Assembly: GCA_038212275.1 (NCBI GenBank)
Contig: JBBQUR010000006.1
Span: 180,262-244,261, forward strand
Direction of reading: 5' to 3'
Length of the DNA: 64,000 nt
Source of the DNA: Planctomycetota bacterium
GTDB lineage: Bacteria > Planctomycetota > B15-G4
Shown: piece after piece, positions 1 to 64,000 of the stretch
How positions within the stretch are numbered: position 1 is the first letter of the stretch
How the letters are laid out: every line of letters begins with the position of its first letter
Translations under genes and position numbers: made by a program
The notes under the pieces: model-generated
Database searches by the model: none
What the model saw: only the letters and a program-made list of their open reading frames with translations
Told to the model about the DNA's origin: nothing

Positions 1-1
1 C

Positions 2-1162
2 GGAGGCGAGGCCTGGTCACGTGATCTGGCCGATCAGCTGCTCCCGCGTTGCGGCGCCCTCTGGAACATGTATGGTCCGACCGAGACCACGGTCTGGTCG
101 GCGGTGCAGCGCGTGGAGGCGGGCGGCGCGCCGGTCTCGATCGGCACGCCCGTCGCGAACACGACGCTGCACGTGCTGGATGCCTCCGGCGAGCCGCTGC
201 CCGTCGGCGTGCCGGGCGAGTTGTGCATCGGCGGCGCGGGCGTGGCGCGCGGCTACTGGAAGCGGCCCGAGCTGACGGCAGAGCGCTTCGTGCCGGACGT
301 GCTGCAGGCGATCCCCGCTGCGCCAGCGCAGCCCATTGCGCAGGCAAGTCACGGTGCGCAGGCAAGTCAGGGTGCGCAGGCGGATCACGGTGCGCGCCTC
401 TACCGGACCGGAGACCGCGTGCGTCGCCGGGCCGACGGCACGCTGGAGTTTCTCGGCCGCCTCGATCACCAGGTGAAGGTGCAGGGCTTCCGGATCGAAC
501 CGGGCGAGATCGAGTCGGTGCTCGCGGCGCATCCGGGCGTGCGCGAGGCCGTGGTCGTGGCGCACGCCTTCGGCCCCGGCGACACGCGGCTGGTCGCCTA
601 TGTCGCGTCCTCCGGCGAGCAGCCGCCGACGACCGCTGCGCTGCAGGCCGCCGTGCGCGCGCGGCTTCCCGAATACATGCTGCCGTCGGTCTTCGTACCG
701 CTGGCTGCACTGCCCCGCACGCCGAACGGCAAGCTCGACCGCGCGGCGCTGCCCGCGCCGGAGCGCGTGCGCGTGCGGGCCGACTCCGCGGCGACGCTGC
801 CTCGGTCGCCGCTCGAGAAGCAGCTTGCCGCGATCTGGCAGGACCTGCTCAAGATCGACACGGTCTCCGTGCAGGACAACTTCTTCGATCTCGGCGGTCA
901 CTCGCTGTTGTCGATGCGCGTCGTCGCGCGCCTGCAGCGCGAGGCGGGCGTGCACCTCAATCCCGGCGAACTGGTCCTGCAGACGCTGGGCCAGGTGGCC
1001 GCGGCGTGCGAGCGCGCGCTGGAGGCACGGGACACGGCTGACGGAGCCGCTGACCCGACTGCGGCGGCAAGCGGAACGAGCAGCGCGTCCGGGGCGCCGC
1101 CGCGAGAGCCCGGCTGGCTGGCCAGGCTGCTGGGACGCGGGCGGCGCCTGGACGAGCGCTGA
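2..1162 (+). CDS. NRPS C-terminal part (adenylation domain C-half + peptidyl carrier domain), 5'-truncated by the window
   Basis: A-domain motifs GGEA..., NMYGPTETT, GELCIGGAGVARGY, YRTGD, GRLDHQVKVQGFRIEPGEIE, NGKLDR; PCP motif DNFFDLGGHSLL. Frame is open from position 2. Confidence 0.95.
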   Translation, partial: GGEAWSRDLADQLLPRCGALWNMYGPTETTVWSAVQRVEAGGAPVSIGTPVANTTLHVLDASGEPLPVGVPGELCIGGAGVARGYWKRPELTAERFVPDVLQAIPAAPAQPIAQASHGAQASQGAQADHGARLYRTGDRVRRRADGTLEFLGRLDHQVKVQGFRIEPGEIESVLAAHPGVREAVVVAHAFGPGDTRLVAYVASSGEQPPTTAALQAAVRARLPEYMLPSVFVPLAALPRTPNGKLDRAALPAPERVRVRADSAATLPRSPLEKQLAAIWQDLLKIDTVSVQDNFFDLGGHSLLSMRVVARLQREAGVHLNPGELVLQTLGQVAAACERALEARDTADGAADPTAAASGTSSASGAPPREPGWLARLLGRGRRLDER

Positions 1163-1227
1163 ACTCCGCCCTTACGGCGTCGTGCTCTTCACCGCGTTCG
1201 AGAGCGAGAAGCCGGTGCACCGGTCGG

Positions 1228-1298
1228 GCGCCGAGGCCGTGGCGCCGAGGCCGTGGCGCAGAGGTCGCGGCGCAGGGGTCGCGGCGCAGCGGCCCGCG
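1228..1298. repeat. Degenerate 14-bp tandem repeat (~5 units) between convergent genes
   Basis: GCGCCGAGGCCGTG x2, then GCGCAGAGGTCGCG, GCGCAGGGGTCGCG, GCGCAGCGGCCCGCG. Confidence 0.75.
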
Positions 1299-1308
1299 GG
1301 GCGGGCCG

Positions 1309-2820
1309 TCACACGCCGTAGACGTCGGCCAGCCGCCCCCTGATGTGCCGCGCGAAGGCCTCGGTGTCCAGCACCTTGCCCGTCACGCGCCTGCAGATCT
1401 GCTCGGCCGTGTAGACCTGGTCGTGCCGATGGATGTTGTCGTGCAGCCAGTCGCGCAACGTGTGCAGGTCGCCCTTCGCGATGCGCTTGTCGAGGCCGCG
1501 GATCTGGGCGCGCGCCGCTTCCATGAACTGTGCGGCGTAGAGATTGCCGAGGCTGTACGTGGGGAAGTAGCCGAAGAGGCCCATGGCCCAGTGGATGTCC
1601 TGCAGGACGCCTTCGCTGTCATGGCGGGGGCGGATGCCGAGCACCTCGGCCATGCCGTCGTTCCAGCGCTGCGGCAGGTCCTTGACCGACTGCCGGCCCT
1701 CGATGAGGTCGCGCTCGATCTCGTAGCGCAGGATGATGTGCAGGTTGTAGGTGAGTTCGTCGGCCTCGACGCGGATGAACGACGGGCGCACGATGTTCGC
1801 GGCGCGCCAGATCTCGTCCACCGTCGTGCCCTTGAGCTGCGGGTGCAGCGCCACGAGCTTCGGCAGCCAGTGCACCCAGAACGGGTGGCCTCGCGCGATG
1901 AAGTTCTCCCACAGCCGCGACTGGCTCTCGTGGATGGCCATCGAGATGGCGCCGCCCAGCGGCGAGCGGCCGCGTGCGGGATCGAGGCCTTGCTCGTAGA
2001 GGCCGTGGCCCGCCTCGTGAATGACGCCGAAGAGTCCGCCGCGCAGATCCTTCTCGTCGAAGCGGGAGGTCATGCGCACGTCGCGCGGCGCGATGCCCGT
2101 GCAGAAGGGATGCGTGGAGAGGTCGAGGCGGCCGGCCTGCAGGTCGATGCCCATCGCCTCCACGACGGCGCGCGAGAAGCTGCGCTGCGCCGCGATGTCG
2201 AAGCGCCCGACGAGCGGCGCGGTGTCGATGCGGAGCTTGCGCTTGCCGACGGCGCGCACGAGCGGCACGGTGATCGCGCGCAGCTCGTCCAGCAGCGGGT
2301 CGATGCTCGCGATGGTCGCACCGGGTTCGTAGTCGTCGAGCAGCGCGTCGTAGAGGCGGCCCTTGCCGGCCTTCAGCTTCGCGACGCGGCGCTTCAGTCC
2401 GATCATGTGCTCGAGCGCAGGGCGGAAGAGCGCCCAGTCCTTCTTGAGGCGCGCCGCGCGCCAGGTCTCCAGGCCACGGCTCTCGGCCAGCGCGAGGTCG
2501 CGCGCGAGATCGGGCGGAATGCACGTGGCCTTGTCCACCGAGCGCTTCGTGAGTTCCAGGCCGCGCCGCTGCAGGGGCGAGAGCCGCGCGCGCCCCGTGT
2601 GCAGCGTGGCGACGAGCCTGCCGAGTGCCGGGTCGGTCGTCCGCTCGTGCGCGACGGTGGCCAGCGCGGCCATGACGTGAGCGCGGCTGCCCGCGCCGGC
2701 CGGCGGCATCATGACTTCCTGGTCCCAGCCGACGAGCGAACCCGCCGCGGAGAGGTCGCGGATCTCCGCCACGCGGCGCTCGAGTTCGGCCCAGGACTTC
2801 GGGGTGGCCTTGCGTGCCAT
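1309..2820 (-). CDS. Carboxypeptidase Taq (M32 family metallocarboxypeptidase)
   Basis: HPF, HEAGH (HExxH), HESQS, IRVEADELTYNLH, QDIHW and GYFPTYSLGN motifs; 503 aa. Confidence 0.95.
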   Translation of the reverse strand: MARKATPKSWAELERRVAEIRDLSAAGSLVGWDQEVMMPPAGAGSRAHVMAALATVAHERTTDPALGRLVATLHTGRARLSPLQRRGLELTKRSVDKATCIPPDLARDLALAESRGLETWRAARLKKDWALFRPALEHMIGLKRRVAKLKAGKGRLYDALLDDYEPGATIASIDPLLDELRAITVPLVRAVGKRKLRIDTAPLVGRFDIAAQRSFSRAVVEAMGIDLQAGRLDLSTHPFCTGIAPRDVRMTSRFDEKDLRGGLFGVIHEAGHGLYEQGLDPARGRSPLGGAISMAIHESQSRLWENFIARGHPFWVHWLPKLVALHPQLKGTTVDEIWRAANIVRPSFIRVEADELTYNLHIILRYEIERDLIEGRQSVKDLPQRWNDGMAEVLGIRPRHDSEGVLQDIHWAMGLFGYFPTYSLGNLYAAQFMEAARAQIRGLDKRIAKGDLHTLRDWLHDNIHRHDQVYTAEQICRRVTGKVLDTEAFARHIRGRLADVYGV

Positions 2821-3097
2821 GAGTGGTCTCCGTGCGGTCGGTGCGGTTCGCGTTGCTTGTTGTGCGGCCGTTGCAGCCGGTGCGGCTTGCGCGGCCGGTG
2901 CGGTGGGCGTGATGGGAGCCGTTGCGCGGCGGGTGCGACGTCGCGGCTTCCACCGGGACGCGAGGCGCCATCATGCCCCGCCGGTGCGGACCATCAAGCG
3001 CTCGCGTCGGCGAAGCGGGGCCGAAAGCATGGCGAGCCTCGCGGCTGCCGCGCTAGCATTCCCGCGATGCCGCACCACGATGGTCAGGAGATCCGGG

Positions 3098-3748
3098 ATG
3101 TCCTCTGAAGCCACGCTCGTGACCGCTCGCCATTTCGAGTATCTGGCCGCTCGCACCGCGCCCGAGGGCGAGTTCCTCGGGCAGCTGAAGGCGGCGGCGA
3201 GCGCGGCCGGCATCCCGTCCATCTGGATCTCGCCCGCGCAGGCCAGCCTCATGCAGATCCTGCTGAAGCTCCAGCGCGCGCGCACCGTGCTGGAGGTGGG
3301 CACGCTGGCCGGCTACTCGGCCATCGCGATGGCGCGCGCCCTGCCGCCCGACGGCCACGTGCACACCATCGAGCTCTCCGACAAGCATGCGGACTTCGCG
3401 CAGGCCTGGGTGGCGCGCTCGGACGTGGCGGGGCGGGTGACGGTCCATCGCGGCGCCGGCCTCGCCGTGCTGCCGCAGTTCGACGCGGACTCCGCCGACG
3501 CCGCTTTCCTCGATGCGGACAAGGGCAACTATCCCGGCTACCTGCAGCACGCCCTGCGCATCGTGCGCAGCGGCGGGCTCATCATGGTGGACAACGCCTT
3601 CGCCTTCGGTCAGCTGCTCGACGAGCACCCGACCGACCGCGAGGTCGGCGCGGTGCGCGCCTTCAACGAGATCATGGCCGCCGAGAAGCGCGTGCAGGCC
3701 GTCATCGTGCCCATCGGCGACGGCCTCTGGGTGGGCGTCAAGCGCTGA
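3098..3748 (+). CDS. O-methyltransferase (caffeoyl-CoA/COMT-like, class I SAM)
   Basis: VLEVGTLAGYSAI, FLDADK, GGLIMVDNA, PIGDGL motifs; AGGAG ahead of ATG 3098. Confidence 0.9.
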   Translation: MSSEATLVTARHFEYLAARTAPEGEFLGQLKAAASAAGIPSIWISPAQASLMQILLKLQRARTVLEVGTLAGYSAIAMARALPPDGHVHTIELSDKHADFAQAWVARSDVAGRVTVHRGAGLAVLPQFDADSADAAFLDADKGNYPGYLQHALRIVRSGGLIMVDNAFAFGQLLDEHPTDREVGAVRAFNEIMAAEKRVQAVIVPIGDGLWVGVKR

Positions 3749-5267
3749 CGGTGCGGCGCGGGCCGTCGGTCCCGGCGCGCGGCGTGTCGGCTCGCGTGTT
3801 CAGCGCCACGGCGAGCAGCAGCGCCGAGGGCAGCAGCTGCAGCAGCAGCCGGTCCCAGGCGTGCGCCATCCAGTTGTCGAGGCCGGCCTTCTGGATCTCC
3901 AGCAGCATGACACCCAGGAGCACCGCGCAGAACTGACCGACGAGCACCGCCGCCAGGGCGAGCCGGGCCAGGCTTCTCCGGTCGGCACGCACGTGGCGCA
4001 TCATGCCGACGGCGCATGCCAGCAGCACGAACGGGCCCGTGACGCCCCAGAGCTCGATCTGCTTCAGGCTGTGCCACCAGCCGGCCGCCATCGCCGGCAC
4101 GACCTCGGGAAGTCGCGCGAGTTGTCCGGGCGTCGGCGGTCGGATGTAGACCTGTGGCACGAAGGTCGCGGCAAGCGCCTTCCACGCGAGCAGCACGACG
4201 ACCGGCAGGGCCAGCCAGGCGAGCGCGAGCCACGGCGGGCGGACACGGGCACCGGCATCCTCCGGGTGGGAGCCGGCGCTGCCGCGCGACCAGCCGAGCA
4301 GCAGTGCGCAGAGGCCGAGCGGCACGAGCAAGGAGCACCACACGGCGCCCTCGTTCTTCATCAGCGTGGCGCTTGCGGCGGCGATCATGGCGGCGAGCAC
4401 ATCCGCCGGCGCGCGCGTCCTCAACGCGCGCAGCAGGAAGCCGAGGCTCGCGGCGAACTGCAGCCCGAGCGGAAAATCCACGTAGGTGGTGCCGGGCGAG
4501 CCGGGCACGGTGGCGGCGGCCATGACCGGCGTCCAGAGCAGCAGGCCCAGCGCGAGCAGCGCCGTCGTGCGGCCCGCCGCGTCGCGCAGCAGCGAGTAGA
4601 GCAGCATCAGTCCGGCGCAGAGGAAAAACAGGTAGCCGGGCTTGGCGGCGTGGTCGTCCTCGGAGCCGAGCACGCTGTACTGAGCGAAGGCCAGCAGCGG
4701 GCGGTAGAGCGGATAGTCCGGATTGGCGTGGATGCGGCGCGCGTCGGCGAAGACCTCGCTGAAGCGCCCGCCGTGGCTGGTGTCGAGCCGCGCGCCGTCG
4801 AACAACCACGCAGCCTTGGCGTTCCAGAAGGCCACGCTGTCGTAGCTGACATCCGGCAGGCCGACGAGTTGCACGGCGATGAGCAGCAGCGGCGGCAGCA
4901 GCAGGCACGCGAGCAGCGCAACGAGCCGGCGCCGTGACACGGAGCGGGTCGCGATGGTCGCGATGGTCGCGCCGCGTGCCGCGGCGTGCGCGCGGTGCCA
5001 GCGCAGCAGTCCTGCGGGCAGCACGGCGAGTCCGGCGATCACGAGAGCCCACACGGCGGGCGTCGTCGGCAGGGCGGGGCCCCAGGTCAGCATGACCCCG
5101 TGAAGGGCAAGCACGGCCAGCAGGGCGCCCGCGAAGTATGCGGCGGGGAGCGCAAGCAGCGGCGGCCAGTCACGCACGCCACGGACGCGGCCGAGCAGCA
5201 GCAGGCCAAGGCCGAGCCAGCTCAAGTGCAGGGCGAGGAGCGGCAGCCATGCGCTGAGGAGGCTCAT
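3738..5267 (-). CDS. Polytopic membrane protein, GT-C (ArnT/PMT-like) glycosyltransferase candidate
   Basis: About 12 hydrophobic segments; D..AFWNAKA, H.NPDYP and KNEG motifs of the type seen in GT-C-like proteins. Confidence 0.6.
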   Translation of the reverse strand: MSLLSAWLPLLALHLSWLGLGLLLLGRVRGVRDWPPLLALPAAYFAGALLAVLALHGVMLTWGPALPTTPAVWALVIAGLAVLPAGLLRWHRAHAAARGATIATIATRSVSRRRLVALLACLLLPPLLLIAVQLVGLPDVSYDSVAFWNAKAAWLFDGARLDTSHGGRFSEVFADARRIHANPDYPLYRPLLAFAQYSVLGSEDDHAAKPGYLFFLCAGLMLLYSLLRDAAGRTTALLALGLLLWTPVMAAATVPGSPGTTYVDFPLGLQFAASLGFLLRALRTRAPADVLAAMIAAASATLMKNEGAVWCSLLVPLGLCALLLGWSRGSAGSHPEDAGARVRPPWLALAWLALPVVVLLAWKALAATFVPQVYIRPPTPGQLARLPEVVPAMAAGWWHSLKQIELWGVTGPFVLLACAVGMMRHVRADRRSLARLALAAVLVGQFCAVLLGVMLLEIQKAGLDNWMAHAWDRLLLQLLPSALLLAVALNTRADTPRAGTDGPRRTVSA

Positions 5268-5701
5268 TTCGACTCGCTGCCGCCGGGCACGAGCGTCCAG
5301 CCGAGCGGATCGCCGTTGGTGAGCGTCAGCAGGTGGAAGGACTGCTGCTGCGCCGTCAGCTCCGCGCGCAGGGCGTCGCTGTCCGCGAAGACTCGGCGCC
5401 CCGGAAAGCGCGCAGCGACGAACGGCGTCGGCACGCCGTGGGTGGAGAGCAGGATCGCGTCGTCCGCGGGCAGCGCTTCGATGGCGGTGTACACGGGCAG
5501 CAGCCGCGCGTACCAGCCATCGTGTTCGCGGCGCAGCGTCTCGCTGTCATGCGCGGCGACGTCGGCAACGAGCGTCGTGAGCGCGGGGAACAGCGCCGTC
5601 GGGCCCGGCCGCAGCGCGATCACGATGCTGGCGAGCAGCCCGAGGCCGAGCGCCGCGACGAGCGCCGGATGCGGAGGGGGTGTCGGAGCGCGTGGCGGCA
5701 C
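5264..5701 (-). CDS. Hypothetical membrane-anchored protein
   Basis: N-terminal hydrophobic helix; 4-bp overlap with the downstream gene; GTG start chosen by eye. Confidence 0.55.
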   Translation of the reverse strand: MPPRAPTPPPHPALVAALGLGLLASIVIALRPGPTALFPALTTLVADVAAHDSETLRREHDGWYARLLPVYTAIEALPADDAILLSTHGVPTPFVAARFPGRRVFADSDALRAELTAQQQSFHLLTLTNGDPLGWTLVPGGSESK

Positions 5702-5775
5702 GCCGCGATCTTCGCTTCCCGCGGCCGTCGTTGCACGAGGGCGGCCCCGTGCGGCGGGCCTGCCCGAGCCCCGCG

Positions 5776-7623
5776 TCAGGGCGTGATGGTCGTGGTGCTG
5801 ACCCCGGAGGCGCCGGTGAAGCCGCCGTGGAAAGTGACCACCTGCGAGTGGAACACGACGCCGACCGCGCTGGCCGGCACCCAGATCGGCAGCGACCCCA
5901 GGCCGCGTCCATCGAGGCTGCCGCTCGAGAGCATCACGAAGTGCTGCAGGATGTCCCAGCCATTCCACGGGAGGGTCGAGTCGTCGAGCGCGATGAGCAG
6001 CGCCCATGACTGCTGGCTGCCGCCGCCGAAGCTCCAGTGCGCCGAGGCAGCTCCGGGAATGTCGGTCGGGATGTCGAGCCGGGGCGGGGCCGTCTCGATC
6101 CACGTGATCGCGGCGCTGTCGCTCGTGCCGCCCGGGCCCGTGAGCGTGAGCGTGCCGGGGCCGAGCGCGGGGGCGTCCGGCAGCGTGACGAGGAGGTTCT
6201 GTTCGTCCGCGGCGGAGAAGGCCAGCGCCGGCACGCCGCCCGCACTCACGGCGGACACGGCGGACATCCCGCTGCCTGTGATGGCGAGCGTGGCGCCATG
6301 GAAAGCTTCCACGCCGGCGGGTGCGAGGGCGCTGATCTCGGGAGCGAGCGGCGGCACGAGCGCGTTCAGCGCGGCCGCCATGTCGATGCGCCCGTGCGCG
6401 ACCCAGGTCCCGACGTCCACGGCGCTGCTTTCCAGCGCGGCCCGCACGAGCAGGGCGCTGCTCGGATTGCGCGTGCCGCCGAGCCGCGCGTAGAGCAGGT
6501 CCGCGGCGCCCGCCACGAGCGGGCAGGCCATCGACGTGCCGTTCATCGTCGTGTAGCCGCCGTCCTTGTACGTGGAGTAAATGGTCTGGCCCGGCGCGGC
6601 CACGTCCACCCAGCTTCCGTAGTTGGAGAAGGATGCACGGCTGTCCGAACTGGTGGACGCCGCGACGGCGATCACGAAGTCATGCGCGGCCGGATAGAAC
6701 TTCGTGGCCACGCCGTCGTTGCCGGCCGCCGCGACGAGCACGCAGCCCGCATCGCGCGCCGCCTGCAGCGAGGTGCGGATGGCGGGATCGTTGTAATTGC
6801 TGCCCCACGACATCGAGAGCACGAGCGCGCCCCGCGCGACGGCGTCGTCGATGGCGGCGACGAGAGCGCTCGTCGGGAAGCTGCTGTTGCCGCAGCGGTA
6901 GCTCGCGAAGCGGCCGGCCCAGGCCGCGCCGGCGACGCCCACGCCGTTGTCCGTCTCCGCGGCCGCGATGCCGCAGCAGTGCGTGCCGTGGCCGTAGCTG
7001 TCCGTGGGATCGTTGTCGCCGGCGTAGGTGTCGAGGCCCCACGCGTAGTGGCCATCGAGGTCCGGGTGCGTGGTGTCCACGCCCGAATCGATGACGGCGA
7101 CGACGGCGGCCGGGTCGCCCGTGTAGATGGCCCAGGCCTCGGGAGCGCGGACCTTCGAGAGGTTCCACTGGCTGCTCCACTTCGGGTCGGCCGGCACGGC
7201 GCCGGGGACGACGGCCGGCAGCGCGACGACGGGCCGGTGCAGCACGTTGGGCTGGGCGAAGCTCACGTCGGCCGTCGCCTGGTAGCGCGCGATGAAGGTG
7301 TCGAGGTCCGAGCCGGCAGGCAGCGCGACGCGCGCGAGCGACGCACTCACGGCGCCGAGCCGCTGGCAGCCCAGCGCGGTGTGGCGCGCCTGCTGCTGCG
7401 CGGCCGGCGTGCCGGGCTGGAACTGCACCAGCAGCTCGCCCGCCACGACCTGCTGGCCGCGCCACGTGGCGCTGGCGAGGTTCGGATCCGGGCGGTTCTG
7501 CGCGGAGAGCATCGCCGTGCAGCCGAGCTGCAGCGCACAGGCGATCAGCACCCGCAGGAGGCGTCGCACGGCGGGAGGGTTCGGCGGAGGCGAGGGCTGG
7601 CACATCGGGACGGACTCCGGCAT
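5776..7623 (-). CDS. S8 subtilisin/thermitase-like serine protease with propeptide, IPT/TIG-like domain and C-terminal beta domain
   Basis: Catalytic motifs VIDSGVD, HGTHCCG, AAAGN, GTSMACP; signal-peptide-like N-terminus. Confidence 0.93.
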   Translation of the reverse strand: MPESVPMCQPSPPPNPPAVRRLLRVLIACALQLGCTAMLSAQNRPDPNLASATWRGQQVVAGELLVQFQPGTPAAQQQARHTALGCQRLGAVSASLARVALPAGSDLDTFIARYQATADVSFAQPNVLHRPVVALPAVVPGAVPADPKWSSQWNLSKVRAPEAWAIYTGDPAAVVAVIDSGVDTTHPDLDGHYAWGLDTYAGDNDPTDSYGHGTHCCGIAAAETDNGVGVAGAAWAGRFASYRCGNSSFPTSALVAAIDDAVARGALVLSMSWGSNYNDPAIRTSLQAARDAGCVLVAAAGNDGVATKFYPAAHDFVIAVAASTSSDSRASFSNYGSWVDVAAPGQTIYSTYKDGGYTTMNGTSMACPLVAGAADLLYARLGGTRNPSSALLVRAALESSAVDVGTWVAHGRIDMAAALNALVPPLAPEISALAPAGVEAFHGATLAITGSGMSAVSAVSAGGVPALAFSAADEQNLLVTLPDAPALGPGTLTLTGPGGTSDSAAITWIETAPPRLDIPTDIPGAASAHWSFGGGSQQSWALLIALDDSTLPWNGWDILQHFVMLSSGSLDGRGLGSLPIWVPASAVGVVFHSQVVTFHGGFTGASGVSTTTITP

Positions 7624-7683
7624 CGGGCGGATGTCCCGTTCTTCGGCACGCTCGCGTCGTGCCCTGAGCTCAATCGCGGCGAT

Positions 7684-8415
7684 TCAGTCGGCGGGGCGGC
7701 CTGCGGGGCCCGCGCCGGACTTGCCGCCGAGGCCGGCCGCGGCGGCCTGCGCGCGCTGCTGGGCGCGCCGGTGGCGGATGACCACGCCTTCGACGAGGAA
7801 GACGACGTCCTCCGCGATGTTGGTGGTCTGGTCGGCCATGCGCTCGAGCTGCCGGCTGGCGGAGAGCAGGTCCACGCAGCGCTCGACGCTGGCCGGCGCG
7901 CTCTGCATGCGCGCCTGCAGCGCCGCGAAATTCTCCCGGTGGATCTCGTTGACCTGCCGGTCGCGCGCGCAGACGTCGCGCGCCAGCTCGGAGTTGCGCG
8001 AGACGAGCGCGTCGAGCGCGTCGTGCAGCATGACGCGCACGACCTCGGTCATGCGTTCGAACTGCAGCGGGAGGTCGAGCGGGTCGTGCGCCGCGAGGTC
8101 CAGGGCGCGCTCGGCCATGTTGCAGGCGAGATCGCCGATGCGCTCGAGGTCGTTGTTGATCTTGAGCACGGCCGTGATGTAGCGGAGATCGGAGGCGACG
8201 GGCTGGTGCAGGGCGAGGATGCGCAGGCACTCCTCGTCCACGTCCAGCTCGACCATGTCGATCGAGTCGTCGGCTTCGAGCACGCGGCGCGCGAGATCGA
8301 CGCGGCGCTGCGTGAGCGCGGTGGTCGCGTTGCGCGTCGCTTCCTCGACCATGCCGCCCATGCGCAGGATGCGCTGACGCAGCAGCTGCAGGTCGTCGTC
8401 GAGGGACTTGGTCAC
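7684..8415 (-). CDS. phoU: Phosphate signalling complex protein PhoU
   Basis: DDSIDMVE, QPVASDLR, DLERIGD, LERMADQTTNIAE; GTG start overlaps the phoR stop. Confidence 0.93.
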   Translation of the reverse strand: MTKSLDDDLQLLRQRILRMGGMVEEATRNATTALTQRRVDLARRVLEADDSIDMVELDVDEECLRILALHQPVASDLRYITAVLKINNDLERIGDLACNMAERALDLAAHDPLDLPLQFERMTEVVRVMLHDALDALVSRNSELARDVCARDRQVNEIHRENFAALQARMQSAPASVERCVDLLSASRQLERMADQTTNIAEDVVFLVEGVVIRHRRAQQRAQAAAAGLGGKSGAGPAGRPAD

Positions 8416-10367
8416 GGGGACTCGGTGGGTGACGCCCGGGTGGCGGGCGCTCCTGGTGCGGGCGCCGACTTCGTTCGAGGCCCGGTCGCGGGCGCCAAGG
8501 TAGCCGGGCCGGAGGGCAAGGCCAAGCCTGCTGCCTGCGGGGCACCGGGCGCCGCCCCGGCGGTCCGCAGCGGAATGGTGATGCGGAAGCTGCTGCCCCG
8601 TCCGAGGGTGCTCTGGACCGAGGCCCGGCCGCCGTGGGCGCGCGCGACGTGGCGCACGATGGAAAGCCCGAGTCCGGTGCCGCCCAGCTCGCGCGAGCGG
8701 TTCTTGTCCACCCGGTAGAAGCGCTCGAAGATGCGCTCGGTCTCGTGGGCGGGGATGCCGGGGCCGGTGTCGGAGACCTCCACCCAGGCCTCGCCACCCG
8801 GGCTGCCTTCCGCGCCGGACGGAGCCGTGGTGCCCAGCTCGAGGCGCACGCGGCTGTCTTCCGGCGAGTACTTGATGGCGTTGTCGAGCAGGTTGGTGAT
8901 CGCCGTGGCCAGGGCAGTGCGGTCGCCGAGCACCGGCACCTCCGTGCCGGGCAGGCCGGCCTGCAGCTGGATGCGGCGCAGCGCGGCGGCGGAGGATGCG
9001 TCCTCGTGGCACGAGGCGGCGATCTCGCGCAGGTCGAGCGGCTGGAGCTGCAGTGCGCCGTCCTCGGCCTCGATGCGAGCCAGCGAGAGCAGGTCGCTCA
9101 CGATGGCGACCATGCGGTCGGTGTTCTCCCGCGCACGCTGCAGGAAGCGCGTGCGCGTGGCGGGCACCATGTCGGGTTCGTCGAGCACGGCTTCGACGAA
9201 GCCGCGCATGGAGGTGAGCGGCGTCTTCAGTTCGTGGCTCACGTTGGTCACGAAGTCGCGGCGCACGAGTTCGAGGCGGCGCACCTCCGTCAGGTCCTGC
9301 AGCACGAGGACGCAGCCCCACGGGCCGTGGTCGTCGGCGAGGGGCGAGGCGGTGAGGCGCAACACGCGGTCGTGGTTGTCGCCGACGAGGAGCGCCTCGC
9401 CCGTCGCGATGCGCCCCTGCGCAAGACAGCGCGCGATGACGTCGACGATCTCGAGCGTGCGCGTGACCTCCCACACCGGGCGCCCGCGCGCCTGGCCGGG
9501 CGGCACCTCAAGGATGGTTGCCGCCGCGGCGTTCAGGAGGACGATGCGCTGGCTGGCGTCCGTGGCGAGCACGCCTTCGGTCATCGAGGAGAGCACTGCG
9601 AGCAGCTCCGTCTGGTCGCGAAGGATGCGCTGGAAACGCTCGTCGAGGCGGTCGGCCATGATGTTGACCGCCGATGCGAGGCCCGAGAGCTCGCCCTGGC
9701 CGGAGACGGGCAGGCGTTCAGCAGTCTCGCCGCGCGCCACGCCGTCCACGAAGGTCGTGATGCGCTGCATCGGCCGGTTCACGCCGCGCGCCAGGATGAG
9801 AGCGGCCAGCGCTCCGAGCGCCAGCGCCACGCCCGCCGAGAGCAGCAGCGCGGAGCGCAGGCTTGCGTGCTCCGCGGCGAGGTCGTCCGCCGGGATGGCC
9901 ACGCGCGCGTAGCCGAGCAGCGAGCCGTCGGCGCTCTCGATGGGGAGAGCGTCGTAGAGCATGTCGACGCCGAGCGTGCGGCTCCAGCGCAGCACGGGTT
10001 CGTGCGGACAGCGCGCCGCGAGGATCTCCGGACGGGTGGCGTGGTTGTCCATGTCCTGCGCGCGTTCGTGCGTGTCGGCCACGACCGTGCCGTCGGGGAG
10101 CACGATGGTGAAGCGCCGGCCGGGAGCGAGCGACGCGGCACGGGAGAGCAGGTCGGGCAGCTCGACGCCGAGCTGCGCCGGGCTGTCGCCGCGTTCGAGC
10201 GGAGCGCGGCACGCGGCGGCCAGCAGCGCCGCGTGACCCGCCAGCTCGCGCCGCGTGGCGGAGGCGCCGAGTTCGGTCAGCTGATCGAATGCCAGCGTGC
10301 CCATGACGGCCAGCGCGACGGCGGCAGCGAGCGCGATCGCGGCGAAGACCTTCCAGAAACCCGTCAT
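8412..10367 (-). CDS. phoR: Phosphate regulon sensor histidine kinase (HAMP, PAS, HisKA, HATPase)
   Basis: Two TM helices, DNH..RPE periplasmic motif, RRDFVTNVSHELKTPL, NLLDNAIKY, FYRVDK.RSR..GGTGLGLSIV; lies between phoB and phoU. Confidence 0.92.
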   Translation of the reverse strand: MTGFWKVFAAIALAAAVALAVMGTLAFDQLTELGASATRRELAGHAALLAAACRAPLERGDSPAQLGVELPDLLSRAASLAPGRRFTIVLPDGTVVADTHERAQDMDNHATRPEILAARCPHEPVLRWSRTLGVDMLYDALPIESADGSLLGYARVAIPADDLAAEHASLRSALLLSAGVALALGALAALILARGVNRPMQRITTFVDGVARGETAERLPVSGQGELSGLASAVNIMADRLDERFQRILRDQTELLAVLSSMTEGVLATDASQRIVLLNAAAATILEVPPGQARGRPVWEVTRTLEIVDVIARCLAQGRIATGEALLVGDNHDRVLRLTASPLADDHGPWGCVLVLQDLTEVRRLELVRRDFVTNVSHELKTPLTSMRGFVEAVLDEPDMVPATRTRFLQRARENTDRMVAIVSDLLSLARIEAEDGALQLQPLDLREIAASCHEDASSAAALRRIQLQAGLPGTEVPVLGDRTALATAITNLLDNAIKYSPEDSRVRLELGTTAPSGAEGSPGGEAWVEVSDTGPGIPAHETERIFERFYRVDKNRSRELGGTGLGLSIVRHVARAHGGRASVQSTLGRGSSFRITIPLRTAGAAPGAPQAAGLALPSGPATLAPATGPRTKSAPAPGAPATRASPTESP

Positions 10368-10478
10368 CGTCGTGGCTGCTCGGTGGGGCGACGGGCGTCG
10401 CCCGAGGTCTGATGAACGAGGCGTTTCGAAAGGGAGCCGTCGCGGGTCAACTGTCGTCGCGGGCCCGATGCGGCCGGA

Positions 10479-11180
10479 TCAGCTCGGCGCCTCGGCGAAA
10501 CGATAACCGATCGCACGCACCGTCTCGATGAGGTGGCGCTGCGGCCCGAGTTTCTTGCGGATCGTGCGCACGTGCACGTCGATGTTCCGCTCCATGACCA
10601 TGGAGTTGGGTCCCATGGATGCGGTCAGGATCTGGTCGCGCGTGAACACGCGGCCGGGGCGCGATGCGAGGTAGTGCAGGATGCGGAATTCCGTGGCGGT
10701 CATGGGCACTTCCGCCTCGCCCAGCGTGACGCGATGGCGCACCGGGTCGATGCGCAGAGCGCCGACGACGAGGGCTCGCTTGTCGTCCGGGCCGCGGGCC
10801 TCCTCGCGCGTGCGGCGCAGCACGGCGCGCACCCGGGCCAGCAGCTCGTTGGGCTTGAACGGCTTGGCGATGTAGTCGTCGGCTCCGAGACCGAGCCCCA
10901 GCACGACATCGCTCTCCTCACCCTTGGCCGAGACCATGATGATGGCCGCACCGGCGGCGGCGCCGTCGGCGCGCAGGCGGCGGCAGACCTCGAGGCCGTC
11001 CATGCCGGGCAGCATGAGGTCGAGCAGCACGAGGTCGGGCACGACGCGTCGCGCCGCGGCAAGCGCAGCCTGCCCGTCGGCAGCCGTCGCGACGTCGTAA
11101 CCGTCGCGCGTGAGGCTGTAGTTCAGCAGCTCGAGGATGTCGGGCTCGTCGTCGACGATGAGGATCTTGCTTCGGCTCAT
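10479..11180 (-). CDS. phoB: OmpR/PhoB family response regulator
   Basis: Receiver domain (IVDDE, LLDLMLP, KPF) + winged helix (RNIDVHVRTIRKKL, IETVRAIGY); pho context. Confidence 0.9.
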   Translation of the reverse strand: MSRSKILIVDDEPDILELLNYSLTRDGYDVATAADGQAALAAARRVVPDLVLLDLMLPGMDGLEVCRRLRADGAAAGAAIIMVSAKGEESDVVLGLGLGADDYIAKPFKPNELLARVRAVLRRTREEARGPDDKRALVVGALRIDPVRHRVTLGEAEVPMTATEFRILHYLASRPGRVFTRDQILTASMGPNSMVMERNIDVHVRTIRKKLGPQRHLIETVRAIGYRFAEAPS

Positions 11181-11187
11181 GGGTTTC

Positions 11188-11221
11188 AGATTGCCCGTGC
11201 CCTGTCAAGAAAGCATGAAGG
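11188..11221 (-). promoter_or_regulatory. Putative Pho box + -10 element of phoB (probably leaderless transcript)
   Basis: Minus strand reads CCTTCAT-GCTT-TCTTGAC (11221-11204), 10 nt, CAATCT (11193-11188), 7 nt, ATG. Same geometry as E. coli Pho-box promoters. Confidence 0.5.
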
Positions 11222-11538
11222 TTCATCGGGCGGAAGCGCGCGGGCTTGCCGAGTGCGGTGCCCGCCACGCCGCGCTCGCGTCGTACATGCAATCTTTACA
11301 CATCAGGACACGGCGGCGCACGCACGTGACTTGATCGCGACTCCGCCTCGCCGGCATGCTCTGCCGCCGTTGGAGCTTGGTGGGTCGCCCGGTTGCCGTG
11401 TTCCTTCGCCACGATGAATGCGCCATGAGGCCGCGTGAAGATCGAGAGAAATTTGCTCGTGACGATCACGCGATCTTCATATGAGGCGGTTTTCATCGTG
11501 CCCATCCCTTCACAGGCACCTCCGGAGACCTCGGATCC

Positions 11539-12849
11539 ATGAGACAGCTGTTTCGCCTTGCTCCCGCCACGCTCGCCGCGCTGCTCGGCGCGCTGCCCGC
11601 AGCCACTGCCGCCCAGGCCACGGATGCCAGCACGGTCGATGTCGCCATCCTCGACATCCTGCGTGCCCGCGGCATCATCGACAGTGCGCAGTACGAGGAA
11701 CTCGTGGCGCTTGCGCACGAGAAGGCAGCCTCCGCGTCTTCGGAGATCGACCTCATCGAGGGCAGGCTCGCACGGCTCGCGGCCCCCGATCCGACGCTCA
11801 GCATCGACGGCGGCAAGCCAGGCAAGCTGGTGTTCAAGTCCGCGGACGGCAAGTGGTCTCTCGGCGTGAACGGCATGCTGCAGGCCCGCGCGGAGTACGG
11901 CAATTCGAACGATGACAGCAAGGACGTGAAGAACTACAGCGACGCGCGCGGGCGGCTCAGCTTCGATGGCACGGCCGGCGCAGAGAACGTCACGTACAAG
12001 TTGGAGCTGAACACCTCCACCCAGAGCACCTCCAGCTCGACCTCGTCGACGAAGAATTTCTCGCTGGAAGACGCGTGGGTGAACTGGGGCTTCGAGAGCG
12101 GCGCCAACCTGAAGTTCGGCCAGTTCAAGTTTCCGCTCGGTCGCGAGGAACTGACATCCTCGAGACAGCTCGAGTTCGAGGAACGCTCCATCGCCTCCAA
12201 CCAGTTCGCTCCGTCGTTCGAGCCGGGCGCCATGGTTCACGGCACGGCCGGCAGCGGCGAGTGGGAGTACTACCTCGCGTCATCGAACGGTCAGGGCACG
12301 GGAGCCAGCAATCCCTCGGGCAGCAACCAGAACGGTCTGCGCAACGGTTTTCGCGTGGTCTACAACCCGCTCGGCCCGTTCAAGCTGGAAGGCCCTGCCT
12401 TTCAGACCCTCGATGACGGCGCCACGAAGCTCGGGCTCGGCTTCGCCCTGAACAAGAACAGCGACTCCACCGGCAAGAACACGGTGACGCCGGGCGCCGA
12501 CACGACGACGATGGACTTCGAGGCGCAGATGTTCAGCGGACCGTGGGCGCTGCTGGCCGAGCACTACGACCGCACCTCGAACCTGCCGGGTGGCGCGGCC
12601 GACGTCGACGATGACGGCAACACGTTTCAGGTGGGTTACTTCCTGGTGCCGCACCGCTGGGAGCTCGTGTCGCGCTACTCGAACATCAACTTTCAGGCGA
12701 GCCCCGATCAGAGCGAGCAGTCCCTCGGCGTGAACTACTACGTGGACAAGCACAACGGCAAGTGGTCGCTGAACTTCAACAAGCTGGACAATCAGGGCTC
12801 GAGCCCCGACACCAATCAGCTGCAGCTCCAGTACCAGCTCATCTTCTGA
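11539..12849 (+). CDS. Phosphate-selective porin OprO/OprP family outer-membrane protein
   Basis: Signal peptide, KFGQFKFPLGREELTSSRQLEFEERS motif, amphipathic beta strands, terminal ...QYQLIF; divergent from phoB. Confidence 0.85.
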   Translation: MRQLFRLAPATLAALLGALPAATAAQATDASTVDVAILDILRARGIIDSAQYEELVALAHEKAASASSEIDLIEGRLARLAAPDPTLSIDGGKPGKLVFKSADGKWSLGVNGMLQARAEYGNSNDDSKDVKNYSDARGRLSFDGTAGAENVTYKLELNTSTQSTSSSTSSTKNFSLEDAWVNWGFESGANLKFGQFKFPLGREELTSSRQLEFEERSIASNQFAPSFEPGAMVHGTAGSGEWEYYLASSNGQGTGASNPSGSNQNGLRNGFRVVYNPLGPFKLEGPAFQTLDDGATKLGLGFALNKNSDSTGKNTVTPGADTTTMDFEAQMFSGPWALLAEHYDRTSNLPGGAADVDDDGNTFQVGYFLVPHRWELVSRYSNINFQASPDQSEQSLGVNYYVDKHNGKWSLNFNKLDNQGSSPDTNQLQLQYQLIF

Positions 12850-13084
12850 GCGGCCGCGTCTCGGGCCGTCGGTGGCCCGATCTGTCGCGGCGACCTGCAG
12901 GAATCGTGTCCGGGCTCACGGACTTCCGGTGAAGTTCCGCACCCCGGAGTGTCGGCCGGTGTTATATTCGCGGCCCCCCCGCAGGCTGCCGTGCAGCCCG
13001 TACGTGCGGGCCGGCTCCCTTGGGTCGGTGCTGCCGTTCGTCCGACATATCCCACCCCTGCTTTGCTTCGGAGAGCCATTGCAT

Positions 13085-14653
13085 ATGAACTTCCGTCTTC
13101 CGCTTTCGATGGTGTTCGCCGGTCTCATGGCCGCCCCCGCTTTCTGCCAGGCCACTCCGATCGGCACCGTGCGCGTCGCGACGGCTCTCGCGCGACCCGT
13201 GTGGGTCGGCCAGGCCCCGGGCGAGACGGATCCGACCCGCCTCTTCGTGATCGAGCAGAAGCAGGCCGACATCCACATCGTGCTCAACGGCGTGGTGCAG
13301 GAGCCGCCTTTCCTCGACCTCACCAATGCGAAGGTCGTGACCAGCGGCAACGAGCAGGGACTGCTCGGCATGACCTTTCACCCCGACTTCCAGAACAACG
13401 GCCTCTTCTACATCAACTTCACGTCGGCTTCGGGCGGCGCCACGATCGTCGAGCGCTATGGCGTCATCGGCACGCCGGCCACCGCAACGGCGGCGGACGT
13501 GTCGTCCGCAACCGTGATCATCGGCCCGATCACGCAGCCGCAGACCAATCACAATGGCGGCAATCTCGCCTTCGGCCCCGACGGCAAGCTCTACATGGGC
13601 ATGGGCGACGGCGGCAATTCCAATGACACCGGCCCGGGTCACGTGACCGGCGGCAACGCGCAGTCGGGCACCACGCTGCTCGGCAAGATGCTGCGGCTGA
13701 ACGACGACGGCACGATTCCCTCCGACAACCCGTTCCTGACGCCCGGCGACGGCATCATGGACGCGATCTGGCAGTTCGGCATGCGCAACCCCTGGCGCTG
13801 GTCCTTCGACAGCGAGACCGGCGATCTCTGGATCGCCGACGTCGGCCAGGACGCGCACGAGGAGATCGACTTCGTCCCCGCGGGCCTCGGAGGACTGAAC
13901 TTCGGCTGGCGCTGCATGGAGGGCTTCACGTGCACCGGTCTTTCCGGCTGCACCTGCAACGCTCCGACGCTGATGCTCCCGATCCACGACTACGCGCACA
14001 CCGGCGGCAACTGCTCGGTGACGGGCGGCGGCCTGTATCGCGGCCAGGCCATTCCCGATCTCGCGGGCACGTATTTCTTCGCGGACTACTGCAGCAAGAA
14101 GATCTGGTCGCTGCGCTATGACGGCGCGACGGTCAGCGCCTTCACCGACCGCACGGCGGAACTCGCGCCGATCGCCGGCCAGTCGATCGATGCGATCACG
14201 TCCTTCGGCACGGACACGAAGGGCGAGCTGTACATCTGCGACCAGACCGGCGGCGACATCTTCAAGATCGTGCCGAAGAACGCCTTCACCGGACTGGGCT
14301 GCGCTCTGCCCGGCATGAACGGCAAGCCGGTGCTCTGGGCGGAAGGCAACTTCACGGCCAATGGCACGGGGACGATCCACCTGCAGAACGCGCTGGGTTC
14401 TGCCAGCTCCGTGCTCTTCGTCGGCCTCGTCGAAGGCGCCGCACCTTTCAAGGGCGGCGTGCTCAAGCCCGTGCCGGCCATCCTGACCCTGAACCTGCCG
14501 GTCGGCGCGAACGGAAAGGTCGACATCCCGTTCCTCATCGATCCGGTGGTTCCGAGCGGCACGCTCATCGCCTTCCAGTACGCGATCCAGGATCCTGGCG
14601 CGGTCAAGGGCGTGGCGCTGTCGAACGCACTCAAGGGCGTGACCACGCCGTAA
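13085..14653 (+). CDS. PQQ-dependent glucose/sorbosone dehydrogenase family secreted protein with shared C-terminal domain
   Basis: EQGLLGMTFHPDF, NHNGG.LAFGPDG.LY, GMRNPWRWSFD, DVGQD..EE motifs; GGAGAG upstream; signal peptide. Confidence 0.9.
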   Translation: MNFRLPLSMVFAGLMAAPAFCQATPIGTVRVATALARPVWVGQAPGETDPTRLFVIEQKQADIHIVLNGVVQEPPFLDLTNAKVVTSGNEQGLLGMTFHPDFQNNGLFYINFTSASGGATIVERYGVIGTPATATAADVSSATVIIGPITQPQTNHNGGNLAFGPDGKLYMGMGDGGNSNDTGPGHVTGGNAQSGTTLLGKMLRLNDDGTIPSDNPFLTPGDGIMDAIWQFGMRNPWRWSFDSETGDLWIADVGQDAHEEIDFVPAGLGGLNFGWRCMEGFTCTGLSGCTCNAPTLMLPIHDYAHTGGNCSVTGGGLYRGQAIPDLAGTYFFADYCSKKIWSLRYDGATVSAFTDRTAELAPIAGQSIDAITSFGTDTKGELYICDQTGGDIFKIVPKNAFTGLGCALPGMNGKPVLWAEGNFTANGTGTIHLQNALGSASSVLFVGLVEGAAPFKGGVLKPVPAILTLNLPVGANGKVDIPFLIDPVVPSGTLIAFQYAIQDPGAVKGVALSNALKGVTTP

Positions 14654-14715
14654 GGCCTCACACGGCGGCAGACGACTCCGCGGCCGCCACGGCTGCCTGC
14701 GGATCGACGACAAGA

Positions 14716-14745
14716 CGGGCGGCGGGTGGCGACACCCGCCGCCCG
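14716..14745 (+). terminator. GC-rich hairpin, probable terminator
   Basis: CGGGCGGCGGGTG-GCGA-CACCCGCCGCCCG, perfect 13-bp stem with GNRA loop; U-tract weak. Confidence 0.5.
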
Positions 14746-14825
14746 CGTCGTTGACTTCCCAAGCCTGCTGCCGTATCCCACACGCCGGCGAGGCCCTCGC
14801 GGCCTCGAGCTGACAAACTACACAC

Positions 14826-14970
14826 GGCACCCTCCGCGAGCGGCCTTCACGGCTCGCGGGGAGCGCATGGGGGAACCCGGTGCAACTCCGGGACTGGCCC
14901 GCAACCGTAAGCCGCGCCGCGGCAAGTCGGATTGCCCATGCCCGCCGTGGAGACCTTCGGATGCAGGGTG
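14826..14970 (+). ncRNA. Cobalamin riboswitch, short (class II-like) form
   Basis: GGGAA-CCCGG-TGCAACT-CCGGG-ACTG-GCCC-GCAACCGTAA...AAGTCGGA; GCATGGG/CCCATGC pairing; directly upstream of a BtuF/C/D-like operon. Confidence 0.85.
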
Positions 14971-14974
14971 CGAC

Positions 14975-15931
14975 ATGACATCTGCCCAAGACGCGGTGGC
15001 GCGACGGACCAGGCTGCATGCCTCGTGCTCCGCGCTCGTGGCGATGCTGCTGCTGTCGCTGCAGTTCGCAACGCCCGGCTGCGGCCGTGAGCCGGTTCAA
15101 GCCGCCGACCTGCACCTGCCGGCGGCGCCTCAACGCATCGTGCCCGCCAGCGCGGCGGCGGTGGATCTGGTGTGCGCCCTCGTCGGTCCGGAGCGCATCG
15201 CCGGGCTGCCGGCGCAAGCGCTCGACTACTCGGGCCTGCACGCACGTGGCGCCGCGGGAGAACCCTATCTGCGCCTGCCCCAGTTCCAGGCCTACGCGGC
15301 CGAACCGTTGCTCGCGCTGGACCCCGACCTCGTGCTCGCGGACAACTGGCAGCTGGCCGACACGACCGCGCGCTTGCGCGAAGCCGGCGTGCCCGTGCTC
15401 GCTCTCACGGCACTCGAATCGTATCGGGACGTGCGGTCGAGCGTCACGCTCCTGGGCGAGGCGCTCGGCGTGCCGGAGCAGGCGCGCCTCGTCGTCGCGG
15501 ATCTCGATGCGCGCGTGGATGCGCTGAAGTCCAGCGGCGGGCAGCGTGCGGGACACACCGTGCTGGCCTACAGCAATGGCGGCGCGGGCGGGTGGGTTGC
15601 AGGCGCCGGCACCGCGGCTGACGAGTGGATCCGTCTTGCCGGCCTGAAGAATGCAGCCGCCGATCGCGTGGGCCACCAGCGCTGCAGCTTCGAGGAACTT
15701 CTCACGCTGGACCCCGACCTGCTCGTGGTGAGCGGTCCGGGCAACTTCGATCGCAAGGGCGCCACCGAGCGCCTGCTGCGAGAGGAACCCGCGCTCGGCG
15801 GCCTGCGCGCGCTCGCCGGCCAACGCGTCATCGTGCTGCCCGCGTGGCTCTACGACACGGCGAGCCAGCACATCGTGTCGGCGGCCGAGGCGCTCGCGCA
15901 GGGAGCCGATCGCGCGCTGGGTGGGTCGTGA
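14975..15931 (+). CDS. btuF: Cobalamin/iron-siderophore ABC transporter substrate-binding protein
   Basis: PQRIV, E.LLALDPDLVL repeated motifs of class III binding proteins; lipoprotein-like Cys; riboswitch upstream. Confidence 0.8.
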   Translation: MTSAQDAVARRTRLHASCSALVAMLLLSLQFATPGCGREPVQAADLHLPAAPQRIVPASAAAVDLVCALVGPERIAGLPAQALDYSGLHARGAAGEPYLRLPQFQAYAAEPLLALDPDLVLADNWQLADTTARLREAGVPVLALTALESYRDVRSSVTLLGEALGVPEQARLVVADLDARVDALKSSGGQRAGHTVLAYSNGGAGGWVAGAGTAADEWIRLAGLKNAAADRVGHQRCSFEELLTLDPDLLVVSGPGNFDRKGATERLLREEPALGGLRALAGQRVIVLPAWLYDTASQHIVSAAEALAQGADRALGGS

Positions 15932-17046
15932 GCAGCGCAGGCAGCGAGGCTCCTCTCGCCGGCACCGTGCGCGCCTCGGGCGCCGGTAGCTCGCGGACTT
16001 CCTGGCTGTTCGCGGTCTGCATGCTGCTGTGCCTTCCGGCTCTTGTGCTGCTGTCGTTGCGCACGGGCAGCGCCGGCAGTCTCGGCCTGGCGGAGATCGT
16101 GCGCGGCTGCCGTGCCGCATGCGGGGGAGCCGATCCGCTCCCGGGCGCGACTCAGGTCATCGTCGAGCTTCGGCTCTGGCGCGCGCTCACGACGGCCGGC
16201 GTGGGTGCGGCGCTGGCCCTCTCCGGGGCACTGCTGCAGGGACTGTTCCGCAATGCGCTCGCCTCGCCTGCCGTCCTCGGCGTCACGGGAGGCGCGAGTC
16301 TCGGAGCGACGCTTGCCATCCTCGCGCTCGGCGGCGGCGCTCCGCTGCTGCTCGCCGTGGACGGCAGCCGTGCCGGTCTGATGGTGCCGCTGTGCGCCTT
16401 CGTCGGCGCGACGTTCGCGGTCAGTGCGGTCATGCTCCTGGCCGGAGCAGGCGGCCGCATCTCCGCACCGACGCTGCTGCTCACGGGCATCGCGCTCAAC
16501 AGCGTGATTGCCGGCGTGCTCGCGCTCCTCTCCGCGCTGTCCCTGCGCGACTGGGAGGTCTCCCGCGCGATCCTTTCCTGGACCTTCGGCACGCTGGACG
16601 ACCGCTCGCCGCAGCACGTGCTCACCATCGGCATCGGGCTGGCCGTCGCGCTTCTCGTCGTGCCTTTCGTGGCGTGGGAGCTGGACCTGCTGCAATCCGG
16701 TGAGGATGACGCGCGCTCGCTGGGCGTGCACACCTTCCGGGTGCGCCTGCTGTGCATCGCGGGCAGCTCGCTCGCCGCCGCCGCGGCCGTGGCCGTCGCG
16801 GGCCAGATCGCATTTGTCGGCCTGGTCGTGCCGCATCTCGTGCGGCTCGTCACAGGCCGCGGCCACCGCTCGCTGCTGCTGCTGTCGCCGCTGGCCGGCG
16901 CGGTCTTTCTGGTGGGGGTGGAGTGGGCCCAGAGGGCCCTGCTCGGAGACCGGGCGCTGCCGCCCGGCGTCATGATGTCGCTGGTCGGCGGGCCGTTCTT
17001 CCTCGCGCTGCTGATGTGGCAGCGCAAGGAGCTGGAGACGTGGTGA
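15928..17046 (+). CDS. btuC: FecCD/BtuC family ABC permease
   Basis: LR..R, GALLQGLFRNALASP..LGV..GA, GEDDARSLGV, G.IAFVGLVVPH, GGPFF; GTGA overlap. Confidence 0.88.
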   Translation: MSSAGSEAPLAGTVRASGAGSSRTSWLFAVCMLLCLPALVLLSLRTGSAGSLGLAEIVRGCRAACGGADPLPGATQVIVELRLWRALTTAGVGAALALSGALLQGLFRNALASPAVLGVTGGASLGATLAILALGGGAPLLLAVDGSRAGLMVPLCAFVGATFAVSAVMLLAGAGGRISAPTLLLTGIALNSVIAGVLALLSALSLRDWEVSRAILSWTFGTLDDRSPQHVLTIGIGLAVALLVVPFVAWELDLLQSGEDDARSLGVHTFRVRLLCIAGSSLAAAAAVAVAGQIAFVGLVVPHLVRLVTGRGHRSLLLLSPLAGAVFLVGVEWAQRALLGDRALPPGVMMSLVGGPFFLALLMWQRKELETW

Positions 17047-17828
17047 GCTCCCTGCGCGGCGACGACCTCGTCTACGAACACCCGGGACCGGTGCGTGCGG
17101 TGGACGGCGTGTCGCTGGAGCTGCGGCCGGGAGAGTTGCTCGTGATCCTCGGCCCCAATGGTTCCGGCAAGAGCACCTTGCTGCGACTGCTCGGCGGCCT
17201 GCTTCGTCCCGCCCGGGGCAGCGTGCTCTGCGACGGCAGGTCCATGTCGTCGATCGGATTGCGCGAGCGCGCCCGCATGCTTGCCGTCGTGCCGCAGTCT
17301 CTCGCCACGATGCCTGAAACGAGCGTGGCGGCCTTCGTGACCGGCGGTCGTTACGCGCGCATCTCGCCGTGGCGCGGCCCGCAGGCGCGCGACGCTCGTG
17401 CCATCGGCTACGCGCTGGAGGCCGCCGATGTCGGCGACCTCGGCAACAGGCGCATGACGGACCTTTCGGGAGGGCAGCGCCAGCGCGTGCTCGTGGCGCG
17501 CGCGCTCGCGCAGGAAGCGCAGGTGCTGCTCGTGGACGAGCCGACGGCCGCGCTGGACCTCGAACACCAGGTCCGAGTCTTCGCCATGCTGGCGCGCCTC
17601 GCCGACCACGAGCGCTCGGTCCTCGTGGTGACGCACGACGTGAACCTGGCGAGCCAGTTCGCCGATCGCGTGCTGCTGCTGGCCGGAGGGCGGCTGGTCG
17701 CCGGCGGCGTGCCCGACGAGGTGCTGCGCAGGGAGGTCCTCGAACCGGTCTACGGGCCGCACCTGCACTTCGGGCGCATGCCTCCGCCGGATCAGCGTCC
17801 CTTCGTGATTCCCTGGTTGAGGGCCTGA
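17043..17828 (+). CDS. btuD: ABC ATP-binding protein (FecE/BtuD family)
   Basis: GPNGSGKST, LSGGQRQR, LLVDEPT, THD.NLA; GTGA overlap. Confidence 0.88.
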   Translation: MSSLRGDDLVYEHPGPVRAVDGVSLELRPGELLVILGPNGSGKSTLLRLLGGLLRPARGSVLCDGRSMSSIGLRERARMLAVVPQSLATMPETSVAAFVTGGRYARISPWRGPQARDARAIGYALEAADVGDLGNRRMTDLSGGQRQRVLVARALAQEAQVLLVDEPTAALDLEHQVRVFAMLARLADHERSVLVVTHDVNLASQFADRVLLLAGGRLVAGGVPDEVLRREVLEPVYGPHLHFGRMPPPDQRPFVIPWLRA

Positions 17829-17929
17829 CGCCGCTCCCGGACGCCCCGCAGGCTCGGTGAGCCCGGGCCGCCTCCATCGCATGGCGCTGCCCGACTCCAT
17901 TTCAAGCACGGGCCGGTCGATACGGCCAT

Positions 17930-20473
17930 GTGGACATCCAGACTTCGCCTTGTTCCCGACCGCTCCTCCCGCAACGCGCCTGGCGCAGCCTGCTGCTGCC
18001 CGGCCTGGCGGCAGCCTTCGTCTGCGTCCCGGCGGCCGTCGTGCCGGCGCAGCTCGCCTTCGTGCCCAACCGCGGTCAATGGGAGGGGCCCGCACTCTTC
18101 CGCGCAGAGCGCGGCGAGCAGACCGCGTGGTTCCTCGCCGACGGATTCGTCCTCGCGCTCGAGCCCCGACCCGAGCACACCGATCCCACGGAACTCACCG
18201 GTCGCGGCGTGGCGTTGCGCCTGTCCTTTGCCGACACGACACGCGGCCCCGCGCCGCGGGGCGAGGGCCGTCGCCTCGAGCGCAGGAACTGGTTCACCGC
18301 GGGCCGCGCGATCACGGAAGTGCCCGCCTTCGACGCGCTGCGCTACCGCGACGTCTGGCCCGGTGTCGACATCGCGCTGCACGCCGGCGACGACGCCCTC
18401 GAGTACGACCTGTGCCTGCAACCGGGCGCCGACGTGTCGGCCATCGCGCTGCGTTGCGAGGGCGCGCTGGCGCTCGAGCTGGACGACGACGGCGCCCTGC
18501 TGCTGCACACGGAGCTCGGCCCGCTGCGCCAGCCCGCGCCGCGCACCTGGCTCGTGCATGAGGACGGCGGCCGAGAAGAGGTCGTGTGCATGTACAGGCT
18601 CCTGGGAGGCAACCGCTTCGGCTTCGAGATGCCGGGCGGCACGGCGGGGCTGGCAGCCGTCATCGACCCTGTGCTGCAGTGGGCGAGCTACCTCGGCGGC
18701 ACGAGCCTGGAATACGTGTACGCGGTGACGTGCAGCGAAGCCGGCCTCACCGTCGCCGGCGCCACGTCCGTGAGCAACTTCCCGACGACGACCGGCGCCT
18801 ACGACAAGAGCTGGAACGGGCAGCAGGACGCCTTCGTGTCGCGCCTCGCGGCCGACGGAAGCACGCTCATCTACTCCACGTTTCTCGGCGGGAGCAAGGA
18901 TGAGGAGGCGCGCGCGGTGACGATCGACGGCCAGGGCGGCATCGTGATCGCCGGATGGACGTCGTCTGCCAACTTCCCGACCTCGGCCACGGCCTTCGAC
19001 AAGAGCTGGGGCGGAGGCACCGGCACGCTGCACTCGGACGCCTTCGTGACGCGCCTGTCGCCGACCGGCACGGCGCTCGTCTTCTCGACCTATCTCGGCG
19101 GCACCAAGGAAGACTTCGCCAGCTGCGTGGGCGTCGATGGCGCCGGACGCGTGCACGTCGCGGGCAAGACGTCCTCCGCGGATTTCCCGACGACGACGGG
19201 CGCCTTCGATCGCACGCACAACGGCGGCAGCAACGACGTGGGCGACGCCTTCGTCGCGTGCCTGCAACCCGACGGCGCGGTGCTGTACTCGTCGAGCTTC
19301 CTCGGCGGCGCCGGCGACGAGTTCATCAATGCCCTCTTCGTCGGCGATGACAGCAGCACGACGGTCGCAGGCTGGACGTCATCGGCCGGCTTTCCGACGA
19401 CGCCAGGCGCCCTCGACACGGTGCTTGGCGGCACCTCGGATGCCTTCGTCGCGCGACTTCCGGCGGACGGCGCCACGCTGTCCTTCTCCAGCTTCCTCGG
19501 CGGATCGGGCGACGACAACGCGCTCGCGCTCGCTGCAGGCAGCGACGGATCCTTCTCGGTGGCGGGCACGACGCTCTCGACGGACTTTCCCGTGACCAGC
19601 GGCGCGATGCAGCAGGCCTGGCACGGCGGCACGTACTTCGGCGATGCCTTCGTCGTCACGCTGGAGGCCGGCGCGACGGCCGTGCGCTCCGCTTCCTACT
19701 TCGGCGGCGCCGGCGACGACGTGGCCACCGGCCTCGGTTTCACGCCCGACGGCACGCTCGCGCTCTGCGGCTGGACGCAGTCGGCGGACCTTCCGCTCGG
19801 CGAAGCGCCGATGGACGCCTCGCTCGGCGGCACGACCGACGCCTTCTTCGCGCGCACCGATCCCGCGGACGGCACGCTCATGTCGGCCACCTATTTCGGC
19901 GGCCCCAGCCAGGACAAGGCCTACGGTCTGGCGCTCGGTCAGGATGGTCTCGCGGCGATGGCCGGCTACACGAACTCGGCCGCGTTCCCCGTGACGAGCG
20001 GCAGCTACGACACGCACTTCGACGGCTTCGAGGGCCTCGTCGGCGACGGCTTCATCGCGCAATTCGCGCTCGAACTCGACAGCGGCTCAGCCGCCACCGC
20101 CACCTGGGTCGATGCCGGCTTCGCACTGGCCGGGCAGGCAGGCAAGATGCCCGCGCTGTCGGGGACAGGCAGCCTGGCGCCGCTGAGCCCGGGCACCGTG
20201 AATCTCGAGAACGCCGCGCCCTCGGCGCTCACGCTCGTCATCAGCAGCTCCGTCGCCGGCTACCTCCCGGTGAAGGGCGGCACGCTCGTTCCCTACCCGA
20301 TCTTCAACATCCTGGTGCTCGGCACCGACCCGATCGGTGGCCTCGTCATTCCCTACACGTGGCCCGCGCAGGTTCCGTCGGGGCAGACGCTCTACGTGCA
20401 GGCGTGGGTCCTCGATGCGGGCGCGGTGTTCGGGGCGGCGGCGAGCAATGCGATTGTGGCGACGGCGCCCTGA
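17930..20473 (+). CDS. Secreted SBBP-repeat beta-propeller protein with shared C-terminal domain
   Basis: FVPNRGQW N-terminal domain, IDPVLQWASYLGG, repeated (Y/F)ST(Y/F)LGG...G.T.S..FPTT.GA.D....DAFV units. Confidence 0.85.
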   Translation: MDIQTSPCSRPLLPQRAWRSLLLPGLAAAFVCVPAAVVPAQLAFVPNRGQWEGPALFRAERGEQTAWFLADGFVLALEPRPEHTDPTELTGRGVALRLSFADTTRGPAPRGEGRRLERRNWFTAGRAITEVPAFDALRYRDVWPGVDIALHAGDDALEYDLCLQPGADVSAIALRCEGALALELDDDGALLLHTELGPLRQPAPRTWLVHEDGGREEVVCMYRLLGGNRFGFEMPGGTAGLAAVIDPVLQWASYLGGTSLEYVYAVTCSEAGLTVAGATSVSNFPTTTGAYDKSWNGQQDAFVSRLAADGSTLIYSTFLGGSKDEEARAVTIDGQGGIVIAGWTSSANFPTSATAFDKSWGGGTGTLHSDAFVTRLSPTGTALVFSTYLGGTKEDFASCVGVDGAGRVHVAGKTSSADFPTTTGAFDRTHNGGSNDVGDAFVACLQPDGAVLYSSSFLGGAGDEFINALFVGDDSSTTVAGWTSSAGFPTTPGALDTVLGGTSDAFVARLPADGATLSFSSFLGGSGDDNALALAAGSDGSFSVAGTTLSTDFPVTSGAMQQAWHGGTYFGDAFVVTLEAGATAVRSASYFGGAGDDVATGLGFTPDGTLALCGWTQSADLPLGEAPMDASLGGTTDAFFARTDPADGTLMSATYFGGPSQDKAYGLALGQDGLAAMAGYTNSAAFPVTSGSYDTHFDGFEGLVGDGFIAQFALELDSGSAATATWVDAGFALAGQAGKMPALSGTGSLAPLSPGTVNLENAAPSALTLVISSSVAGYLPVKGGTLVPYPIFNILVLGTDPIGGLVIPYTWPAQVPSGQTLYVQAWVLDAGAVFGAAASNAIVATAP

Positions 20474-20547
20474 GCGGAGCGCGCGGGGGGGCGCGGGGGG
20501 CGCGGCTTCGCTTGGCCGGGGGCTGCCCCTGCGGGCGAGATGCGCGG

Positions 20548-20708
20548 GAGTCGCATGGGGCGGGGAGTGCGCGGGGCGGGAGGATTGTCCGGCGCTGCGC
20601 CCGTGGGGCAACAGGACACGGAGCAATTCCGGGAGCGGCGCCCTTCGCGCCGGACAAACCTCCCGTCCCGCGCACGTGCCGAGGCACGGGCTTCCGTGCC
20701 ATGCGAGG
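20548..20708 (+). repeat. ~160-bp REP/MITE-like element, copy 1 (internally palindromic)
   Basis: Inverted copy at 21295-21453. Internal 19-bp arms CGGGAGGATTGTCCGGCGC (20577-20595) / GCGCCGGACAAACCTCCCG (20647-20665), one mismatch. Confidence 0.85.
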
Positions 20709-20842
20709 GTGGGGCAGGTCCCGGCGGGCGCTTCGCTGCGCCTCACGCGTGGGCTTTTGGGGGAACGCATTTTCCGCAATGAGATGGTGATGGACTCGGC
20801 ATGCGGTCAGACATCGCTTGAGCGGGGATGGGGAGATTGCGG

Positions 20843-21026
20843 TGCTCGGCGCGTGATGCTCAGGTGCGGAATGCTCAGCACTCAATGATCAGAACGCAAT
20901 CCTCAAGCGGGCAATGTTCGGCGTGCACGGCGCAGCGCGGAACGCCTCGCGCGTGACGCTCAGCTCGAGATGCTGAGCGCGTGCCTCTCAACGCGTAGTT
21001 CCCAGCAAGTGCTGCTCAGCGCGGGA
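20843..21026. repeat. Degenerate 14-bp minisatellite, 13 units (consensus ~TGCTCAGCGCGNGA)
   Basis: Manual parse gives eleven 14-mers and two 15-mers, e.g. TGCTCGGCGCGTGA, TGCTCAGCACTCAA, TGCTGAGCGCGTGC, TGCTCAGCGCGGGA. Confidence 0.7.
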
Positions 21027-21095
21027 TGACCATGACGGGCGGCAGGCACAGCGAATGCGTCACGCAGTGGCGGAGACGGAACGCGTCCGCTGAAG

Positions 21096-21153
21096 CGACT
21101 CGCAGTTGGGCAGCACACGACTTCGCAGTTGGGCGCTGCATGACTTCGCAGCG
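21096..21153. repeat. 22-23-bp tandem repeat, 2.5 units
   Basis: CGACTCGCAGTTGGGCAGCACA / CGACTTCGCAGTTGGGCGCTGCA / TGACTTCGCAGCG. Confidence 0.65.
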
Positions 21154-21294
21154 CTCGCGCTCCGCCGGACCGCCGTCATTCGTCTGAGCCACCGCTCCGC
21201 CCGAGACTCGGGCCGGGCGCGCTCGCAGTCCTTACGTTCAACCTACGCAGCGTGCGACGGCGTCGAGAAGCGCAAGCCCCGGGAGTGCTGACCG

Positions 21295-21453
21295 CCTCGC
21301 CTGGCACGGAAAAGCCTGCCTCGGCGAGCGCGGGACGGGAGGTTTGTCCGGCGCGAAGGGCGCCGCTCCCGGAACCACGACGCGTCCTGTTGCCCCAGGG
21401 GCGCAGCGCCGGACAATCCTCCCGCCCCGCGCACCCCCCGCCCCAAGCGACTC
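21295..21453 (-). repeat. ~160-bp REP/MITE-like element, copy 2 (inverted relative to copy 1)
   Basis: Reverse complement matches 20548-20708 with scattered mismatches. Confidence 0.85.
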
Positions 21454-21511
21454 ACATCTTCCTCGGCCCCAGCGCGGTCAGCACCCCCGGCGCGACCGCG
21501 AAACAAAGCCG

Positions 21512-22420
21512 TCACACCGGCGGCTCCACATCTTTGTTCCGCTGCCTCGCCTCCGCCCGCTGCTTGTCCAGGAAGGCCTGCTCCTGGCTGCGCAGGCGGC
21601 GTTGCGCGTCGCGCCGCGACTTGTCGCGCAACGCGGCGTCGGTGCCCTGCGCGCTGTCCTCGGCGTCCACCCGGTAGTAGCCGACGCGATCGGCATCCTC
21701 GCGGTCCGTCGGCAGGCCTGCGAGAAAAGTACCGAGCACCTTGCCGCCGGCGCGCGAGATGCTTGCGACCGAGCGCAACACGAGGTCCTTGTGCGTGTCT
21801 TCCATGCGCACGACGAGGAGCGCTCCGTTGGTGCGCGGGATGAGCACGCAGGCGTCGGTGTAGGGGTTGACCGGCGGCGTGTCGATGAGCACCCAGGTGA
21901 AGCGGCGCTTGAGTTCGGACAGCAGGTTCGTGAAGCGCTCGCTGCCGAGCAGGTCGGCGGGGCTCTTCGGCTCGGCGCCCGCCGCGAGCAGCGACACGTG
22001 CGGCACCACCGTGGGTTGCAGGCACGCGGAGAGGGAGACCTTGTCCGCCAGCAATTCGGTCACGCCCGGCGTGGCGGGCTTCCCGAACAGGCGCGCCTGC
22101 ACCGGCTGCCGGAAATCGCTGTCCACCAGGCACACGCGCGCTCCGGGAACCTCGGCGAGACAGCACGCGACGTTGGCCGCCGTCACCGACTTGCCTTCGC
22201 CTTTCTTGCTGCTCGTGACGACGACGGCCCAGGGCCCCCCGCCCTTGTTGAGCGCGGCAAGGTTCGTGCGGCAGGCGCGATATTGCTCGGCGTGCAGGCT
22301 GCGCGCGTCGTGGTACATGACCAGCGCGTCGGACACGCGCGAGAGCAGACCGCCGGGACGTTCGGCATCGGCGCGCAACTCGCTGGCCGGGCCGCGCGAG
22401 GCATCTGGCGTGGTGGTCAT
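21512..22420 (-). CDS. CpsD/CapB family bacterial tyrosine kinase (stand-alone cytoplasmic domain)
   Basis: AEQYRACRTNL, VTSSKKGEGKS (Walker A), LVDSDFRQP (A'), VLIDTPP (B); C-terminal GYY. Confidence 0.88.
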   Translation of the reverse strand: MTTTPDASRGPASELRADAERPGGLLSRVSDALVMYHDARSLHAEQYRACRTNLAALNKGGGPWAVVVTSSKKGEGKSVTAANVACCLAEVPGARVCLVDSDFRQPVQARLFGKPATPGVTELLADKVSLSACLQPTVVPHVSLLAAGAEPKSPADLLGSERFTNLLSELKRRFTWVLIDTPPVNPYTDACVLIPRTNGALLVVRMEDTHKDLVLRSVASISRAGGKVLGTFLAGLPTDREDADRVGYYRVDAEDSAQGTDAALRDKSRRDAQRRLRSQEQAFLDKQRAEARQRNKDVEPPV

Positions 22421-24105
22421 GCGGGGTCTCCGGGCAGGCCGGCGTGGCGTCGCGCGAGATCGGCGGCACCCAGCAGCAGGTCGTGGTCATGGTCGCGCAG
22501 GCCGGCGACGGCCGCGCGTGCCTGCGCCGACAGGCGCCGGCACGCACCCCGGGCAAGCAGCAGTTCATCGGCTGCAGCTTCCTCGCCACGTGAGGCGACG
22601 ACATCCGCCGCGCGCGACAGCACCGCCGCCTGCCCGTAGAGCGCGATGGCCTGGTCGGCCAGGCCGGCCAGCACCAGCTGCCGCTCCTTGAGGCCCGGCC
22701 CGTGGCTGCCCAGCGCCGCCGTGACGGTCTGCACGAGGTCGGCGGTGCCCAGCGAGAGCGACAACGCCTCGCTGCGCAGCGGCGCGGGCACGATCGGCGG
22801 ATCGGGCGCCTCCGCTCCGCGGGCACGCTTGCCGAAGTCGCCCGTCGCGGCCGCCGCGCCTCCGGCGGCCAGGCGCCGGCCGGGTTCAGCGATGCCGGCG
22901 CCGGCGATCATCAGGCGCAGGATCTCGTTCGTCCCCTCGAAGATCATGTTCACGCGCGCGTCGCGCAGCATGCGTTCGTACGGGTAGTCGGTGGTGAAGC
23001 CGTTGCCGCCGGCGCACTGCATCGCGTCGTTCACCGTGCGCCACAGCACCTCGGTGCCGAAGATCTTGCAGGCAGCGGCCTCCAGCGCGAGGTCGTCGTG
23101 CCCGCCGTCCGCGAGCCCCGTCGTGAGAAAGGTCATGCACTCCAGCGCGTGGAGATCCTGCGCGGCGCGGCCGAGCTTCTCGCGGATCAGCTCGAACTCC
23201 GCGATCGGCCGGCCGAATTGCCGGCGCTGCCCGGTGTACTCCACCATCTGTGCGAGCAGGAAGCGCGAGCTGCCGATGCATCCGCCCGCAAGCCCGGTGC
23301 GCCCGGTGTTGAGCACCTCGAGGGCGATCTTGAAGCCCTGGCCCGGCTCCCCGACGAGGTTCTCCGCCGGCACCTTCACGTCCTCGAAGAGCAGCGGCAC
23401 GGTGGAGCTGCCCTTGATGCCGAGCTTGTCCTCTTCGGGCCCCGAGGAAAAACCGTGCGCGCGCTCCACGAGGAAGCAGGAGATGGACGGCTTGCCGTCG
23501 GCGCGGACGTGATCGGGCGTGCGCGCGAAGACGGTGACCAGATCGGCGAAACCGCCGTTGGTGATCCAGAGCTTCTCGCCGTTGAGGACGTAGTGGCGGC
23601 CGTCGGGAGTGCGCGTCGCGGTGGTGCGCAGCGCCTGGGCGTCGCTGCCCGCACCCGGCTCGGAGAGCGCGAAGGCCGCGAGGAGTTCGCCGCTGGCGAG
23701 GCGCGGCAGGTAGCGCGCCTTCTGCTCCTCGTTGCCGAAGAGCAGCAGCGCCTTGATGCCGATCGTGCTGTGGCCGCCGGACAGGATGGCCACCGCCCCG
23801 TCGAGCATCGAGAGGTCGCAGCCGATGCGGACGTAGCTCGTGAGGTCGAGGCCGAGCCCGCCGAAATCCTCCGGGACACGCATCCCGAAGAGTCCCAGCT
23901 CCGACAGGCCGTCGATGACGGCGCGCGGGATCTTGTGCTCCCGGTCGATGGCGCGGCTGTCGATCGAGCCCGCGGCGAAGCGCGAGAGGCTGTCGCGGAA
24001 CATGTCGACCAGCTCGCGCTTCTCGGCGGCAAGGCGCGGGTAGGGGAAAAGCAGTTCCGTGCGCAACTCGCCCAGGAACAGCGACTTCAGGAAGGAATCG
24101 GTCAT
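22417..24105 (-). CDS. Acyl-CoA dehydrogenase (VLCAD/ACAD9-like)
   Basis: AFALSEPGAGSDA, LNGEKLWITNGG, KLGIKGS, RRQFGRPI, IFEGTNEILR. Confidence 0.93.
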   Translation of the reverse strand: MTDSFLKSLFLGELRTELLFPYPRLAAEKRELVDMFRDSLSRFAAGSIDSRAIDREHKIPRAVIDGLSELGLFGMRVPEDFGGLGLDLTSYVRIGCDLSMLDGAVAILSGGHSTIGIKALLLFGNEEQKARYLPRLASGELLAAFALSEPGAGSDAQALRTTATRTPDGRHYVLNGEKLWITNGGFADLVTVFARTPDHVRADGKPSISCFLVERAHGFSSGPEEDKLGIKGSSTVPLLFEDVKVPAENLVGEPGQGFKIALEVLNTGRTGLAGGCIGSSRFLLAQMVEYTGQRRQFGRPIAEFELIREKLGRAAQDLHALECMTFLTTGLADGGHDDLALEAAACKIFGTEVLWRTVNDAMQCAGGNGFTTDYPYERMLRDARVNMIFEGTNEILRLMIAGAGIAEPGRRLAAGGAAAATGDFGKRARGAEAPDPPIVPAPLRSEALSLSLGTADLVQTVTAALGSHGPGLKERQLVLAGLADQAIALYGQAAVLSRAADVVASRGEEAAADELLLARGACRRLSAQARAAVAGLRDHDHDLLLGAADLARRHAGLPGDPA

Positions 24106-24254
24106 GGTGCGACCATCATGGCCGCTGCGCCGCCCGCGATGAAGCGCCGTCAGCAGCACGTCGCCGCTCCGCATCCGGGATTGACCCTGACGCTGCCGTG
24201 TGCGAGAACGTCCCGGTCCGGTCGGGAGCCGGGCATGATCTTTTTACAATCCGT

Positions 24255-24461
24255 CGAGTTTGCCGGCCCTTGGGAAGACGGTGCGAATCCGTCACGGTCC
24301 CGCCGCTGTATGCGGAGTCAAAGGGCGCCAGGTGTTGTCGCAAGCGGTCTCACGACGGCGCGCGACGGACTCCAGTCACTGCTGGCCAGCGAGGATCTCC
24401 TCGCGTCCGCCGGCGGGAAGACGCGCCCCGAGGTCAATCCGCGAGTCAGAACACCTGGCCG
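24255..24461 (+). ncRNA. Cobalamin (AdoCbl, class I-like) riboswitch
   Basis: GGGAA-GACGG-TGCGAAT-CCGTC-ACGGTCCCGCCGCTGT, peripheral GTCACTG...GGGAAG, B12 box GAGTCAGAACACCTG. Confidence 0.9.
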
Positions 24462-24624
24462 ATGAACGTTCACTCCGTCCCCGGATATGGGATCGGCGTG
24501 AATCGTCCGTTGGTGAAGACAAGAGGCCGCGCGGGATGCAACCCGTCGCGGCTTTCGCGTTTTCCGGCGGACCGTTCTTCGGGCAGCTGAGGTTCGACAG
24601 GCCGGCACTTTTTCCGGAGCCTGC

Positions 24625-26073
24625 ATGTTTTCCAAGCTTTCTTCCCGCCTCATCACGCTGCTTGCTTCCCTGCGCGCGACGTTCTCGCGCCCCGGTCCGC
24701 TGACCGCACTGCCGTTCGCCCTCGCCCTGCCGTTCGGCATTGCCGCGCCATGCGGTATCGCTCTGCCGATCGGCGTCGCCCTGCTGGCGCCAGCGGCAAG
24801 TGCCTCCGACATCACCTTGCCGGCGGGCTTCAACGTCGAGACCTCGCCCGCGTCGTCCGGCAGCGTCGCGGCCGTGCTGCCCGACGGCACGCTCCTCGTC
24901 GGCACCGGCTTCTTCGGCGCCGATGAACTCTCCGTGCGCCACGCCGATGGCACCCAGACGCTGTTCGCCACGGGCTTCGGAAGCATCGCAGGCATCGCGC
25001 AGTCCCCCGTGACAGGCGACATCATCGTCGGCGACTCGTTTTTCCTGCCCGTGCTGCGCGTGCTGCACGACCTGAACCACGATGGCGACGCGCTGGATGC
25101 CGGCGAGAACGTGCCGTCTCCCGTGGCGCTGCCCGTGCTGTCCAACGGCGCCGCGCCGCTGCCCTTCGCGCTGACTTTCCGGCCGGGAACGGATGAGCTC
25201 TTCATCACGGGCTCCACGCCCTTCGGCGTCTCCCCCACGCTGGGCGTCGTCCTGCGTGTCAGCGGCGGCATCGCCACCGTCTTCGCGGATGGCCTCGGCT
25301 ATGCCTCGGGCCAGGTCTGGGCCGGCGACACGCTGTACGTGGCTGACCTGAAAGCGGTCAGCTTCGTCGGCCGCGTGCTCTCGCTCAAGGACGGCAATGC
25401 CGATGGCGATGCGCTCGATGCGGGCGAGGCCGTTGCCTTCGCAGGCAATCTCACGGGCGCGAGCGACCTGGTGCTCGCGCAGGACGGCAGCTTCTATCTC
25501 TCGGGCCTGTTCGACGACTCGGACTTCAGCGGCACGGTCGGACGCCTGCTGCCGGACCTCGACGGTGACGGCGCCTCCGATGGCGTCGACGAGCGCTTCC
25601 TCGACGGCTTCACCTTCACGGGCGGCCTCACGCTGCTCGAGAGCGGCGCGGGATTCGTGCCGGGCGCCGGCGGCGACGGCATGCTCGTCGTGCAGGACTT
25701 CGCTGCGGAGACCGTGGATCGCGTCGTGCGTTCCGCCCCGCTTGCCACGCTCGCGCTGTCCGGCTCGGCCGCGAACAACAGCGCGTTCACCATGACGGTC
25801 GGCGGTGCGCCGGGCGCCGCGGCGCTGGTGCTGCTCTCCACCGACCAGATCGGCCCGACGCTCCACGGCATCGGCGACCTGTGCGCGGGATTCAACTCGC
25901 CTTACCTGCTGCTGCCGCTGCCGCGCGTGAATGGCGCAGGCAGCACGTCCCGCACGCTGCTCTTCCACAGCGTGGAGGGCGCCGTGGGCGTGTCGTTCAC
26001 GGTTCAGGCCTTCACGCTGCAAGCCGGCGACATCGGCATCAGCAACGCCTTCGACCTCGTGCTGGCTCCATGA
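24625..26073 (+). CDS. Secreted beta-propeller-like hypothetical protein with DxDGDG loops, under cobalamin riboswitch control
   Basis: Signal peptide, repeated blade-like units (FA.G...), DLNHDGDALD/DGNADGDALD/DLDGDGASD; ends Q...SNA...P. Confidence 0.7.
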   Translation: MFSKLSSRLITLLASLRATFSRPGPLTALPFALALPFGIAAPCGIALPIGVALLAPAASASDITLPAGFNVETSPASSGSVAAVLPDGTLLVGTGFFGADELSVRHADGTQTLFATGFGSIAGIAQSPVTGDIIVGDSFFLPVLRVLHDLNHDGDALDAGENVPSPVALPVLSNGAAPLPFALTFRPGTDELFITGSTPFGVSPTLGVVLRVSGGIATVFADGLGYASGQVWAGDTLYVADLKAVSFVGRVLSLKDGNADGDALDAGEAVAFAGNLTGASDLVLAQDGSFYLSGLFDDSDFSGTVGRLLPDLDGDGASDGVDERFLDGFTFTGGLTLLESGAGFVPGAGGDGMLVVQDFAAETVDRVVRSAPLATLALSGSAANNSAFTMTVGGAPGAAALVLLSTDQIGPTLHGIGDLCAGFNSPYLLLPLPRVNGAGSTSRTLLFHSVEGAVGVSFTVQAFTLQAGDIGISNAFDLVLAP

Positions 26074-26093
26074 ACACGAAACGGGAGAAGACC

Positions 26094-27113
26094 ATGATTC
26101 GCAAGCCTGTCATCGTCCTTGCCCTGGGGCTCGGCTGCGCCGCGCTCGGGCTCGGTTTCAGCACGCCCCTGTGCGCCTTCGCGCAGTCCGTCGTCGCCTT
26201 CGTCGCGGGCACTTCCGCCGGGAACAATCAGACCCAGCCGATCGGAGAACCCACCGGCGGAGGCGACTTCGAAGGCTCCATGGATACTCTCACGCTCGGT
26301 TACGGCGGATCGCTCACGCTGCTCCTCGGGTCCGCCTGCTTCGACGGGCCCGGTACGGACCTCATCGTGTGCGAGAACCCGTTCTTCATCACGGGCAGCA
26401 GCAACCTGTTCGTGGAGGCGATGTTCGTGGAGGTCTCCACGGATGGCGTGAACTTCGCGCGCTTTCCCACCAGCTACACCGGTGACGCGGGGCCGTTCCA
26501 GCCCTTCTCGGGCGTGCCCATGTCGTGGTACCGGGGCTTCGCGGGCGTGATGCCGGTGCATGCCAACAGCAGCTTCGGCATTCCGTCGCTCGACGTGGTG
26601 GCTGCCGGCGGCGACGCCTTCGACCTCGCGGATCTCGCCGACGACCCGCTCGCCATGTCGGGCGCCGTGAACCTCTTCGAGATCCACTACGTCCGTCTCG
26701 TGGACGTGCGTGGCGGCGTCTCGCTGGACAGCGCGGGGACTCCGGTGTGGGACAGCGGTCTGAACAGCGTGGCCTCGGCGGACGTGGATGCCGTGATCGG
26801 CGTGAACAGCCTGTGCGTCACGTCGGGCGGCCGCCCGCACGTGGAGGTGTCGCTTGCGTCCGGAATCCTCACGATCCACATCGACGACAACGACGGGTTC
26901 ACGGACGTCAAGCACGGGCTCACGGCGTCGGTGGATGGCGTGCCGATCCCGTTCTCCGCGCTGCTGCCGTTCTTCGTGATCACGCAGATCAACGTGACCG
27001 GCGTGACGCTGGTCACCGGGCCCGTGCCGCTCGGCGTCTACCCCATCACGCTGAAGGTCTCTGCGCAGGACAATCAGGGGCTGTTCGGCGGTGACTCGCT
27101 GAGACTGCCCTGA
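26094..27113 (+). CDS. Secreted 'cell surface protein'-type hypothetical protein, candidate cobalamin-binding (BtuH-like) domain
   Basis: Signal peptide; TLGYGGSLTL...DGPGTDLIVCENPF...FVEVSTDG.NF.RFP...GGDAFDLADL...YVRLVD; GGGAGAAG before ATG 26094 (alternative ATG 26070). Confidence 0.65.
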   Translation: MIRKPVIVLALGLGCAALGLGFSTPLCAFAQSVVAFVAGTSAGNNQTQPIGEPTGGGDFEGSMDTLTLGYGGSLTLLLGSACFDGPGTDLIVCENPFFITGSSNLFVEAMFVEVSTDGVNFARFPTSYTGDAGPFQPFSGVPMSWYRGFAGVMPVHANSSFGIPSLDVVAAGGDAFDLADLADDPLAMSGAVNLFEIHYVRLVDVRGGVSLDSAGTPVWDSGLNSVASADVDAVIGVNSLCVTSGGRPHVEVSLASGILTIHIDDNDGFTDVKHGLTASVDGVPIPFSALLPFFVITQINVTGVTLVTGPVPLGVYPITLKVSAQDNQGLFGGDSLRLP

Positions 27114-27314
27114 CCGCAGGTCGACGCCGCGCACGGGTCGCGGTCCGCCCGGCGGGCCGGACTCGTGCGCGGTTCGCCGGGTCGGATGAGGCGGGAGCCG
27201 TGGCGCGTGGCGCGGTGTCGCGGGATACACTCGGCGCTCGGCCACCTTGACGGCGCCGACGCGCCCGAAGGCGCCTCGTCGTCCCGAACGATCCCCGCAG
27301 GACAGCCCGCCCCC

Positions 27315-28430
27315 GTGACCGTCGCGCCCTCGCTGCCCGCCGCCATTCTGGATGACCTGCAGCTTGCCGCCACGGCGGTCGAGGTCCTGCCGCTGCCTGC
27401 GCCCGACTGCAGCGAGGCGCCGGCCATTGCCGCCGCCGCGGCTCGCGCGCCGGCGCTGGTGACGATGCCCGGGCAGCCTGACCGGCCGACGCTGGCGCGC
27501 CTTCGGGACGCCTGCTGGCCCGCCGCGCACTTCGCCGCGATCTGGCGCGTGTCGGCCGACGGCCGCATCAAGCGCATGACCAGCGCCGGCGACGGCGAGC
27601 TCGACGCGCGCGCCGACAGCTCGGGCGGGCTCGCGCCGTTCACGGTGCTGCTCGCGCGCAGCCGCCAGGACACCTTCGGCCAGCAGACCACGCGCGCGAA
27701 GTTCGATGCCAACGCCACGGGCTGGAACGGCAACCCGGGCTCACCCACTTACGGCCACTACCGCTGGATGCGACGCCTGCTCGCGGAGGTGGCCCGCCCG
27801 CGGCCGGGCCAGCGCACGCTGGATGCCGGCAGCGGCACCGGCTGGGTGGGCATCGAGGCGGCACGACTCGGCGCGAGCGTGTCGGCCTTCGATCCGAGCC
27901 CGGCCATGATCGAGCTTGCGAAGGGCAACGCCGCGGAGACCGGCGTGCCGCTCGACGCGCGCGTGGGCTTCGTCGAAAACGCGCCCTTCGACAGCGCCTT
28001 CGAGCTGGTGCTCAACTCCGGCGTCATCAGCTTCGCGCCGGATCCCGAGGTCTACCTCGCGCGGCTCGACCGCCTCGTGGAGCCCGGCGGCATCCTCGTC
28101 ATCGGCGACATCAATCCGCTGGCGCGCGGCTTTCTGCGCCGGCGCCGCGTGCAGCCGCTGCTCCCCGCACGCGAACTCAACGGCCTGACGCGCGACGCGG
28201 TGGAGGCGCTGCTCGTGCGGCGCGGCTACGTCATCGAGGCCAGGCGCTTCTACCAGCTCACCTTTCCCGTGCCGCAGCTCATGGCGCTGTCCGAGCGCAA
28301 GGGCCTGGCCCTGCCGTGCGCCGCGCTGCTCGCGCTCAACAAGCTGGCGACCGCCGTCGACGCGGCGCTGCTCTCGCGCTCGTCGGGCAGCTTCGACTCC
28401 TGGATCCTGCGCGCCCGCAAGCCGGCCTGA
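27315..28430 (+). CDS. Class I SAM-dependent methyltransferase with N-terminal extension
   Basis: LDAGSGTG, FDPSPAMI, PGGILVIGD; start uncertain (ORF open from 27165). Confidence 0.8.
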   Translation: MTVAPSLPAAILDDLQLAATAVEVLPLPAPDCSEAPAIAAAAARAPALVTMPGQPDRPTLARLRDACWPAAHFAAIWRVSADGRIKRMTSAGDGELDARADSSGGLAPFTVLLARSRQDTFGQQTTRAKFDANATGWNGNPGSPTYGHYRWMRRLLAEVARPRPGQRTLDAGSGTGWVGIEAARLGASVSAFDPSPAMIELAKGNAAETGVPLDARVGFVENAPFDSAFELVLNSGVISFAPDPEVYLARLDRLVEPGGILVIGDINPLARGFLRRRRVQPLLPARELNGLTRDAVEALLVRRGYVIEARRFYQLTFPVPQLMALSERKGLALPCAALLALNKLATAVDAALLSRSSGSFDSWILRARKPA

Positions 28431-28478
28431 GCTGCCGGCTTTCCGGGAACAGCCCTCGCCCCCGGGTCGTCTCACCGC

Positions 28479-28583
28479 GCCGGGACTTCGGGACGCCGCC
28501 GAGCCTTCGGGACGCAGCCGAGCCTTCGGGACGACGCCGGGACGTCGCCAGGCCGCCGGGACTTCGGGACGCCGCCGACCTTC
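28479..28583. repeat. 19-bp tandem repeat, ~5.5 units, upstream of the ECF sigma gene
   Basis: GCCGGGACTTCGGGACGCC / GCCGAGCCTTCGGGACGCA / GCCGAGCCTTCGGGACGAC / GCCGGGACGTCGCCAGGCC / GCCGGGACTTCGGGACGCC. Confidence 0.85.
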
Positions 28584-28621
28584 AGCGCCGCGGCACCGGC
28601 GCGCGTACAGGCAGGTGAACC

Positions 28622-29218
28622 ATGACCAGCTCCGCACCGGACGACCGAGACCGCCTGGCCGCCGTCGTGCGCGGAGACGGGGATGCCCTCGATGCCTGGT
28701 ATCGCCATGAACACCCCGTCGTGCACCGCCTGTGCACCGGCTTCCTCGCGAACACCGCGGAGGCCGACGACGCCACGCAGGACGCGCTGCTGGCGCTGCT
28801 GGACAGCCTGCCGCGTTGGGACAGCGCGCGCGACTGGCCGCGCTGGCGCAACACGATCGTGCTCAATCACTGCCGCGATCGTCTGCGGCGTCGGCAGGCG
28901 CGCAGCCGCGCCGAGGATGCCGGCGCGCGGCACGCGCCACCGGCCGCGCTGCCGGCGCCCGACGACCTCGCCGCCGCGCGCGAAGTCCGGGAGGTGCTGA
29001 TGTCCGTACTCGTCGAGCTGTCACCGCGCGAGCGCGAGGTCTTCGTGCTGCGCGACCTGCAGGGCGAAGCCGGCGCCGACGTCGCCGCCGCGATGGGCAT
29101 CGGCGAGAGCAGCGTGCGCTCATTGCTCACGCTGGCGCGGCGCCGCCTGCGTCGCCTGCTCGAAGAGCGCGCGCCGGGCCTCTGCCCGCTGCCGCTCGCC
29201 GGAGCGCGCGATGACTGA
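28622..29218 (+). CDS. ECF RNA polymerase sigma-70 factor
   Basis: Region 2 (ADDATQD...W...IVLNHCRD.LRR) and region 4 (LSPREREVFVLRD...VAAAMG...VRSLL..ARRRL). Confidence 0.92.
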   Translation: MTSSAPDDRDRLAAVVRGDGDALDAWYRHEHPVVHRLCTGFLANTAEADDATQDALLALLDSLPRWDSARDWPRWRNTIVLNHCRDRLRRRQARSRAEDAGARHAPPAALPAPDDLAAAREVREVLMSVLVELSPREREVFVLRDLQGEAGADVAAAMGIGESSVRSLLTLARRRLRRLLEERAPGLCPLPLAGARDD

Positions 29219-29846
29219 CGCACGCCGCGATGACGACGAGCTGCAGGACGACGCGCTCGCAGCGTTGCGCGCGGCGTGGGCCGAGCTTCCCGTCCCCGCA
29301 CCGACACGCGAGCTGGACGAAGAAGACGAGGCCACGCGGCGCGCCGTCGGCTGGATGGTCGCTGCCTGGCGCAGCCCCGAGGTCGTGGCGCCGGGTGTCG
29401 CGACGGCGCAGCACGCGCCGCTCGCGCTGCACGCAATGCTCGCGCTGCACGCAATGCAGGCGCGGGACGCAATGCACGCGCGGCACGCCCGGCTCGCGCG
29501 GCACCCAGACGCGGACCACGACGCTCCGCGGCTGACCGGCTGGCGCCGCCAGGTTGCCGCGGCCGCGCTCATCCTCGCGCTGCTCGGCGCCGCGCTGATG
29601 CTGCGCGACGTGCCCGGCCTCGACGCGGGCCGGCCGACGCCGGGCGAGGCCGGCCCCGTGGCGGCGGGCGATCCCCGCGCCGAGCCGGCGCCCTCGGCGC
29701 TGTCCTCGCCGGCATTCACGTCGCCGCCCGCCACGCTGCCGCTGCTGGCATCGGCGAGCCCGCCCCCCATCGAGCTGCGCGCCGGTCACACGCGCGTGCT
29801 GCTGTTCACCGAATCCACCCGCCGTACCCAGGAGATCCAACCATGA
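29211..29846 (+). CDS. Putative single-pass anti-sigma factor
   Basis: Overlaps the sigma stop; one TM helix (VAAAALILALLGAALML); Pro-rich tail. Confidence 0.6.
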   Translation: MTDARRDDDELQDDALAALRAAWAELPVPAPTRELDEEDEATRRAVGWMVAAWRSPEVVAPGVATAQHAPLALHAMLALHAMQARDAMHARHARLARHPDADHDAPRLTGWRRQVAAAALILALLGAALMLRDVPGLDAGRPTPGEAGPVAAGDPRAEPAPSALSSPAFTSPPATLPLLASASPPPIELRAGHTRVLLFTESTRRTQEIQP

Positions 29847-30895
29847 CCTGCCGCGTCCTTGCTCCATGCATCTTCGTCCTCACGCTGCTGGCCGCCGCGC
29901 TTCCCTGCCCCGCGCAACAGGCAGGCGCCACGCCGTCGAATGTCGCGGAGGTTGCCGCCACGCCGGTCGTCAGCGACTCCCGCGAAGCGCCCGTGTTCAA
30001 CGCCGCCGACGTGGCGGTGCGCTACGTCCGCGTCGACAACGACTGGAGCCGCGTCACTCAGGCGCTCTCGGCGCAGGCTGAGCGCCGCTTCTTCGTGCGT
30101 GGCGCCGACGGAGCCGTGAGCGGCCCCTACAAGAACGTCGACAACTTCGGCAGCGTGATCGTCCTGCACGATCACGTATCGCTGCTGCCGGAGCTCGAGG
30201 CCACGCTGGCGCAGCTCGTCGAGGTCACGGCGGCACCGCCGGAGACGCGCGAGCCGTTGCAGGTCATCGAGTACAGGCCGCGGCACGAGGCCGTGAGCAG
30301 CCTGCTGCGCGCGCTGGAACCCTTCGCGCGCCGGATCGCGAACAACTCCGACGACTCCGGGCTGGGCACGACCGCCGTGAGCAACGTCACGATGCTGCCG
30401 GAGGCCGGCGTCCTCGTGCTGCGCGACACGGCGGCGCGCCTGGCAGAGATGCAGAACCTGCTGGCGCGGATCGACGTGCCCGCGCCGCAGGTGATGCTCA
30501 CCTGCCTGCTCATCCAGGATGTCCCCGAGGCCGACGGCGCAGACGCAACGGCCGGCCTGCCAGGGGACCTGGTGGCCGACCTCCGCCAGCTACTGCCCAT
30601 CCACGGACTGGCCCGCGTGGGGCAGGCCGCGCTGCGCATCGCGGTGGTTCCCGGCAGCAAGGTCAGCCTCACTGGCAAGCTCGAATCGGGACAGAACTTC
30701 GAGCTGAGACTCGAGCCGACCGGCTACGACCGCGAGAAAGGCAGCCTTTCGGTCACGCAGTGCACGCTGCGCCTCGACGAGGACGCCTTGTTCACGACGA
30801 GCGCGGTGCTGGCGGCCGGCGAGCACACGGTCCTGGGCGCCTCGGGCAAGCAGCCGCTTTTCGTCGTGCTGCGCGTGGTGCCGCTCGACGACTGA
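29843..30895 (+). CDS. Secreted hypothetical protein with NolW/secretin-N-like repeats
   Basis: Signal peptide; LVLRDT...L..MQNLLARIDVPAPQVML resembles a secretin N-domain junction; AGGAG and ATGA overlap. Confidence 0.6.
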   Translation: MTCRVLAPCIFVLTLLAAALPCPAQQAGATPSNVAEVAATPVVSDSREAPVFNAADVAVRYVRVDNDWSRVTQALSAQAERRFFVRGADGAVSGPYKNVDNFGSVIVLHDHVSLLPELEATLAQLVEVTAAPPETREPLQVIEYRPRHEAVSSLLRALEPFARRIANNSDDSGLGTTAVSNVTMLPEAGVLVLRDTAARLAEMQNLLARIDVPAPQVMLTCLLIQDVPEADGADATAGLPGDLVADLRQLLPIHGLARVGQAALRIAVVPGSKVSLTGKLESGQNFELRLEPTGYDREKGSLSVTQCTLRLDEDALFTTSAVLAAGEHTVLGASGKQPLFVVLRVVPLDD

Positions 30896-30911
30896 GCTTT
30901 GTGCTCGACGC

Positions 30912-30941
30912 TTGACAGACGTGCGGGGGGCGTGCTGATCT
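30912..30941 (+). promoter_or_regulatory. Putative sigma70 promoter of the leader ORF
   Basis: TTGACA (30912-30917), 18 nt, TGATCT, 8 nt, ATG 30950; -10 is a weak match. Confidence 0.35.
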
Positions 30942-30949
30942 GTATCGGC

Positions 30950-31330
30950 ATGTCCCCCCGCACTCCCTCGCTGCTGCGCTGGCTCCGTATCGCGGTTGCC
31001 GCGCTGGTGCTCTTCGGCGGCGAGGACCTTCACGAGCTGCTGCACAGGCAGAATTGGTCGGTTCCTGCAGGCGGAAACGCGGCCAGCGGCCAGCTCGAAC
31101 TCCACGCGGGTGCATGCCAGTTCGGGCAGTCAACGCACGAGCTGCACTGCCATGCCTGCCTGCTCTGCAAGACCGCTCAAGCTCACGACCTGCTGCTTCC
31201 CGTCGACGGCACCGCATGGGTGTCGACCGGCGCGGCGCCTGCTTTCGTGTGCGACACCACGACCTGCGTGTCGCCCCTCGACCTTCCTGGAACGCTCGGG
31301 GCCCGCGGGCCTCCCGTGACATCGGCCTGA
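30950..31330 (+). CDS. DUF2946-like leader protein (TM helix, His/CxxC, C-terminal ARGPP motif)
   Basis: 126 aa; HELLH after the hydrophobic N-terminus, HELHCHACLLC, ends GARGPPVTSA; upstream of a metal uptake operon. Confidence 0.8.
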   Translation: MSPRTPSLLRWLRIAVAALVLFGGEDLHELLHRQNWSVPAGGNAASGQLELHAGACQFGQSTHELHCHACLLCKTAQAHDLLLPVDGTAWVSTGAAPAFVCDTTTCVSPLDLPGTLGARGPPVTSA

Positions 31331-31447
31331 CCCTTTCGTCGCGCGGTCGCCCGCGCCGCCCACTTCGAGTGGTGCGGACGGAGTGACCCGCCGGTCACCG
31401 ATCCGTCCCGGCACGCTGTGCGTGCCTTTGATCCAGGGAGTTCACTC

Positions 31448-32908
31448 ATGCATGTCCCATTCCGTACCCACGGCACGCGGTCTCCTCGTGCTGATTTGTC
31501 GTGCCGGCAGGCCCGGTCGTGCCTGCTGTTGTTGCTGGCCGTGTGTGCCGGCAGCCCGGTGTCTTCCGCGCAGGATGCGGCGCCCGCGGCGGCAGGGTCC
31601 GCTGCACAAAGCAACGAGGAGCTGCAACGGCTGCTCGCCGAGGAACGCGCGGCGCGCATCGCACTCGAGAAACGTCTCGCGAAGCTCGAGCTGAAACTCA
31701 CCGAGCGGGAGGACGCCGATCTTGAAGCGCAGCTCCGCGGCCTCGTCGCGCCGGCCGATCTGGTCGTCGCACCGACGCGGACGATCTTTCCCAGCGCCGC
31801 CAATCCGCGCATCGGCGTCTTCATGGACTCCACCGTCGGAGTTGGAAATCTCAACAACGAGCTGGGCGACCCGGAGGGCAACAACTTCTCGCTGCGCGAA
31901 ACCGAGGTCGACTTCAGCCTGCCGATTTCGCCGTTCGCGGAAGGCGTGCTGGTCGTCCCCTTCGAGGACGACGGCAACGGCGACTTCGCCTCCAGCATCG
32001 AGGAGGGCTACGCGAAGATCGGCCTCGGCGGGCTGCTCGACAACGACTGGAAGACCGTCATGAAGCTCGGCCGCTTCCGGCCGCAGTTCGGGCGCAACAA
32101 CCAGCTCCACCTGCACGACTGGCTGCAGGTGAATCAGCCGCTGCCCGTGCAGAATCTGCTCGGTCCGGAGGGGATCATCGGCAACGGCGCCAACTTCGAG
32201 ATTCCGGTCGCGCACTTCGGCGAGACCGCCGGCGAGGGCCAGACCACGACGCTCAACCTGGCGGTCGTGAACGGCGACATCCTCTCGACGAGCGACGGCG
32301 ACCTCGGCGCGCTCGCCAACAGCGAAGGAACGAGCCTCAACTCCCAGGGTCCGGTCGCCGTGGCGCGGCTCTCGCACTACGTGGAACTGGGCACGCTCTC
32401 GGACGTCGAGGTCGGCGTGTCCACGCTGCAGCGCCTGGACAACCAGGCCGTCATGACCGACTCGGGGGCGGAGATCAACCCGAGCTACTACGACGCGGAC
32501 TTCACCTGGCGCAGTCGCGACGACGAGACCGGCATCGGCAGCTGGCTGGTGCAGACCGAAATGATGCAGACGAACGTGAACTACGGAGACTCCGGCATCG
32601 GAGGCAGCTCCAACAGCCAGTCGCGCGACGGCTGGTGGGTCACCGTGCAGCGCCAGATCACGCCGAGCACGTACATCGGCCTGCTCTACGCGGAGAGCGA
32701 CGTGCTCGGCAACAACGCGCACGATGATTCCATCTCGCCCTACGTGACCTGGTATGCGGATGAGTTTTTCCGCGTGCGCTGGCAGGTGGACCGCCAGTCG
32801 CAGAGCGGGTCCGGCAGCGACAACTTCAGCGATGCGTATCGCGGGCTCATGGAAGTCACCTGGAACTTCGGCGCCCACCCTCCCCACCCCTACTGGGTCA
32901 ACCGGTAG
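31448..32908 (+). CDS. Outer-membrane beta-barrel (porin-like) protein associated with metal ABC uptake
   Basis: Signal peptide, coiled coil, ANPRIG, LRETEV, GRFRPQFGRNNQLHLHDW, beta strands, C-terminal GAHPPHPY. Confidence 0.75.
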   Translation: MHVPFRTHGTRSPRADLSCRQARSCLLLLLAVCAGSPVSSAQDAAPAAAGSAAQSNEELQRLLAEERAARIALEKRLAKLELKLTEREDADLEAQLRGLVAPADLVVAPTRTIFPSAANPRIGVFMDSTVGVGNLNNELGDPEGNNFSLRETEVDFSLPISPFAEGVLVVPFEDDGNGDFASSIEEGYAKIGLGGLLDNDWKTVMKLGRFRPQFGRNNQLHLHDWLQVNQPLPVQNLLGPEGIIGNGANFEIPVAHFGETAGEGQTTTLNLAVVNGDILSTSDGDLGALANSEGTSLNSQGPVAVARLSHYVELGTLSDVEVGVSTLQRLDNQAVMTDSGAEINPSYYDADFTWRSRDDETGIGSWLVQTEMMQTNVNYGDSGIGGSSNSQSRDGWWVTVQRQITPSTYIGLLYAESDVLGNNAHDDSISPYVTWYADEFFRVRWQVDRQSQSGSGSDNFSDAYRGLMEVTWNFGAHPPHPYWVNR

Positions 32909-32919
32909 AAAGGCATCCG

Positions 32920-33930
32920 ATGAAAACACTCTTCACCATGTTGCTCGCCGTCACGCTCGGGCCCGTCAGCGCCGCCAGCGCCGTGGCCCCGCACCTCGAG
33001 GCTCCGCAGCCGGCCCGCGGAGCGCCGCTCGCACCGCCGCCGCTCGCGCCGCCGCAGTCCGACGCTCCGCTGAAGGTCATTGCCACCACGCCGACGTACG
33101 GCGATCTTGCGCGCGAGATCGGCGGCGAGTTCGTGGACGTGATCGACCTGTGCCGGGCCACGCAGGACATGCACGCAGTCGGCGCCACGCCGTCGCAGAT
33201 GGCGCGCATGCAGGGCGCCGGCCTTGTGCTGTACACCGGGCTGGACGCCGAGGGCTGGCTCGATCCCATGCTGCGCAGCTCCGGCAACCTGGCGCTGCTG
33301 CCCGGCAACGCGCGCTCGATCGCGCTGTCGGACGGCATCCCTGTGAAGGAGGTGCCGGCCGAACTGTCGCGCTCGAACGGCGACATCCATGCCTATGGCA
33401 ATCCGCACCTCTGGGCCGACCCGCTCGCCGTGCGCACGATGGGCGACCGCGTGAAGGAGGCGCTCGCCGACGCGCTGCCGGCGCACGCCGACGAAATCAA
33501 CGCGCGCGGCACCGCCTTCCACGACCGGATCACGAAGAAGCTCGTGGAATGGCTGAAGAAGTACGCGCCCCTCAAGGGCAAGCGCGTGGTGACCTACCAC
33601 CCTGCGTGGCCGTACCTGCTCGAGCGCTTCGGCCTGGAGCTGGCCGGCACGGTGGAGCCCAAGCCCCGCGTCGCACCAACGGCGAGTCACCTGGAAAAGC
33701 TGGTGGAAACGATCAAGTCAGAGCACGTGAAGCTCATCATCCGCGAGCCCTTCCAGTCGCCGGATGCCACCGACTACCTTGCCCAGCAGACGGGAGCGAC
33801 GGTGCTGGAACTTTCCACGCACCCTGAGGGCGGCGGCGCGGGAGATGCGATCATCAACCACTTCGAGGAGTCGCTGGCGGCGATTTCCGCCGTGGTGGAC
33901 CCCGTCGCGCCGGCCACGCCCGGAGCGTAG
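32920..33930 (+). CDS. Zn/Mn ABC transporter substrate-binding protein (ZnuA/TroA family)
   Basis: DMH, GDIHAYGNPHLWADP, TYH..W.YL..RFGL, PTASHL motifs. Confidence 0.9.
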   Translation: MKTLFTMLLAVTLGPVSAASAVAPHLEAPQPARGAPLAPPPLAPPQSDAPLKVIATTPTYGDLAREIGGEFVDVIDLCRATQDMHAVGATPSQMARMQGAGLVLYTGLDAEGWLDPMLRSSGNLALLPGNARSIALSDGIPVKEVPAELSRSNGDIHAYGNPHLWADPLAVRTMGDRVKEALADALPAHADEINARGTAFHDRITKKLVEWLKKYAPLKGKRVVTYHPAWPYLLERFGLELAGTVEPKPRVAPTASHLEKLVETIKSEHVKLIIREPFQSPDATDYLAQQTGATVLELSTHPEGGGAGDAIINHFEESLAAISAVVDPVAPATPGA

Positions 33931-33936
33931 ACGAGC

Positions 33937-34719
33937 ATGCCGAAGCCCATGACCGAAACCTCCGCCGCTCCGCTCGTGCGCCTCACGGACGTGAGTTGCG
34001 GTTACGAGCGACACGTGGTTCTCACGGGCGTGTCGCTCGTGCTGCGGAAGCGCCACATGCTGGCACTCGTCGGGCCCAACGGCGCGGGCAAGACCACGCT
34101 GCTCCGCACGCTGCTCGGGCTGCTGCCGGTGCGCGCCGGGAGCATCGAGTACGGAAGCGGCCATCCCCCGCGCATCGGATACGTGCCGCAGACCGACATC
34201 TCCGAGGTGCTGTTTCCCGTGACCGCGCTGGAAGTCGCGCTCATGGGACTCACGCCACACCTCGGGCTGCTGCGGCGGCCGAATGCCGCCGACCGGCAGG
34301 CCGCGCGGGACGCGCTGGCCCGCTTCGACGTGGCCAACCTCGCCGAACGGCAATTCCGCTCGCTTTCCGGCGGCCAGCGCCAGCGTGTGCTGCTCGCGCG
34401 CGGGCTCGTCGGCAATCCGGAGATGCTCGTGCTCGACGAACCGGTGCGCGGGCTGGACATCGCCAGCTCCGCCACGCTCGTGCAGCTCATGGTCGACCTC
34501 GCCAGGCAGCAGGGCATCGCCATCGTCGTGGCCACGCACAGCCTGGACCTCGTCGCCAACCATGCCGACGACGTCGCGCTGGTGCGGCACGGCACCGTGC
34601 GCGCCGGGCCGGCGCGCGAGATCATGACCACGCCAGTGCTCACGGAGTTTCACGGGCTGCCCGTGCACGTGCACGAGGTGGACGGTCAACGCGTCGTCCT
34701 CGCCGGGAAGGAACCATGA
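33937..34719 (+). CDS. Metal ABC transporter ATP-binding protein (ZnuC-like)
   Basis: GPNGAGKTT, IGYVPQ, LSGGQRQRVLLAR, LDEP. Confidence 0.9.
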   Translation: MPKPMTETSAAPLVRLTDVSCGYERHVVLTGVSLVLRKRHMLALVGPNGAGKTTLLRTLLGLLPVRAGSIEYGSGHPPRIGYVPQTDISEVLFPVTALEVALMGLTPHLGLLRRPNAADRQAARDALARFDVANLAERQFRSLSGGQRQRVLLARGLVGNPEMLVLDEPVRGLDIASSATLVQLMVDLARQQGIAIVVATHSLDLVANHADDVALVRHGTVRAGPAREIMTTPVLTEFHGLPVHVHEVDGQRVVLAGKEP

Positions 34720-36194
34720 GCATGACGCACTGGCTCGACGGCACGCCGCTGGCCGCCATCCCGGGCGCCACGGTGGCCGCGCTGATCGCGGGCACGCTGC
34801 TGCCGATGCTCGGCGTGTGGGTCGTGTACCAGCGCATCGTGTTCCTGGGCGTGACACTGGCCCAGGTGGCGGCCGCGGGCGTGGCGCTGGGACTGCTGCT
34901 CGACCTGCCACCGCTGCCGATGGGCTTCCTGCTCTGCGCGATCATGGTCGGACTTGTCGTGCGCGGCTTCCGCGGCGGCATCGGCAGCGGCGGCGACAGC
35001 GCGCTCGGCGCGGCCTTCTGCGTGGCCTCCGCGCTCGCGCTGCTCTTCATCTCGCGTTCGCCGTCCGAGGTCGAGGAGATCGAACGCGTCCTGCACGGCA
35101 ACCTCATCTTCGCGCTGCCGGCGGACGTTGAGCGCGTCTCCATCGCACTGGTCGCCGGTCTCGTCGTGATCGGGCTGTTCTTCAAGCAGATCCTGTTCTC
35201 CGCCTTCGACGGCGAGACGGCGGCCGCGCTCGGGCTCCGCCCGCGCAGCTGGTTGCTGCTGCTCTTCGTGGTGCTTGCGATCGTGCTCACGCTCTCCATG
35301 AGCACCACCGGCTCGCTGCTCACGTCCGCGCTGCTCATCCTGCCGCCGCTGGCCGCGCTGCAGTTCCGTCGCGGGCTGAAGGCCAGCTTCGCGCTCGCGG
35401 CGCTGCTGGGCTTCGTCGCGACGCTCGCGGGACTGCTGCTCGCCGTCACGGCGGATCTGCACCTCGAGTCGTCCATCGTGGTGACCTCGTTCCTGTTGCT
35501 GCCTCTGGTGGCGTGCTGGAGAATCTCGCCCTTCCTGGCGCTCGCGCTGGCCGCGGGCCTGGCCTTCCTCGCGCCGCAACTTGCGCCGAAACAGCAGCCG
35601 CCGCTCGCGTCGCCGCATGCGGCCGTGGATCCCGCCGCAGACCTGCCGGACGACATCACCGCACTGCTGGCCGAGGCCACGAGAGACGAGGCCGGCGGTG
35701 CGGCGACTTCCGCGCCGACTTCCGTGCCGACGGCCGCGCTGGCTGCCGCGGCGACTTCCGTGCCGACTTCCGTGCCCGCGACCACCGATGCATCGCTGGC
35801 TCCGGCTGCGTCGCCAACCGACAAGGCGGGTCACCACTCCGAAGCGCTGCAGCTGCATCTCTTCGCGCAACCCGCCGCCGAAGCGAACTCCGTGGAAGTG
35901 AGCTGGACGCTCGAGCTGCGCCGCAACGTGCCGCCCCAGCCGCTGCCGCGCACGGTCTACCTGGTGACGACGGGTTGCGGCGTGACCGACGAGCGCGCCA
36001 TCGTGCGCGACACCGCTCAGCTGCGACCGACCGACACGATGCTCACCGGCGGCTTCACGCTCGTCGGCACAAGTTCCGTCGGTCCGATCGCCGGCCAGCT
36101 CTGGACCGGCCCGCGCAACGACGAGCGCTCGACGCCCGTGCCGAACTCCGTGGTGCTGCCATCCACAGCGCCGTCGGCTCACGGCCACCCCTAG
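34716..36194 (+). CDS. Metal ABC transporter permease (ZnuB-like) with long C-terminal soluble extension
   Basis: LGVWVV.QRIVFLG..LAQVAAAGVA, GNL, FDGETAAALG, G.LL...LLILPP; about 200 extra aa; ATGA overlap. Confidence 0.85.
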   Translation: MSMTHWLDGTPLAAIPGATVAALIAGTLLPMLGVWVVYQRIVFLGVTLAQVAAAGVALGLLLDLPPLPMGFLLCAIMVGLVVRGFRGGIGSGGDSALGAAFCVASALALLFISRSPSEVEEIERVLHGNLIFALPADVERVSIALVAGLVVIGLFFKQILFSAFDGETAAALGLRPRSWLLLLFVVLAIVLTLSMSTTGSLLTSALLILPPLAALQFRRGLKASFALAALLGFVATLAGLLLAVTADLHLESSIVVTSFLLLPLVACWRISPFLALALAAGLAFLAPQLAPKQQPPLASPHAAVDPAADLPDDITALLAEATRDEAGGAATSAPTSVPTAALAAAATSVPTSVPATTDASLAPAASPTDKAGHHSEALQLHLFAQPAAEANSVEVSWTLELRRNVPPQPLPRTVYLVTTGCGVTDERAIVRDTAQLRPTDTMLTGGFTLVGTSSVGPIAGQLWTGPRNDERSTPVPNSVVLPSTAPSAHGHP

Positions 36195-36398
36195 GGAGGG
36201 CATCACGGTGCGCTCGGCAAGCCGGATGGTTCGCTCACACGGGCGTGGTCAGGCATCGACACCGCCACGACGATCAGCGTCCATCCGAACGGCGCCGGAG
36301 TCCGGGCCGGCAGCTGGACGGCAAGGTCGTCAGCCGCCTGGAGGGACTCGTCGACAAGTGACAGTCCATCGCCCTCAATCAGGAGTCGACGCGCCACC

Positions 36399-36959
36399 AT
36401 GGGAGCATTGACCTTCAGCATCAACGTCACCCTCGACGGTTGCGTCGACCATCAGGAGGGTATCGCCGACGACGAAACACACTCTCTCTTCACCCGCCTC
36501 ATGGACGAGGCCGGGGCGATGCTGTGGGGCCGCATCACCTACGAGATGATGGAGAGCTACTGGCCGGCGGTCGCCCGCGGCGACGAAGAGGCGCCGCCGA
36601 CGATGCGCGAGTGGGCGATCAAGCTGGAGGCCAAGCAGAAATACGTGGTGTCGTCGACGCGAACGGACTTCCCGTGGACCAACAGCCACCTCATCGCCGG
36701 CGACTTGCGCACGAGCGTGCAGAAACTCAAGGATGCGACCCCTGCCGGCGTGCTCCTCGGTAGCGGCAAGCTCGCGACCGAGCTGGACCGGCTGGATCTG
36801 ATCGACGAGTACAGATTCCTCGTCCACCCCAGGATCGCCGGCCACGGCCCGACCCTTTACCAGAGCGGGCTACCCGGCACGCGACGGCTCGAGCTGGTCT
36901 CGTCGATGCCACTTCGCTGCGGCGCCGTCGCCATGCACTACCGGCGCGCGCGCGGTTGA
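36399..36959 (+). CDS. Dihydrofolate reductase family (RibD C-terminal domain) protein
   Basis: TLDGC, GRITYE, KYVVSST, GSGKLA, LIDEY...VHP...G.G. Confidence 0.9.
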   Translation: MGALTFSINVTLDGCVDHQEGIADDETHSLFTRLMDEAGAMLWGRITYEMMESYWPAVARGDEEAPPTMREWAIKLEAKQKYVVSSTRTDFPWTNSHLIAGDLRTSVQKLKDATPAGVLLGSGKLATELDRLDLIDEYRFLVHPRIAGHGPTLYQSGLPGTRRLELVSSMPLRCGAVAMHYRRARG

Positions 36960-37061
36960 CATCCGGTTGCGTGTTCGCGGCCCTGGACACCTGCTGGCTA
37001 CCCATTGCCCGGGACCTGGACGTCTCGCATTGACGCAGCACGACCTGCGATTGGGTCCTGA

Positions 37062-39302
<2,241 letters not shown>

Positions 39303-39416
39303 TCAGGCGAGGCGCAGCGTGTCGCGAGCCAGCGCCGTGATCATCACGCTGCTGTGCACCGCCATGGCAGCCGCCCGGCTGATGTTCGACGCGCGGTCAC
39401 CGGGACCGTCTCGCGC

Positions 39417-40124
39417 TCAGTCGAGCAATTCGTAGGTGACCTCGATGCGTGACACGACCTCGAAGCTGCCCGGCGGCGCCTCGGGAGAGCCCTCCACGCT
39501 GTCCGGCGAGAGCTGACTCTCCTCGATCGAGCGCACGGCGCCGAGGCGCAGGCTGACTTCCTGCGCGAGCATCTCGGCCTTGGTGCGCGCTTCGATCAGC
39601 GCGCGTTCGCGCGCGCGATCGCCGGCGCCGCGCATGTCGGTGATGCCGAAGCGCATCTGCTCGATGGCATCCGCGCCGGCGCCCAGCACCACCGCCAGGA
39701 GCGCGGGCAGGCGTTGCAGCTCGTTCACCGTGACCACCATGCGCTGGCCGAGCCACCACGCGTCGGGTCGGTCGGCCCCCTGAAGCACGAGCTGGATGTC
39801 GCGCATGACCATGTCGGTCGGGCGCACGCCCGCCTGCTCGAGCACCTTGCTGAGCTTGGCCATGCGCGCGCTGCCCTGCGCCCACGCGGCTTCCGCAGTC
39901 GGCGCCGTCAGCTTGATGACGCACTCGAAACTGGCCTGCGACGGCGGCAGCGACATGCGCCCCGTGCCCGAGACCTTCAGCACGCGCCCCGCGTCGACGG
40001 CCGGCAGGTCGAACGACCCCGCGAGCGTCGGTCGCTCGGTGCAGCCGCCGAGGAGCAATGACGCCAGCAGCACCGGCACGATCGCCAGGCCTCTCGTCCG
40101 CGCGTCACCCGATGCGCCTCTCAC
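39417..40124 (-). CDS. SIMPL (DUF541) domain lipoprotein
   Basis: LLLGGC lipobox, VSGTG....P, ARERAL.EAR.KAE.LA....LG.V.SI.E, V.VTY; GTGA overlap with the peroxidase stop. Confidence 0.8.
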   Translation of the reverse strand: MRGASGDARTRGLAIVPVLLASLLLGGCTERPTLAGSFDLPAVDAGRVLKVSGTGRMSLPPSQASFECVIKLTAPTAEAAWAQGSARMAKLSKVLEQAGVRPTDMVMRDIQLVLQGADRPDAWWLGQRMVVTVNELQRLPALLAVVLGAGADAIEQMRFGITDMRGAGDRARERALIEARTKAEMLAQEVSLRLGAVRSIEESQLSPDSVEGSPEAPPGSFEVVSRIEVTYELLD

Positions 40125-41275
40125 TGCGGGAACTGCGCCGGGGCCGTGTCCATGAATCCCTCGCCGTTCAGCGACTCCATGAAGGCGACGAGTGCGTCCA
40201 CGTCCGCGTCGGCCAGGTCCAGCTTGAACATCTTGGGCGAGAGGTGCGGATTGGGTTGCCCGCCCTTGCGATAGTGCTCGACGACGTCCTTCAGCGTCGC
40301 AAGCGAACCGTCGTGCATGTACGGCGCGTGCCGCGACACCTCGCGCAGGCCGGGCGTCTTGAACGCGCCGAGGTCGTCGGGCTTGCCGCTGATCTTGCCA
40401 CGACCCTCGTCCTTGAAGCTTCCGGCGGAAGCATCCCAGCCGATGCCGAGATTGTGAAACTTGCTGTCCGTGAACGACGTGCCGACGTGGCACGTCGCGC
40501 AGAGCGCCTTGCCGAAAAACAGTTCGCTGCCTTGCTTGACCTGTTCGCTCACCAGCGCCTGCCCCGCGACGTCGTCGTCTTCGGCATCCCGCCAGCGGTC
40601 CCACGCCGAGTTGCCCGAGATGCGCGTGCGCTCGTAGGCCGCGATGGCCAGCGCGATGCGGTCGAGGTTGATCGCGTCGTCACCGAAGGCCTGCTTGAAG
40701 TACGGCTTGTAGCCGGCGACGCCGGCGACCGAGGCGACGACCGCGTCGTGCGTGTTGCCCATCTCGATCGGGTTGGCCATCGGGCCGATGGCCTGCGCCT
40801 CCAGCGAGGCTGCGCGGCCGTCCCAGAAAGTCTCCGGGTAGAAGGCGAAGGCCGCGTTGACGAACGACGGCGCCTTGCGTCCGCCCCGCTGCCCGCGAAT
40901 GCCGGTGGACACGGGTGTCTGCTCGGAGAATCCGAACTCGGGCGCGTGGCACGTCGCGCAGGAGATGCTGCCGTCCGCGGAAAGGCGCTTGTCGTAATAG
41001 AGCCAGCGGCCGAGGCGCACCTGCTCGGGCGTCGGCGGGTTGCGGATGTCCGACAGCGAGGCATCGAGGCCGAGCAGCTTGCCGGGCAGCGGCACCACGG
41101 GATTGCTGCGCTCCAAGTCCTCGGCCGACGGTGCGGGGCCGCGCTGCGCCACGTGCGCATCCTGCTCGAGCTGCTCGAGCTGCTCGACGCCGGCCCCCGC
41201 CGAAACGGCGACTCCGGCCGCGATCGAGACCGCGAGGAATGGAATCGAAACCAACTTCAACCACTGGACGCTCAC
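40121..41275 (-). CDS. Di-heme cytochrome c peroxidase (CcpA/MauG family)
   Basis: Two CATCH motifs, LGR.LY.DKRLS, FWDGRA.SLE.QA.GP, FKTPGLR, PYMHDG; AAGGAG upstream of the GTG. Confidence 0.93.
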   Translation of the reverse strand: MSVQWLKLVSIPFLAVSIAAGVAVSAGAGVEQLEQLEQDAHVAQRGPAPSAEDLERSNPVVPLPGKLLGLDASLSDIRNPPTPEQVRLGRWLYYDKRLSADGSISCATCHAPEFGFSEQTPVSTGIRGQRGGRKAPSFVNAAFAFYPETFWDGRAASLEAQAIGPMANPIEMGNTHDAVVASVAGVAGYKPYFKQAFGDDAINLDRIALAIAAYERTRISGNSAWDRWRDAEDDDVAGQALVSEQVKQGSELFFGKALCATCHVGTSFTDSKFHNLGIGWDASAGSFKDEGRGKISGKPDDLGAFKTPGLREVSRHAPYMHDGSLATLKDVVEHYRKGGQPNPHLSPKMFKLDLADADVDALVAFMESLNGEGFMDTAPAQFPQ

Positions 41276-41489
41276 CACTCGCTCCTTTGCAGGCGATGGA
41301 ACGGACATGAGTGTCCTAGGCCTGCGACACGGAGACAAGCACGTCGCATGCCGAGACGGCAAATTCATGCGGTCGCCGATGCGCCGGATGTCGCCGCGGC
41401 GTCGCCGGATGTCGCCGGATGTCGCCGTGGTGCGGCCGTCGTGCGGCCGTCGTGCGGCCAAGAAGGCAGTCGCCCCCCTGGCGCCGCCC

Positions 41490-42176
41490 TCAGGCCCTGT
41501 GCGCCGCGGCGCGTGCGATGCGCACGATGAGCTGGTATTCATCGGCGCGCACGGGCTGCACCGAGAGCCGGCTGCCGCGCTGCATGAGCGGCATATTCCG
41601 CAGTTCCTTGATCCCGGCGAGCGTTTCCCGGTCGATCGGCTGCAAGAAGGTTTCCACGTAGCGGATGTCCACGAGAAACCACGTGGGTTGCTCGCGCACG
41701 CTGGCCGGATCGTAATGGTGATCCTTCGGATCGAAGGCGGTGGGGTCCGGCTTCGGCTTGCTGGCCACCTCGGCCAGTCCGACGATCGCCGGCGGGTCCG
41801 CATTGGAGTGGTAGAAGAGCACGCCGTCGCCGACGCGCATCTGGTCGCGCAGCGTGTTGCGCGCCTGATAATTGCGCACGCCGTCCCAGCCGGTGACACC
41901 GTCGCGCGCGAGGTCCGCGATGGAGTAGCTTTCGGGCTCCGTCTTCAGCAGCCAGTAGTTCCGCTGCCGCGGCGGCGAGCCGACGCCGCCTTCGCCGGCG
42001 CCGAAAGCGGAGATGCCCGGATTCCGGCGGCTGGCGCCCTTCACGCCGTTCGAGCCGTTCGCGCCCTTCGCGCCTCTCGCGCCTTTTGCGCCTCTCGCAC
42101 CCGGCGCGCTCCGGCCGTGAGCTGGCTTTCCGGCTCCGCCCGGGGTTTTCGGGCGGCCGCCGCCTGCGGGGCTCAC
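41490..42176 (-). CDS. EVE domain-containing protein with low-complexity N-terminus
   Basis: YWLLKTEP, WDGVRNYQARN, FYHSN, SRLSVQPV; GTGA overlap with orn. Confidence 0.9.
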   Translation of the reverse strand: MSPAGGGRPKTPGGAGKPAHGRSAPGARGAKGARGAKGANGSNGVKGASRRNPGISAFGAGEGGVGSPPRQRNYWLLKTEPESYSIADLARDGVTGWDGVRNYQARNTLRDQMRVGDGVLFYHSNADPPAIVGLAEVASKPKPDPTAFDPKDHHYDPASVREQPTWFLVDIRYVETFLQPIDRETLAGIKELRNMPLMQRGSRLSVQPVRADEYQLIVRIARAAAHRA

Positions 42177-42802
42177 GCCTGCGACCCCGCGCCCGGCTCC
42201 GCACCTTCCTCCAGCGGCGGCGCGACGCTCTTCTTCGGAGGCGCGAGCCACTGATTGCGGTAGTGCTTGAGCTGCGCGATGGACTCGCGGATGTCGTCCA
42301 GCGCGCGGTGCTTGTCGCCCTTGCGCGGCGCGTTGCCGATGGAGGCCACGTTCCAGCGCGTCGCGACCTCCTTGAAGGAGCTCACGTCGATGGTGCGGTA
42401 GTGCAGCAGCTCGTCCACCGACGGCATCTGCAGCTTGAGGAACATGCGGTCGCACCAGATGGAGTTGCCGCAGAGCGGCGCACTGCGCGGGCGCACCCAC
42501 GCCTTGAGGAAACCCAGCGTCTCGCGCTCGGCGTCTTTGAGACTCATCGAGCTGAGCCGCACCTTTTCGGTGAGCCCCGACTTCGTGTGCATCTCGCGCA
42601 CGATCGGAATCATGCGGGCGATGTGCTCGGGGCCGGCGTGCACGATGATCTCCGGCCCCTCGGCCACGATCTCGAGCTGGTTGTCGGTGATGAGCGTCGC
42701 GATCTCGACGATCGTGTTCTGCAGCGGATCGAGCCCGGTCATCTCGAGGTCGATCCAGACCAGCAGATCGTCGCGCGGGCCATTGGCCGGAGTGTTCAGC
42801 AC
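42173..42802 (-). CDS. orn: Oligoribonuclease
   Basis: LVWIDLEMTGLD, MHTKSGL, PLCGNS, HYRTIDVSS.KE, HRALDDIRESI..LKHYR. Confidence 0.95.
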   Translation of the reverse strand: MLNTPANGPRDDLLVWIDLEMTGLDPLQNTIVEIATLITDNQLEIVAEGPEIIVHAGPEHIARMIPIVREMHTKSGLTEKVRLSSMSLKDAERETLGFLKAWVRPRSAPLCGNSIWCDRMFLKLQMPSVDELLHYRTIDVSSFKEVATRWNVASIGNAPRKGDKHRALDDIRESIAQLKHYRNQWLAPPKKSVAPPLEEGAEPGAGSQA

Positions 42803-44811
42803 CGTGAGTCCTCGGACAGAAACCAGCGTTCCAGGACAAGCAGGGTAAAGAGTGGCTCGTGAGCCGCAACCCGATTCTGCGCGTGATCGTCCAGCAGGGC
42901 CTCCACCGCGGCGGGTCGGAAGAGGCCGCGCCCCCGCGCCGCGGGCGACAGCAGCACCTCCCGCGCATGGCCCGCGAGCGGCCCGCGGAACCAGTGCTCG
43001 AGCGGCACGCCGAAGCCCCGCTTGGGTCCGCTGAGCACGTCCGCAGGCAGCAGGCGCCGCAGCGCGTGGCGCAGGACGAGCTTGCTGGTCGTCCGCCACG
43101 GCGGGCCGCCGAGCAAACCGTCCGTACTGTCGCCACGGGCGGCCCCACGGCCGGCGCCACGCGCAGCGCTCGCACGCCCCAGCTTCAGGCGCCCCGGCAG
43201 CGAGGCCGCGTACTCCAGCAGCTCGCGGTCGAGGAAGGGACAGCGCGCCTCGAGTCCCTGCGCCATGCTCGCGATGTCGAGCTTCACGAGCAGGTCGTCG
43301 GGCAGGTAGCGCTCGAGGTCGAGCAACAGCGCCTCGTTGAGCGGCAGCGGCAGGTCCACGTCGGCGCCGTAGAAGGACGGCGTGCCGAAGAAGGCCTGGC
43401 CTTCGGGCGTGAGCAGGCCGCGGATCTGCCCTGCGGTCATGGCCACGCGCCAGTCGTGATTGCGCTGGCGCGGCGTGCGGTCCAGGCTGTCCACGAAACG
43501 CACGAGTCGCGCGCCCGCGCCGCGCGCACCGGCGAACGACGCCTCGCCGTTGGAGACCAGCGCGCCGCCCGCGCCCGTGGCGACGGCTGCGGAGGCCGCC
43601 GCAGACAGCGCGAGGCGCAGCGGCGCGGCAAACGGGCCGTCGAGGCGATCGGCCAGAGCCAGCGCGCGGTAGCGGTCGTAACCGGCAAAGGCCTCGTCGC
43701 CGCCGTCGCCGGTGAGCACGACCTTCACGTGCTCCTTCGCCAGCCTGCTCACCAGGAGGGTCGGCAGCGCGGAGCTGTCCGCGAAGGGCTCGCCGTAATG
43801 GTCGAGCAGCTCGTCGATGAGCCCGACGGCGTCGGGCCGCACGACGGCCTCGTGATGCTCCGTGCCGAAGAGCCGCGACAGCTTGCGCGCGCCGGCCGCC
43901 TCGTCGTAGTCCGACTCCGCGAAGCCGATGGTGAAAGTGCGCACCGGCGTGGTGCTCGCCTCCGCCATGAGCGCGACGACCGCGGCGGAATCCAGGCCGC
44001 CGGAGAGGAAGGCGCCCACCGGCACGTCGGCCATGAGGCGTTTGCGCACGGCGGCGCGCAGGCGCGCGAGCACCTCGTCGGCGGCCTCGTCGAGGCTCGG
44101 CGCTTCCGACGTGTCGCAGCCCGCGGCGAGGCGCCAGTATCGGCGCTGCGTCGCGCGACCATCCTCCACCACCATGACGGTGCCGGGCGGCAGCTTGGAG
44201 GCGCCGCGATACGCCGTGCGCGGGCCGGGCACCGCGCGGAAGGCGAGATAGTCCGCCAGCGCGCGGCCGTCGGGCGTGCGGTCCACGAGCGCGTCGCGAC
44301 GCAGCGCCTGCAGCTCGCTGGCGAAGACGAGGCCCTCGCCCGTCATCGCGTACACGAGCGGCTTCTTGCCGACGGGATCGCGCGCCAGCACCAGCCGCCG
44401 CGCGCGGCCGTCCCACAGCGCAAAAGCGAACATGCCGTCCAGCCGGCGCACGAAGTCCGCGCCCTCGCGCTCATACCACTGCCGATACAGCGGCAGGATG
44501 ACCTCGGCATCGCAGTCGCCGCGGAAGGCATGCCCTGCGGCGGCCAGCTCGGCGCGCAGCGCGCGGTGATTCCAGATCTCGCAGTTGGCGACGAGCAGCG
44601 TCGTGCCGTCGACGCTCGTCATCGGCTGACGTCCGCGCGGCGAGAGGTCGACGATGGACAACCGCCGATGCCCGAAGGCCAGCGGCCCGTCGCTCGCGAA
44701 GCCGCTGTCGTCCGGCCCGCGATGCGCAAGCGCCGCCGTGAGCGCCGCCACGCCCGCGAGATCAGCCGGCCGCGCCGCGTCGAACCAGAGTTTCCCGGCG
44801 ATCCCGCACAT
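42796..44811 (-). CDS. asnB: Asparagine synthase (glutamine-hydrolysing) family amidotransferase
   Basis: MCGIAG, HRGPD, HRRLSIVDL, LSGGLDS, GDGGDEAFAGY, PFLD, K.GF.VP. Confidence 0.93.
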   Translation of the reverse strand: MCGIAGKLWFDAARPADLAGVAALTAALAHRGPDDSGFASDGPLAFGHRRLSIVDLSPRGRQPMTSVDGTTLLVANCEIWNHRALRAELAAAGHAFRGDCDAEVILPLYRQWYEREGADFVRRLDGMFAFALWDGRARRLVLARDPVGKKPLVYAMTGEGLVFASELQALRRDALVDRTPDGRALADYLAFRAVPGPRTAYRGASKLPPGTVMVVEDGRATQRRYWRLAAGCDTSEAPSLDEAADEVLARLRAAVRKRLMADVPVGAFLSGGLDSAAVVALMAEASTTPVRTFTIGFAESDYDEAAGARKLSRLFGTEHHEAVVRPDAVGLIDELLDHYGEPFADSSALPTLLVSRLAKEHVKVVLTGDGGDEAFAGYDRYRALALADRLDGPFAAPLRLALSAAASAAVATGAGGALVSNGEASFAGARGAGARLVRFVDSLDRTPRQRNHDWRVAMTAGQIRGLLTPEGQAFFGTPSFYGADVDLPLPLNEALLLDLERYLPDDLLVKLDIASMAQGLEARCPFLDRELLEYAASLPGRLKLGRASAARGAGRGAARGDSTDGLLGGPPWRTTSKLVLRHALRRLLPADVLSGPKRGFGVPLEHWFRGPLAGHAREVLLSPAARGRGLFRPAAVEALLDDHAQNRVAAHEPLFTLLVLERWFLSEDSRC

Positions 44812-44906
44812 GGCTCAGCGCTGCGGCCCGGGCGCGCCGCGCGCGTCGCGCGCGCGCGAGCCCGGCGTGCATGCAGCGCCGCACGGACTCGCGCGCGGCG
44901 TGGACA

Positions 44907-46049
44907 TCACGTCGCGAGGAACTCGCAGACCGTGTCCACGACGGCGGCCTTCTGCTCGGCGCTGAGCTCCGGGTAGATCGGCAGCGCGAGCGTCTCCTTC
45001 GCGGCGCGCTCGGACTGCGGGAAGTCGCCGACTTTCCAGCCTTCGCCCGCGAAGCACTCCTGCAGGTGGCAGGGCACCGGATAGTAGATCTCGCAACCGA
45101 TGCCGTTGGACTGCAGGTGCTTCACCAGCGCGTCGCGCTTGCCCGCGGCGACGCGCAGGATGAACTGGTTGTAGATGTGGTAGCCGCCTTCGCGCTCGAA
45201 AGGCAGCGTGAGCGAGCCCGCCGGCAGGTGCTTGGCGGCGAAGAGCTTGCGGTAGTCGGCCGCGTTCCTGCGGCGAGCCTCGTGCCAGTCGTCGAGGTGC
45301 TTGAGCTTGATGCGCAGCACCGCGGCCTGCAGTGCATCGAGCCGGAAGTTGCCGCCCAGCAGCTTGTGAAAATACTTGGGCTCCATGCCGTGATTGCGCA
45401 TGACCTTCATCTTGTGCGCCAGCGCGTCGTCGTTCGTGCCGATGAAACCGCCGTCGCCCGCGCCGCCGAGATTCTTGCTGGGGAAGAAGCTCCAGCAGCC
45501 CACCATGCCGATGCCACCGACCATGCGGCCGTCCACGTCGCGCGTGCCGATGGCCTGCGCGCAGTCCTCGATGACGGGCAGGTTGTGCGCGCACGCGATC
45601 TCGTTCAGCGGCCGCATGTCCGCCGACTGCCCATACAGGTGCACCGGCAGGATGGCCTTGGTCTTGCTCGTGATCGCGGCCTTCACCTTGCTCACGTCGA
45701 GGTTGTAGGTGGCCGGGTCGATGTCCACGAATTTGCAGCGCGCACCGAGGCGCGCGACGGAGCCGACCGTCGCGAAGAAGGTGTAGGGCGAGGTGATGAC
45801 CTCGTCGCCTGGCCCGATGCCCAGCGCCCAGAGCGAGAGCAGCAGCGCATCCGTGCCGGACGAGCAGCCGATGGCGTGCTTGATACCGCAGTAGGCCGCC
45901 AGATCCTTCTCGAGCCCGTCGATGTTCGGCCCGCCGATGAAGTACTGGCTCTCGAAGACCTCGTTCACCGCCGCACTGATCTCCTTGCGGAGCGGCGCAT
46001 ACTGAGCCTTGAGGTCAAGCAGCGGAACGGCGACACGGGTGGCGGGCAT
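44907..46049 (-). CDS. DegT/DnrJ/EryC1/StrS family sugar aminotransferase
   Basis: SSGTDAL, PVHLYGQ, IEDCAQAIG, SFFPSKNLG, NFRLDALQAA, LALPIYPEL. Confidence 0.95.
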   Translation of the reverse strand: MPATRVAVPLLDLKAQYAPLRKEISAAVNEVFESQYFIGGPNIDGLEKDLAAYCGIKHAIGCSSGTDALLLSLWALGIGPGDEVITSPYTFFATVGSVARLGARCKFVDIDPATYNLDVSKVKAAITSKTKAILPVHLYGQSADMRPLNEIACAHNLPVIEDCAQAIGTRDVDGRMVGGIGMVGCWSFFPSKNLGGAGDGGFIGTNDDALAHKMKVMRNHGMEPKYFHKLLGGNFRLDALQAAVLRIKLKHLDDWHEARRRNAADYRKLFAAKHLPAGSLTLPFEREGGYHIYNQFILRVAAGKRDALVKHLQSNGIGCEIYYPVPCHLQECFAGEGWKVGDFPQSERAAKETLALPIYPELSAEQKAAVVDTVCEFLAT

Positions 46050-46298
46050 GGCCTGTGATTCCTCGAGGGTGTCTTGCCGGAGCGGACCGGTGCCGTGCGG
46101 TGCGGCTGCTCCGTCACGGTCGCGACTTCCGGCGCAGGTCGCGGACTCTTCCAAGATAGCGGATCGAGGCTCCGCAAGGCAGTCCGGGATGCTGAGCGGA
46201 TCGCTGCACCCGCTTGTTCCCTCGCGGGGCCATGGCAATACTGCCTCAACGCCTCGTTCGCCGCGGCCCGTCACTGGGTCTGCCCGGGACAGACAGCC

Positions 46299-46649
46299 AT
46301 GCCCGATCCGACTTCGCATCGAGTTGCCACGCCGATCGATCAGGCGTTGCTGAACGACATCACGCGCCGGATCGTGGAGCGCTTCCATCCGCGCAGGGTG
46401 CTCCTGTTCGGCAGCCATGCACGTGGCACCGCGCACGCGGATAGCGACGTGGACCTCTTCGTCGAGATGGAATCGTCCAAGTCACCGCCGGAGCGCGCCA
46501 TCGACATCGACGCGCTCTTCGGGCTGCGAACCTGGCCCATGGACCTCGTCGTCCTCACTCCGGATGAGGTGCTTCGCCTGCGCCGCCGCACAGGGACGAT
46601 CCTGCAGGAGATCGAAGCGGAAGGTCGCGTGCTCTATGAGCGCGCCTGA
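46299..46649 (+). CDS. Minimal nucleotidyltransferase (MNT) antitoxin
   Basis: LFGSHARG...DSDVDL motif, EG.VLYE C-terminus. Confidence 0.9.
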   Translation: MPDPTSHRVATPIDQALLNDITRRIVERFHPRRVLLFGSHARGTAHADSDVDLFVEMESSKSPPERAIDIDALFGLRTWPMDLVVLTPDEVLRLRRRTGTILQEIEAEGRVLYERA

Positions 46650-47049
46650 TAAGGCAGACGACGCCCCGTGGGCCAGCTGGGTCCGCAAGGCGGACAGCGA
46701 CCTGCTGAACATCTCCAACAACATGGCAGCCGCAACAGTCCCATGGGACACGGTCTGCTTTCATGCCCAGCAGGCCGTCGAGAAACTCCTCAAGGCGTGG
46801 CTGGTCGCTCACGCGCAGGCGCCGCGACGGACACACGATCTCGTGACCCTCCTGGCGGACTGCGTCGCGGTGGATCCCGTGCTCGAACCGCTCGAACCGG
46901 ACTGCCGCCGACTCACGAACTACGCCATTCAGTCGCGATACCCCGACGACGTGTTCGAGATCGGGGAGGCCGATGGCCGGCGTGTCGTGGAAGAGGCGCA
47001 GCGGCTCTGCCAGCTCATCCGCGCATCACTGCCAGCGTCCGACGCTTAG
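46636..47049 (+). CDS. HEPN domain protein (MNT-HEPN toxin-antitoxin partner)
   Basis: CFHAQQAVEK.LKA, RTHDL, RYP; overlaps the MNT gene. Confidence 0.9.
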   Translation: MSAPDKADDAPWASWVRKADSDLLNISNNMAAATVPWDTVCFHAQQAVEKLLKAWLVAHAQAPRRTHDLVTLLADCVAVDPVLEPLEPDCRRLTNYAIQSRYPDDVFEIGEADGRRVVEEAQRLCQLIRASLPASDA

Positions 47050-47134
47050 GGGGAACGGAGGGCACGGCGAGTGGCGAAGGGCCTGCGCCTGTGCGCGTGG
47101 CACCGCTGGCTGCCTGACGCCGCGGAGCAGCCTT

Positions 47135-47692
47135 TCACCCGTGCAGGGGGTGAAGCCCACGCTCGGCGCGAGCGGTGTTGACGGCCAGCAGCGCGCGCGG
47201 TTCCTGGGCCAGCAGGCGCACGAGTTGCGTCGCGCTGGCGCCGAGCGCCTCGGCGGCCGCAGGAATCTCGAAGGCGACGGCGTGCACGGCGTCGAGCGCC
47301 TCGGCGAGCAGCGCGGGGAAGTCCTCGTGTTCCGTGCTCACGCTGATGCGCCCGCCGCGGCAGCGCGAACGCCACAGCGCGCTGGGCGTGGACGGCGGTG
47401 GCGCTGCGGAGCGCACGTCCAGCGCAAGCTGCACGCGCAGGCGGGACAGCGCCACGGCCTTGTTCTGCGACTGCGAGCGACGCTCGCTGGCCTGGCCCTC
47501 GATGCCCGTCGGCCGGTGCACGAGCACGATGCCGCTCTCGACCTTGTTGCGATGCTGGCCGCCCGGGCCCGAGCGTCGCCGCGCCGTGACCTCGCACTGC
47601 GCAAGCAGCGCGTCGGCCGGCAGCGCCGCGGGGTGCATGCTGGCTGGCGCGGCCCCGCCGCTTGCGCCGGCGCTGCGCGGCACGTCGTTCAC
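47135..47692 (-). CDS. Peptide chain release factor-like protein (RF-1 GGQ domain only)
   Basis: RRSGPGGQHRNKVES, ASERRSQ..N...A..RLR. Confidence 0.88.
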   Translation of the reverse strand: MNDVPRSAGASGGAAPASMHPAALPADALLAQCEVTARRRSGPGGQHRNKVESGIVLVHRPTGIEGQASERRSQSQNKAVALSRLRVQLALDVRSAAPPPSTPSALWRSRCRGGRISVSTEHEDFPALLAEALDAVHAVAFEIPAAAEALGASATQLVRLLAQEPRALLAVNTARAERGLHPLHG

Positions 47693-48429
47693 GTCCCGTC
47701 GCCCGGCAGCACGTCCGCGAAGACGAAGCCGTCGCGCTCAGTGATCTCGCCGACGCGCACGTCGATCGGCGCGCGGAACATCGGGCCGGCGGACACGAAG
47801 GTGTGGAACTCGCCGTTCTCGCCGCAGGGATCTGCGGACGGCGGCAGCTCCGCGATGAGCGACGCATCCCAGCGCCGCCCGGCCAAGGCGCCCGGAATCT
47901 GCCGCGGATCCACGGCGGTGAGGTGCGCCACGAGGCCGCCGGCGAGCATGTCGCGCGCCAGCGCTGCCGTCGGCCGCCCCCACAGCGGGAAGATCGGCGT
48001 GATGCCCGTGCCGGCCAGCTTCTCCTCGCGATAGCGGCGGATGTCTTCCAGGAAGAGGTCACCAAAGGCCACGTGGGCAATGCCGTCGGCGCGCGCGCGA
48101 TCCATCGCGGCGCCCATCGCCTGCTCGTAGTCGGCGTTGGTGCAGGGCCACGGGATCTCCACCTCGTGCAGCGGCAAGCCGGCGGCCGCGGCCTGCGCGG
48201 CGAGCATCGACCGGCGCACGGCGTGCATCGCGACGCGCTGGTGCGTGGCATTCACCGTGGTCAGCAGCCCCGCCACGCGCGGCGCCGACGGATCGCGCGC
48301 CGCCGCCTCCCGGAGCACGTGCAGCGACCAGGCGCTGTCCTTGCCGCTGCTCCACGCGAGCAGCGTGCGCTGGGCGAGCAGCGTGCGCTGGGCGTGCAGC
48401 GTGCGCGGGGAGTGGTCGGGAAGGGGCAT
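47689..48429 (-). CDS. PP-loop ATPase (diphthamide synthase/Dph6-like adenine nucleotide alpha hydrolase)
   Basis: WSSGKDS, FGDLFLEDIRRYRE, FPLW, DPCGENGEFHTF. Confidence 0.9.
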   Translation of the reverse strand: MPLPDHSPRTLHAQRTLLAQRTLLAWSSGKDSAWSLHVLREAAARDPSAPRVAGLLTTVNATHQRVAMHAVRRSMLAAQAAAAGLPLHEVEIPWPCTNADYEQAMGAAMDRARADGIAHVAFGDLFLEDIRRYREEKLAGTGITPIFPLWGRPTAALARDMLAGGLVAHLTAVDPRQIPGALAGRRWDASLIAELPPSADPCGENGEFHTFVSAGPMFRAPIDVRVGEITERDGFVFADVLPGDGT

Positions 48430-48597
48430 GCGGGACACTCCGGGGCCGGGACGCGGGGCGCAGACTAGCAGGCGCGGCGCGACGCATCGCGTGCCCGCGC
48501 CCGCGCCCGCGCGCGGCGGGGTCGGGTTAGACTCGGCGCCCGCGACCCGCGACCGTTGCGCGGCCCGCCTGCCGGACGCCCCCAAAGAGATTCGCCC

Positions 48598-49485
48598 ATG
48601 ACCTCCCCGCTCGTCCTTCGCCGCCTGTCCCGCTTCGCTCTCGTGACGGCCTGCTCCCTCGGCCTCGCCGTCAGCGTGCCCGCGCTGGAGTCGGAACTTG
48701 TCTTCGACGTCTCGCCGTTGAACCCCGACGCCGTCGGCGGCGAACTCATCGGCGTCTCCACCTCAGCCGGGCACGTGGTCCATGCGCGCCTCGACGCGAC
48801 CTTCGTGAGCGCGGACCCGGGGCCGTGGACGCTGGGCGTGAGCTTCGGCCTCCCCACCGGGATCGCGGGCGTCGACAGCCAGACGCTGGGCTGGGCGGGC
48901 GTGGGCAGCTTCAGCACGAGCCTGCAGACGGACGCCTTCAACGGCGTGCTCGGCCCGCCTCCGGGCCAGTCGCACTTCACGTGGTTCGTCGAGTGGTCCG
49001 GCGGGACGCCCTTCATGCTGCCCGGCGGCGGCTTCGGCGTGAAGCCGGTGCAGGGCGTGTTCACGCAGCTCGTGCTCACGCTCACGCTGAGCGACAGCCC
49101 TCCCGGCGCATGGACCGACCTCGGCCACGCGACGAGCGGCGCGCTCGGCGAGCCGCACCTCGCGGGCACCGGCAATCTCTGCCGGAGCGCGCCCGGCTCG
49201 CTGGTGCTCAGCTCGGCGCGGCCCGGCGGCAGCGCCTTCCTCGTGGTGGGCTTCTCCAGCCTGTGGCATCCCTTCCACGGCGGCCTGCTCATTCCGGCGC
49301 CGGATCTCGTGCTCGCACCGCTGCCCATCGACGCGGCGGGCGGCCACACGCTGCCCTTCAGCTTCCCCATCGGCGTGCCGGAAGGTCTGCAACTCTGGTT
49401 CCAGGACTGGATCCCGGATCCCGCCGGCCCGTCCGGCTACGCATCGAGCAACGCGTTGCTGGCCACCGTGCCGTCCGACTGCTGA
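48598..49485 (+). CDS. Secreted hypothetical protein with shared C-terminal domain
   Basis: Signal peptide; C-terminal WTDLG...SSNALLATVP domain similar to those of three other proteins here. Confidence 0.75.
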   Translation: MTSPLVLRRLSRFALVTACSLGLAVSVPALESELVFDVSPLNPDAVGGELIGVSTSAGHVVHARLDATFVSADPGPWTLGVSFGLPTGIAGVDSQTLGWAGVGSFSTSLQTDAFNGVLGPPPGQSHFTWFVEWSGGTPFMLPGGGFGVKPVQGVFTQLVLTLTLSDSPPGAWTDLGHATSGALGEPHLAGTGNLCRSAPGSLVLSSARPGGSAFLVVGFSSLWHPFHGGLLIPAPDLVLAPLPIDAAGGHTLPFSFPIGVPEGLQLWFQDWIPDPAGPSGYASSNALLATVPSDC

Positions 49486-49536
49486 GAGCACAGCCCGGCT
49501 GTGGACTGTCCGCCTTGCACGCGTGATCATGCCTGC

Positions 49537-52500
49537 ATGTCATTCTCGGGCAGCCTGGCGTCGTGTTGGAACCGCAGAAGCTCCGACGCCGCACGCCGCA
49601 TGTGCGCGGCGCTCGGATCTGGCGCGGCGGCGCTGCTCGCGCTGCTGCTCGGCGCCTGCGATGGCAGCGCCGATGAGCCCGTCGACGCCGACCTGATCCG
49701 CGCGCGCACCGAGGCGCTGCAGGTCGACACCCGATACGTGGACGCGCTGAAGGCCATCGAGCCCCTCGTCGCCCGCACCGATGCCGTGGAAGAGGACCTC
49801 GTGCGGGCGGGCATCCTCGGCAACATCCTCGGCAGGCAGCCGGAGGCCGTCGGCTTTGCGGACCGCGCGATGGCGCTGGCGCCGAAGGACCCCGCGGTCA
49901 ACTACCTGCGTGGCAATCTGCACATGAACGTGCAGGAATATCCGCAGGCAGAGGCCTGCTTTCGCACGGTGCTGGCCGTCGATCCGGGCGACAACGCCAC
50001 GCGCATCCAGCTCGCCGACACGCTCGTCGGACTCGAGCGCGAGGACGAGGCCGAGGCGCTCTGGCGCCAGGTGCAGTCGGCCGGATTCGAGGCGAATCCC
50101 GCGCTGTACCGCATCGCCATCTACAAATTGAGCCGGGCGCTGCTGTATGCCGGCCGCGCAGAAGAGAGCAAGGAGCTCTCCGAGGAGCACGCGCGCCTGT
50201 CACCAGTGGCCTTCCGCGCGGGCGAGCCGGCCCCGAAGGACCCCGAGGCCTCCACGCTGGGCTACGGCCGGCTGCTGCCGCCGAAGCCTCACGTGCTGCA
50301 GGCCACGGCAAGCACGCCGACGTGGCCGGGCTTTTCCGGCGGCCCCGACGTGGATCTGCACGGCGCCGAGCACCTGCTCGCGCGCGACCTCGACCGCGAC
50401 GGACGCATCGATCTCGTCGGCTGGGGCCACGCCGGCCTCGTCGTCGCGCTGCAGAAGACGGCCGGCGCCTTCAACGTGCAGCTCGTGCACGAGCGGCCGG
50501 TGCTCTCGGTGGCCGCGGGAGACATGGGCACGGGCGATGGCGGCGACGCGATGAAGCCGGAGGATCCGCGCCACGCGCTCTTCCATCCGCCGCTTGAATT
50601 GCTCTGCGTGGAGACGCCGGGACAGGCGGCCGCAGGCAGCGGCGTGTTCGTGCTCTACACGCTGAACGACGCGGGCCGCTACGAGACCGCGGGCCCCGAG
50701 GGCCTGCAGTCCGGCGACGCGCGCGCCGGCATCTTCAGCGACGTCGATCACGACGGCGATCTCGACGTGGTGCTCGCCACCGGCAGCGGGCTGCAGGTGC
50801 TGCGCAACGACGGCGTCGAGCGCGGAAAGCTGCTCGTCCTGCCGTCGGCGAGCTCCGACGCGGGCCGCGCCGCGGGCAACTGCCGCAGCGTGCTCGCCGA
50901 GGACTTCGACGGCGATGACGACGTGGATTTCCTGGTCGCCACCGAGCACGGCCTCGTGCTGCTCTCGAACGACCGCCGCGAACGCTTCAGCAACGTGACC
51001 GCCGCATGGAACGTGCCGCAGGACGCGCTCGCCACCACGCCGGCGGCCGGATGCGGCGCGCCCGTCGGCGCGCTGGACCTCGACGAGGATGGCCGGGCGG
51101 ACCTCGTGCTGGCAGGCCTCGACGGCACGCTGCGCTGGGCGCGCAACGAGCCGCCCGCGGGGACGCCCGCCGAACCACGCGCCGAACCAGGCGCCGGCGG
51201 CGCGCACTTCGCCGCGCCGGCGCCGCTGCGCGCCGACGTGGCGTCGCTGCCATACGTGTTCACCGACATCGACCTCGACGGACACGTGGACCTGGTCGTG
51301 CGGCGCGCGGAGGGCATGACGGCGGGCGTCGGCTTACCGGCGCGCCTCGTCGACACGGTCGCGCAGGCGCTCGCACCGCTCCACGGCGCACAGAGGGCCG
51401 GCCTGAGCAGCGAGACGGCCGGCGAGACGGGCGCGACCGGCAGCGGCGGCGCTGGCGGCGCGCCCGGCACCGGCAGCAGCCAGCCCTTCGTCGTGACGGA
51501 CCTGGACGGCGACCTGCGACCCGACCTCGTGCTGCTCGGCGCCGGCCACGCGCGCGTGCTGCACGACGACGGCCCCGTCGGCCGCGCACTGCCGCTGGTG
51601 CTGGACGGATTGCGCGACAACGACGAGGGCATCGGCAGCATCGTGCAGCTGCGCGCCGGCCCGCTCTATCGGCGCCTCTACTGGCGCGGCCCGGAACTGC
51701 TGGGCCTCGGCGAGCACGACGTGGCGGACGTGCTGCGCATCACCTGGCCCAACGGCGTGCTGCAGCACGGGCTCGACCTGCCGGCGGGCGTGCCGCTGCG
51801 GCTCGAGCAGGTCAATCGTCTCGGCGGGAGCTGTCCCTTCCTCTACACGTGGAACGGCACGCGCTTCGAGTTCATCAGCGATGTCCTCGGCACGACGCCG
51901 CTCGGCCTGCCCATGTCGCCGGACCTCTTCGTGCCCTTCGATCACGACGAGTATGTGAGGATCCGCGGCGACCAGCTGCTGCCGCGCGACGGCATGCTGC
52001 AGCTCGCCATCACGGAGGAGCTGCGCGAGGTCACCTACCTGGACCGCGCCGTGCTGCACGCCATCGACCATCCGTCCGGCGTGGAGATCCACCCCGACGA
52101 GCGCTTCGCCTTCCCGCCCTTCCCGCCGCACCACGTGCACACCTTCACGGACGTGGTGTCGCTGCCGCGCGTGATCGCCAGCAATGGCAGCGACGTCACC
52201 GCGCAGCTGGCTGCCGTCGACGACGACTGCGCGCGCCCCTTCCGCCGCCTGCCCACGCAGTACGACGGCCTCGCCGATCCGTGGTGGTTGGACCTCACGC
52301 TGGCCGACACGCCCGCGCAGCGCGCCGCGCTGGCCGCCGCGCCGCGCATCCGCCTCGCGCTCACCGGCTGGCTGCAGTGGGGCAACTCCAGCGTGAACAT
52401 GTCGGCCGCGCGCAACCCCGACATCGCCTTCGATCCGCCGCTCCTGTGGGTGCCCGACGGCGACGGCTGGACGCCGACGGGCGACCCGATCGGCTTCCCG

Positions 52501-53178
52501 GCCGGCAAGACCAAGACCATGATCATCGACATCACCGACGTGGTGGTGCGCGACGACCCGCGCCTGCGCCTCAGCACGACGCTGCAGCTGAGCTGGGACG
52601 CCATCCGCCTCGTCCTCGATGCCGACGACGCGCCGTACACGGACACGGCGCTGGAGCCCTCGGCCGCGCTGCTGCACTACCGCGGCTTCTCGTGGCCGCT
52701 CGACACGTCGGACGGCACGCTGCCCGAGATCTTCGACTGGAACGACCACGCCCAGCCGCGCTGGAACCAGCACCCCGGCCGCTACACGCGCTACGGCAGC
52801 GTGCTCCCGCTGCTGAGCGAGGCCGACGACATGTACGCGATCCTCGGCTCGGGCGACTGCATGCGGCTGGACTTCGCGGCCGCCCCGCTGCCGCCCCTGC
52901 CCGCCGGCTGGACCCGCGACTGGCTGCTCTATCTGGACGGCTGGGCCAAGGACCGCGACCCGGCCACCGCCTCGGCCGAGCGCGTCGAGCCGCTGCCCTT
53001 TCACGCGATGAGCGCCTACCCGCCGCCGGCCGGCGAGAGCTTCCCGGACGACGCGGCGCATCGCGCCTGGCAGTCGACGTGGAACACGCGCGACGGCGCC
53101 GTGCTGCTGGCGCCGCTGGACGTGCACGCCGCGCCCGATGGCCCGCGCCTCGACCTGACCCTGAAGCCGGTGCGCTGA
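49537..53178 (+). CDS. TPR + FG-GAP/VCBS repeat + ASPIC/UnbV (CRTAC1-like) lipoprotein
   Basis: LLGAC lipobox, TPRs, repeated DxDxDGxxD loops, GIG..V...GLG...I.WPNG, SCPFLYTWNG..F.F..D domain; start uncertain. Confidence 0.85.
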   Translation: MSFSGSLASCWNRRSSDAARRMCAALGSGAAALLALLLGACDGSADEPVDADLIRARTEALQVDTRYVDALKAIEPLVARTDAVEEDLVRAGILGNILGRQPEAVGFADRAMALAPKDPAVNYLRGNLHMNVQEYPQAEACFRTVLAVDPGDNATRIQLADTLVGLEREDEAEALWRQVQSAGFEANPALYRIAIYKLSRALLYAGRAEESKELSEEHARLSPVAFRAGEPAPKDPEASTLGYGRLLPPKPHVLQATASTPTWPGFSGGPDVDLHGAEHLLARDLDRDGRIDLVGWGHAGLVVALQKTAGAFNVQLVHERPVLSVAAGDMGTGDGGDAMKPEDPRHALFHPPLELLCVETPGQAAAGSGVFVLYTLNDAGRYETAGPEGLQSGDARAGIFSDVDHDGDLDVVLATGSGLQVLRNDGVERGKLLVLPSASSDAGRAAGNCRSVLAEDFDGDDDVDFLVATEHGLVLLSNDRRERFSNVTAAWNVPQDALATTPAAGCGAPVGALDLDEDGRADLVLAGLDGTLRWARNEPPAGTPAEPRAEPGAGGAHFAAPAPLRADVASLPYVFTDIDLDGHVDLVVRRAEGMTAGVGLPARLVDTVAQALAPLHGAQRAGLSSETAGETGATGSGGAGGAPGTGSSQPFVVTDLDGDLRPDLVLLGAGHARVLHDDGPVGRALPLVLDGLRDNDEGIGSIVQLRAGPLYRRLYWRGPELLGLGEHDVADVLRITWPNGVLQHGLDLPAGVPLRLEQVNRLGGSCPFLYTWNGTRFEFISDVLGTTPLGLPMSPDLFVPFDHDEYVRIRGDQLLPRDGMLQLAITEELREVTYLDRAVLHAIDHPSGVEIHPDERFAFPPFPPHHVHTFTDVVSLPRVIASNGSDVTAQLAAVDDDCARPFRRLPTQYDGLADPWWLDLTLADTPAQRAALAAAPRIRLALTGWLQWGNSSVNMSAARNPDIAFDPPLLWVPDGDGWTPTGDPIGFPAGKTKTMIIDITDVVVRDDPRLRLSTTLQLSWDAIRLVLDADDAPYTDTALEPSAALLHYRGFSWPLDTSDGTLPEIFDWNDHAQPRWNQHPGRYTRYGSVLPLLSEADDMYAILGSGDCMRLDFAAAPLPPLPAGWTRDWLLYLDGWAKDRDPATASAERVEPLPFHAMSAYPPPAGESFPDDAAHRAWQSTWNTRDGAVLLAPLDVHAAPDGPRLDLTLKPVR

Positions 53179-53184
53179 GCGTCG

Positions 53185-54621
53185 ATGCTCTTCAACAGCT
53201 TCCTCTACGTGATCTTCCTGTGGGGTGTCTACGTCCTGTTCTGGACGTGGCGCCAGCGCAAGCCGCTGCGGCACTCGATGCTGCTCGTGGCCAGCTACGT
53301 CTTCTACGGCTGGGTGCATCCGGTGTGGTGCACGCTGCTGATGTGGAGCACGCTCATCGACTACGTGTCGGCGCTGCAGATCCAGCGCGGGCACGAGGAG
53401 AACAACCCCGGCAAGCGCAAGTTCTGGATGGGCATGAGCCTCGTCACGAACATCGGCCTGCTGGCGATGTTCAAGTACTTCGACTTCTTCTCGGGCGCGG
53501 TGCAGGACTCGCTGGCGAGCGTCGGCGTGGACGCGCACACGTGGCGGCTGGACCTCTTCCTGCCCGCGGGCATCAGCTTCTACACCTTCCAGACGCTGTC
53601 CTACACGATCGACGTGTATCGCGGGCACATGAAGGCCACGCGCAGCCTGCTCGACTTCGCGGTCTTCGTCTCGTTCTTTCCGCAGCTCGTCGCGGGCCCC
53701 ATCGTCCGCGCCACGGACTTCATTCCGCAGCTGGAGAACCCGCCGACCTTCCGCATGGAGCAGATCAGCTCGGGGCTGTTCCAGATTTTGCGCGGCCTCA
53801 CCAAGAAGCTGCTGCTGGCCGACATGCTCGGCGCGCACCTGGTGGACCGGGCCTTCCTCGATGCGGACAGCATCCGGCAGCTCGGCGGCCTGGGGCTGCT
53901 CATCGCCACCTACGGCTACGCCCTGCAGCTCTACGGCGACTTCGCAGGCTACAGCGACATCGCCATCGGCAGCGCACGGCTGATGGGCTTCGAGCTGCTG
54001 AAGAACTTCGACGCGCCCTTCAAGAGCCGCAGCCTCGAAGAGTTCTGGACGCGCTGGCACATCTCGATGAGCACGTGGTTCACGGACTACGTCTACATCG
54101 GCATGGGCGGCAGCCGGCGCGGCCTGCTGCGCACCTGCTGGAACGCCTTCTTCGCGTGGACGCTCGTGGGCCTGTGGCACGGCGCGGCGTGGACCTTCGT
54201 GCTCTGGGGCATGTACCACGGCCTCTGGCTGATCATCTCGCGGCTCTTCCGCAAGCTGCTGCACGGCGGGCGTTTCCCGGACAACCCGCTGGTGGCCGTG
54301 GTCGGGACGCTGTTCACCTTCCACGTCGTGGCCTTCTCGATGATCATCTTCCGCTGCAAGGACATGGGCGTGTTCCACGCGGCGCTCTCCGCGCTGGGCG
54401 ACTGGAGCAAGGCCATGCCCGCGCTGAACTGGCAGGTGTGGACGATCATCGCGGTGGGCTACCTCACGCACTTCATGCCCGAGCGCTGGACGCTGGCGAC
54501 GGAACAAGGCTTCATCCGCTCGCCCGCCGTCGTGCAGGGGTTGCTGCTCGCGCTGGCCATCCTGCTCTTCTACGGACTGCGGCCGCCGGGCCTCACGCCG
54601 TTCGTCTACTTCCAGTTCTGA
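53185..54621 (+). CDS. MBOAT family O-acyltransferase (AlgI/PatA-like)
   Basis: MLFNS, LP.GISFYTFQ, FPQLVAGPI.R, DF.GYSD.AIG, FW.RWHISMS.W, GLWHGA.W, F.YFQF. Confidence 0.95.
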   Translation: MLFNSFLYVIFLWGVYVLFWTWRQRKPLRHSMLLVASYVFYGWVHPVWCTLLMWSTLIDYVSALQIQRGHEENNPGKRKFWMGMSLVTNIGLLAMFKYFDFFSGAVQDSLASVGVDAHTWRLDLFLPAGISFYTFQTLSYTIDVYRGHMKATRSLLDFAVFVSFFPQLVAGPIVRATDFIPQLENPPTFRMEQISSGLFQILRGLTKKLLLADMLGAHLVDRAFLDADSIRQLGGLGLLIATYGYALQLYGDFAGYSDIAIGSARLMGFELLKNFDAPFKSRSLEEFWTRWHISMSTWFTDYVYIGMGGSRRGLLRTCWNAFFAWTLVGLWHGAAWTFVLWGMYHGLWLIISRLFRKLLHGGRFPDNPLVAVVGTLFTFHVVAFSMIIFRCKDMGVFHAALSALGDWSKAMPALNWQVWTIIAVGYLTHFMPERWTLATEQGFIRSPAVVQGLLLALAILLFYGLRPPGLTPFVYFQF

Positions 54622-54628
54622 GGGCGCC

Positions 54629-55879
54629 ATGACAATCATCGGCATGCGCACGGTCACCGTCGTCGTCGCGCTGGCGGCGCTCGAGTTCTCGCTGCGCACC
54701 TTCGGCGGACTCGGCCAGTGGTCGGCCAGCGAGCAGAACGAGCGCTACGGCTGGCGCATGCTGCCCAGCCAGAACGCGCTCTCCCGCGAGCTCACGGTGA
54801 CCGAGCACATCAACGCCGCGGGCTTCCGCGATCGCGAGTGGGACCCGCCGCGTCGCGACCCCGCGGCGCCGGTCCTGCCCGCGGCGACGGTGCAGCCCGC
54901 GGCGACGAACCAGCCCGCAGTGCCGGACCAGCCCGCAGCTCCGCCGACGCGCGGGCCGTGGCTCAAGGATGAGAGCGTCTTCCGCGTCGCGCTCGTGGGC
55001 AACTCCATGACCTTCGGCACCAGCGTCGCCATCGAGGACACCTGGGGCCGGCAGCTCGAGGACGCGCTGGCGAAAGACTTCGCGGAACGCGGCGTCCAGC
55101 GCACGCCGATCGTGATGAACTTCGCCGTGCAGGGCTACGTCTTCGAGCAGATGGCCCGCGTCTACGAGGACCAGATCCGCCCCTACCGCCCGGACCTGCT
55201 CATCGTGCCGATGCACCCGCACGACATCACGCCGATGAAGCCGGCACTCGACGACCCCGACTACGAGTTTCGCTCGCTCATCCTGCGCAGCGCGACCTAC
55301 GACTGGCTCAACCGCAACGTCATCAACCGCTGGATGCCGCCGCCGCCGCCGAGCGCCGAGGCGCTGGCCGGGCAGCGCGCCGCGGAGGCCGCCGACGCCT
55401 CCATCACCTACAGCCCGTTTTCCAAGGACAACCAGCACTACTGGACCGAGATGACCGCGCGCCTCGACGCGGTGCGCCAGATGGTCGAGGTCGACGGCGG
55501 GCACCTCGTGATCGTCTCGCTGCCGCGCTGGCGCTCGATTTTCGAGCCCAAGCTGCTGGGCGCGGACACCAAGTGGGCACCCTACGCCAGGCTGCATCCC
55601 GGCACGCTGCACGTCGACCCGATGCCGGACTTCCGGGCCCCGATGCTGGCGCTCATGCAGGAGATCCTGGCCAAGAAACTGTCCGCCAGCCAGACCTACG
55701 ACTTCTCGAAGCTGAAGTGGAAGGACGACCAGGGCGTCGAGCATTCCGGCCTGGAGCTCGACCACGCGGACGAGTCGCTCTTCCTGCTCTACGACAATGG
55801 CCACTACAGCGTGGCCGGCCACGCGCTGCTGGGTCAGGTCATCTTCCGCGAGCTGGCGCGCGGCGGCATGCTCCCCTGA
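54629..55879 (+). CDS. SGNH/GDSL hydrolase-like periplasmic protein (acyltransferase partner candidate)
   Basis: IN..GFRD, GNSMTFG, NFAVQGY, DNGHYS..GH motifs; follows the MBOAT gene. Confidence 0.8.
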   Translation: MTIIGMRTVTVVVALAALEFSLRTFGGLGQWSASEQNERYGWRMLPSQNALSRELTVTEHINAAGFRDREWDPPRRDPAAPVLPAATVQPAATNQPAVPDQPAAPPTRGPWLKDESVFRVALVGNSMTFGTSVAIEDTWGRQLEDALAKDFAERGVQRTPIVMNFAVQGYVFEQMARVYEDQIRPYRPDLLIVPMHPHDITPMKPALDDPDYEFRSLILRSATYDWLNRNVINRWMPPPPPSAEALAGQRAAEAADASITYSPFSKDNQHYWTEMTARLDAVRQMVEVDGGHLVIVSLPRWRSIFEPKLLGADTKWAPYARLHPGTLHVDPMPDFRAPMLALMQEILAKKLSASQTYDFSKLKWKDDQGVEHSGLELDHADESLFLLYDNGHYSVAGHALLGQVIFRELARGGMLP

Positions 55880-55960
55880 AGGCGACGCGCCGCCGGAGGT
55901 CTCCCTCCGACGGCGCGCGAACAGCCGATGAATGGGCGGCGAGCGGCTCGCCGCGGCCGG

Positions 55961-56458
55961 TCAGTTGTCGGTCTGGTACTGGGCGTTGACCTCGGCTTCC
56001 TTGAGCGCCTCGGCCTGGGCTTCGTTCTTGACGTCCGTGTCCTGGTCGGAGCCGAGGACGGTGAAGAGGTCGATCGGCCCCGTCACGATGAGCCAGAGCG
56101 TGTCGAAGATGAGCGACGGCACCGAGGCCAGCCACTTGTAGCCGTCCCCGATGTCGCTGCGCGCGATGACGCGACTGCCGGCGTAGGAGAGGTATTTGTG
56201 GTTCGGGTTGTAGAGCGGGCGGCTGCCCCACTGGTCGGACGCGGCCGTGAACGGGGCCACGATGCCGTCGCCGATGGCGACGAACGGCGTGCCGATGATC
56301 TTGGGCACGTAGTTGATGTCGGAGTGCACCCACTTCTCCGTGGCGCCGAAGCTGCGATGGTCGTTGTACAGGCAGCCGGTGCAGAGGAGCAGAGCCCCCA
56401 GGACCGCCAGGCAGGCAAGCGAGCGGAACAGGGAAGCAGGCGAGTCTTGCGTGCGCAT
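55961..56458 (-). CDS. Hypothetical lipoprotein
   Basis: LLCTGC lipobox-like signal; coding-like composition. Confidence 0.65.
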   Translation of the reverse strand: MRTQDSPASLFRSLACLAVLGALLLCTGCLYNDHRSFGATEKWVHSDINYVPKIIGTPFVAIGDGIVAPFTAASDQWGSRPLYNPNHKYLSYAGSRVIARSDIGDGYKWLASVPSLIFDTLWLIVTGPIDLFTVLGSDQDTDVKNEAQAEALKEAEVNAQYQTDN

Positions 56459-56680
56459 CCTCGTGGTCGTCCTCATCGGGGGAAGTCGGGGGCAGTCGCT
56501 GGCGGGCAGGTCGGCCCGGTCGCACGCGTATCGGGCGGGCGATCCCGGCGAGCATATCGGGCGCGGCTGGCGGGACACAAGCCACCTTGCCCCACCTGCA
56601 GGGCGCCTGCGAGTCCCGTCAGACGAGCCGGGATACCCGTCGAGGTCCGGAAAGTGACGGCCCGCAGCGGCTGCCTGCTC

Positions 56681-57229
56681 TCACTGCTGGCGTGCGAACA
56701 GCGGATAGCTTGCTTCGCGCTGGTGAATCGCGCCCTCGGACGCGAGCACGCTGCTGTACAGCTCGATCCCCGTGACGGGGAAGGGCTCGCTGGTCAATTC
56801 CACGTGATCCCGCAGCAGCGCGTGCAGCCTCGGCAGCGGCGGGTCGTGCAGCCGCGCGAGGGTGATGTGCGGGGCGAACTTGCGCTCCTCGGGTGGCAGC
56901 CCGATGCGGCGCACGACGCGCTCCACCTGCCGGTGCAGCTCGGTCACTTCGTCGCAGGGTTCGACCCCGGCCCACAGGACGCGTGGTACGCCGCGCGGCG
57001 GGAAGACGCCCACGCCGCACAGCGACAACTCGAAGGGGTCGGCGCGCACGCCGTGCAGCGCCTCGCTGATGGCGCGTGCGACCGGCCCCTCGACCTGGCC
57101 GAAGAAATGCAGCGTGAGGTGGAACTGCCGGTCACGCACCCAGCGCGCTCCGGGCAGCCCGTTGCAGAGCGCCGCAAGCTCGGCCTTCTGCTCGTCCGGC
57201 AGGTCGACGGCGACGAACAGGCGGGGCAT
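56681..57229 (-). CDS. thpR: RNA 2',3'-cyclic phosphodiesterase (2H family)
   Basis: RLFVA, HLTLHF.G, PRVLWAG, F.PHITLAR; TATGAT 6 nt upstream of the ATG. Confidence 0.93.
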   Translation of the reverse strand: MPRLFVAVDLPDEQKAELAALCNGLPGARWVRDRQFHLTLHFFGQVEGPVARAISEALHGVRADPFELSLCGVGVFPPRGVPRVLWAGVEPCDEVTELHRQVERVVRRIGLPPEERKFAPHITLARLHDPPLPRLHALLRDHVELTSEPFPVTGIELYSSVLASEGAIHQREASYPLFARQQ

Positions 57230-57337
57230 GCGCCGATCATAGCGCTGGTTTCGCCCGTTCAAGAGCGCGCTGCGGCGGAAGTCCCGCGCTGTCGCCGCGA
57301 GCCGGAGTGCCGCGGCACCCGGCCCGCCGCGCAAGCC

Positions 57338-58315
57338 TCACGGCACGTCGCCACGCACGGCGTTGCTGAGCGAGACCCCGCACACGGCCGCGGCGTCCTT
57401 CACCCCGAACTGGAAGTGCACCGCCAGGCCGGAGAGACCCGCAGGCCAGGCGGCCCAGCCCAGCGGGAGGCCGCCGCCCGGACTCGTGGCGAGGACGAAG
57501 CTCGTCAGCACGGGCACCGGCACGAGCGTGCCGCACTTGAAGGGCGTCGGGTTTCCGGCCAGTGCGATGACCAGCAGCGCCGGAGCGGAGGGAGCTGCCT
57601 GGCTCAGCACGAGCGTGCCGGACGACCCGGCGACGAGCGTCCCCGTCCCGACGAGCAGCGGCGCGCCGGCCACGCCGGGCAGCGCGAAGCCGAGGTTCGT
57701 CCACGCCGGGTTCACCGCTTCCACGACGACATTGTCGATCACGTTGCCGTAGCCCGACGGCGAACCGCTGAGCGGCGTGAGGCTCTTGAACTTCAGCGTC
57801 GTCGAGGCCGCGGTCGCGGTGAACGTAAAGCTCTTGTGCTGGTAGGTGAGCACCAGCGGCGGGACGAACGGGATGACCGACCCGATGTTGAAGGCGAACA
57901 CCTGCGTCGTGCCAGCAGCGCTGACCTCGACCTCCTTCACGAGCGGCAGTCCGTTGGGATTGGCGCTCATGTCGAAGGTCACGACGTACTGCTTGCCCGC
58001 CGTCGTCGCGAAGGACTGGGCGATCGAGCCGTTGCGCGGCTGCACGTTGACGCTGCCATCGAGGTCCACGCTGCGCACGCCGTCCGAGGCATTCCACGTG
58101 GCGGAACTCACGTAGTCGATGTGGAAGTCCCCCACGGTCCAGCCCGTGATGGCGGTCGAGCCGCCGGGAAGGTCGATGAAAAGCCCCGGCGAAGTGCCGG
58201 CTTCGAAGCTGCCGTTGATGAGCAGGTTCTGGGCGGCCAGAGGGGTCGGCGCCGCCGTGGACAGGAGCAGGGCAGCGGCGGCGGCCGCAAGCAGGCGGGC
58301 GATCGAGCGATGCAT
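57338..58315 (-). CDS. Choice-of-anchor C / DUF642-like secreted protein with shared C-terminal domain
   Basis: Signal peptide, NLLINGSFE, ITGWTV...IDY...W.ASDG..SVDLDG, I.QSFAT..G..Y.V.FD...NP, IDNV.V. Confidence 0.82.
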   Translation of the reverse strand: MHRSIARLLAAAAAALLLSTAAPTPLAAQNLLINGSFEAGTSPGLFIDLPGGSTAITGWTVGDFHIDYVSSATWNASDGVRSVDLDGSVNVQPRNGSIAQSFATTAGKQYVVTFDMSANPNGLPLVKEVEVSAAGTTQVFAFNIGSVIPFVPPLVLTYQHKSFTFTATAASTTLKFKSLTPLSGSPSGYGNVIDNVVVEAVNPAWTNLGFALPGVAGAPLLVGTGTLVAGSSGTLVLSQAAPSAPALLVIALAGNPTPFKCGTLVPVPVLTSFVLATSPGGGLPLGWAAWPAGLSGLAVHFQFGVKDAAAVCGVSLSNAVRGDVP

Positions 58316-58368
58316 GACATGGATTCCGGAATCGAAGGGTGTCTGGTCGCGATCCACGTCGGGCGGCC

Positions 58369-58893
58369 TTATCCCATGACATCGGGATGGCCCCGGCCGT
58401 GTGACACCATGTTGCCCGTGCCCGAGGCCTCAAGGCCCGAGGTCGAGATCTGCTCGGAGAGATCGGCGGCCGGATCGATGTGATGCGCGACCTTCACGTT
58501 GAAGTCGGGGATGACCATGAAGCCCGCGTGCGTCGCGAGGTTGTAGAACCCCACGCTGAAATCGATCTCGGTGGCGGTGCACGCGATGCCCGTGGTCGTG
58601 TCCACCGCGATGCCGTTGACGTAGCCGAGGCCCATGCCCGTGAACTTCTGGAAGGCGCCCGAGTCGAGATCGACCGTGGCGATCGTCGGCGGACCGAAGG
58701 GGTTGTTGCCCAGAGTGCCCAGGACGGCCTGGTGCTGCTGATCGTCCATCGCCATCACCGGCGCGAGGGGATCGAGCGTGAAGTACTGCCGCTTGTCCAC
58801 GAAGCGGCCAGTCACGTGCTCGAACTCGACCAGCCCGACGTGACTCCCGACGATGCCCAGGGTCGCGTAGTCGTTCTTGCTGTCGAGCTGCTC
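58369..58893 (-). pseudogene. 5'-truncated fragment of a secreted beta-rich protein
   Basis: Coding-like stretch (...GYVNGIAVDTTTGIACTATEIDFSV...) with no credible start; the coding-like character begins at the repeat boundary at 58894. Confidence 0.5.
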
Positions 58894-58944
58894 GGGGATA
58901 GGACCAGGACGCCCACCGTACGCCCCTCCCGAGGGTCTCGCCAC
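58894..58944 (+). repeat. Degenerate copy (A) of the att-like junction repeat
   Basis: GGGGATAGGA---CCAGGACGCCCACCGTACGCCCCTCCCGAGGGTCTCGCCAC aligns to copies B and C. Confidence 0.7.
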
Positions 58945-59140
58945 TTCCTCACGACAGCAGTTCCGCCCAGGGGTGACGGCCGCTCGAGCGGGCTGAGCGC
59001 CTGGCGCGCAGGAGCCGGCTGCGGGACCGGCGCCAGCCCCGGCTTCCGGCGCCTCTCTGCGCACGCGGCGGCTGCGACCGCCGAGCGCCAGGAACGAGCC
59101 GAAGCTTTGGGCACCGACCACCACGCGATACAAGGCTCCT

Positions 59141-59944
59141 GTGAACCCGTACATCGCCCTGACGGAAGAGTTCAACCGCGGCGACCTGCGCGCGATCGTC
59201 AGCAGCGGACAAGCCGTCGTCCTGCTGCGTCTGTCGGTCACGAGCAAGGATGGCGACTGGGTCGTGAAGGAGACCGCGGAAGCCCTGACGCACGTGCTTG
59301 CCGTCCTGCAGCGGCACGGTGCGCACTATCGTTTCGGCGCGCCGCTGGATGTCCGCTGGATGGCGGGCGGTTGGAGCGCACACCTGGAGTTCCAGGCCGA
59401 CAGTCTCCGCCTGCGGACCGATTTCGTCACGCGGCCGCCTCGGCTCTCGCCCGCCGACCTCGCTGCACTGTGGGAGCAGCAGCGGTCGGTTGCCGTGCCG
59501 TGCGTGGATCCTCTGCGTCTGGTGGCTCTCAAGCAGACAGGGCGCGAGCGGGACTATGCGGTCATCGGGGAACTTGCCCGCCTTATCGCCGATCCGGAGA
59601 AGCAGTCGCTCGTCTCAAGAAGCGCTGATGATCTCGTCGAACTGGCGGCGAAGCACGGGGCGGTCGTCCGCGGCCTGCTGACGCGTCGCCCGCTCCTCAC
59701 GCATGCACTCTCCGGCAGGCGCGACGACCTGGCGGCCGCGCTCGACGCGGAAAGGCGTGAGATGATGGCAGCCGACGTGCGGCGCCTCGATCGGTATGCG
59801 TCAGCGTCGGCGGTTTGGGCCGCCGCCTGGCCTGCACTGCAGAGGGACATCATCGGTCTCCCCTTGAAGGCACAGCACGAGCTCATCGTCGCCAGGGCGC
59901 TCGATGTTCTTCCCTTTCATGTCGCGCCGGAGAGCAGGCGATGA
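59141..59944 (+). CDS. Putative nucleotidyltransferase-fold protein
   Basis: SSGQAVV...TSKDGDW and LKQTGRERD resemble the GG.A...T.D.D and K...R.KD motifs of AbiEii-like NTases. Confidence 0.6.
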   Translation: MNPYIALTEEFNRGDLRAIVSSGQAVVLLRLSVTSKDGDWVVKETAEALTHVLAVLQRHGAHYRFGAPLDVRWMAGGWSAHLEFQADSLRLRTDFVTRPPRLSPADLAALWEQQRSVAVPCVDPLRLVALKQTGRERDYAVIGELARLIADPEKQSLVSRSADDLVELAAKHGAVVRGLLTRRPLLTHALSGRRDDLAAALDAERREMMAADVRRLDRYASASAVWAAAWPALQRDIIGLPLKAQHELIVARALDVLPFHVAPESRR

Positions 59945-60147
59945 CGGGTCGGCGTGACGAGTTCCTGAGCGAGGAGGACCTCGACCTCAAGAACCTCTCC
60001 TGGGATGAACTGCTCGCCTGGTGGAATCTGTGGCTCGAGCAGGCACAGGCCAGCAATGACCTTGATGCGCATCTCTACAGCCACGGCGTCTTCCGCGTCG
60101 ATCCCTGCTGGAAGGGGCCCGCACCCGCCAGGGAACGGTTTCTCTAG
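59941..60147 (+). CDS. Small acidic Trp-rich hypothetical protein
   Basis: 68 aa; ATGA overlap with the NTase-like gene. Confidence 0.65.
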   Translation: MTGRRDEFLSEEDLDLKNLSWDELLAWWNLWLEQAQASNDLDAHLYSHGVFRVDPCWKGPAPARERFL

Positions 60148-60336
60148 CGGAAGCTGCACCGCGGAGCGTGAGCGCGACAGGCACCGAGGTCCCACGGATC
60201 GTCGGGGCCGGATCCCCCGCCGTTCAACTTGCCAGGATGACGCCCCGTTGGGCAGGCCGGCTGCGGGACCGACCGGCCTTGGGATGGCGGCCGCCTGCTC
60301 TCGGCCGCCCACCCCGACCGCTGAACGGACCACTTG

Positions 60337-60462
60337 ATGAACTGGCTGTTGCGCTGACTGCAATCGTCGATCGGCCGGAAGTTGCTCGTGGCGCTGACCG
60401 GCGTCGCGCTGCTGGGCTTCGTGGTCGTCCACCTGCTGGGCAACCTGCAGATCCATGCCGGG
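60337..60462 (+). pseudogene. sdhC: N-terminal fragment of succinate dehydrogenase/fumarate reductase cytochrome b subunit
   Basis: [46 protein letters not shown]...A.TG...F...H..GNL motif; in-frame TGA at 60355; truncated. Confidence 0.75.
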
Positions 60463-60472
60463 GTCGAGAGGG

Positions 60473-60650
60473 GTGAGCGACTCGCCGCTCGCCGGCCGCA
60501 TCGGCACCGAGGCGCTCTCGCGTGGCGGCAAAGCGGCGGATGCCGCGGTGGCGACGGCCTTTGCACTTGCGGTCACCTACCCGACGGCCGGCAATCTCGG
60601 CGGCGGCGGCTTTCTCGTTGCGCACCTGCAGGGCCGCACTTTTGCCCTCG
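60473..60650 (+). pseudogene. ggt: Fragment of gamma-glutamyltransferase
   Basis: [49 protein letters not shown], the conserved GGT N-terminal block; truncated on both sides. Confidence 0.8.
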
Positions 60651-60675
60651 TGCCCTCGACTTCCGCGAGACCGCG

Positions 60676-60742
60676 GGAGGATAAGACATCCAAGACCGCC
60701 ACCTTACGCCCCTCCGCAGCGGCTCGCCACGGCCCGCCCCCT
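60676..60742 (+). repeat. 67-bp att-like direct repeat, copy B
   Basis: GGAGGATAAGACATCCAAGACCGCCACCTTACGCCCCTCCGCAGCGGCTCGCCACGGCCCGCCCCCT; 66/67 identical to 63860-63926. Confidence 0.92.
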
Positions 60743-60752
60743 GCGGTGTCCG

Positions 60753-60965
60753 ATGACGGACGCGCACGGACCGAAGTACCCGCACATCCGCGTGCAGCTC
60801 ACCGGCAGCGACGGCAACGCGTTCGCCGTGCTCGGCGCGGTGAGCCGGGCGCTGCGGCGCGCCGGCATCGACAAGGCCGAGCGCGACGCGTTCTTCGCCG
60901 AGGCGACGGCGGGCGACTACGACCACCTCTTGGCGACCGCGATGCGGTGGGTGGACGTCGCATGA
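60753..60965 (+). CDS. Small phage/mobile-element-type hypothetical protein
   Basis: 70 aa; [16 protein letters not shown]...A..GDYDHLL pattern recalled from phage hypothetical proteins (not searched). Confidence 0.75.
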
Positions 60966-61336
60966 GGCGCACCACCACGACCACGCTGCCGATGCACCGC
61001 GCCGACCGCGCGCGGGAGGCGGCCAAGGCCATGCGCGCGACCGAGGCGGCGATCACGTTCACCGTGACGGCACACAAGGCCGCGCGTGCCGCCGAGCGGG
61101 AGTCTGGCGCGTGGGCCGATCACGCCGCGCGCGCACGGATTGCCGCCGTCCTCGCGGACCTGCGTGCCACGCGCCGCGAGCTGCTGCAGGTGCTGAGCGC
61201 TAGCGCGGCGCGAGGATCGTCCGAAACACGCACCCACAGCCTGGATACGCCGGCACAGGCGGCAGGACGTCGAGATCGGTGTAGACATGGCCCTCTCGCG
61301 CCGCACACAGCGGCGAGACGCGGTGCCCTGAGCTGA
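60962..61336 (+). CDS. Hypothetical Ala/Arg-rich helical protein
   Basis: ATGA overlap with the previous gene; 3' end overlaps a convergent ORF. Confidence 0.4.
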
Positions 61337-61745
61337 GGATCTTCACGCCTCGGATGATCCCGTCCCGCTGTGCCTCTCGGATCTGCCGCATCCGGATCTC
61401 GCCGACGATCGCCGCGCCAACGGTGAGACTGTGCAGCAGCCGCACCGCCGAGGTCACACGGTCAACGCTGGGCCAGTCTTCTGGTTCTTCTGACACCATC
61501 CACGGGTCCCACGCGAGCGGGTGCCAACCCACTGCACCGAAGTAGTCTCGCCAGGCATCGAAGGCCGGCCACGTGAACGTCTCCCCGATGAACGCGTCGG
61601 CCAGCTCTGCTCGGAAGTCAAAGTGCTGCTGATCGGCGAGCGCCTGGCGCCCGCGCACGAGCACTGACTCATAGAGCAGGCCGCCTAGGACGGACAGGCC
61701 ATTGAGGTCGAGGAGCGGAACCGTGGGTAGCGGATGGTTCACCAC
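61200..61745 (-). CDS. Hypothetical protein with MuF/SPP1 gp7-like C-terminal Cys motif
   Basis: [11 protein letters not shown]....[11 protein letters not shown] resembles the C...G.vy...PP.HP.CRC motif of phage head morphogenesis proteins; start uncertain. Confidence 0.5.
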
Positions 61746-61767
61746 GGGGCATCGGGTTCGGCGGCCA

Positions 61768-62199
61768 TCACGACTTCGACGTCGGCCCCACCGAGCCCAG
61801 CGCGCTGCTCGCAGCCTCGAGCTCAGCGACGGTCTTCGGCTTGCCCTCTGGGGTGGCCGGCGCCGGCGGCTCTGCGCCGAAGCGGGTGCCGCATTGCCGG
61901 CAGTAGAGGAGTCCGTCATAGATGAGCAGGATCCAGCCCACGAACCAGATGACGGCTACGACGCTCGCAAGCATGGCGAACGTGGCAATCGGGCGGGACG
62001 GCGACCCGTGGCCACCGGAGGTACTCAGCGCCTCGGATCCCGGAGCTGTCACGAGGCAAATGCCGACGACCAAGCAGGGCAGCGCCAGGCCGAGAATTGC
62101 GGCGCGCAGAATTCTCGCCGAGGTGACGCCCTGCCGCAGGTGCGCGGTCTCGCGCTTGCAGTGAGTGCACTGCAGGAATGCTTCGGGGGAGAGCTTCAC
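61768..62199 (-). CDS. Membrane protein, CxxC-TM-TM-CxxC (LITAF-like zinc ribbon topology)
   Basis: CTHCKRETAH...two hydrophobic helices...CRQCG; GTGA overlap with the upstream gene. Confidence 0.65.
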   Translation of the reverse strand: MKLSPEAFLQCTHCKRETAHLRQGVTSARILRAAILGLALPCLVVGICLVTAPGSEALSTSGGHGSPSRPIATFAMLASVVAVIWFVGWILLIYDGLLYCRQCGTRFGAEPPAPATPEGKPKTVAELEAASSALGSVGPTSKS

Positions 62200-62702
62200 G
62201 GCTCGCACACCGAGCACGGCCCATAGCGTCCCTGTGCTTCGGAGAGTTTCATGGACGTCCCCGTCTTCGCGTATCGACATGATGCCGTGTGGTACTTCGT
62301 GCCGCTCTTGGTCACGTAGACGATGGGGTCGGCGCTTGAGGCCGGAGTCGGAGTGACGAGAGGCTGGCCCTCTTTCGGCGACGAGCGCGCAGCGCCCGCG
62401 CCAAAGATGGCGGCGCCGTCGCTGCCGGAGAGCTGCAGCGATGCTCGACCTGCCTGCGTGCCCAGGAATGCCGTCTCGGAGTTGGGCGCGCTGCCGATGG
62501 TGAGGCCGACGGTGCCGTTCTCCAGCACGCCCAGCGTTGCCGCCGCATTGCCGTCGCCGTCGACGATGATGACCTGCGTCGCGCGCAGCACGGTTGGCTC
62601 AGCGCGGCTCGCTGCGACGAGCGCTACGACGAGGGCCACGCAGAGTGCGCCAGCGGCGAATGCCCAGACGGCGGGCGAACGAGGCGTCGCGCGTGCCGTC
62701 AC
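62196..62702 (-). CDS. Exported protein with C-terminal Ada-like metal-binding motif
   Basis: N-terminal TM; VYVTKSGTKYHTASCRY...GPCSVCEP tail; start uncertain. Confidence 0.7.
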   Translation of the reverse strand: MTARATPRSPAVWAFAAGALCVALVVALVAASRAEPTVLRATQVIIVDGDGNAAATLGVLENGTVGLTIGSAPNSETAFLGTQAGRASLQLSGSDGAAIFGAGAARSSPKEGQPLVTPTPASSADPIVYVTKSGTKYHTASCRYAKTGTSMKLSEAQGRYGPCSVCEP

Positions 62703-62730
62703 GGGAAGAATGCTTCGGGGTGGAGGCGCA

Positions 62731-63069
62731 TCAGGTTGCCGGCGGCGGGGCCCTGCGGTCTGCCTTGTATGCGTGGGAGACTGATCCGTCGGCGGCACCG
62801 CACTCTCCACAAATGGCGGGGACTTCACCCTCGTTGAATTGCTGGCATCCCAGGACGACGAAGAACGCTGCGACCACGAGGCCGCACAGCGGGCCGAGGA
62901 ATCCCGGGATATTGTCCGTCGCGGTGCAGGCGCCGTAGAGGATGGACGGCAGCAGCAGCATCCAGGCGGCGAGGCGCAGGAGCGAGACCGCGGACGCCTG
63001 TCCGCGGTAATGCAGCGTCGGTTTCGCGCACGCGCCGCAGCGCTGCACGCTTTCGGGGTGGAGGGTCAT
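62731..63069 (-). CDS. Membrane protein, CxxC-TM-TM-CxxC (LITAF-like zinc ribbon topology)
   Basis: CGACAKPTLH...two hydrophobic helices...CGECG. Confidence 0.65.
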   Translation of the reverse strand: MTLHPESVQRCGACAKPTLHYRGQASAVSLLRLAAWMLLLPSILYGACTATDNIPGFLGPLCGLVVAAFFVVLGCQQFNEGEVPAICGECGAADGSVSHAYKADRRAPPPAT

Positions 63070-63071
63070 GG

Positions 63072-63794
63072 CTATCGGCTTGCCGGCACGCGAGGCGACG
63101 ATTTCCTAGCGACAGCGCGTTCCGATGCGGCGAGGAATCCACGAATTGTGAAGCCGTGCGCCATCGCGAGCAGGAGATTCCCGCCCCCCTTGAATCTCAC
63201 TTTGAATCCGGATTCTGCTCGGCCTTCTAAGTATCCATCTGGCAACTCGACTGCCACGGTCTCATCTACTGAGCCGTCGTCATTCGTGGTGCGACCGAGG
63301 TTGACTACCTCGAAGATGTTGCCCTCAGCGTCCTCTGCAAAGTCCACATGCACCCAGTCTTCTGCCGGATGCGAGACGGCAAGTAGAGTTGCAGCGGGGC
63401 TAGTTCCATTCGCCTCAATATATGTCCGGTAGAAGAGCCACCGTCCGCCGGCGATCTCATGGATTCCCGAGCCCACGGTCAGTCGTCCGGCGGAATCGGT
63501 GGACTCAGAACATCTTGTGGCCGCACTGACTGCGTCGATGTCTGAGTTCGCGATCAACGTGGACCAAGAGTCTTGAGGGCCTAGGGAAGGGACGGCCTCG
63601 GAAACGAGTGACTGCGCAATCCCGTCGTACCGCTGCAGGCGAGCCTCCGCGTTGGGCACGGTTAGGGCGGCGCGGAGCTGCGCCACAAGATCCTCGTAGG
63701 CCGAATTCGCCGGCGCCCCGAAACCGAGAAGGCTGGCTTCTACGGCGACGAGTAGCGCCACGCTGACTGCCGACCGGAGCGCACCTCGTCCCAT
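63072..63794 (-). CDS. Exported hypothetical protein, atypical (lower GC) codon usage
   Basis: Signal-peptide-like N-terminus; visibly more A/T-rich than core genes; start uncertain. Confidence 0.55.
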   Translation of the reverse strand: MGRGALRSAVSVALLVAVEASLLGFGAPANSAYEDLVAQLRAALTVPNAEARLQRYDGIAQSLVSEAVPSLGPQDSWSTLIANSDIDAVSAATRCSESTDSAGRLTVGSGIHEIAGGRWLFYRTYIEANGTSPAATLLAVSHPAEDWVHVDFAEDAEGNIFEVVNLGRTTNDDGSVDETVAVELPDGYLEGRAESGFKVRFKGGGNLLLAMAHGFTIRGFLAASERAVARKSSPRVPASR

Positions 63795-63859
63795 TCCTCG
63801 CACCCCCGCGGAGAAGCCCGGAAGAGTGCCCGACGGGGCCGGATCGCGCAAGTGGCGGC

Positions 63860-63926
63860 GGAGGATAAGACATCCAAGACCCCCACCTTACGCCCCTCCG
63901 CAGCGGCTCGCCACGGCCCGCCCCCT
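63860..63926 (+). repeat. 67-bp att-like direct repeat, copy C
   Basis: One mismatch to 60676-60742; a further GGCCCGCCAC 10-mer follows at 63961. Confidence 0.92.
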
Positions 63927-64000
63927 CTGAACCCGCCTTCGCTTCGCTGATCACGTCTTCGGCCCGCCACTCGCGGACTCACCCTGTCGGCCTCTTGCTG

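Follow-up and report, generated by a model that had tools for sequence, protein, structure and literature searches.

A single-copy, mostly C-terminal beta-sandwich domain on about 140 exported proteins of a Planctomycetota bacterium: a candidate envelope-tethering module

To our knowledge, the way in which proteins are placed in or on the unusual envelope of the Planctomycetota is largely unknown. Dockerins are calcium-binding helical repeats and SLH domains are helical, and accessory Ig or carbohydrate-binding (CBM) modules are commonly internal, occur in tandem and go with certain classes of enzyme. Cytochromes of the MtrC type are expected outside the outer membrane. The T9SS CTD is, according to PMC11285876, a seven-strand sandwich of 3+4 strands, and PMC5837995 describes for the Bacteroidetes a Q-rule, which concerns signal peptides that expose a Gln. 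A C-terminal Ig-like domain was likened to the T9SS CTD and linked to cell-surface retention in the sulfatase Amuc0953 of Akkermansia muciniphila, according to PMC13524802.

The window, a stretch of 64,000 nucleotides from a Planctomycetota genome, had been reported in a first-pass annotation to encode four signal-peptide proteins that share one C-terminal module behind unrelated N-terminal domains. Translation and alignment confirmed that the C-terminal segments (~121-124 amino acids) of these proteins are one homologous domain, hereafter named the tail, in which 25 alignment columns are invariant and pairs of copies are ~38% identical, and a profile built from the four tails found matches far beyond chance. 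The envelopes obtained with the family HMM (Table 1) agreed to 0-3 nt with the tail starts annotated previously. Each of the four N-termini was signal-peptide-like by a heuristic; the GSDH gene is listed as its longest ORF, and the signal-peptide-like start of its protein lies near 13028-13085. The N-terminal domains were indeed unrelated, namely GSDH, DUF7948 plus SBBP, DUF642/choice-of-anchor C and, in the protein that carries tail copy 3, a region in which HMM searches found neither a Pfam nor an NCBIfam family.

Table 1. Positions of the tail copies, their genes and two diverged C-termini in the window
Feature	Coordinates	Strand	Evidence
Secreted glucose/sorbosone-dehydrogenase-family (GSDH) gene, tail at end	12872..14653	+	PF07995 GSDH E 2.5e-41; signal-peptide-like N-terminus
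Tail copy 1 (GSDH protein)	14285..14644	+	Family HMM E 8.7e-34; residues 505-624 of 626-aa open frame
Secreted DUF7948 + SBBP beta-propeller gene, tail at end	17930..20473	+	PF25778 E 6.3e-39, PF06739 E 2.8e-8; signal-peptide-like start
Tail copy 2 (DUF7948/SBBP protein)	20105..20467	+	Family HMM E 3.1e-33; envelope 749-869 of 870
Secreted protein gene, tail at end	48556..49485	+	Signal-peptide-like start ~48598
Tail copy 3 (48556..49485 protein)	49111..49470	+	Family HMM E 4.8e-39; envelope 215-334 of 338
Secreted choice-of-anchor C / DUF642 gene, tail at end	57338..58357	-	TIGR04362 E 8.1e-40, 136.6 bits (cut-off 120); PF04862 E 1.5e-18
Tail copy 4 (choice-of-anchor C protein)	57344..57703	-	Family HMM E 3e-35; AlphaFold2 pLDDT 97.6, all-beta
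Probable distant superfamily member, C-terminus of 24625-26073 protein	25750..26064	+	hhalign probability 67%, E 5e-5
Possible distant member, C-terminus of S8 protease (gene 5776-7683)	5788..6096	-	PF00082 S8 E 5.1e-45

Gly77 and Gln98 were invariant in 135 of 135 tail copies, and Pro87, Asp103, Asn114 and Ser/Thr113 were nearly so. The signature of the family is G..PFKGG..P..G..P.G..Q....D..G..SNA, and the chain ends in ...SNAL..TP. The tail is charge-poor (K+R 3.0%, D+E 4.1%), and neither a terminal hydrophobic helix nor a TM-plus-basic arrangement is present in the family consensus, in agreement with the first-pass annotation. Upstream of the tail, no low-complexity linker and no conserved cleavage motif were detected in the family sequences. 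In the AlphaFold model of copy 4, DSSP assigns 11 strand elements to an all-beta sandwich of 121 aa, and the predicted fold is a generic Ig/macroglobulin-like beta-sandwich. Foldseek returned nothing at E<=1e-3 with this model; HBP35 (5y1a) appeared only at rank 15 (E 2.2e-2, TM 0.41), and the best VIA Z was 8.4, unmatched models typically reaching 7-8. Ester-bond adhesin domains were among the weak Foldseek matches (TM 0.37-0.42). An intramolecular ester/isopeptide domain was rejected, since neither a His nor a Thr partner is conserved and Lys56 varies among the copies.

The earlier suspicion that the domain is undescribed held when Pfam and NCBIfam were searched. No family of either collection, CBM, Big, PKD, PPC, FlgD_ig, dockerin and SLH modules included, matched any of 67 tails at E<=0.01, and the best PDB match to the tail profile was an unrelated protein (E 0.053). 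A description of the tail domain was not found in full-text literature searches.

In the same 4.65-Mb genome, a profile made from the four window tails alone matched 113 further ORFs (domain E<=1e-5; 38,109 six-frame ORFs), and 141 tail ORFs were obtained after three rounds of iteration (E<=1e-3), which bears out the guess that many more copies exist genome-wide. Each of the 141 ORFs carries one copy, and in 133 of them no more than 5 residues separate the end of the copy from the stop codon. Among public representatives, the tail ended within 7 aa of the C-terminus in all 150 best matches. The profile scan thus upheld the C-terminal placement, on many Sec-exported proteins; the matches were neither few nor typically internal or cytoplasmic, and none of them led to a known CBM or Ig family.

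An intact tail was nevertheless found directly after the signal peptide in 4 copies (C7_48390, two giant C4 proteins and, weakly, C9_162669) and internally in one (C28_566), all of them in frames with coding-type GC3. The architectures include signal peptide-tail-metallo-beta-lactamase fold, signal peptide-tail-Malectin/TIG/GSDH/Kelch in the two giants, and signal peptide-TSP_C-tail-extra domain. In addition, a polytopic PMT_2/GT-C membrane protein carries the tail at its end through a (Gly-Ala)n linker. These N-terminal, internal and membrane-protein-fused copies indicate that a free C-terminus is not required, and they fit an attachment domain better than a C-terminal secretion signal.

Two further C-termini in the window had been noted as diverged relatives of the tail. 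The one of the 24625 protein, aligned with 13 homologues, matched the family profile in a 99-column alignment that takes in the SNA motif and the invariant Gln (reversed control, E 0.066), and ranked 8th of 2056 non-tail C-termini (19.2 bits, p 7e-8); it is a probable distant family member by sequence comparison. The S8 protease tail ranked 16th of the 2056 with the tail HMM (9.5 bits, p 7e-5), and its hhalign E of 0.065 was no better than that of the reversed control, so this half of the claim is weakly supported and the profile match suggests possible membership. Neither was found in the genome-wide profile search.

The passengers were diverse, 131 N-terminal regions falling into 65 BLAST clusters, the largest with 30 members. 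Pfam was run on 62 of these regions. The types recognised were FG-GAP/VCBS (17), sulfatases, phytase-like proteins, LTD plus endonuclease/exonuclease/phosphatase, CHRD, DUF642, DUF7948/SBBP, NHL and BNR/sortilin, and no Pfam family was found in 27. An MtrC/MtrF-like multihaem cytochrome without a lipobox was also among the passengers. Passengers of so many kinds speak against substrate binding as the role of the tail. In 70 pairs of the same architecture the identity was 53% for the tail and 50% for the passenger; the tail is no more conserved than its passenger, and the two are co-inherited and have diverged at a similar pace.

This joint inheritance would also suit a common Ig-like accessory module that plays no part in targeting, i.e. 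a ligand or polymer binder, a spacer or a stabilising cap spread by duplication. The generic fold, with its structural scores, and the paralogy of many cargo proteins, seen in the largest cluster and in the FG-GAP group, are consistent with such a module. The single-copy, 95% terminal tail is, however, distributed over all the passenger clusters, with a cytochrome, nucleases, sulfatases and a membrane glycosyltransferase among them, and it accompanies a choice-of-anchor domain, so that we regard an accessory role as improbable.

Export of the passengers was assessed with a strict signal-peptide rule, still a heuristic, which was satisfied by 73 of 118 tail genes versus 682 of 2056 other genes; a looser heuristic was unspecific, flagging 127 of the 141 tail ORFs but also 1364 non-tail genes. 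In the strict-rule set, Gln-exposing signal peptides were enriched (55/73 tail proteins versus 176/682 others). A plant-type glutaminyl cyclase (PF05096) was not found in this genome. One protein which is named PEP-CTERM by NCBI ends in the tail instead.

The Gln enrichment recalls the Q-rule (PMC5837995) and, together with the T9SS-like CTD proposed for the surface sulfatase of Akkermansia, a PVC bacterium (PMC13524802), is a point in favour of a C-terminal secretion and sorting signal, recognised in the periplasm by a dedicated outer-membrane export and attachment system and removed or transferred at the surface. The single, terminal copies of this genome and of the best public representatives, cargo types typical of T9SS or PEP-CTERM systems and the large cargo numbers of related genomes agree with such a signal. 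It is set back by the N-terminal, internal and inner-membrane-fused copies, where a C-terminal signal could not act, and by the lack of a conserved cleavage site or linker before the domain and of any candidate machinery; we consider it unlikely. Its bolder form, in which 3-4% of the genes would be cargo of an unrecognised Planctomycetota export and surface-display system with its own outer-membrane machinery, and in which the PVC superphylum would have arrived at the T9SS-CTD principle independently, appears unlikely as well.

The search for dedicated machinery was carried out in the window genome, which is 91% complete. SprA/Sov, PorP/SprF and a PorU-type C25 peptidase (TIGR04189, PF11751, PF01364) were not found, and the control genomes gave no match either, so that these searches lack a positive control. 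The T9SS CTD HMMs (TIGR04183, PF18962, TIGR04131, PF13585) matched 0 of 67 tails at E<=1, as expected from the earlier remark that the tail does not resemble that motif, and TIGR04183 (Por_Secre_tail) had no match in the whole genome. Exosortase (PF09721) was absent from the window genome with a control genome matched, and sortase (PF04203) was not found, three control genomes being matched. Exosortase was present in 15/30 tail-positive versus 9/30 tail-negative genomes; its presence is independent of the tail.

Among 357 non-tail neighbours of tail genes, the only enrichment, a mild one, concerned ECF sigma factors and Ser/Thr-kinase-TPR proteins (9/32, p 0.025), which were rejected as machinery because they are regulators. 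Secretins did not discriminate, as 2-13 were found in all 60 genomes tested (8 in the window genome; mean 6.9 in tail-positive versus 5.0 in tail-negative genomes). The GT-C/PMT_2-tail fusion was likewise rejected as core machinery: the tail was present in 0/6 homologous loci of other genomes, and the gene neighbours of the fusion are unrelated (Rieske oxygenase, SPFH, CMD). Its membrane part has homologues in 9/30 tail-positive versus 0/30 tail-negative genomes, with one strong match (1e-52); this split may reflect kinship, and the fusion may be a one-off. Neither the neighbour analysis nor the comparison of exosortase, secretins and the GT-C membrane part between the 30 tail-positive and 30 tail-negative genomes brought out any co-occurring machinery. 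The proposal of a sorting or attachment domain stands as far as single-copy, mostly terminal tails on diverse exported passengers are concerned; a dedicated translocon or protease is hypothetical, with no T9SS, exosortase, sortase or C25 component detected.

Beyond this genome, the tail family comprised 12,699 representative clusters in public data. It was present in 82 of 401 sampled Planctomycetota genomes and in 42/42 of the window's own class, often in more than 100 copies per genome (62-150 or more in relatives). Its presence or absence tracked family lines sharply, which supports the idea of a lineage-specific domain and also suits a sorting signal. The nearest ESM Atlas clusters are 'hypothetical proteins', most commonly from Planctomycetota, without a Pfam family. 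A single-tail query retrieved 5 related loci, labelled Planctomycetota or Phycisphaeraceae MAGs apart from one spurious Verrucomicrobia match, and the Verrucomicrobia genome tested gave 0 matches to the family. Genomes with few copies also exist, among them five with a single match and family f104 with 5-9.

Most likely, the tail holds or directs the ~140 proteins to a common place in the envelope by a mechanism not yet described. The tail exists as a folded, single-copy, nearly always terminal domain on exported proteins of certain clades; that it has a binding partner at all, the nature of this partner and the place of binding are inferences. At somewhat less than even odds (about 0.45), it is a retained modular handle for envelope tethering, an autonomously folding beta-sandwich of ~120 residues. 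The passengers would be exported by Sec through their N-terminal signal peptides, and the tail would then bind one common, abundant envelope component, for instance a glycolipid or protein of the outer membrane, the wall or a scaffold. A single site would thereby retain over 100 different proteins, namely enzymes, propellers, nucleases and the multihaem cytochrome. The pattern of N-terminal, internal and membrane-fused copies favours such a tether over a cleaved C-terminal signal, and the presence of the tail on choice-of-anchor C and PEP-CTERM-named proteins suggests anchor swapping.

Some observations weigh against a tether. No binding partner was present among the neighbour-enrichment results, the 95% C-terminal bias would also suit a C-terminal signal, and the location of the tail is ambiguous, since a GT-C-tethered copy would face the periplasm and the MtrC-like cytochrome is expected beyond the outer membrane. 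The possible one-off nature of the GT-C fusion and the tail-to-passenger identities, 53% against 50%, count on the same side. It is also conceivable that tails of different proteins bind each other to form a mixed surface lattice or coat, in line with the charge-poor domain and the very high copy number per genome. Paralogous tails are, however, only ~38% identical and show no sign of within-genome homogenisation, which makes a lattice very improbable.

In this genome, then, one uncatalogued domain marks exported proteins that include polymer-degradation enzymes and a cytochrome of the extracellular-electron-transfer type. Represented in public data by over 12,000 sequence clusters, the tail offers a concrete handle on envelope placement, and a family model would give thousands of proteins now called 'hypothetical' an annotation and a predicted localisation. 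Should there be dedicated machinery, the tail would stand for a new sorting system; should it be a tether, it would represent a new principle, dockerin-like, among diderm bacteria.

Compared with known systems, the tail resembles the T9SS CTD of Bacteroidota (type A, TIGR04183/PF18962; type B, TIGR04131) in being a terminal folded beta-sandwich, one copy each on unrelated Sec-exported proteins, with tens to hundreds of cargo proteins per genome and with Gln often exposed by the signal peptides. By the model it appears to differ in size and strands (~120 aa and 11 strand elements, versus a compact 7-strand domain of ~70-100 aa), and it differs in position, since the CTD is obligatorily at the extreme C-terminus whereas the tail is sometimes N-terminal or internal, and in phylum. 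Amuc0953 is, according to PMC13524802, a surface enzyme of the PVC superphylum with a C-terminal Ig-like domain, alike by description; the tail profile found no related PDB chain. The PEP-CTERM/exosortase and LPXTG/sortase systems also place interchangeable C-terminal tags on diverse secreted cargo, and with PEP-CTERM even passenger families are shared, choice-of-anchor C and that of the PEP-CTERM-named protein occurring with either tag. The PEP-CTERM tag, however, consists of a PEP motif, a TM helix and an Arg-rich cluster, whereas the tail is a soluble folded domain without these, and its consensus also lacks an LPXTG motif or TM tail. Dockerins and SLH domains have no sequence or fold relation to the all-beta tail, no partner of the cohesin or polymer kind came to light, and the C-terminal bias of the tail is stronger than that of SLH. 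In its logic, the tail would still lie nearer to these modules than to a cleaved secretion signal, and the dockerin of the cellulosome and SLH provide the working analogy: in each case a small module stays on the protein, mostly at one terminus although either can serve, and joins many enzymes non-covalently to one surface partner.

The window corresponds to C6:180262-244261 (C6 being one of the contigs) in an assembly of 4.65 Mb with 70% G+C, 40 contigs and 91% completeness. Translation of the four tail genes yielded C-terminal segments of 121-124 residues, and their alignment revealed 25 invariant columns and ~38% pairwise identity. The N-terminal parts of the four carriers differ: they comprise a glucose/sorbosone dehydrogenase (GSDH) fold, DUF7948 plus an SBBP propeller, a part belonging to no known family, and DUF642/choice-of-anchor C, the last carrier exceeding the curated cut-off of TIGR04362. 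A signal-peptide-like N-terminus was recognised heuristically in 4/4 carriers. This bears out the claim of the first-pass annotation that four unrelated secreted proteins share one end module. The genes next to the GSDH-tail gene and to tail gene 3 are included in the table.

A profile built from the four window tails only was run, as had been proposed, against a six-frame translation of the genome, which comprised 38,109 open frames with a minimum length of 60 aa. The first pass retrieved 113 frames at domain E<=1e-5, and three rounds gave 134 frames (141 at E<=1e-3), so that the many additional copies expected genome-wide were indeed present. None of the 141 frames contained more than one tail. 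At most 5 residues separated the tail from the stop codon in 133 of them, 6-20 in three and more than 60 in five. The non-terminal carriers are genuine genes, with GC3 of coding type along the whole length. Two short, nearly tail-only open frames lack a convincing signal peptide and could represent either stand-alone tails or remnants. Public representatives likewise include short entries with little but a tail, which may be contig-end fragments.

Features of the window and of the rest of the genome, with their locations (L numbers, genome regions; C numbers, contigs)
Location	Feature	Description
Window 11485-17046	Surroundings of GSDH-tail gene	Flanked by phosphate-porin-like outer-membrane barrel and Peripla_BP_2 + FecCD ABC-import pair
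Window 11485-12849	Porin_O_P	The barrel of the previous line
Window 28619-29215	ECF sigma gene	Followed by the gene of the next line
Window 29276-30895	539-aa protein	Weak Secretin_N match
Window 49486-55879	Region immediately following tail gene 3	1225-aa FG-GAP/TPR protein, MBOAT O-acyltransferase, unknown 483-aa ORF; may be a polymer-acylation cluster
Window 53179-54618	MBOAT O-acyltransferase	Member of the cluster of the previous line
L007:7853-11729	Regulator pair	ECF sigma factor + ~1000-aa Ser/Thr-kinase-TPR protein
L019:6560-8887 (C25)	Cytochrome carrier	MtrC/MtrF-like multihaem cytochrome with Big_9 domain, terminal tail; signal peptide without lipobox cysteine
L022:6062-9952 (C4)	Non-terminal carrier, 1297 aa	Signal peptide, divergent tail, Malectin/TIG/GSDH-like/Kelch propeller domains
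L022:11838-16847 (C4)	Non-terminal carrier, 1670 aa, adjacent to the previous	As the previous line
	Non-terminal carrier	Signal peptide, tail, metallo-beta-lactamase fold
	Internal tail carrier	TSP_C-like domain, tail, 170 more residues
C9_162669	Non-terminal carrier	Weak N-terminal tail copy
L032:6815-9139 (C20)	GT-C carrier	Polytopic PMT_2/GT-C-type membrane protein; C-terminal soluble part, ~45-residue (Gly-Ala)n linker, tail
C2:25658-26113	Short open frame	151 aa, nearly tail-only
C28:20004-20543	Short open frame	179 aa, nearly tail-only

The C-termini of two further window genes, the 24625 protein and the S8 protease, had been regarded as diverged tails, and neither was found by the genome-wide profile. 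An alignment of the last 150 residues of the 24625 protein with 13 homologues matched the tail family alignment with an hhalign probability of 67% and E 5e-5 over 99 columns, the invariant Gln and the SNA motif being aligned (reversed control, E 0.066). The S8 protease tail, with two homologues only, gave E 0.065, the level of the reversed control. In a calibration on the C-terminal 160 residues of 2056 genes without a tail, the two proteins ranked 8th (19.2 bits) and 16th (9.5 bits), respectively, and p<=1e-4 was reached by 18 sequences against 0.2 expected. This excess points to ~15 further distant members of the family, which are probably present in the genome; judged by sequence, the 24625 tail probably belongs among them and the S8 protease tail may do so.

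The 131 passenger regions fell into 65 BLAST clusters, the biggest with 30 members. A Pfam scan of 62 of the 141 carriers, those located in 20 genome regions, identified a family in 35 and none in 27. FG-GAP/VCBS propellers predominated (17), followed by sulfatases, LTD plus endonuclease/exonuclease/phosphatase, DUF642, DUF7948/SBBP and TSP_C-like proteins (2 each); phytase-like, CHRD, NHL, PD40 and BNR/sortilin domains were also found. In the cytochrome carrier, another of these 35, the tail may substitute for the lipid anchor of the Shewanella-type MtrC. In 70 same-architecture homologue pairs, a set picked by tail similarity and hence biased towards the tail, identity was 50% in the passenger and 53% in the tail, the tail being the more conserved part in 41 pairs. 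These similar values indicate that each tail is inherited along with its passenger, with no homogenisation of tails inside a genome.

Signal peptides were judged by home-made heuristics. A loose rule was positive for 127 of the 141 carriers, yet it is unspecific because 1364 non-tail genes were also flagged; under a strict rule 73/118 tail genes were positive versus 682/2056 others (odds ratio 3.3). Signal peptides across the genome, those of tail proteins and of the Porin_O_P of the window among them, very often end in A-x-A before a Gln, which becomes the exposed N-terminus. The motif [AGS]Q lay within the c-region in 55/73 tail proteins versus 176/682 other heuristic signal-peptide genes, and a stricter pattern (small-x-small before Q) in 39/73 versus 103/690; the Gln-exposing rule may nevertheless be genome-wide, since the comparison set is diluted by false positives. 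A genome search for the plant-type glutaminyl cyclase PF05096 found none.

The comparison with Pfam and NCBIfam that had been suggested was carried out on 67 tails, and no model matched at E<=0.01 (0/67); a profile search of PDB sequences detected no relative. In the 135 aligned copies Gly77 and Gln98 are invariant and Pro87, Gly21, Gly57, Asp103, Asn114 and Ser/Thr113 nearly so. The tail is strikingly low in charged residues (K+R 3.0%, D+E 4.1%). An AlphaFold2 model from a 67-row alignment was all-beta (pLDDT 97.6, pTM 0.89). Foldseek retrieved nothing from the PDB at E<=1e-3, and the top hits of an exhaustive VIA structure search were the LILRB4 Ig domain (Z 8.4, 87 residues aligned, rmsd 2.6) and an alpha-2-macroglobulin MG domain (Z 8.3), scores in the range typical of models lacking a true match. 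The predicted fold is, on these grounds, a generic Ig/macroglobulin-like sandwich. The nearest ESM Atlas clusters are 'hypothetical proteins', most commonly of Planctomycetota, with no Pfam family, and searches of full-text literature found no account of the domain.

Searching 1.84 billion representatives with the tail profile returned 12,699 proteins at E<=1e-3, of which 6,165 also passed E<=1e-10 and 820 passed E<=1e-30, and the domain lay within 7 residues of the C-terminus in all of the best 150 of the 12,699. Among sampled Planctomycetota, 82/401 genomes had a match and family groups were all-or-none: f1 (10/10), f2 (8/8), f3 (4/4), f7 (12/12) and f14 (8/8) versus f6 (0/20), f15 (0/23), f24 (0/11) and f27 (0/16). 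The window's own class was positive in 42/42 genomes, most with at least 107 matches; named relatives had from 62 to at least 150. The low-copy family f104 had just 5-9 per genome, against more than 100 in f1 and f2. One Verrucomicrobia genome, reached via a spurious match, had none. This clade-sharp presence agrees with the lineage-specific domain postulated in the first-pass annotation. Public names of tail proteins are 'hypothetical' or passenger-based. Protein P0214 is named 'PEP-CTERM sorting domain-containing protein' at NCBI, yet its C-terminus is the tail, without PEP-CTERM; another tail protein, P0223, carries the label Pseudohongiellaceae (Gammaproteobacteria), a sign of either mis-binning or gene transfer.

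Taken together, the single copy per protein, its near-fixed place at the end of more than 100 exported proteins unrelated to one another, and the clade-sharp presence lead us to describe the tail, from sequence comparisons, as a shared targeting or attachment handle and not an enzyme-specific accessory domain. One form of such a handle, a C-terminal signal that is cleaved off, appears less likely than a retained one: intact tails also occur N-terminally, internally and on an inner-membrane protein, the region upstream of the tail has neither a low-complexity linker nor a conserved cleavage motif, and the tail contains no TM segment. Exosortase and sortase were not found in the own genome, although control genomes did match; SprA, the Por_Secre_tail HMM, PorP/SprF and the C25 peptidase were not found either, which is weaker evidence because no control genome matched. 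Of the earlier sorting-or-attachment proposal the shared handle therefore stands, and a known sorting enzyme was not recovered in this genome. These observations fit better with a retained tether, kept on the mature protein, that would hold the carriers to a partner in the envelope, a tentative reading to which we assign a probability of roughly 0.45.

The co-occurrence profiling proposed earlier was run for selected families on 60 of the 401 genomes, 30 with and 30 without a match to the tail profile. It was negative for exosortase (15/30 versus 9/30, hence unrelated to the tail) and for secretins; homologues of the GT-C membrane part were present in 9/30 versus 0/30, with a single strong match, and none of 6/6 homologous loci in other genomes had the tail fused to the GT-C protein. 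Secretins were rejected as tail machinery, being abundant everywhere (2-13 per genome in 60/60 Planctomycetota tested); the own 4.65-Mb genome has eight secretin-domain matches, on C4, C6, C9, C10 and C12 (L079-L082). In the neighbourhood of tail genes only ECF-sigma plus Ser/Thr-kinase regulator pairs were enriched, and these adjoin tail genes repeatedly (9/32 family members).

With respect to known systems, the tail departs from PEP-CTERM/exosortase in that exosortase presence does not follow it. The Gln-exposing signal peptides of this genome resemble the Q-rule, which PMC5837995 presents as Bacteroidetes-specific. The published idea nearest to the tail is the T9SS-like CTD predicted in the Akkermansia sulfatase Amuc0953 (PMC13524802), for which a comparable system was suggested as possible in that organism.
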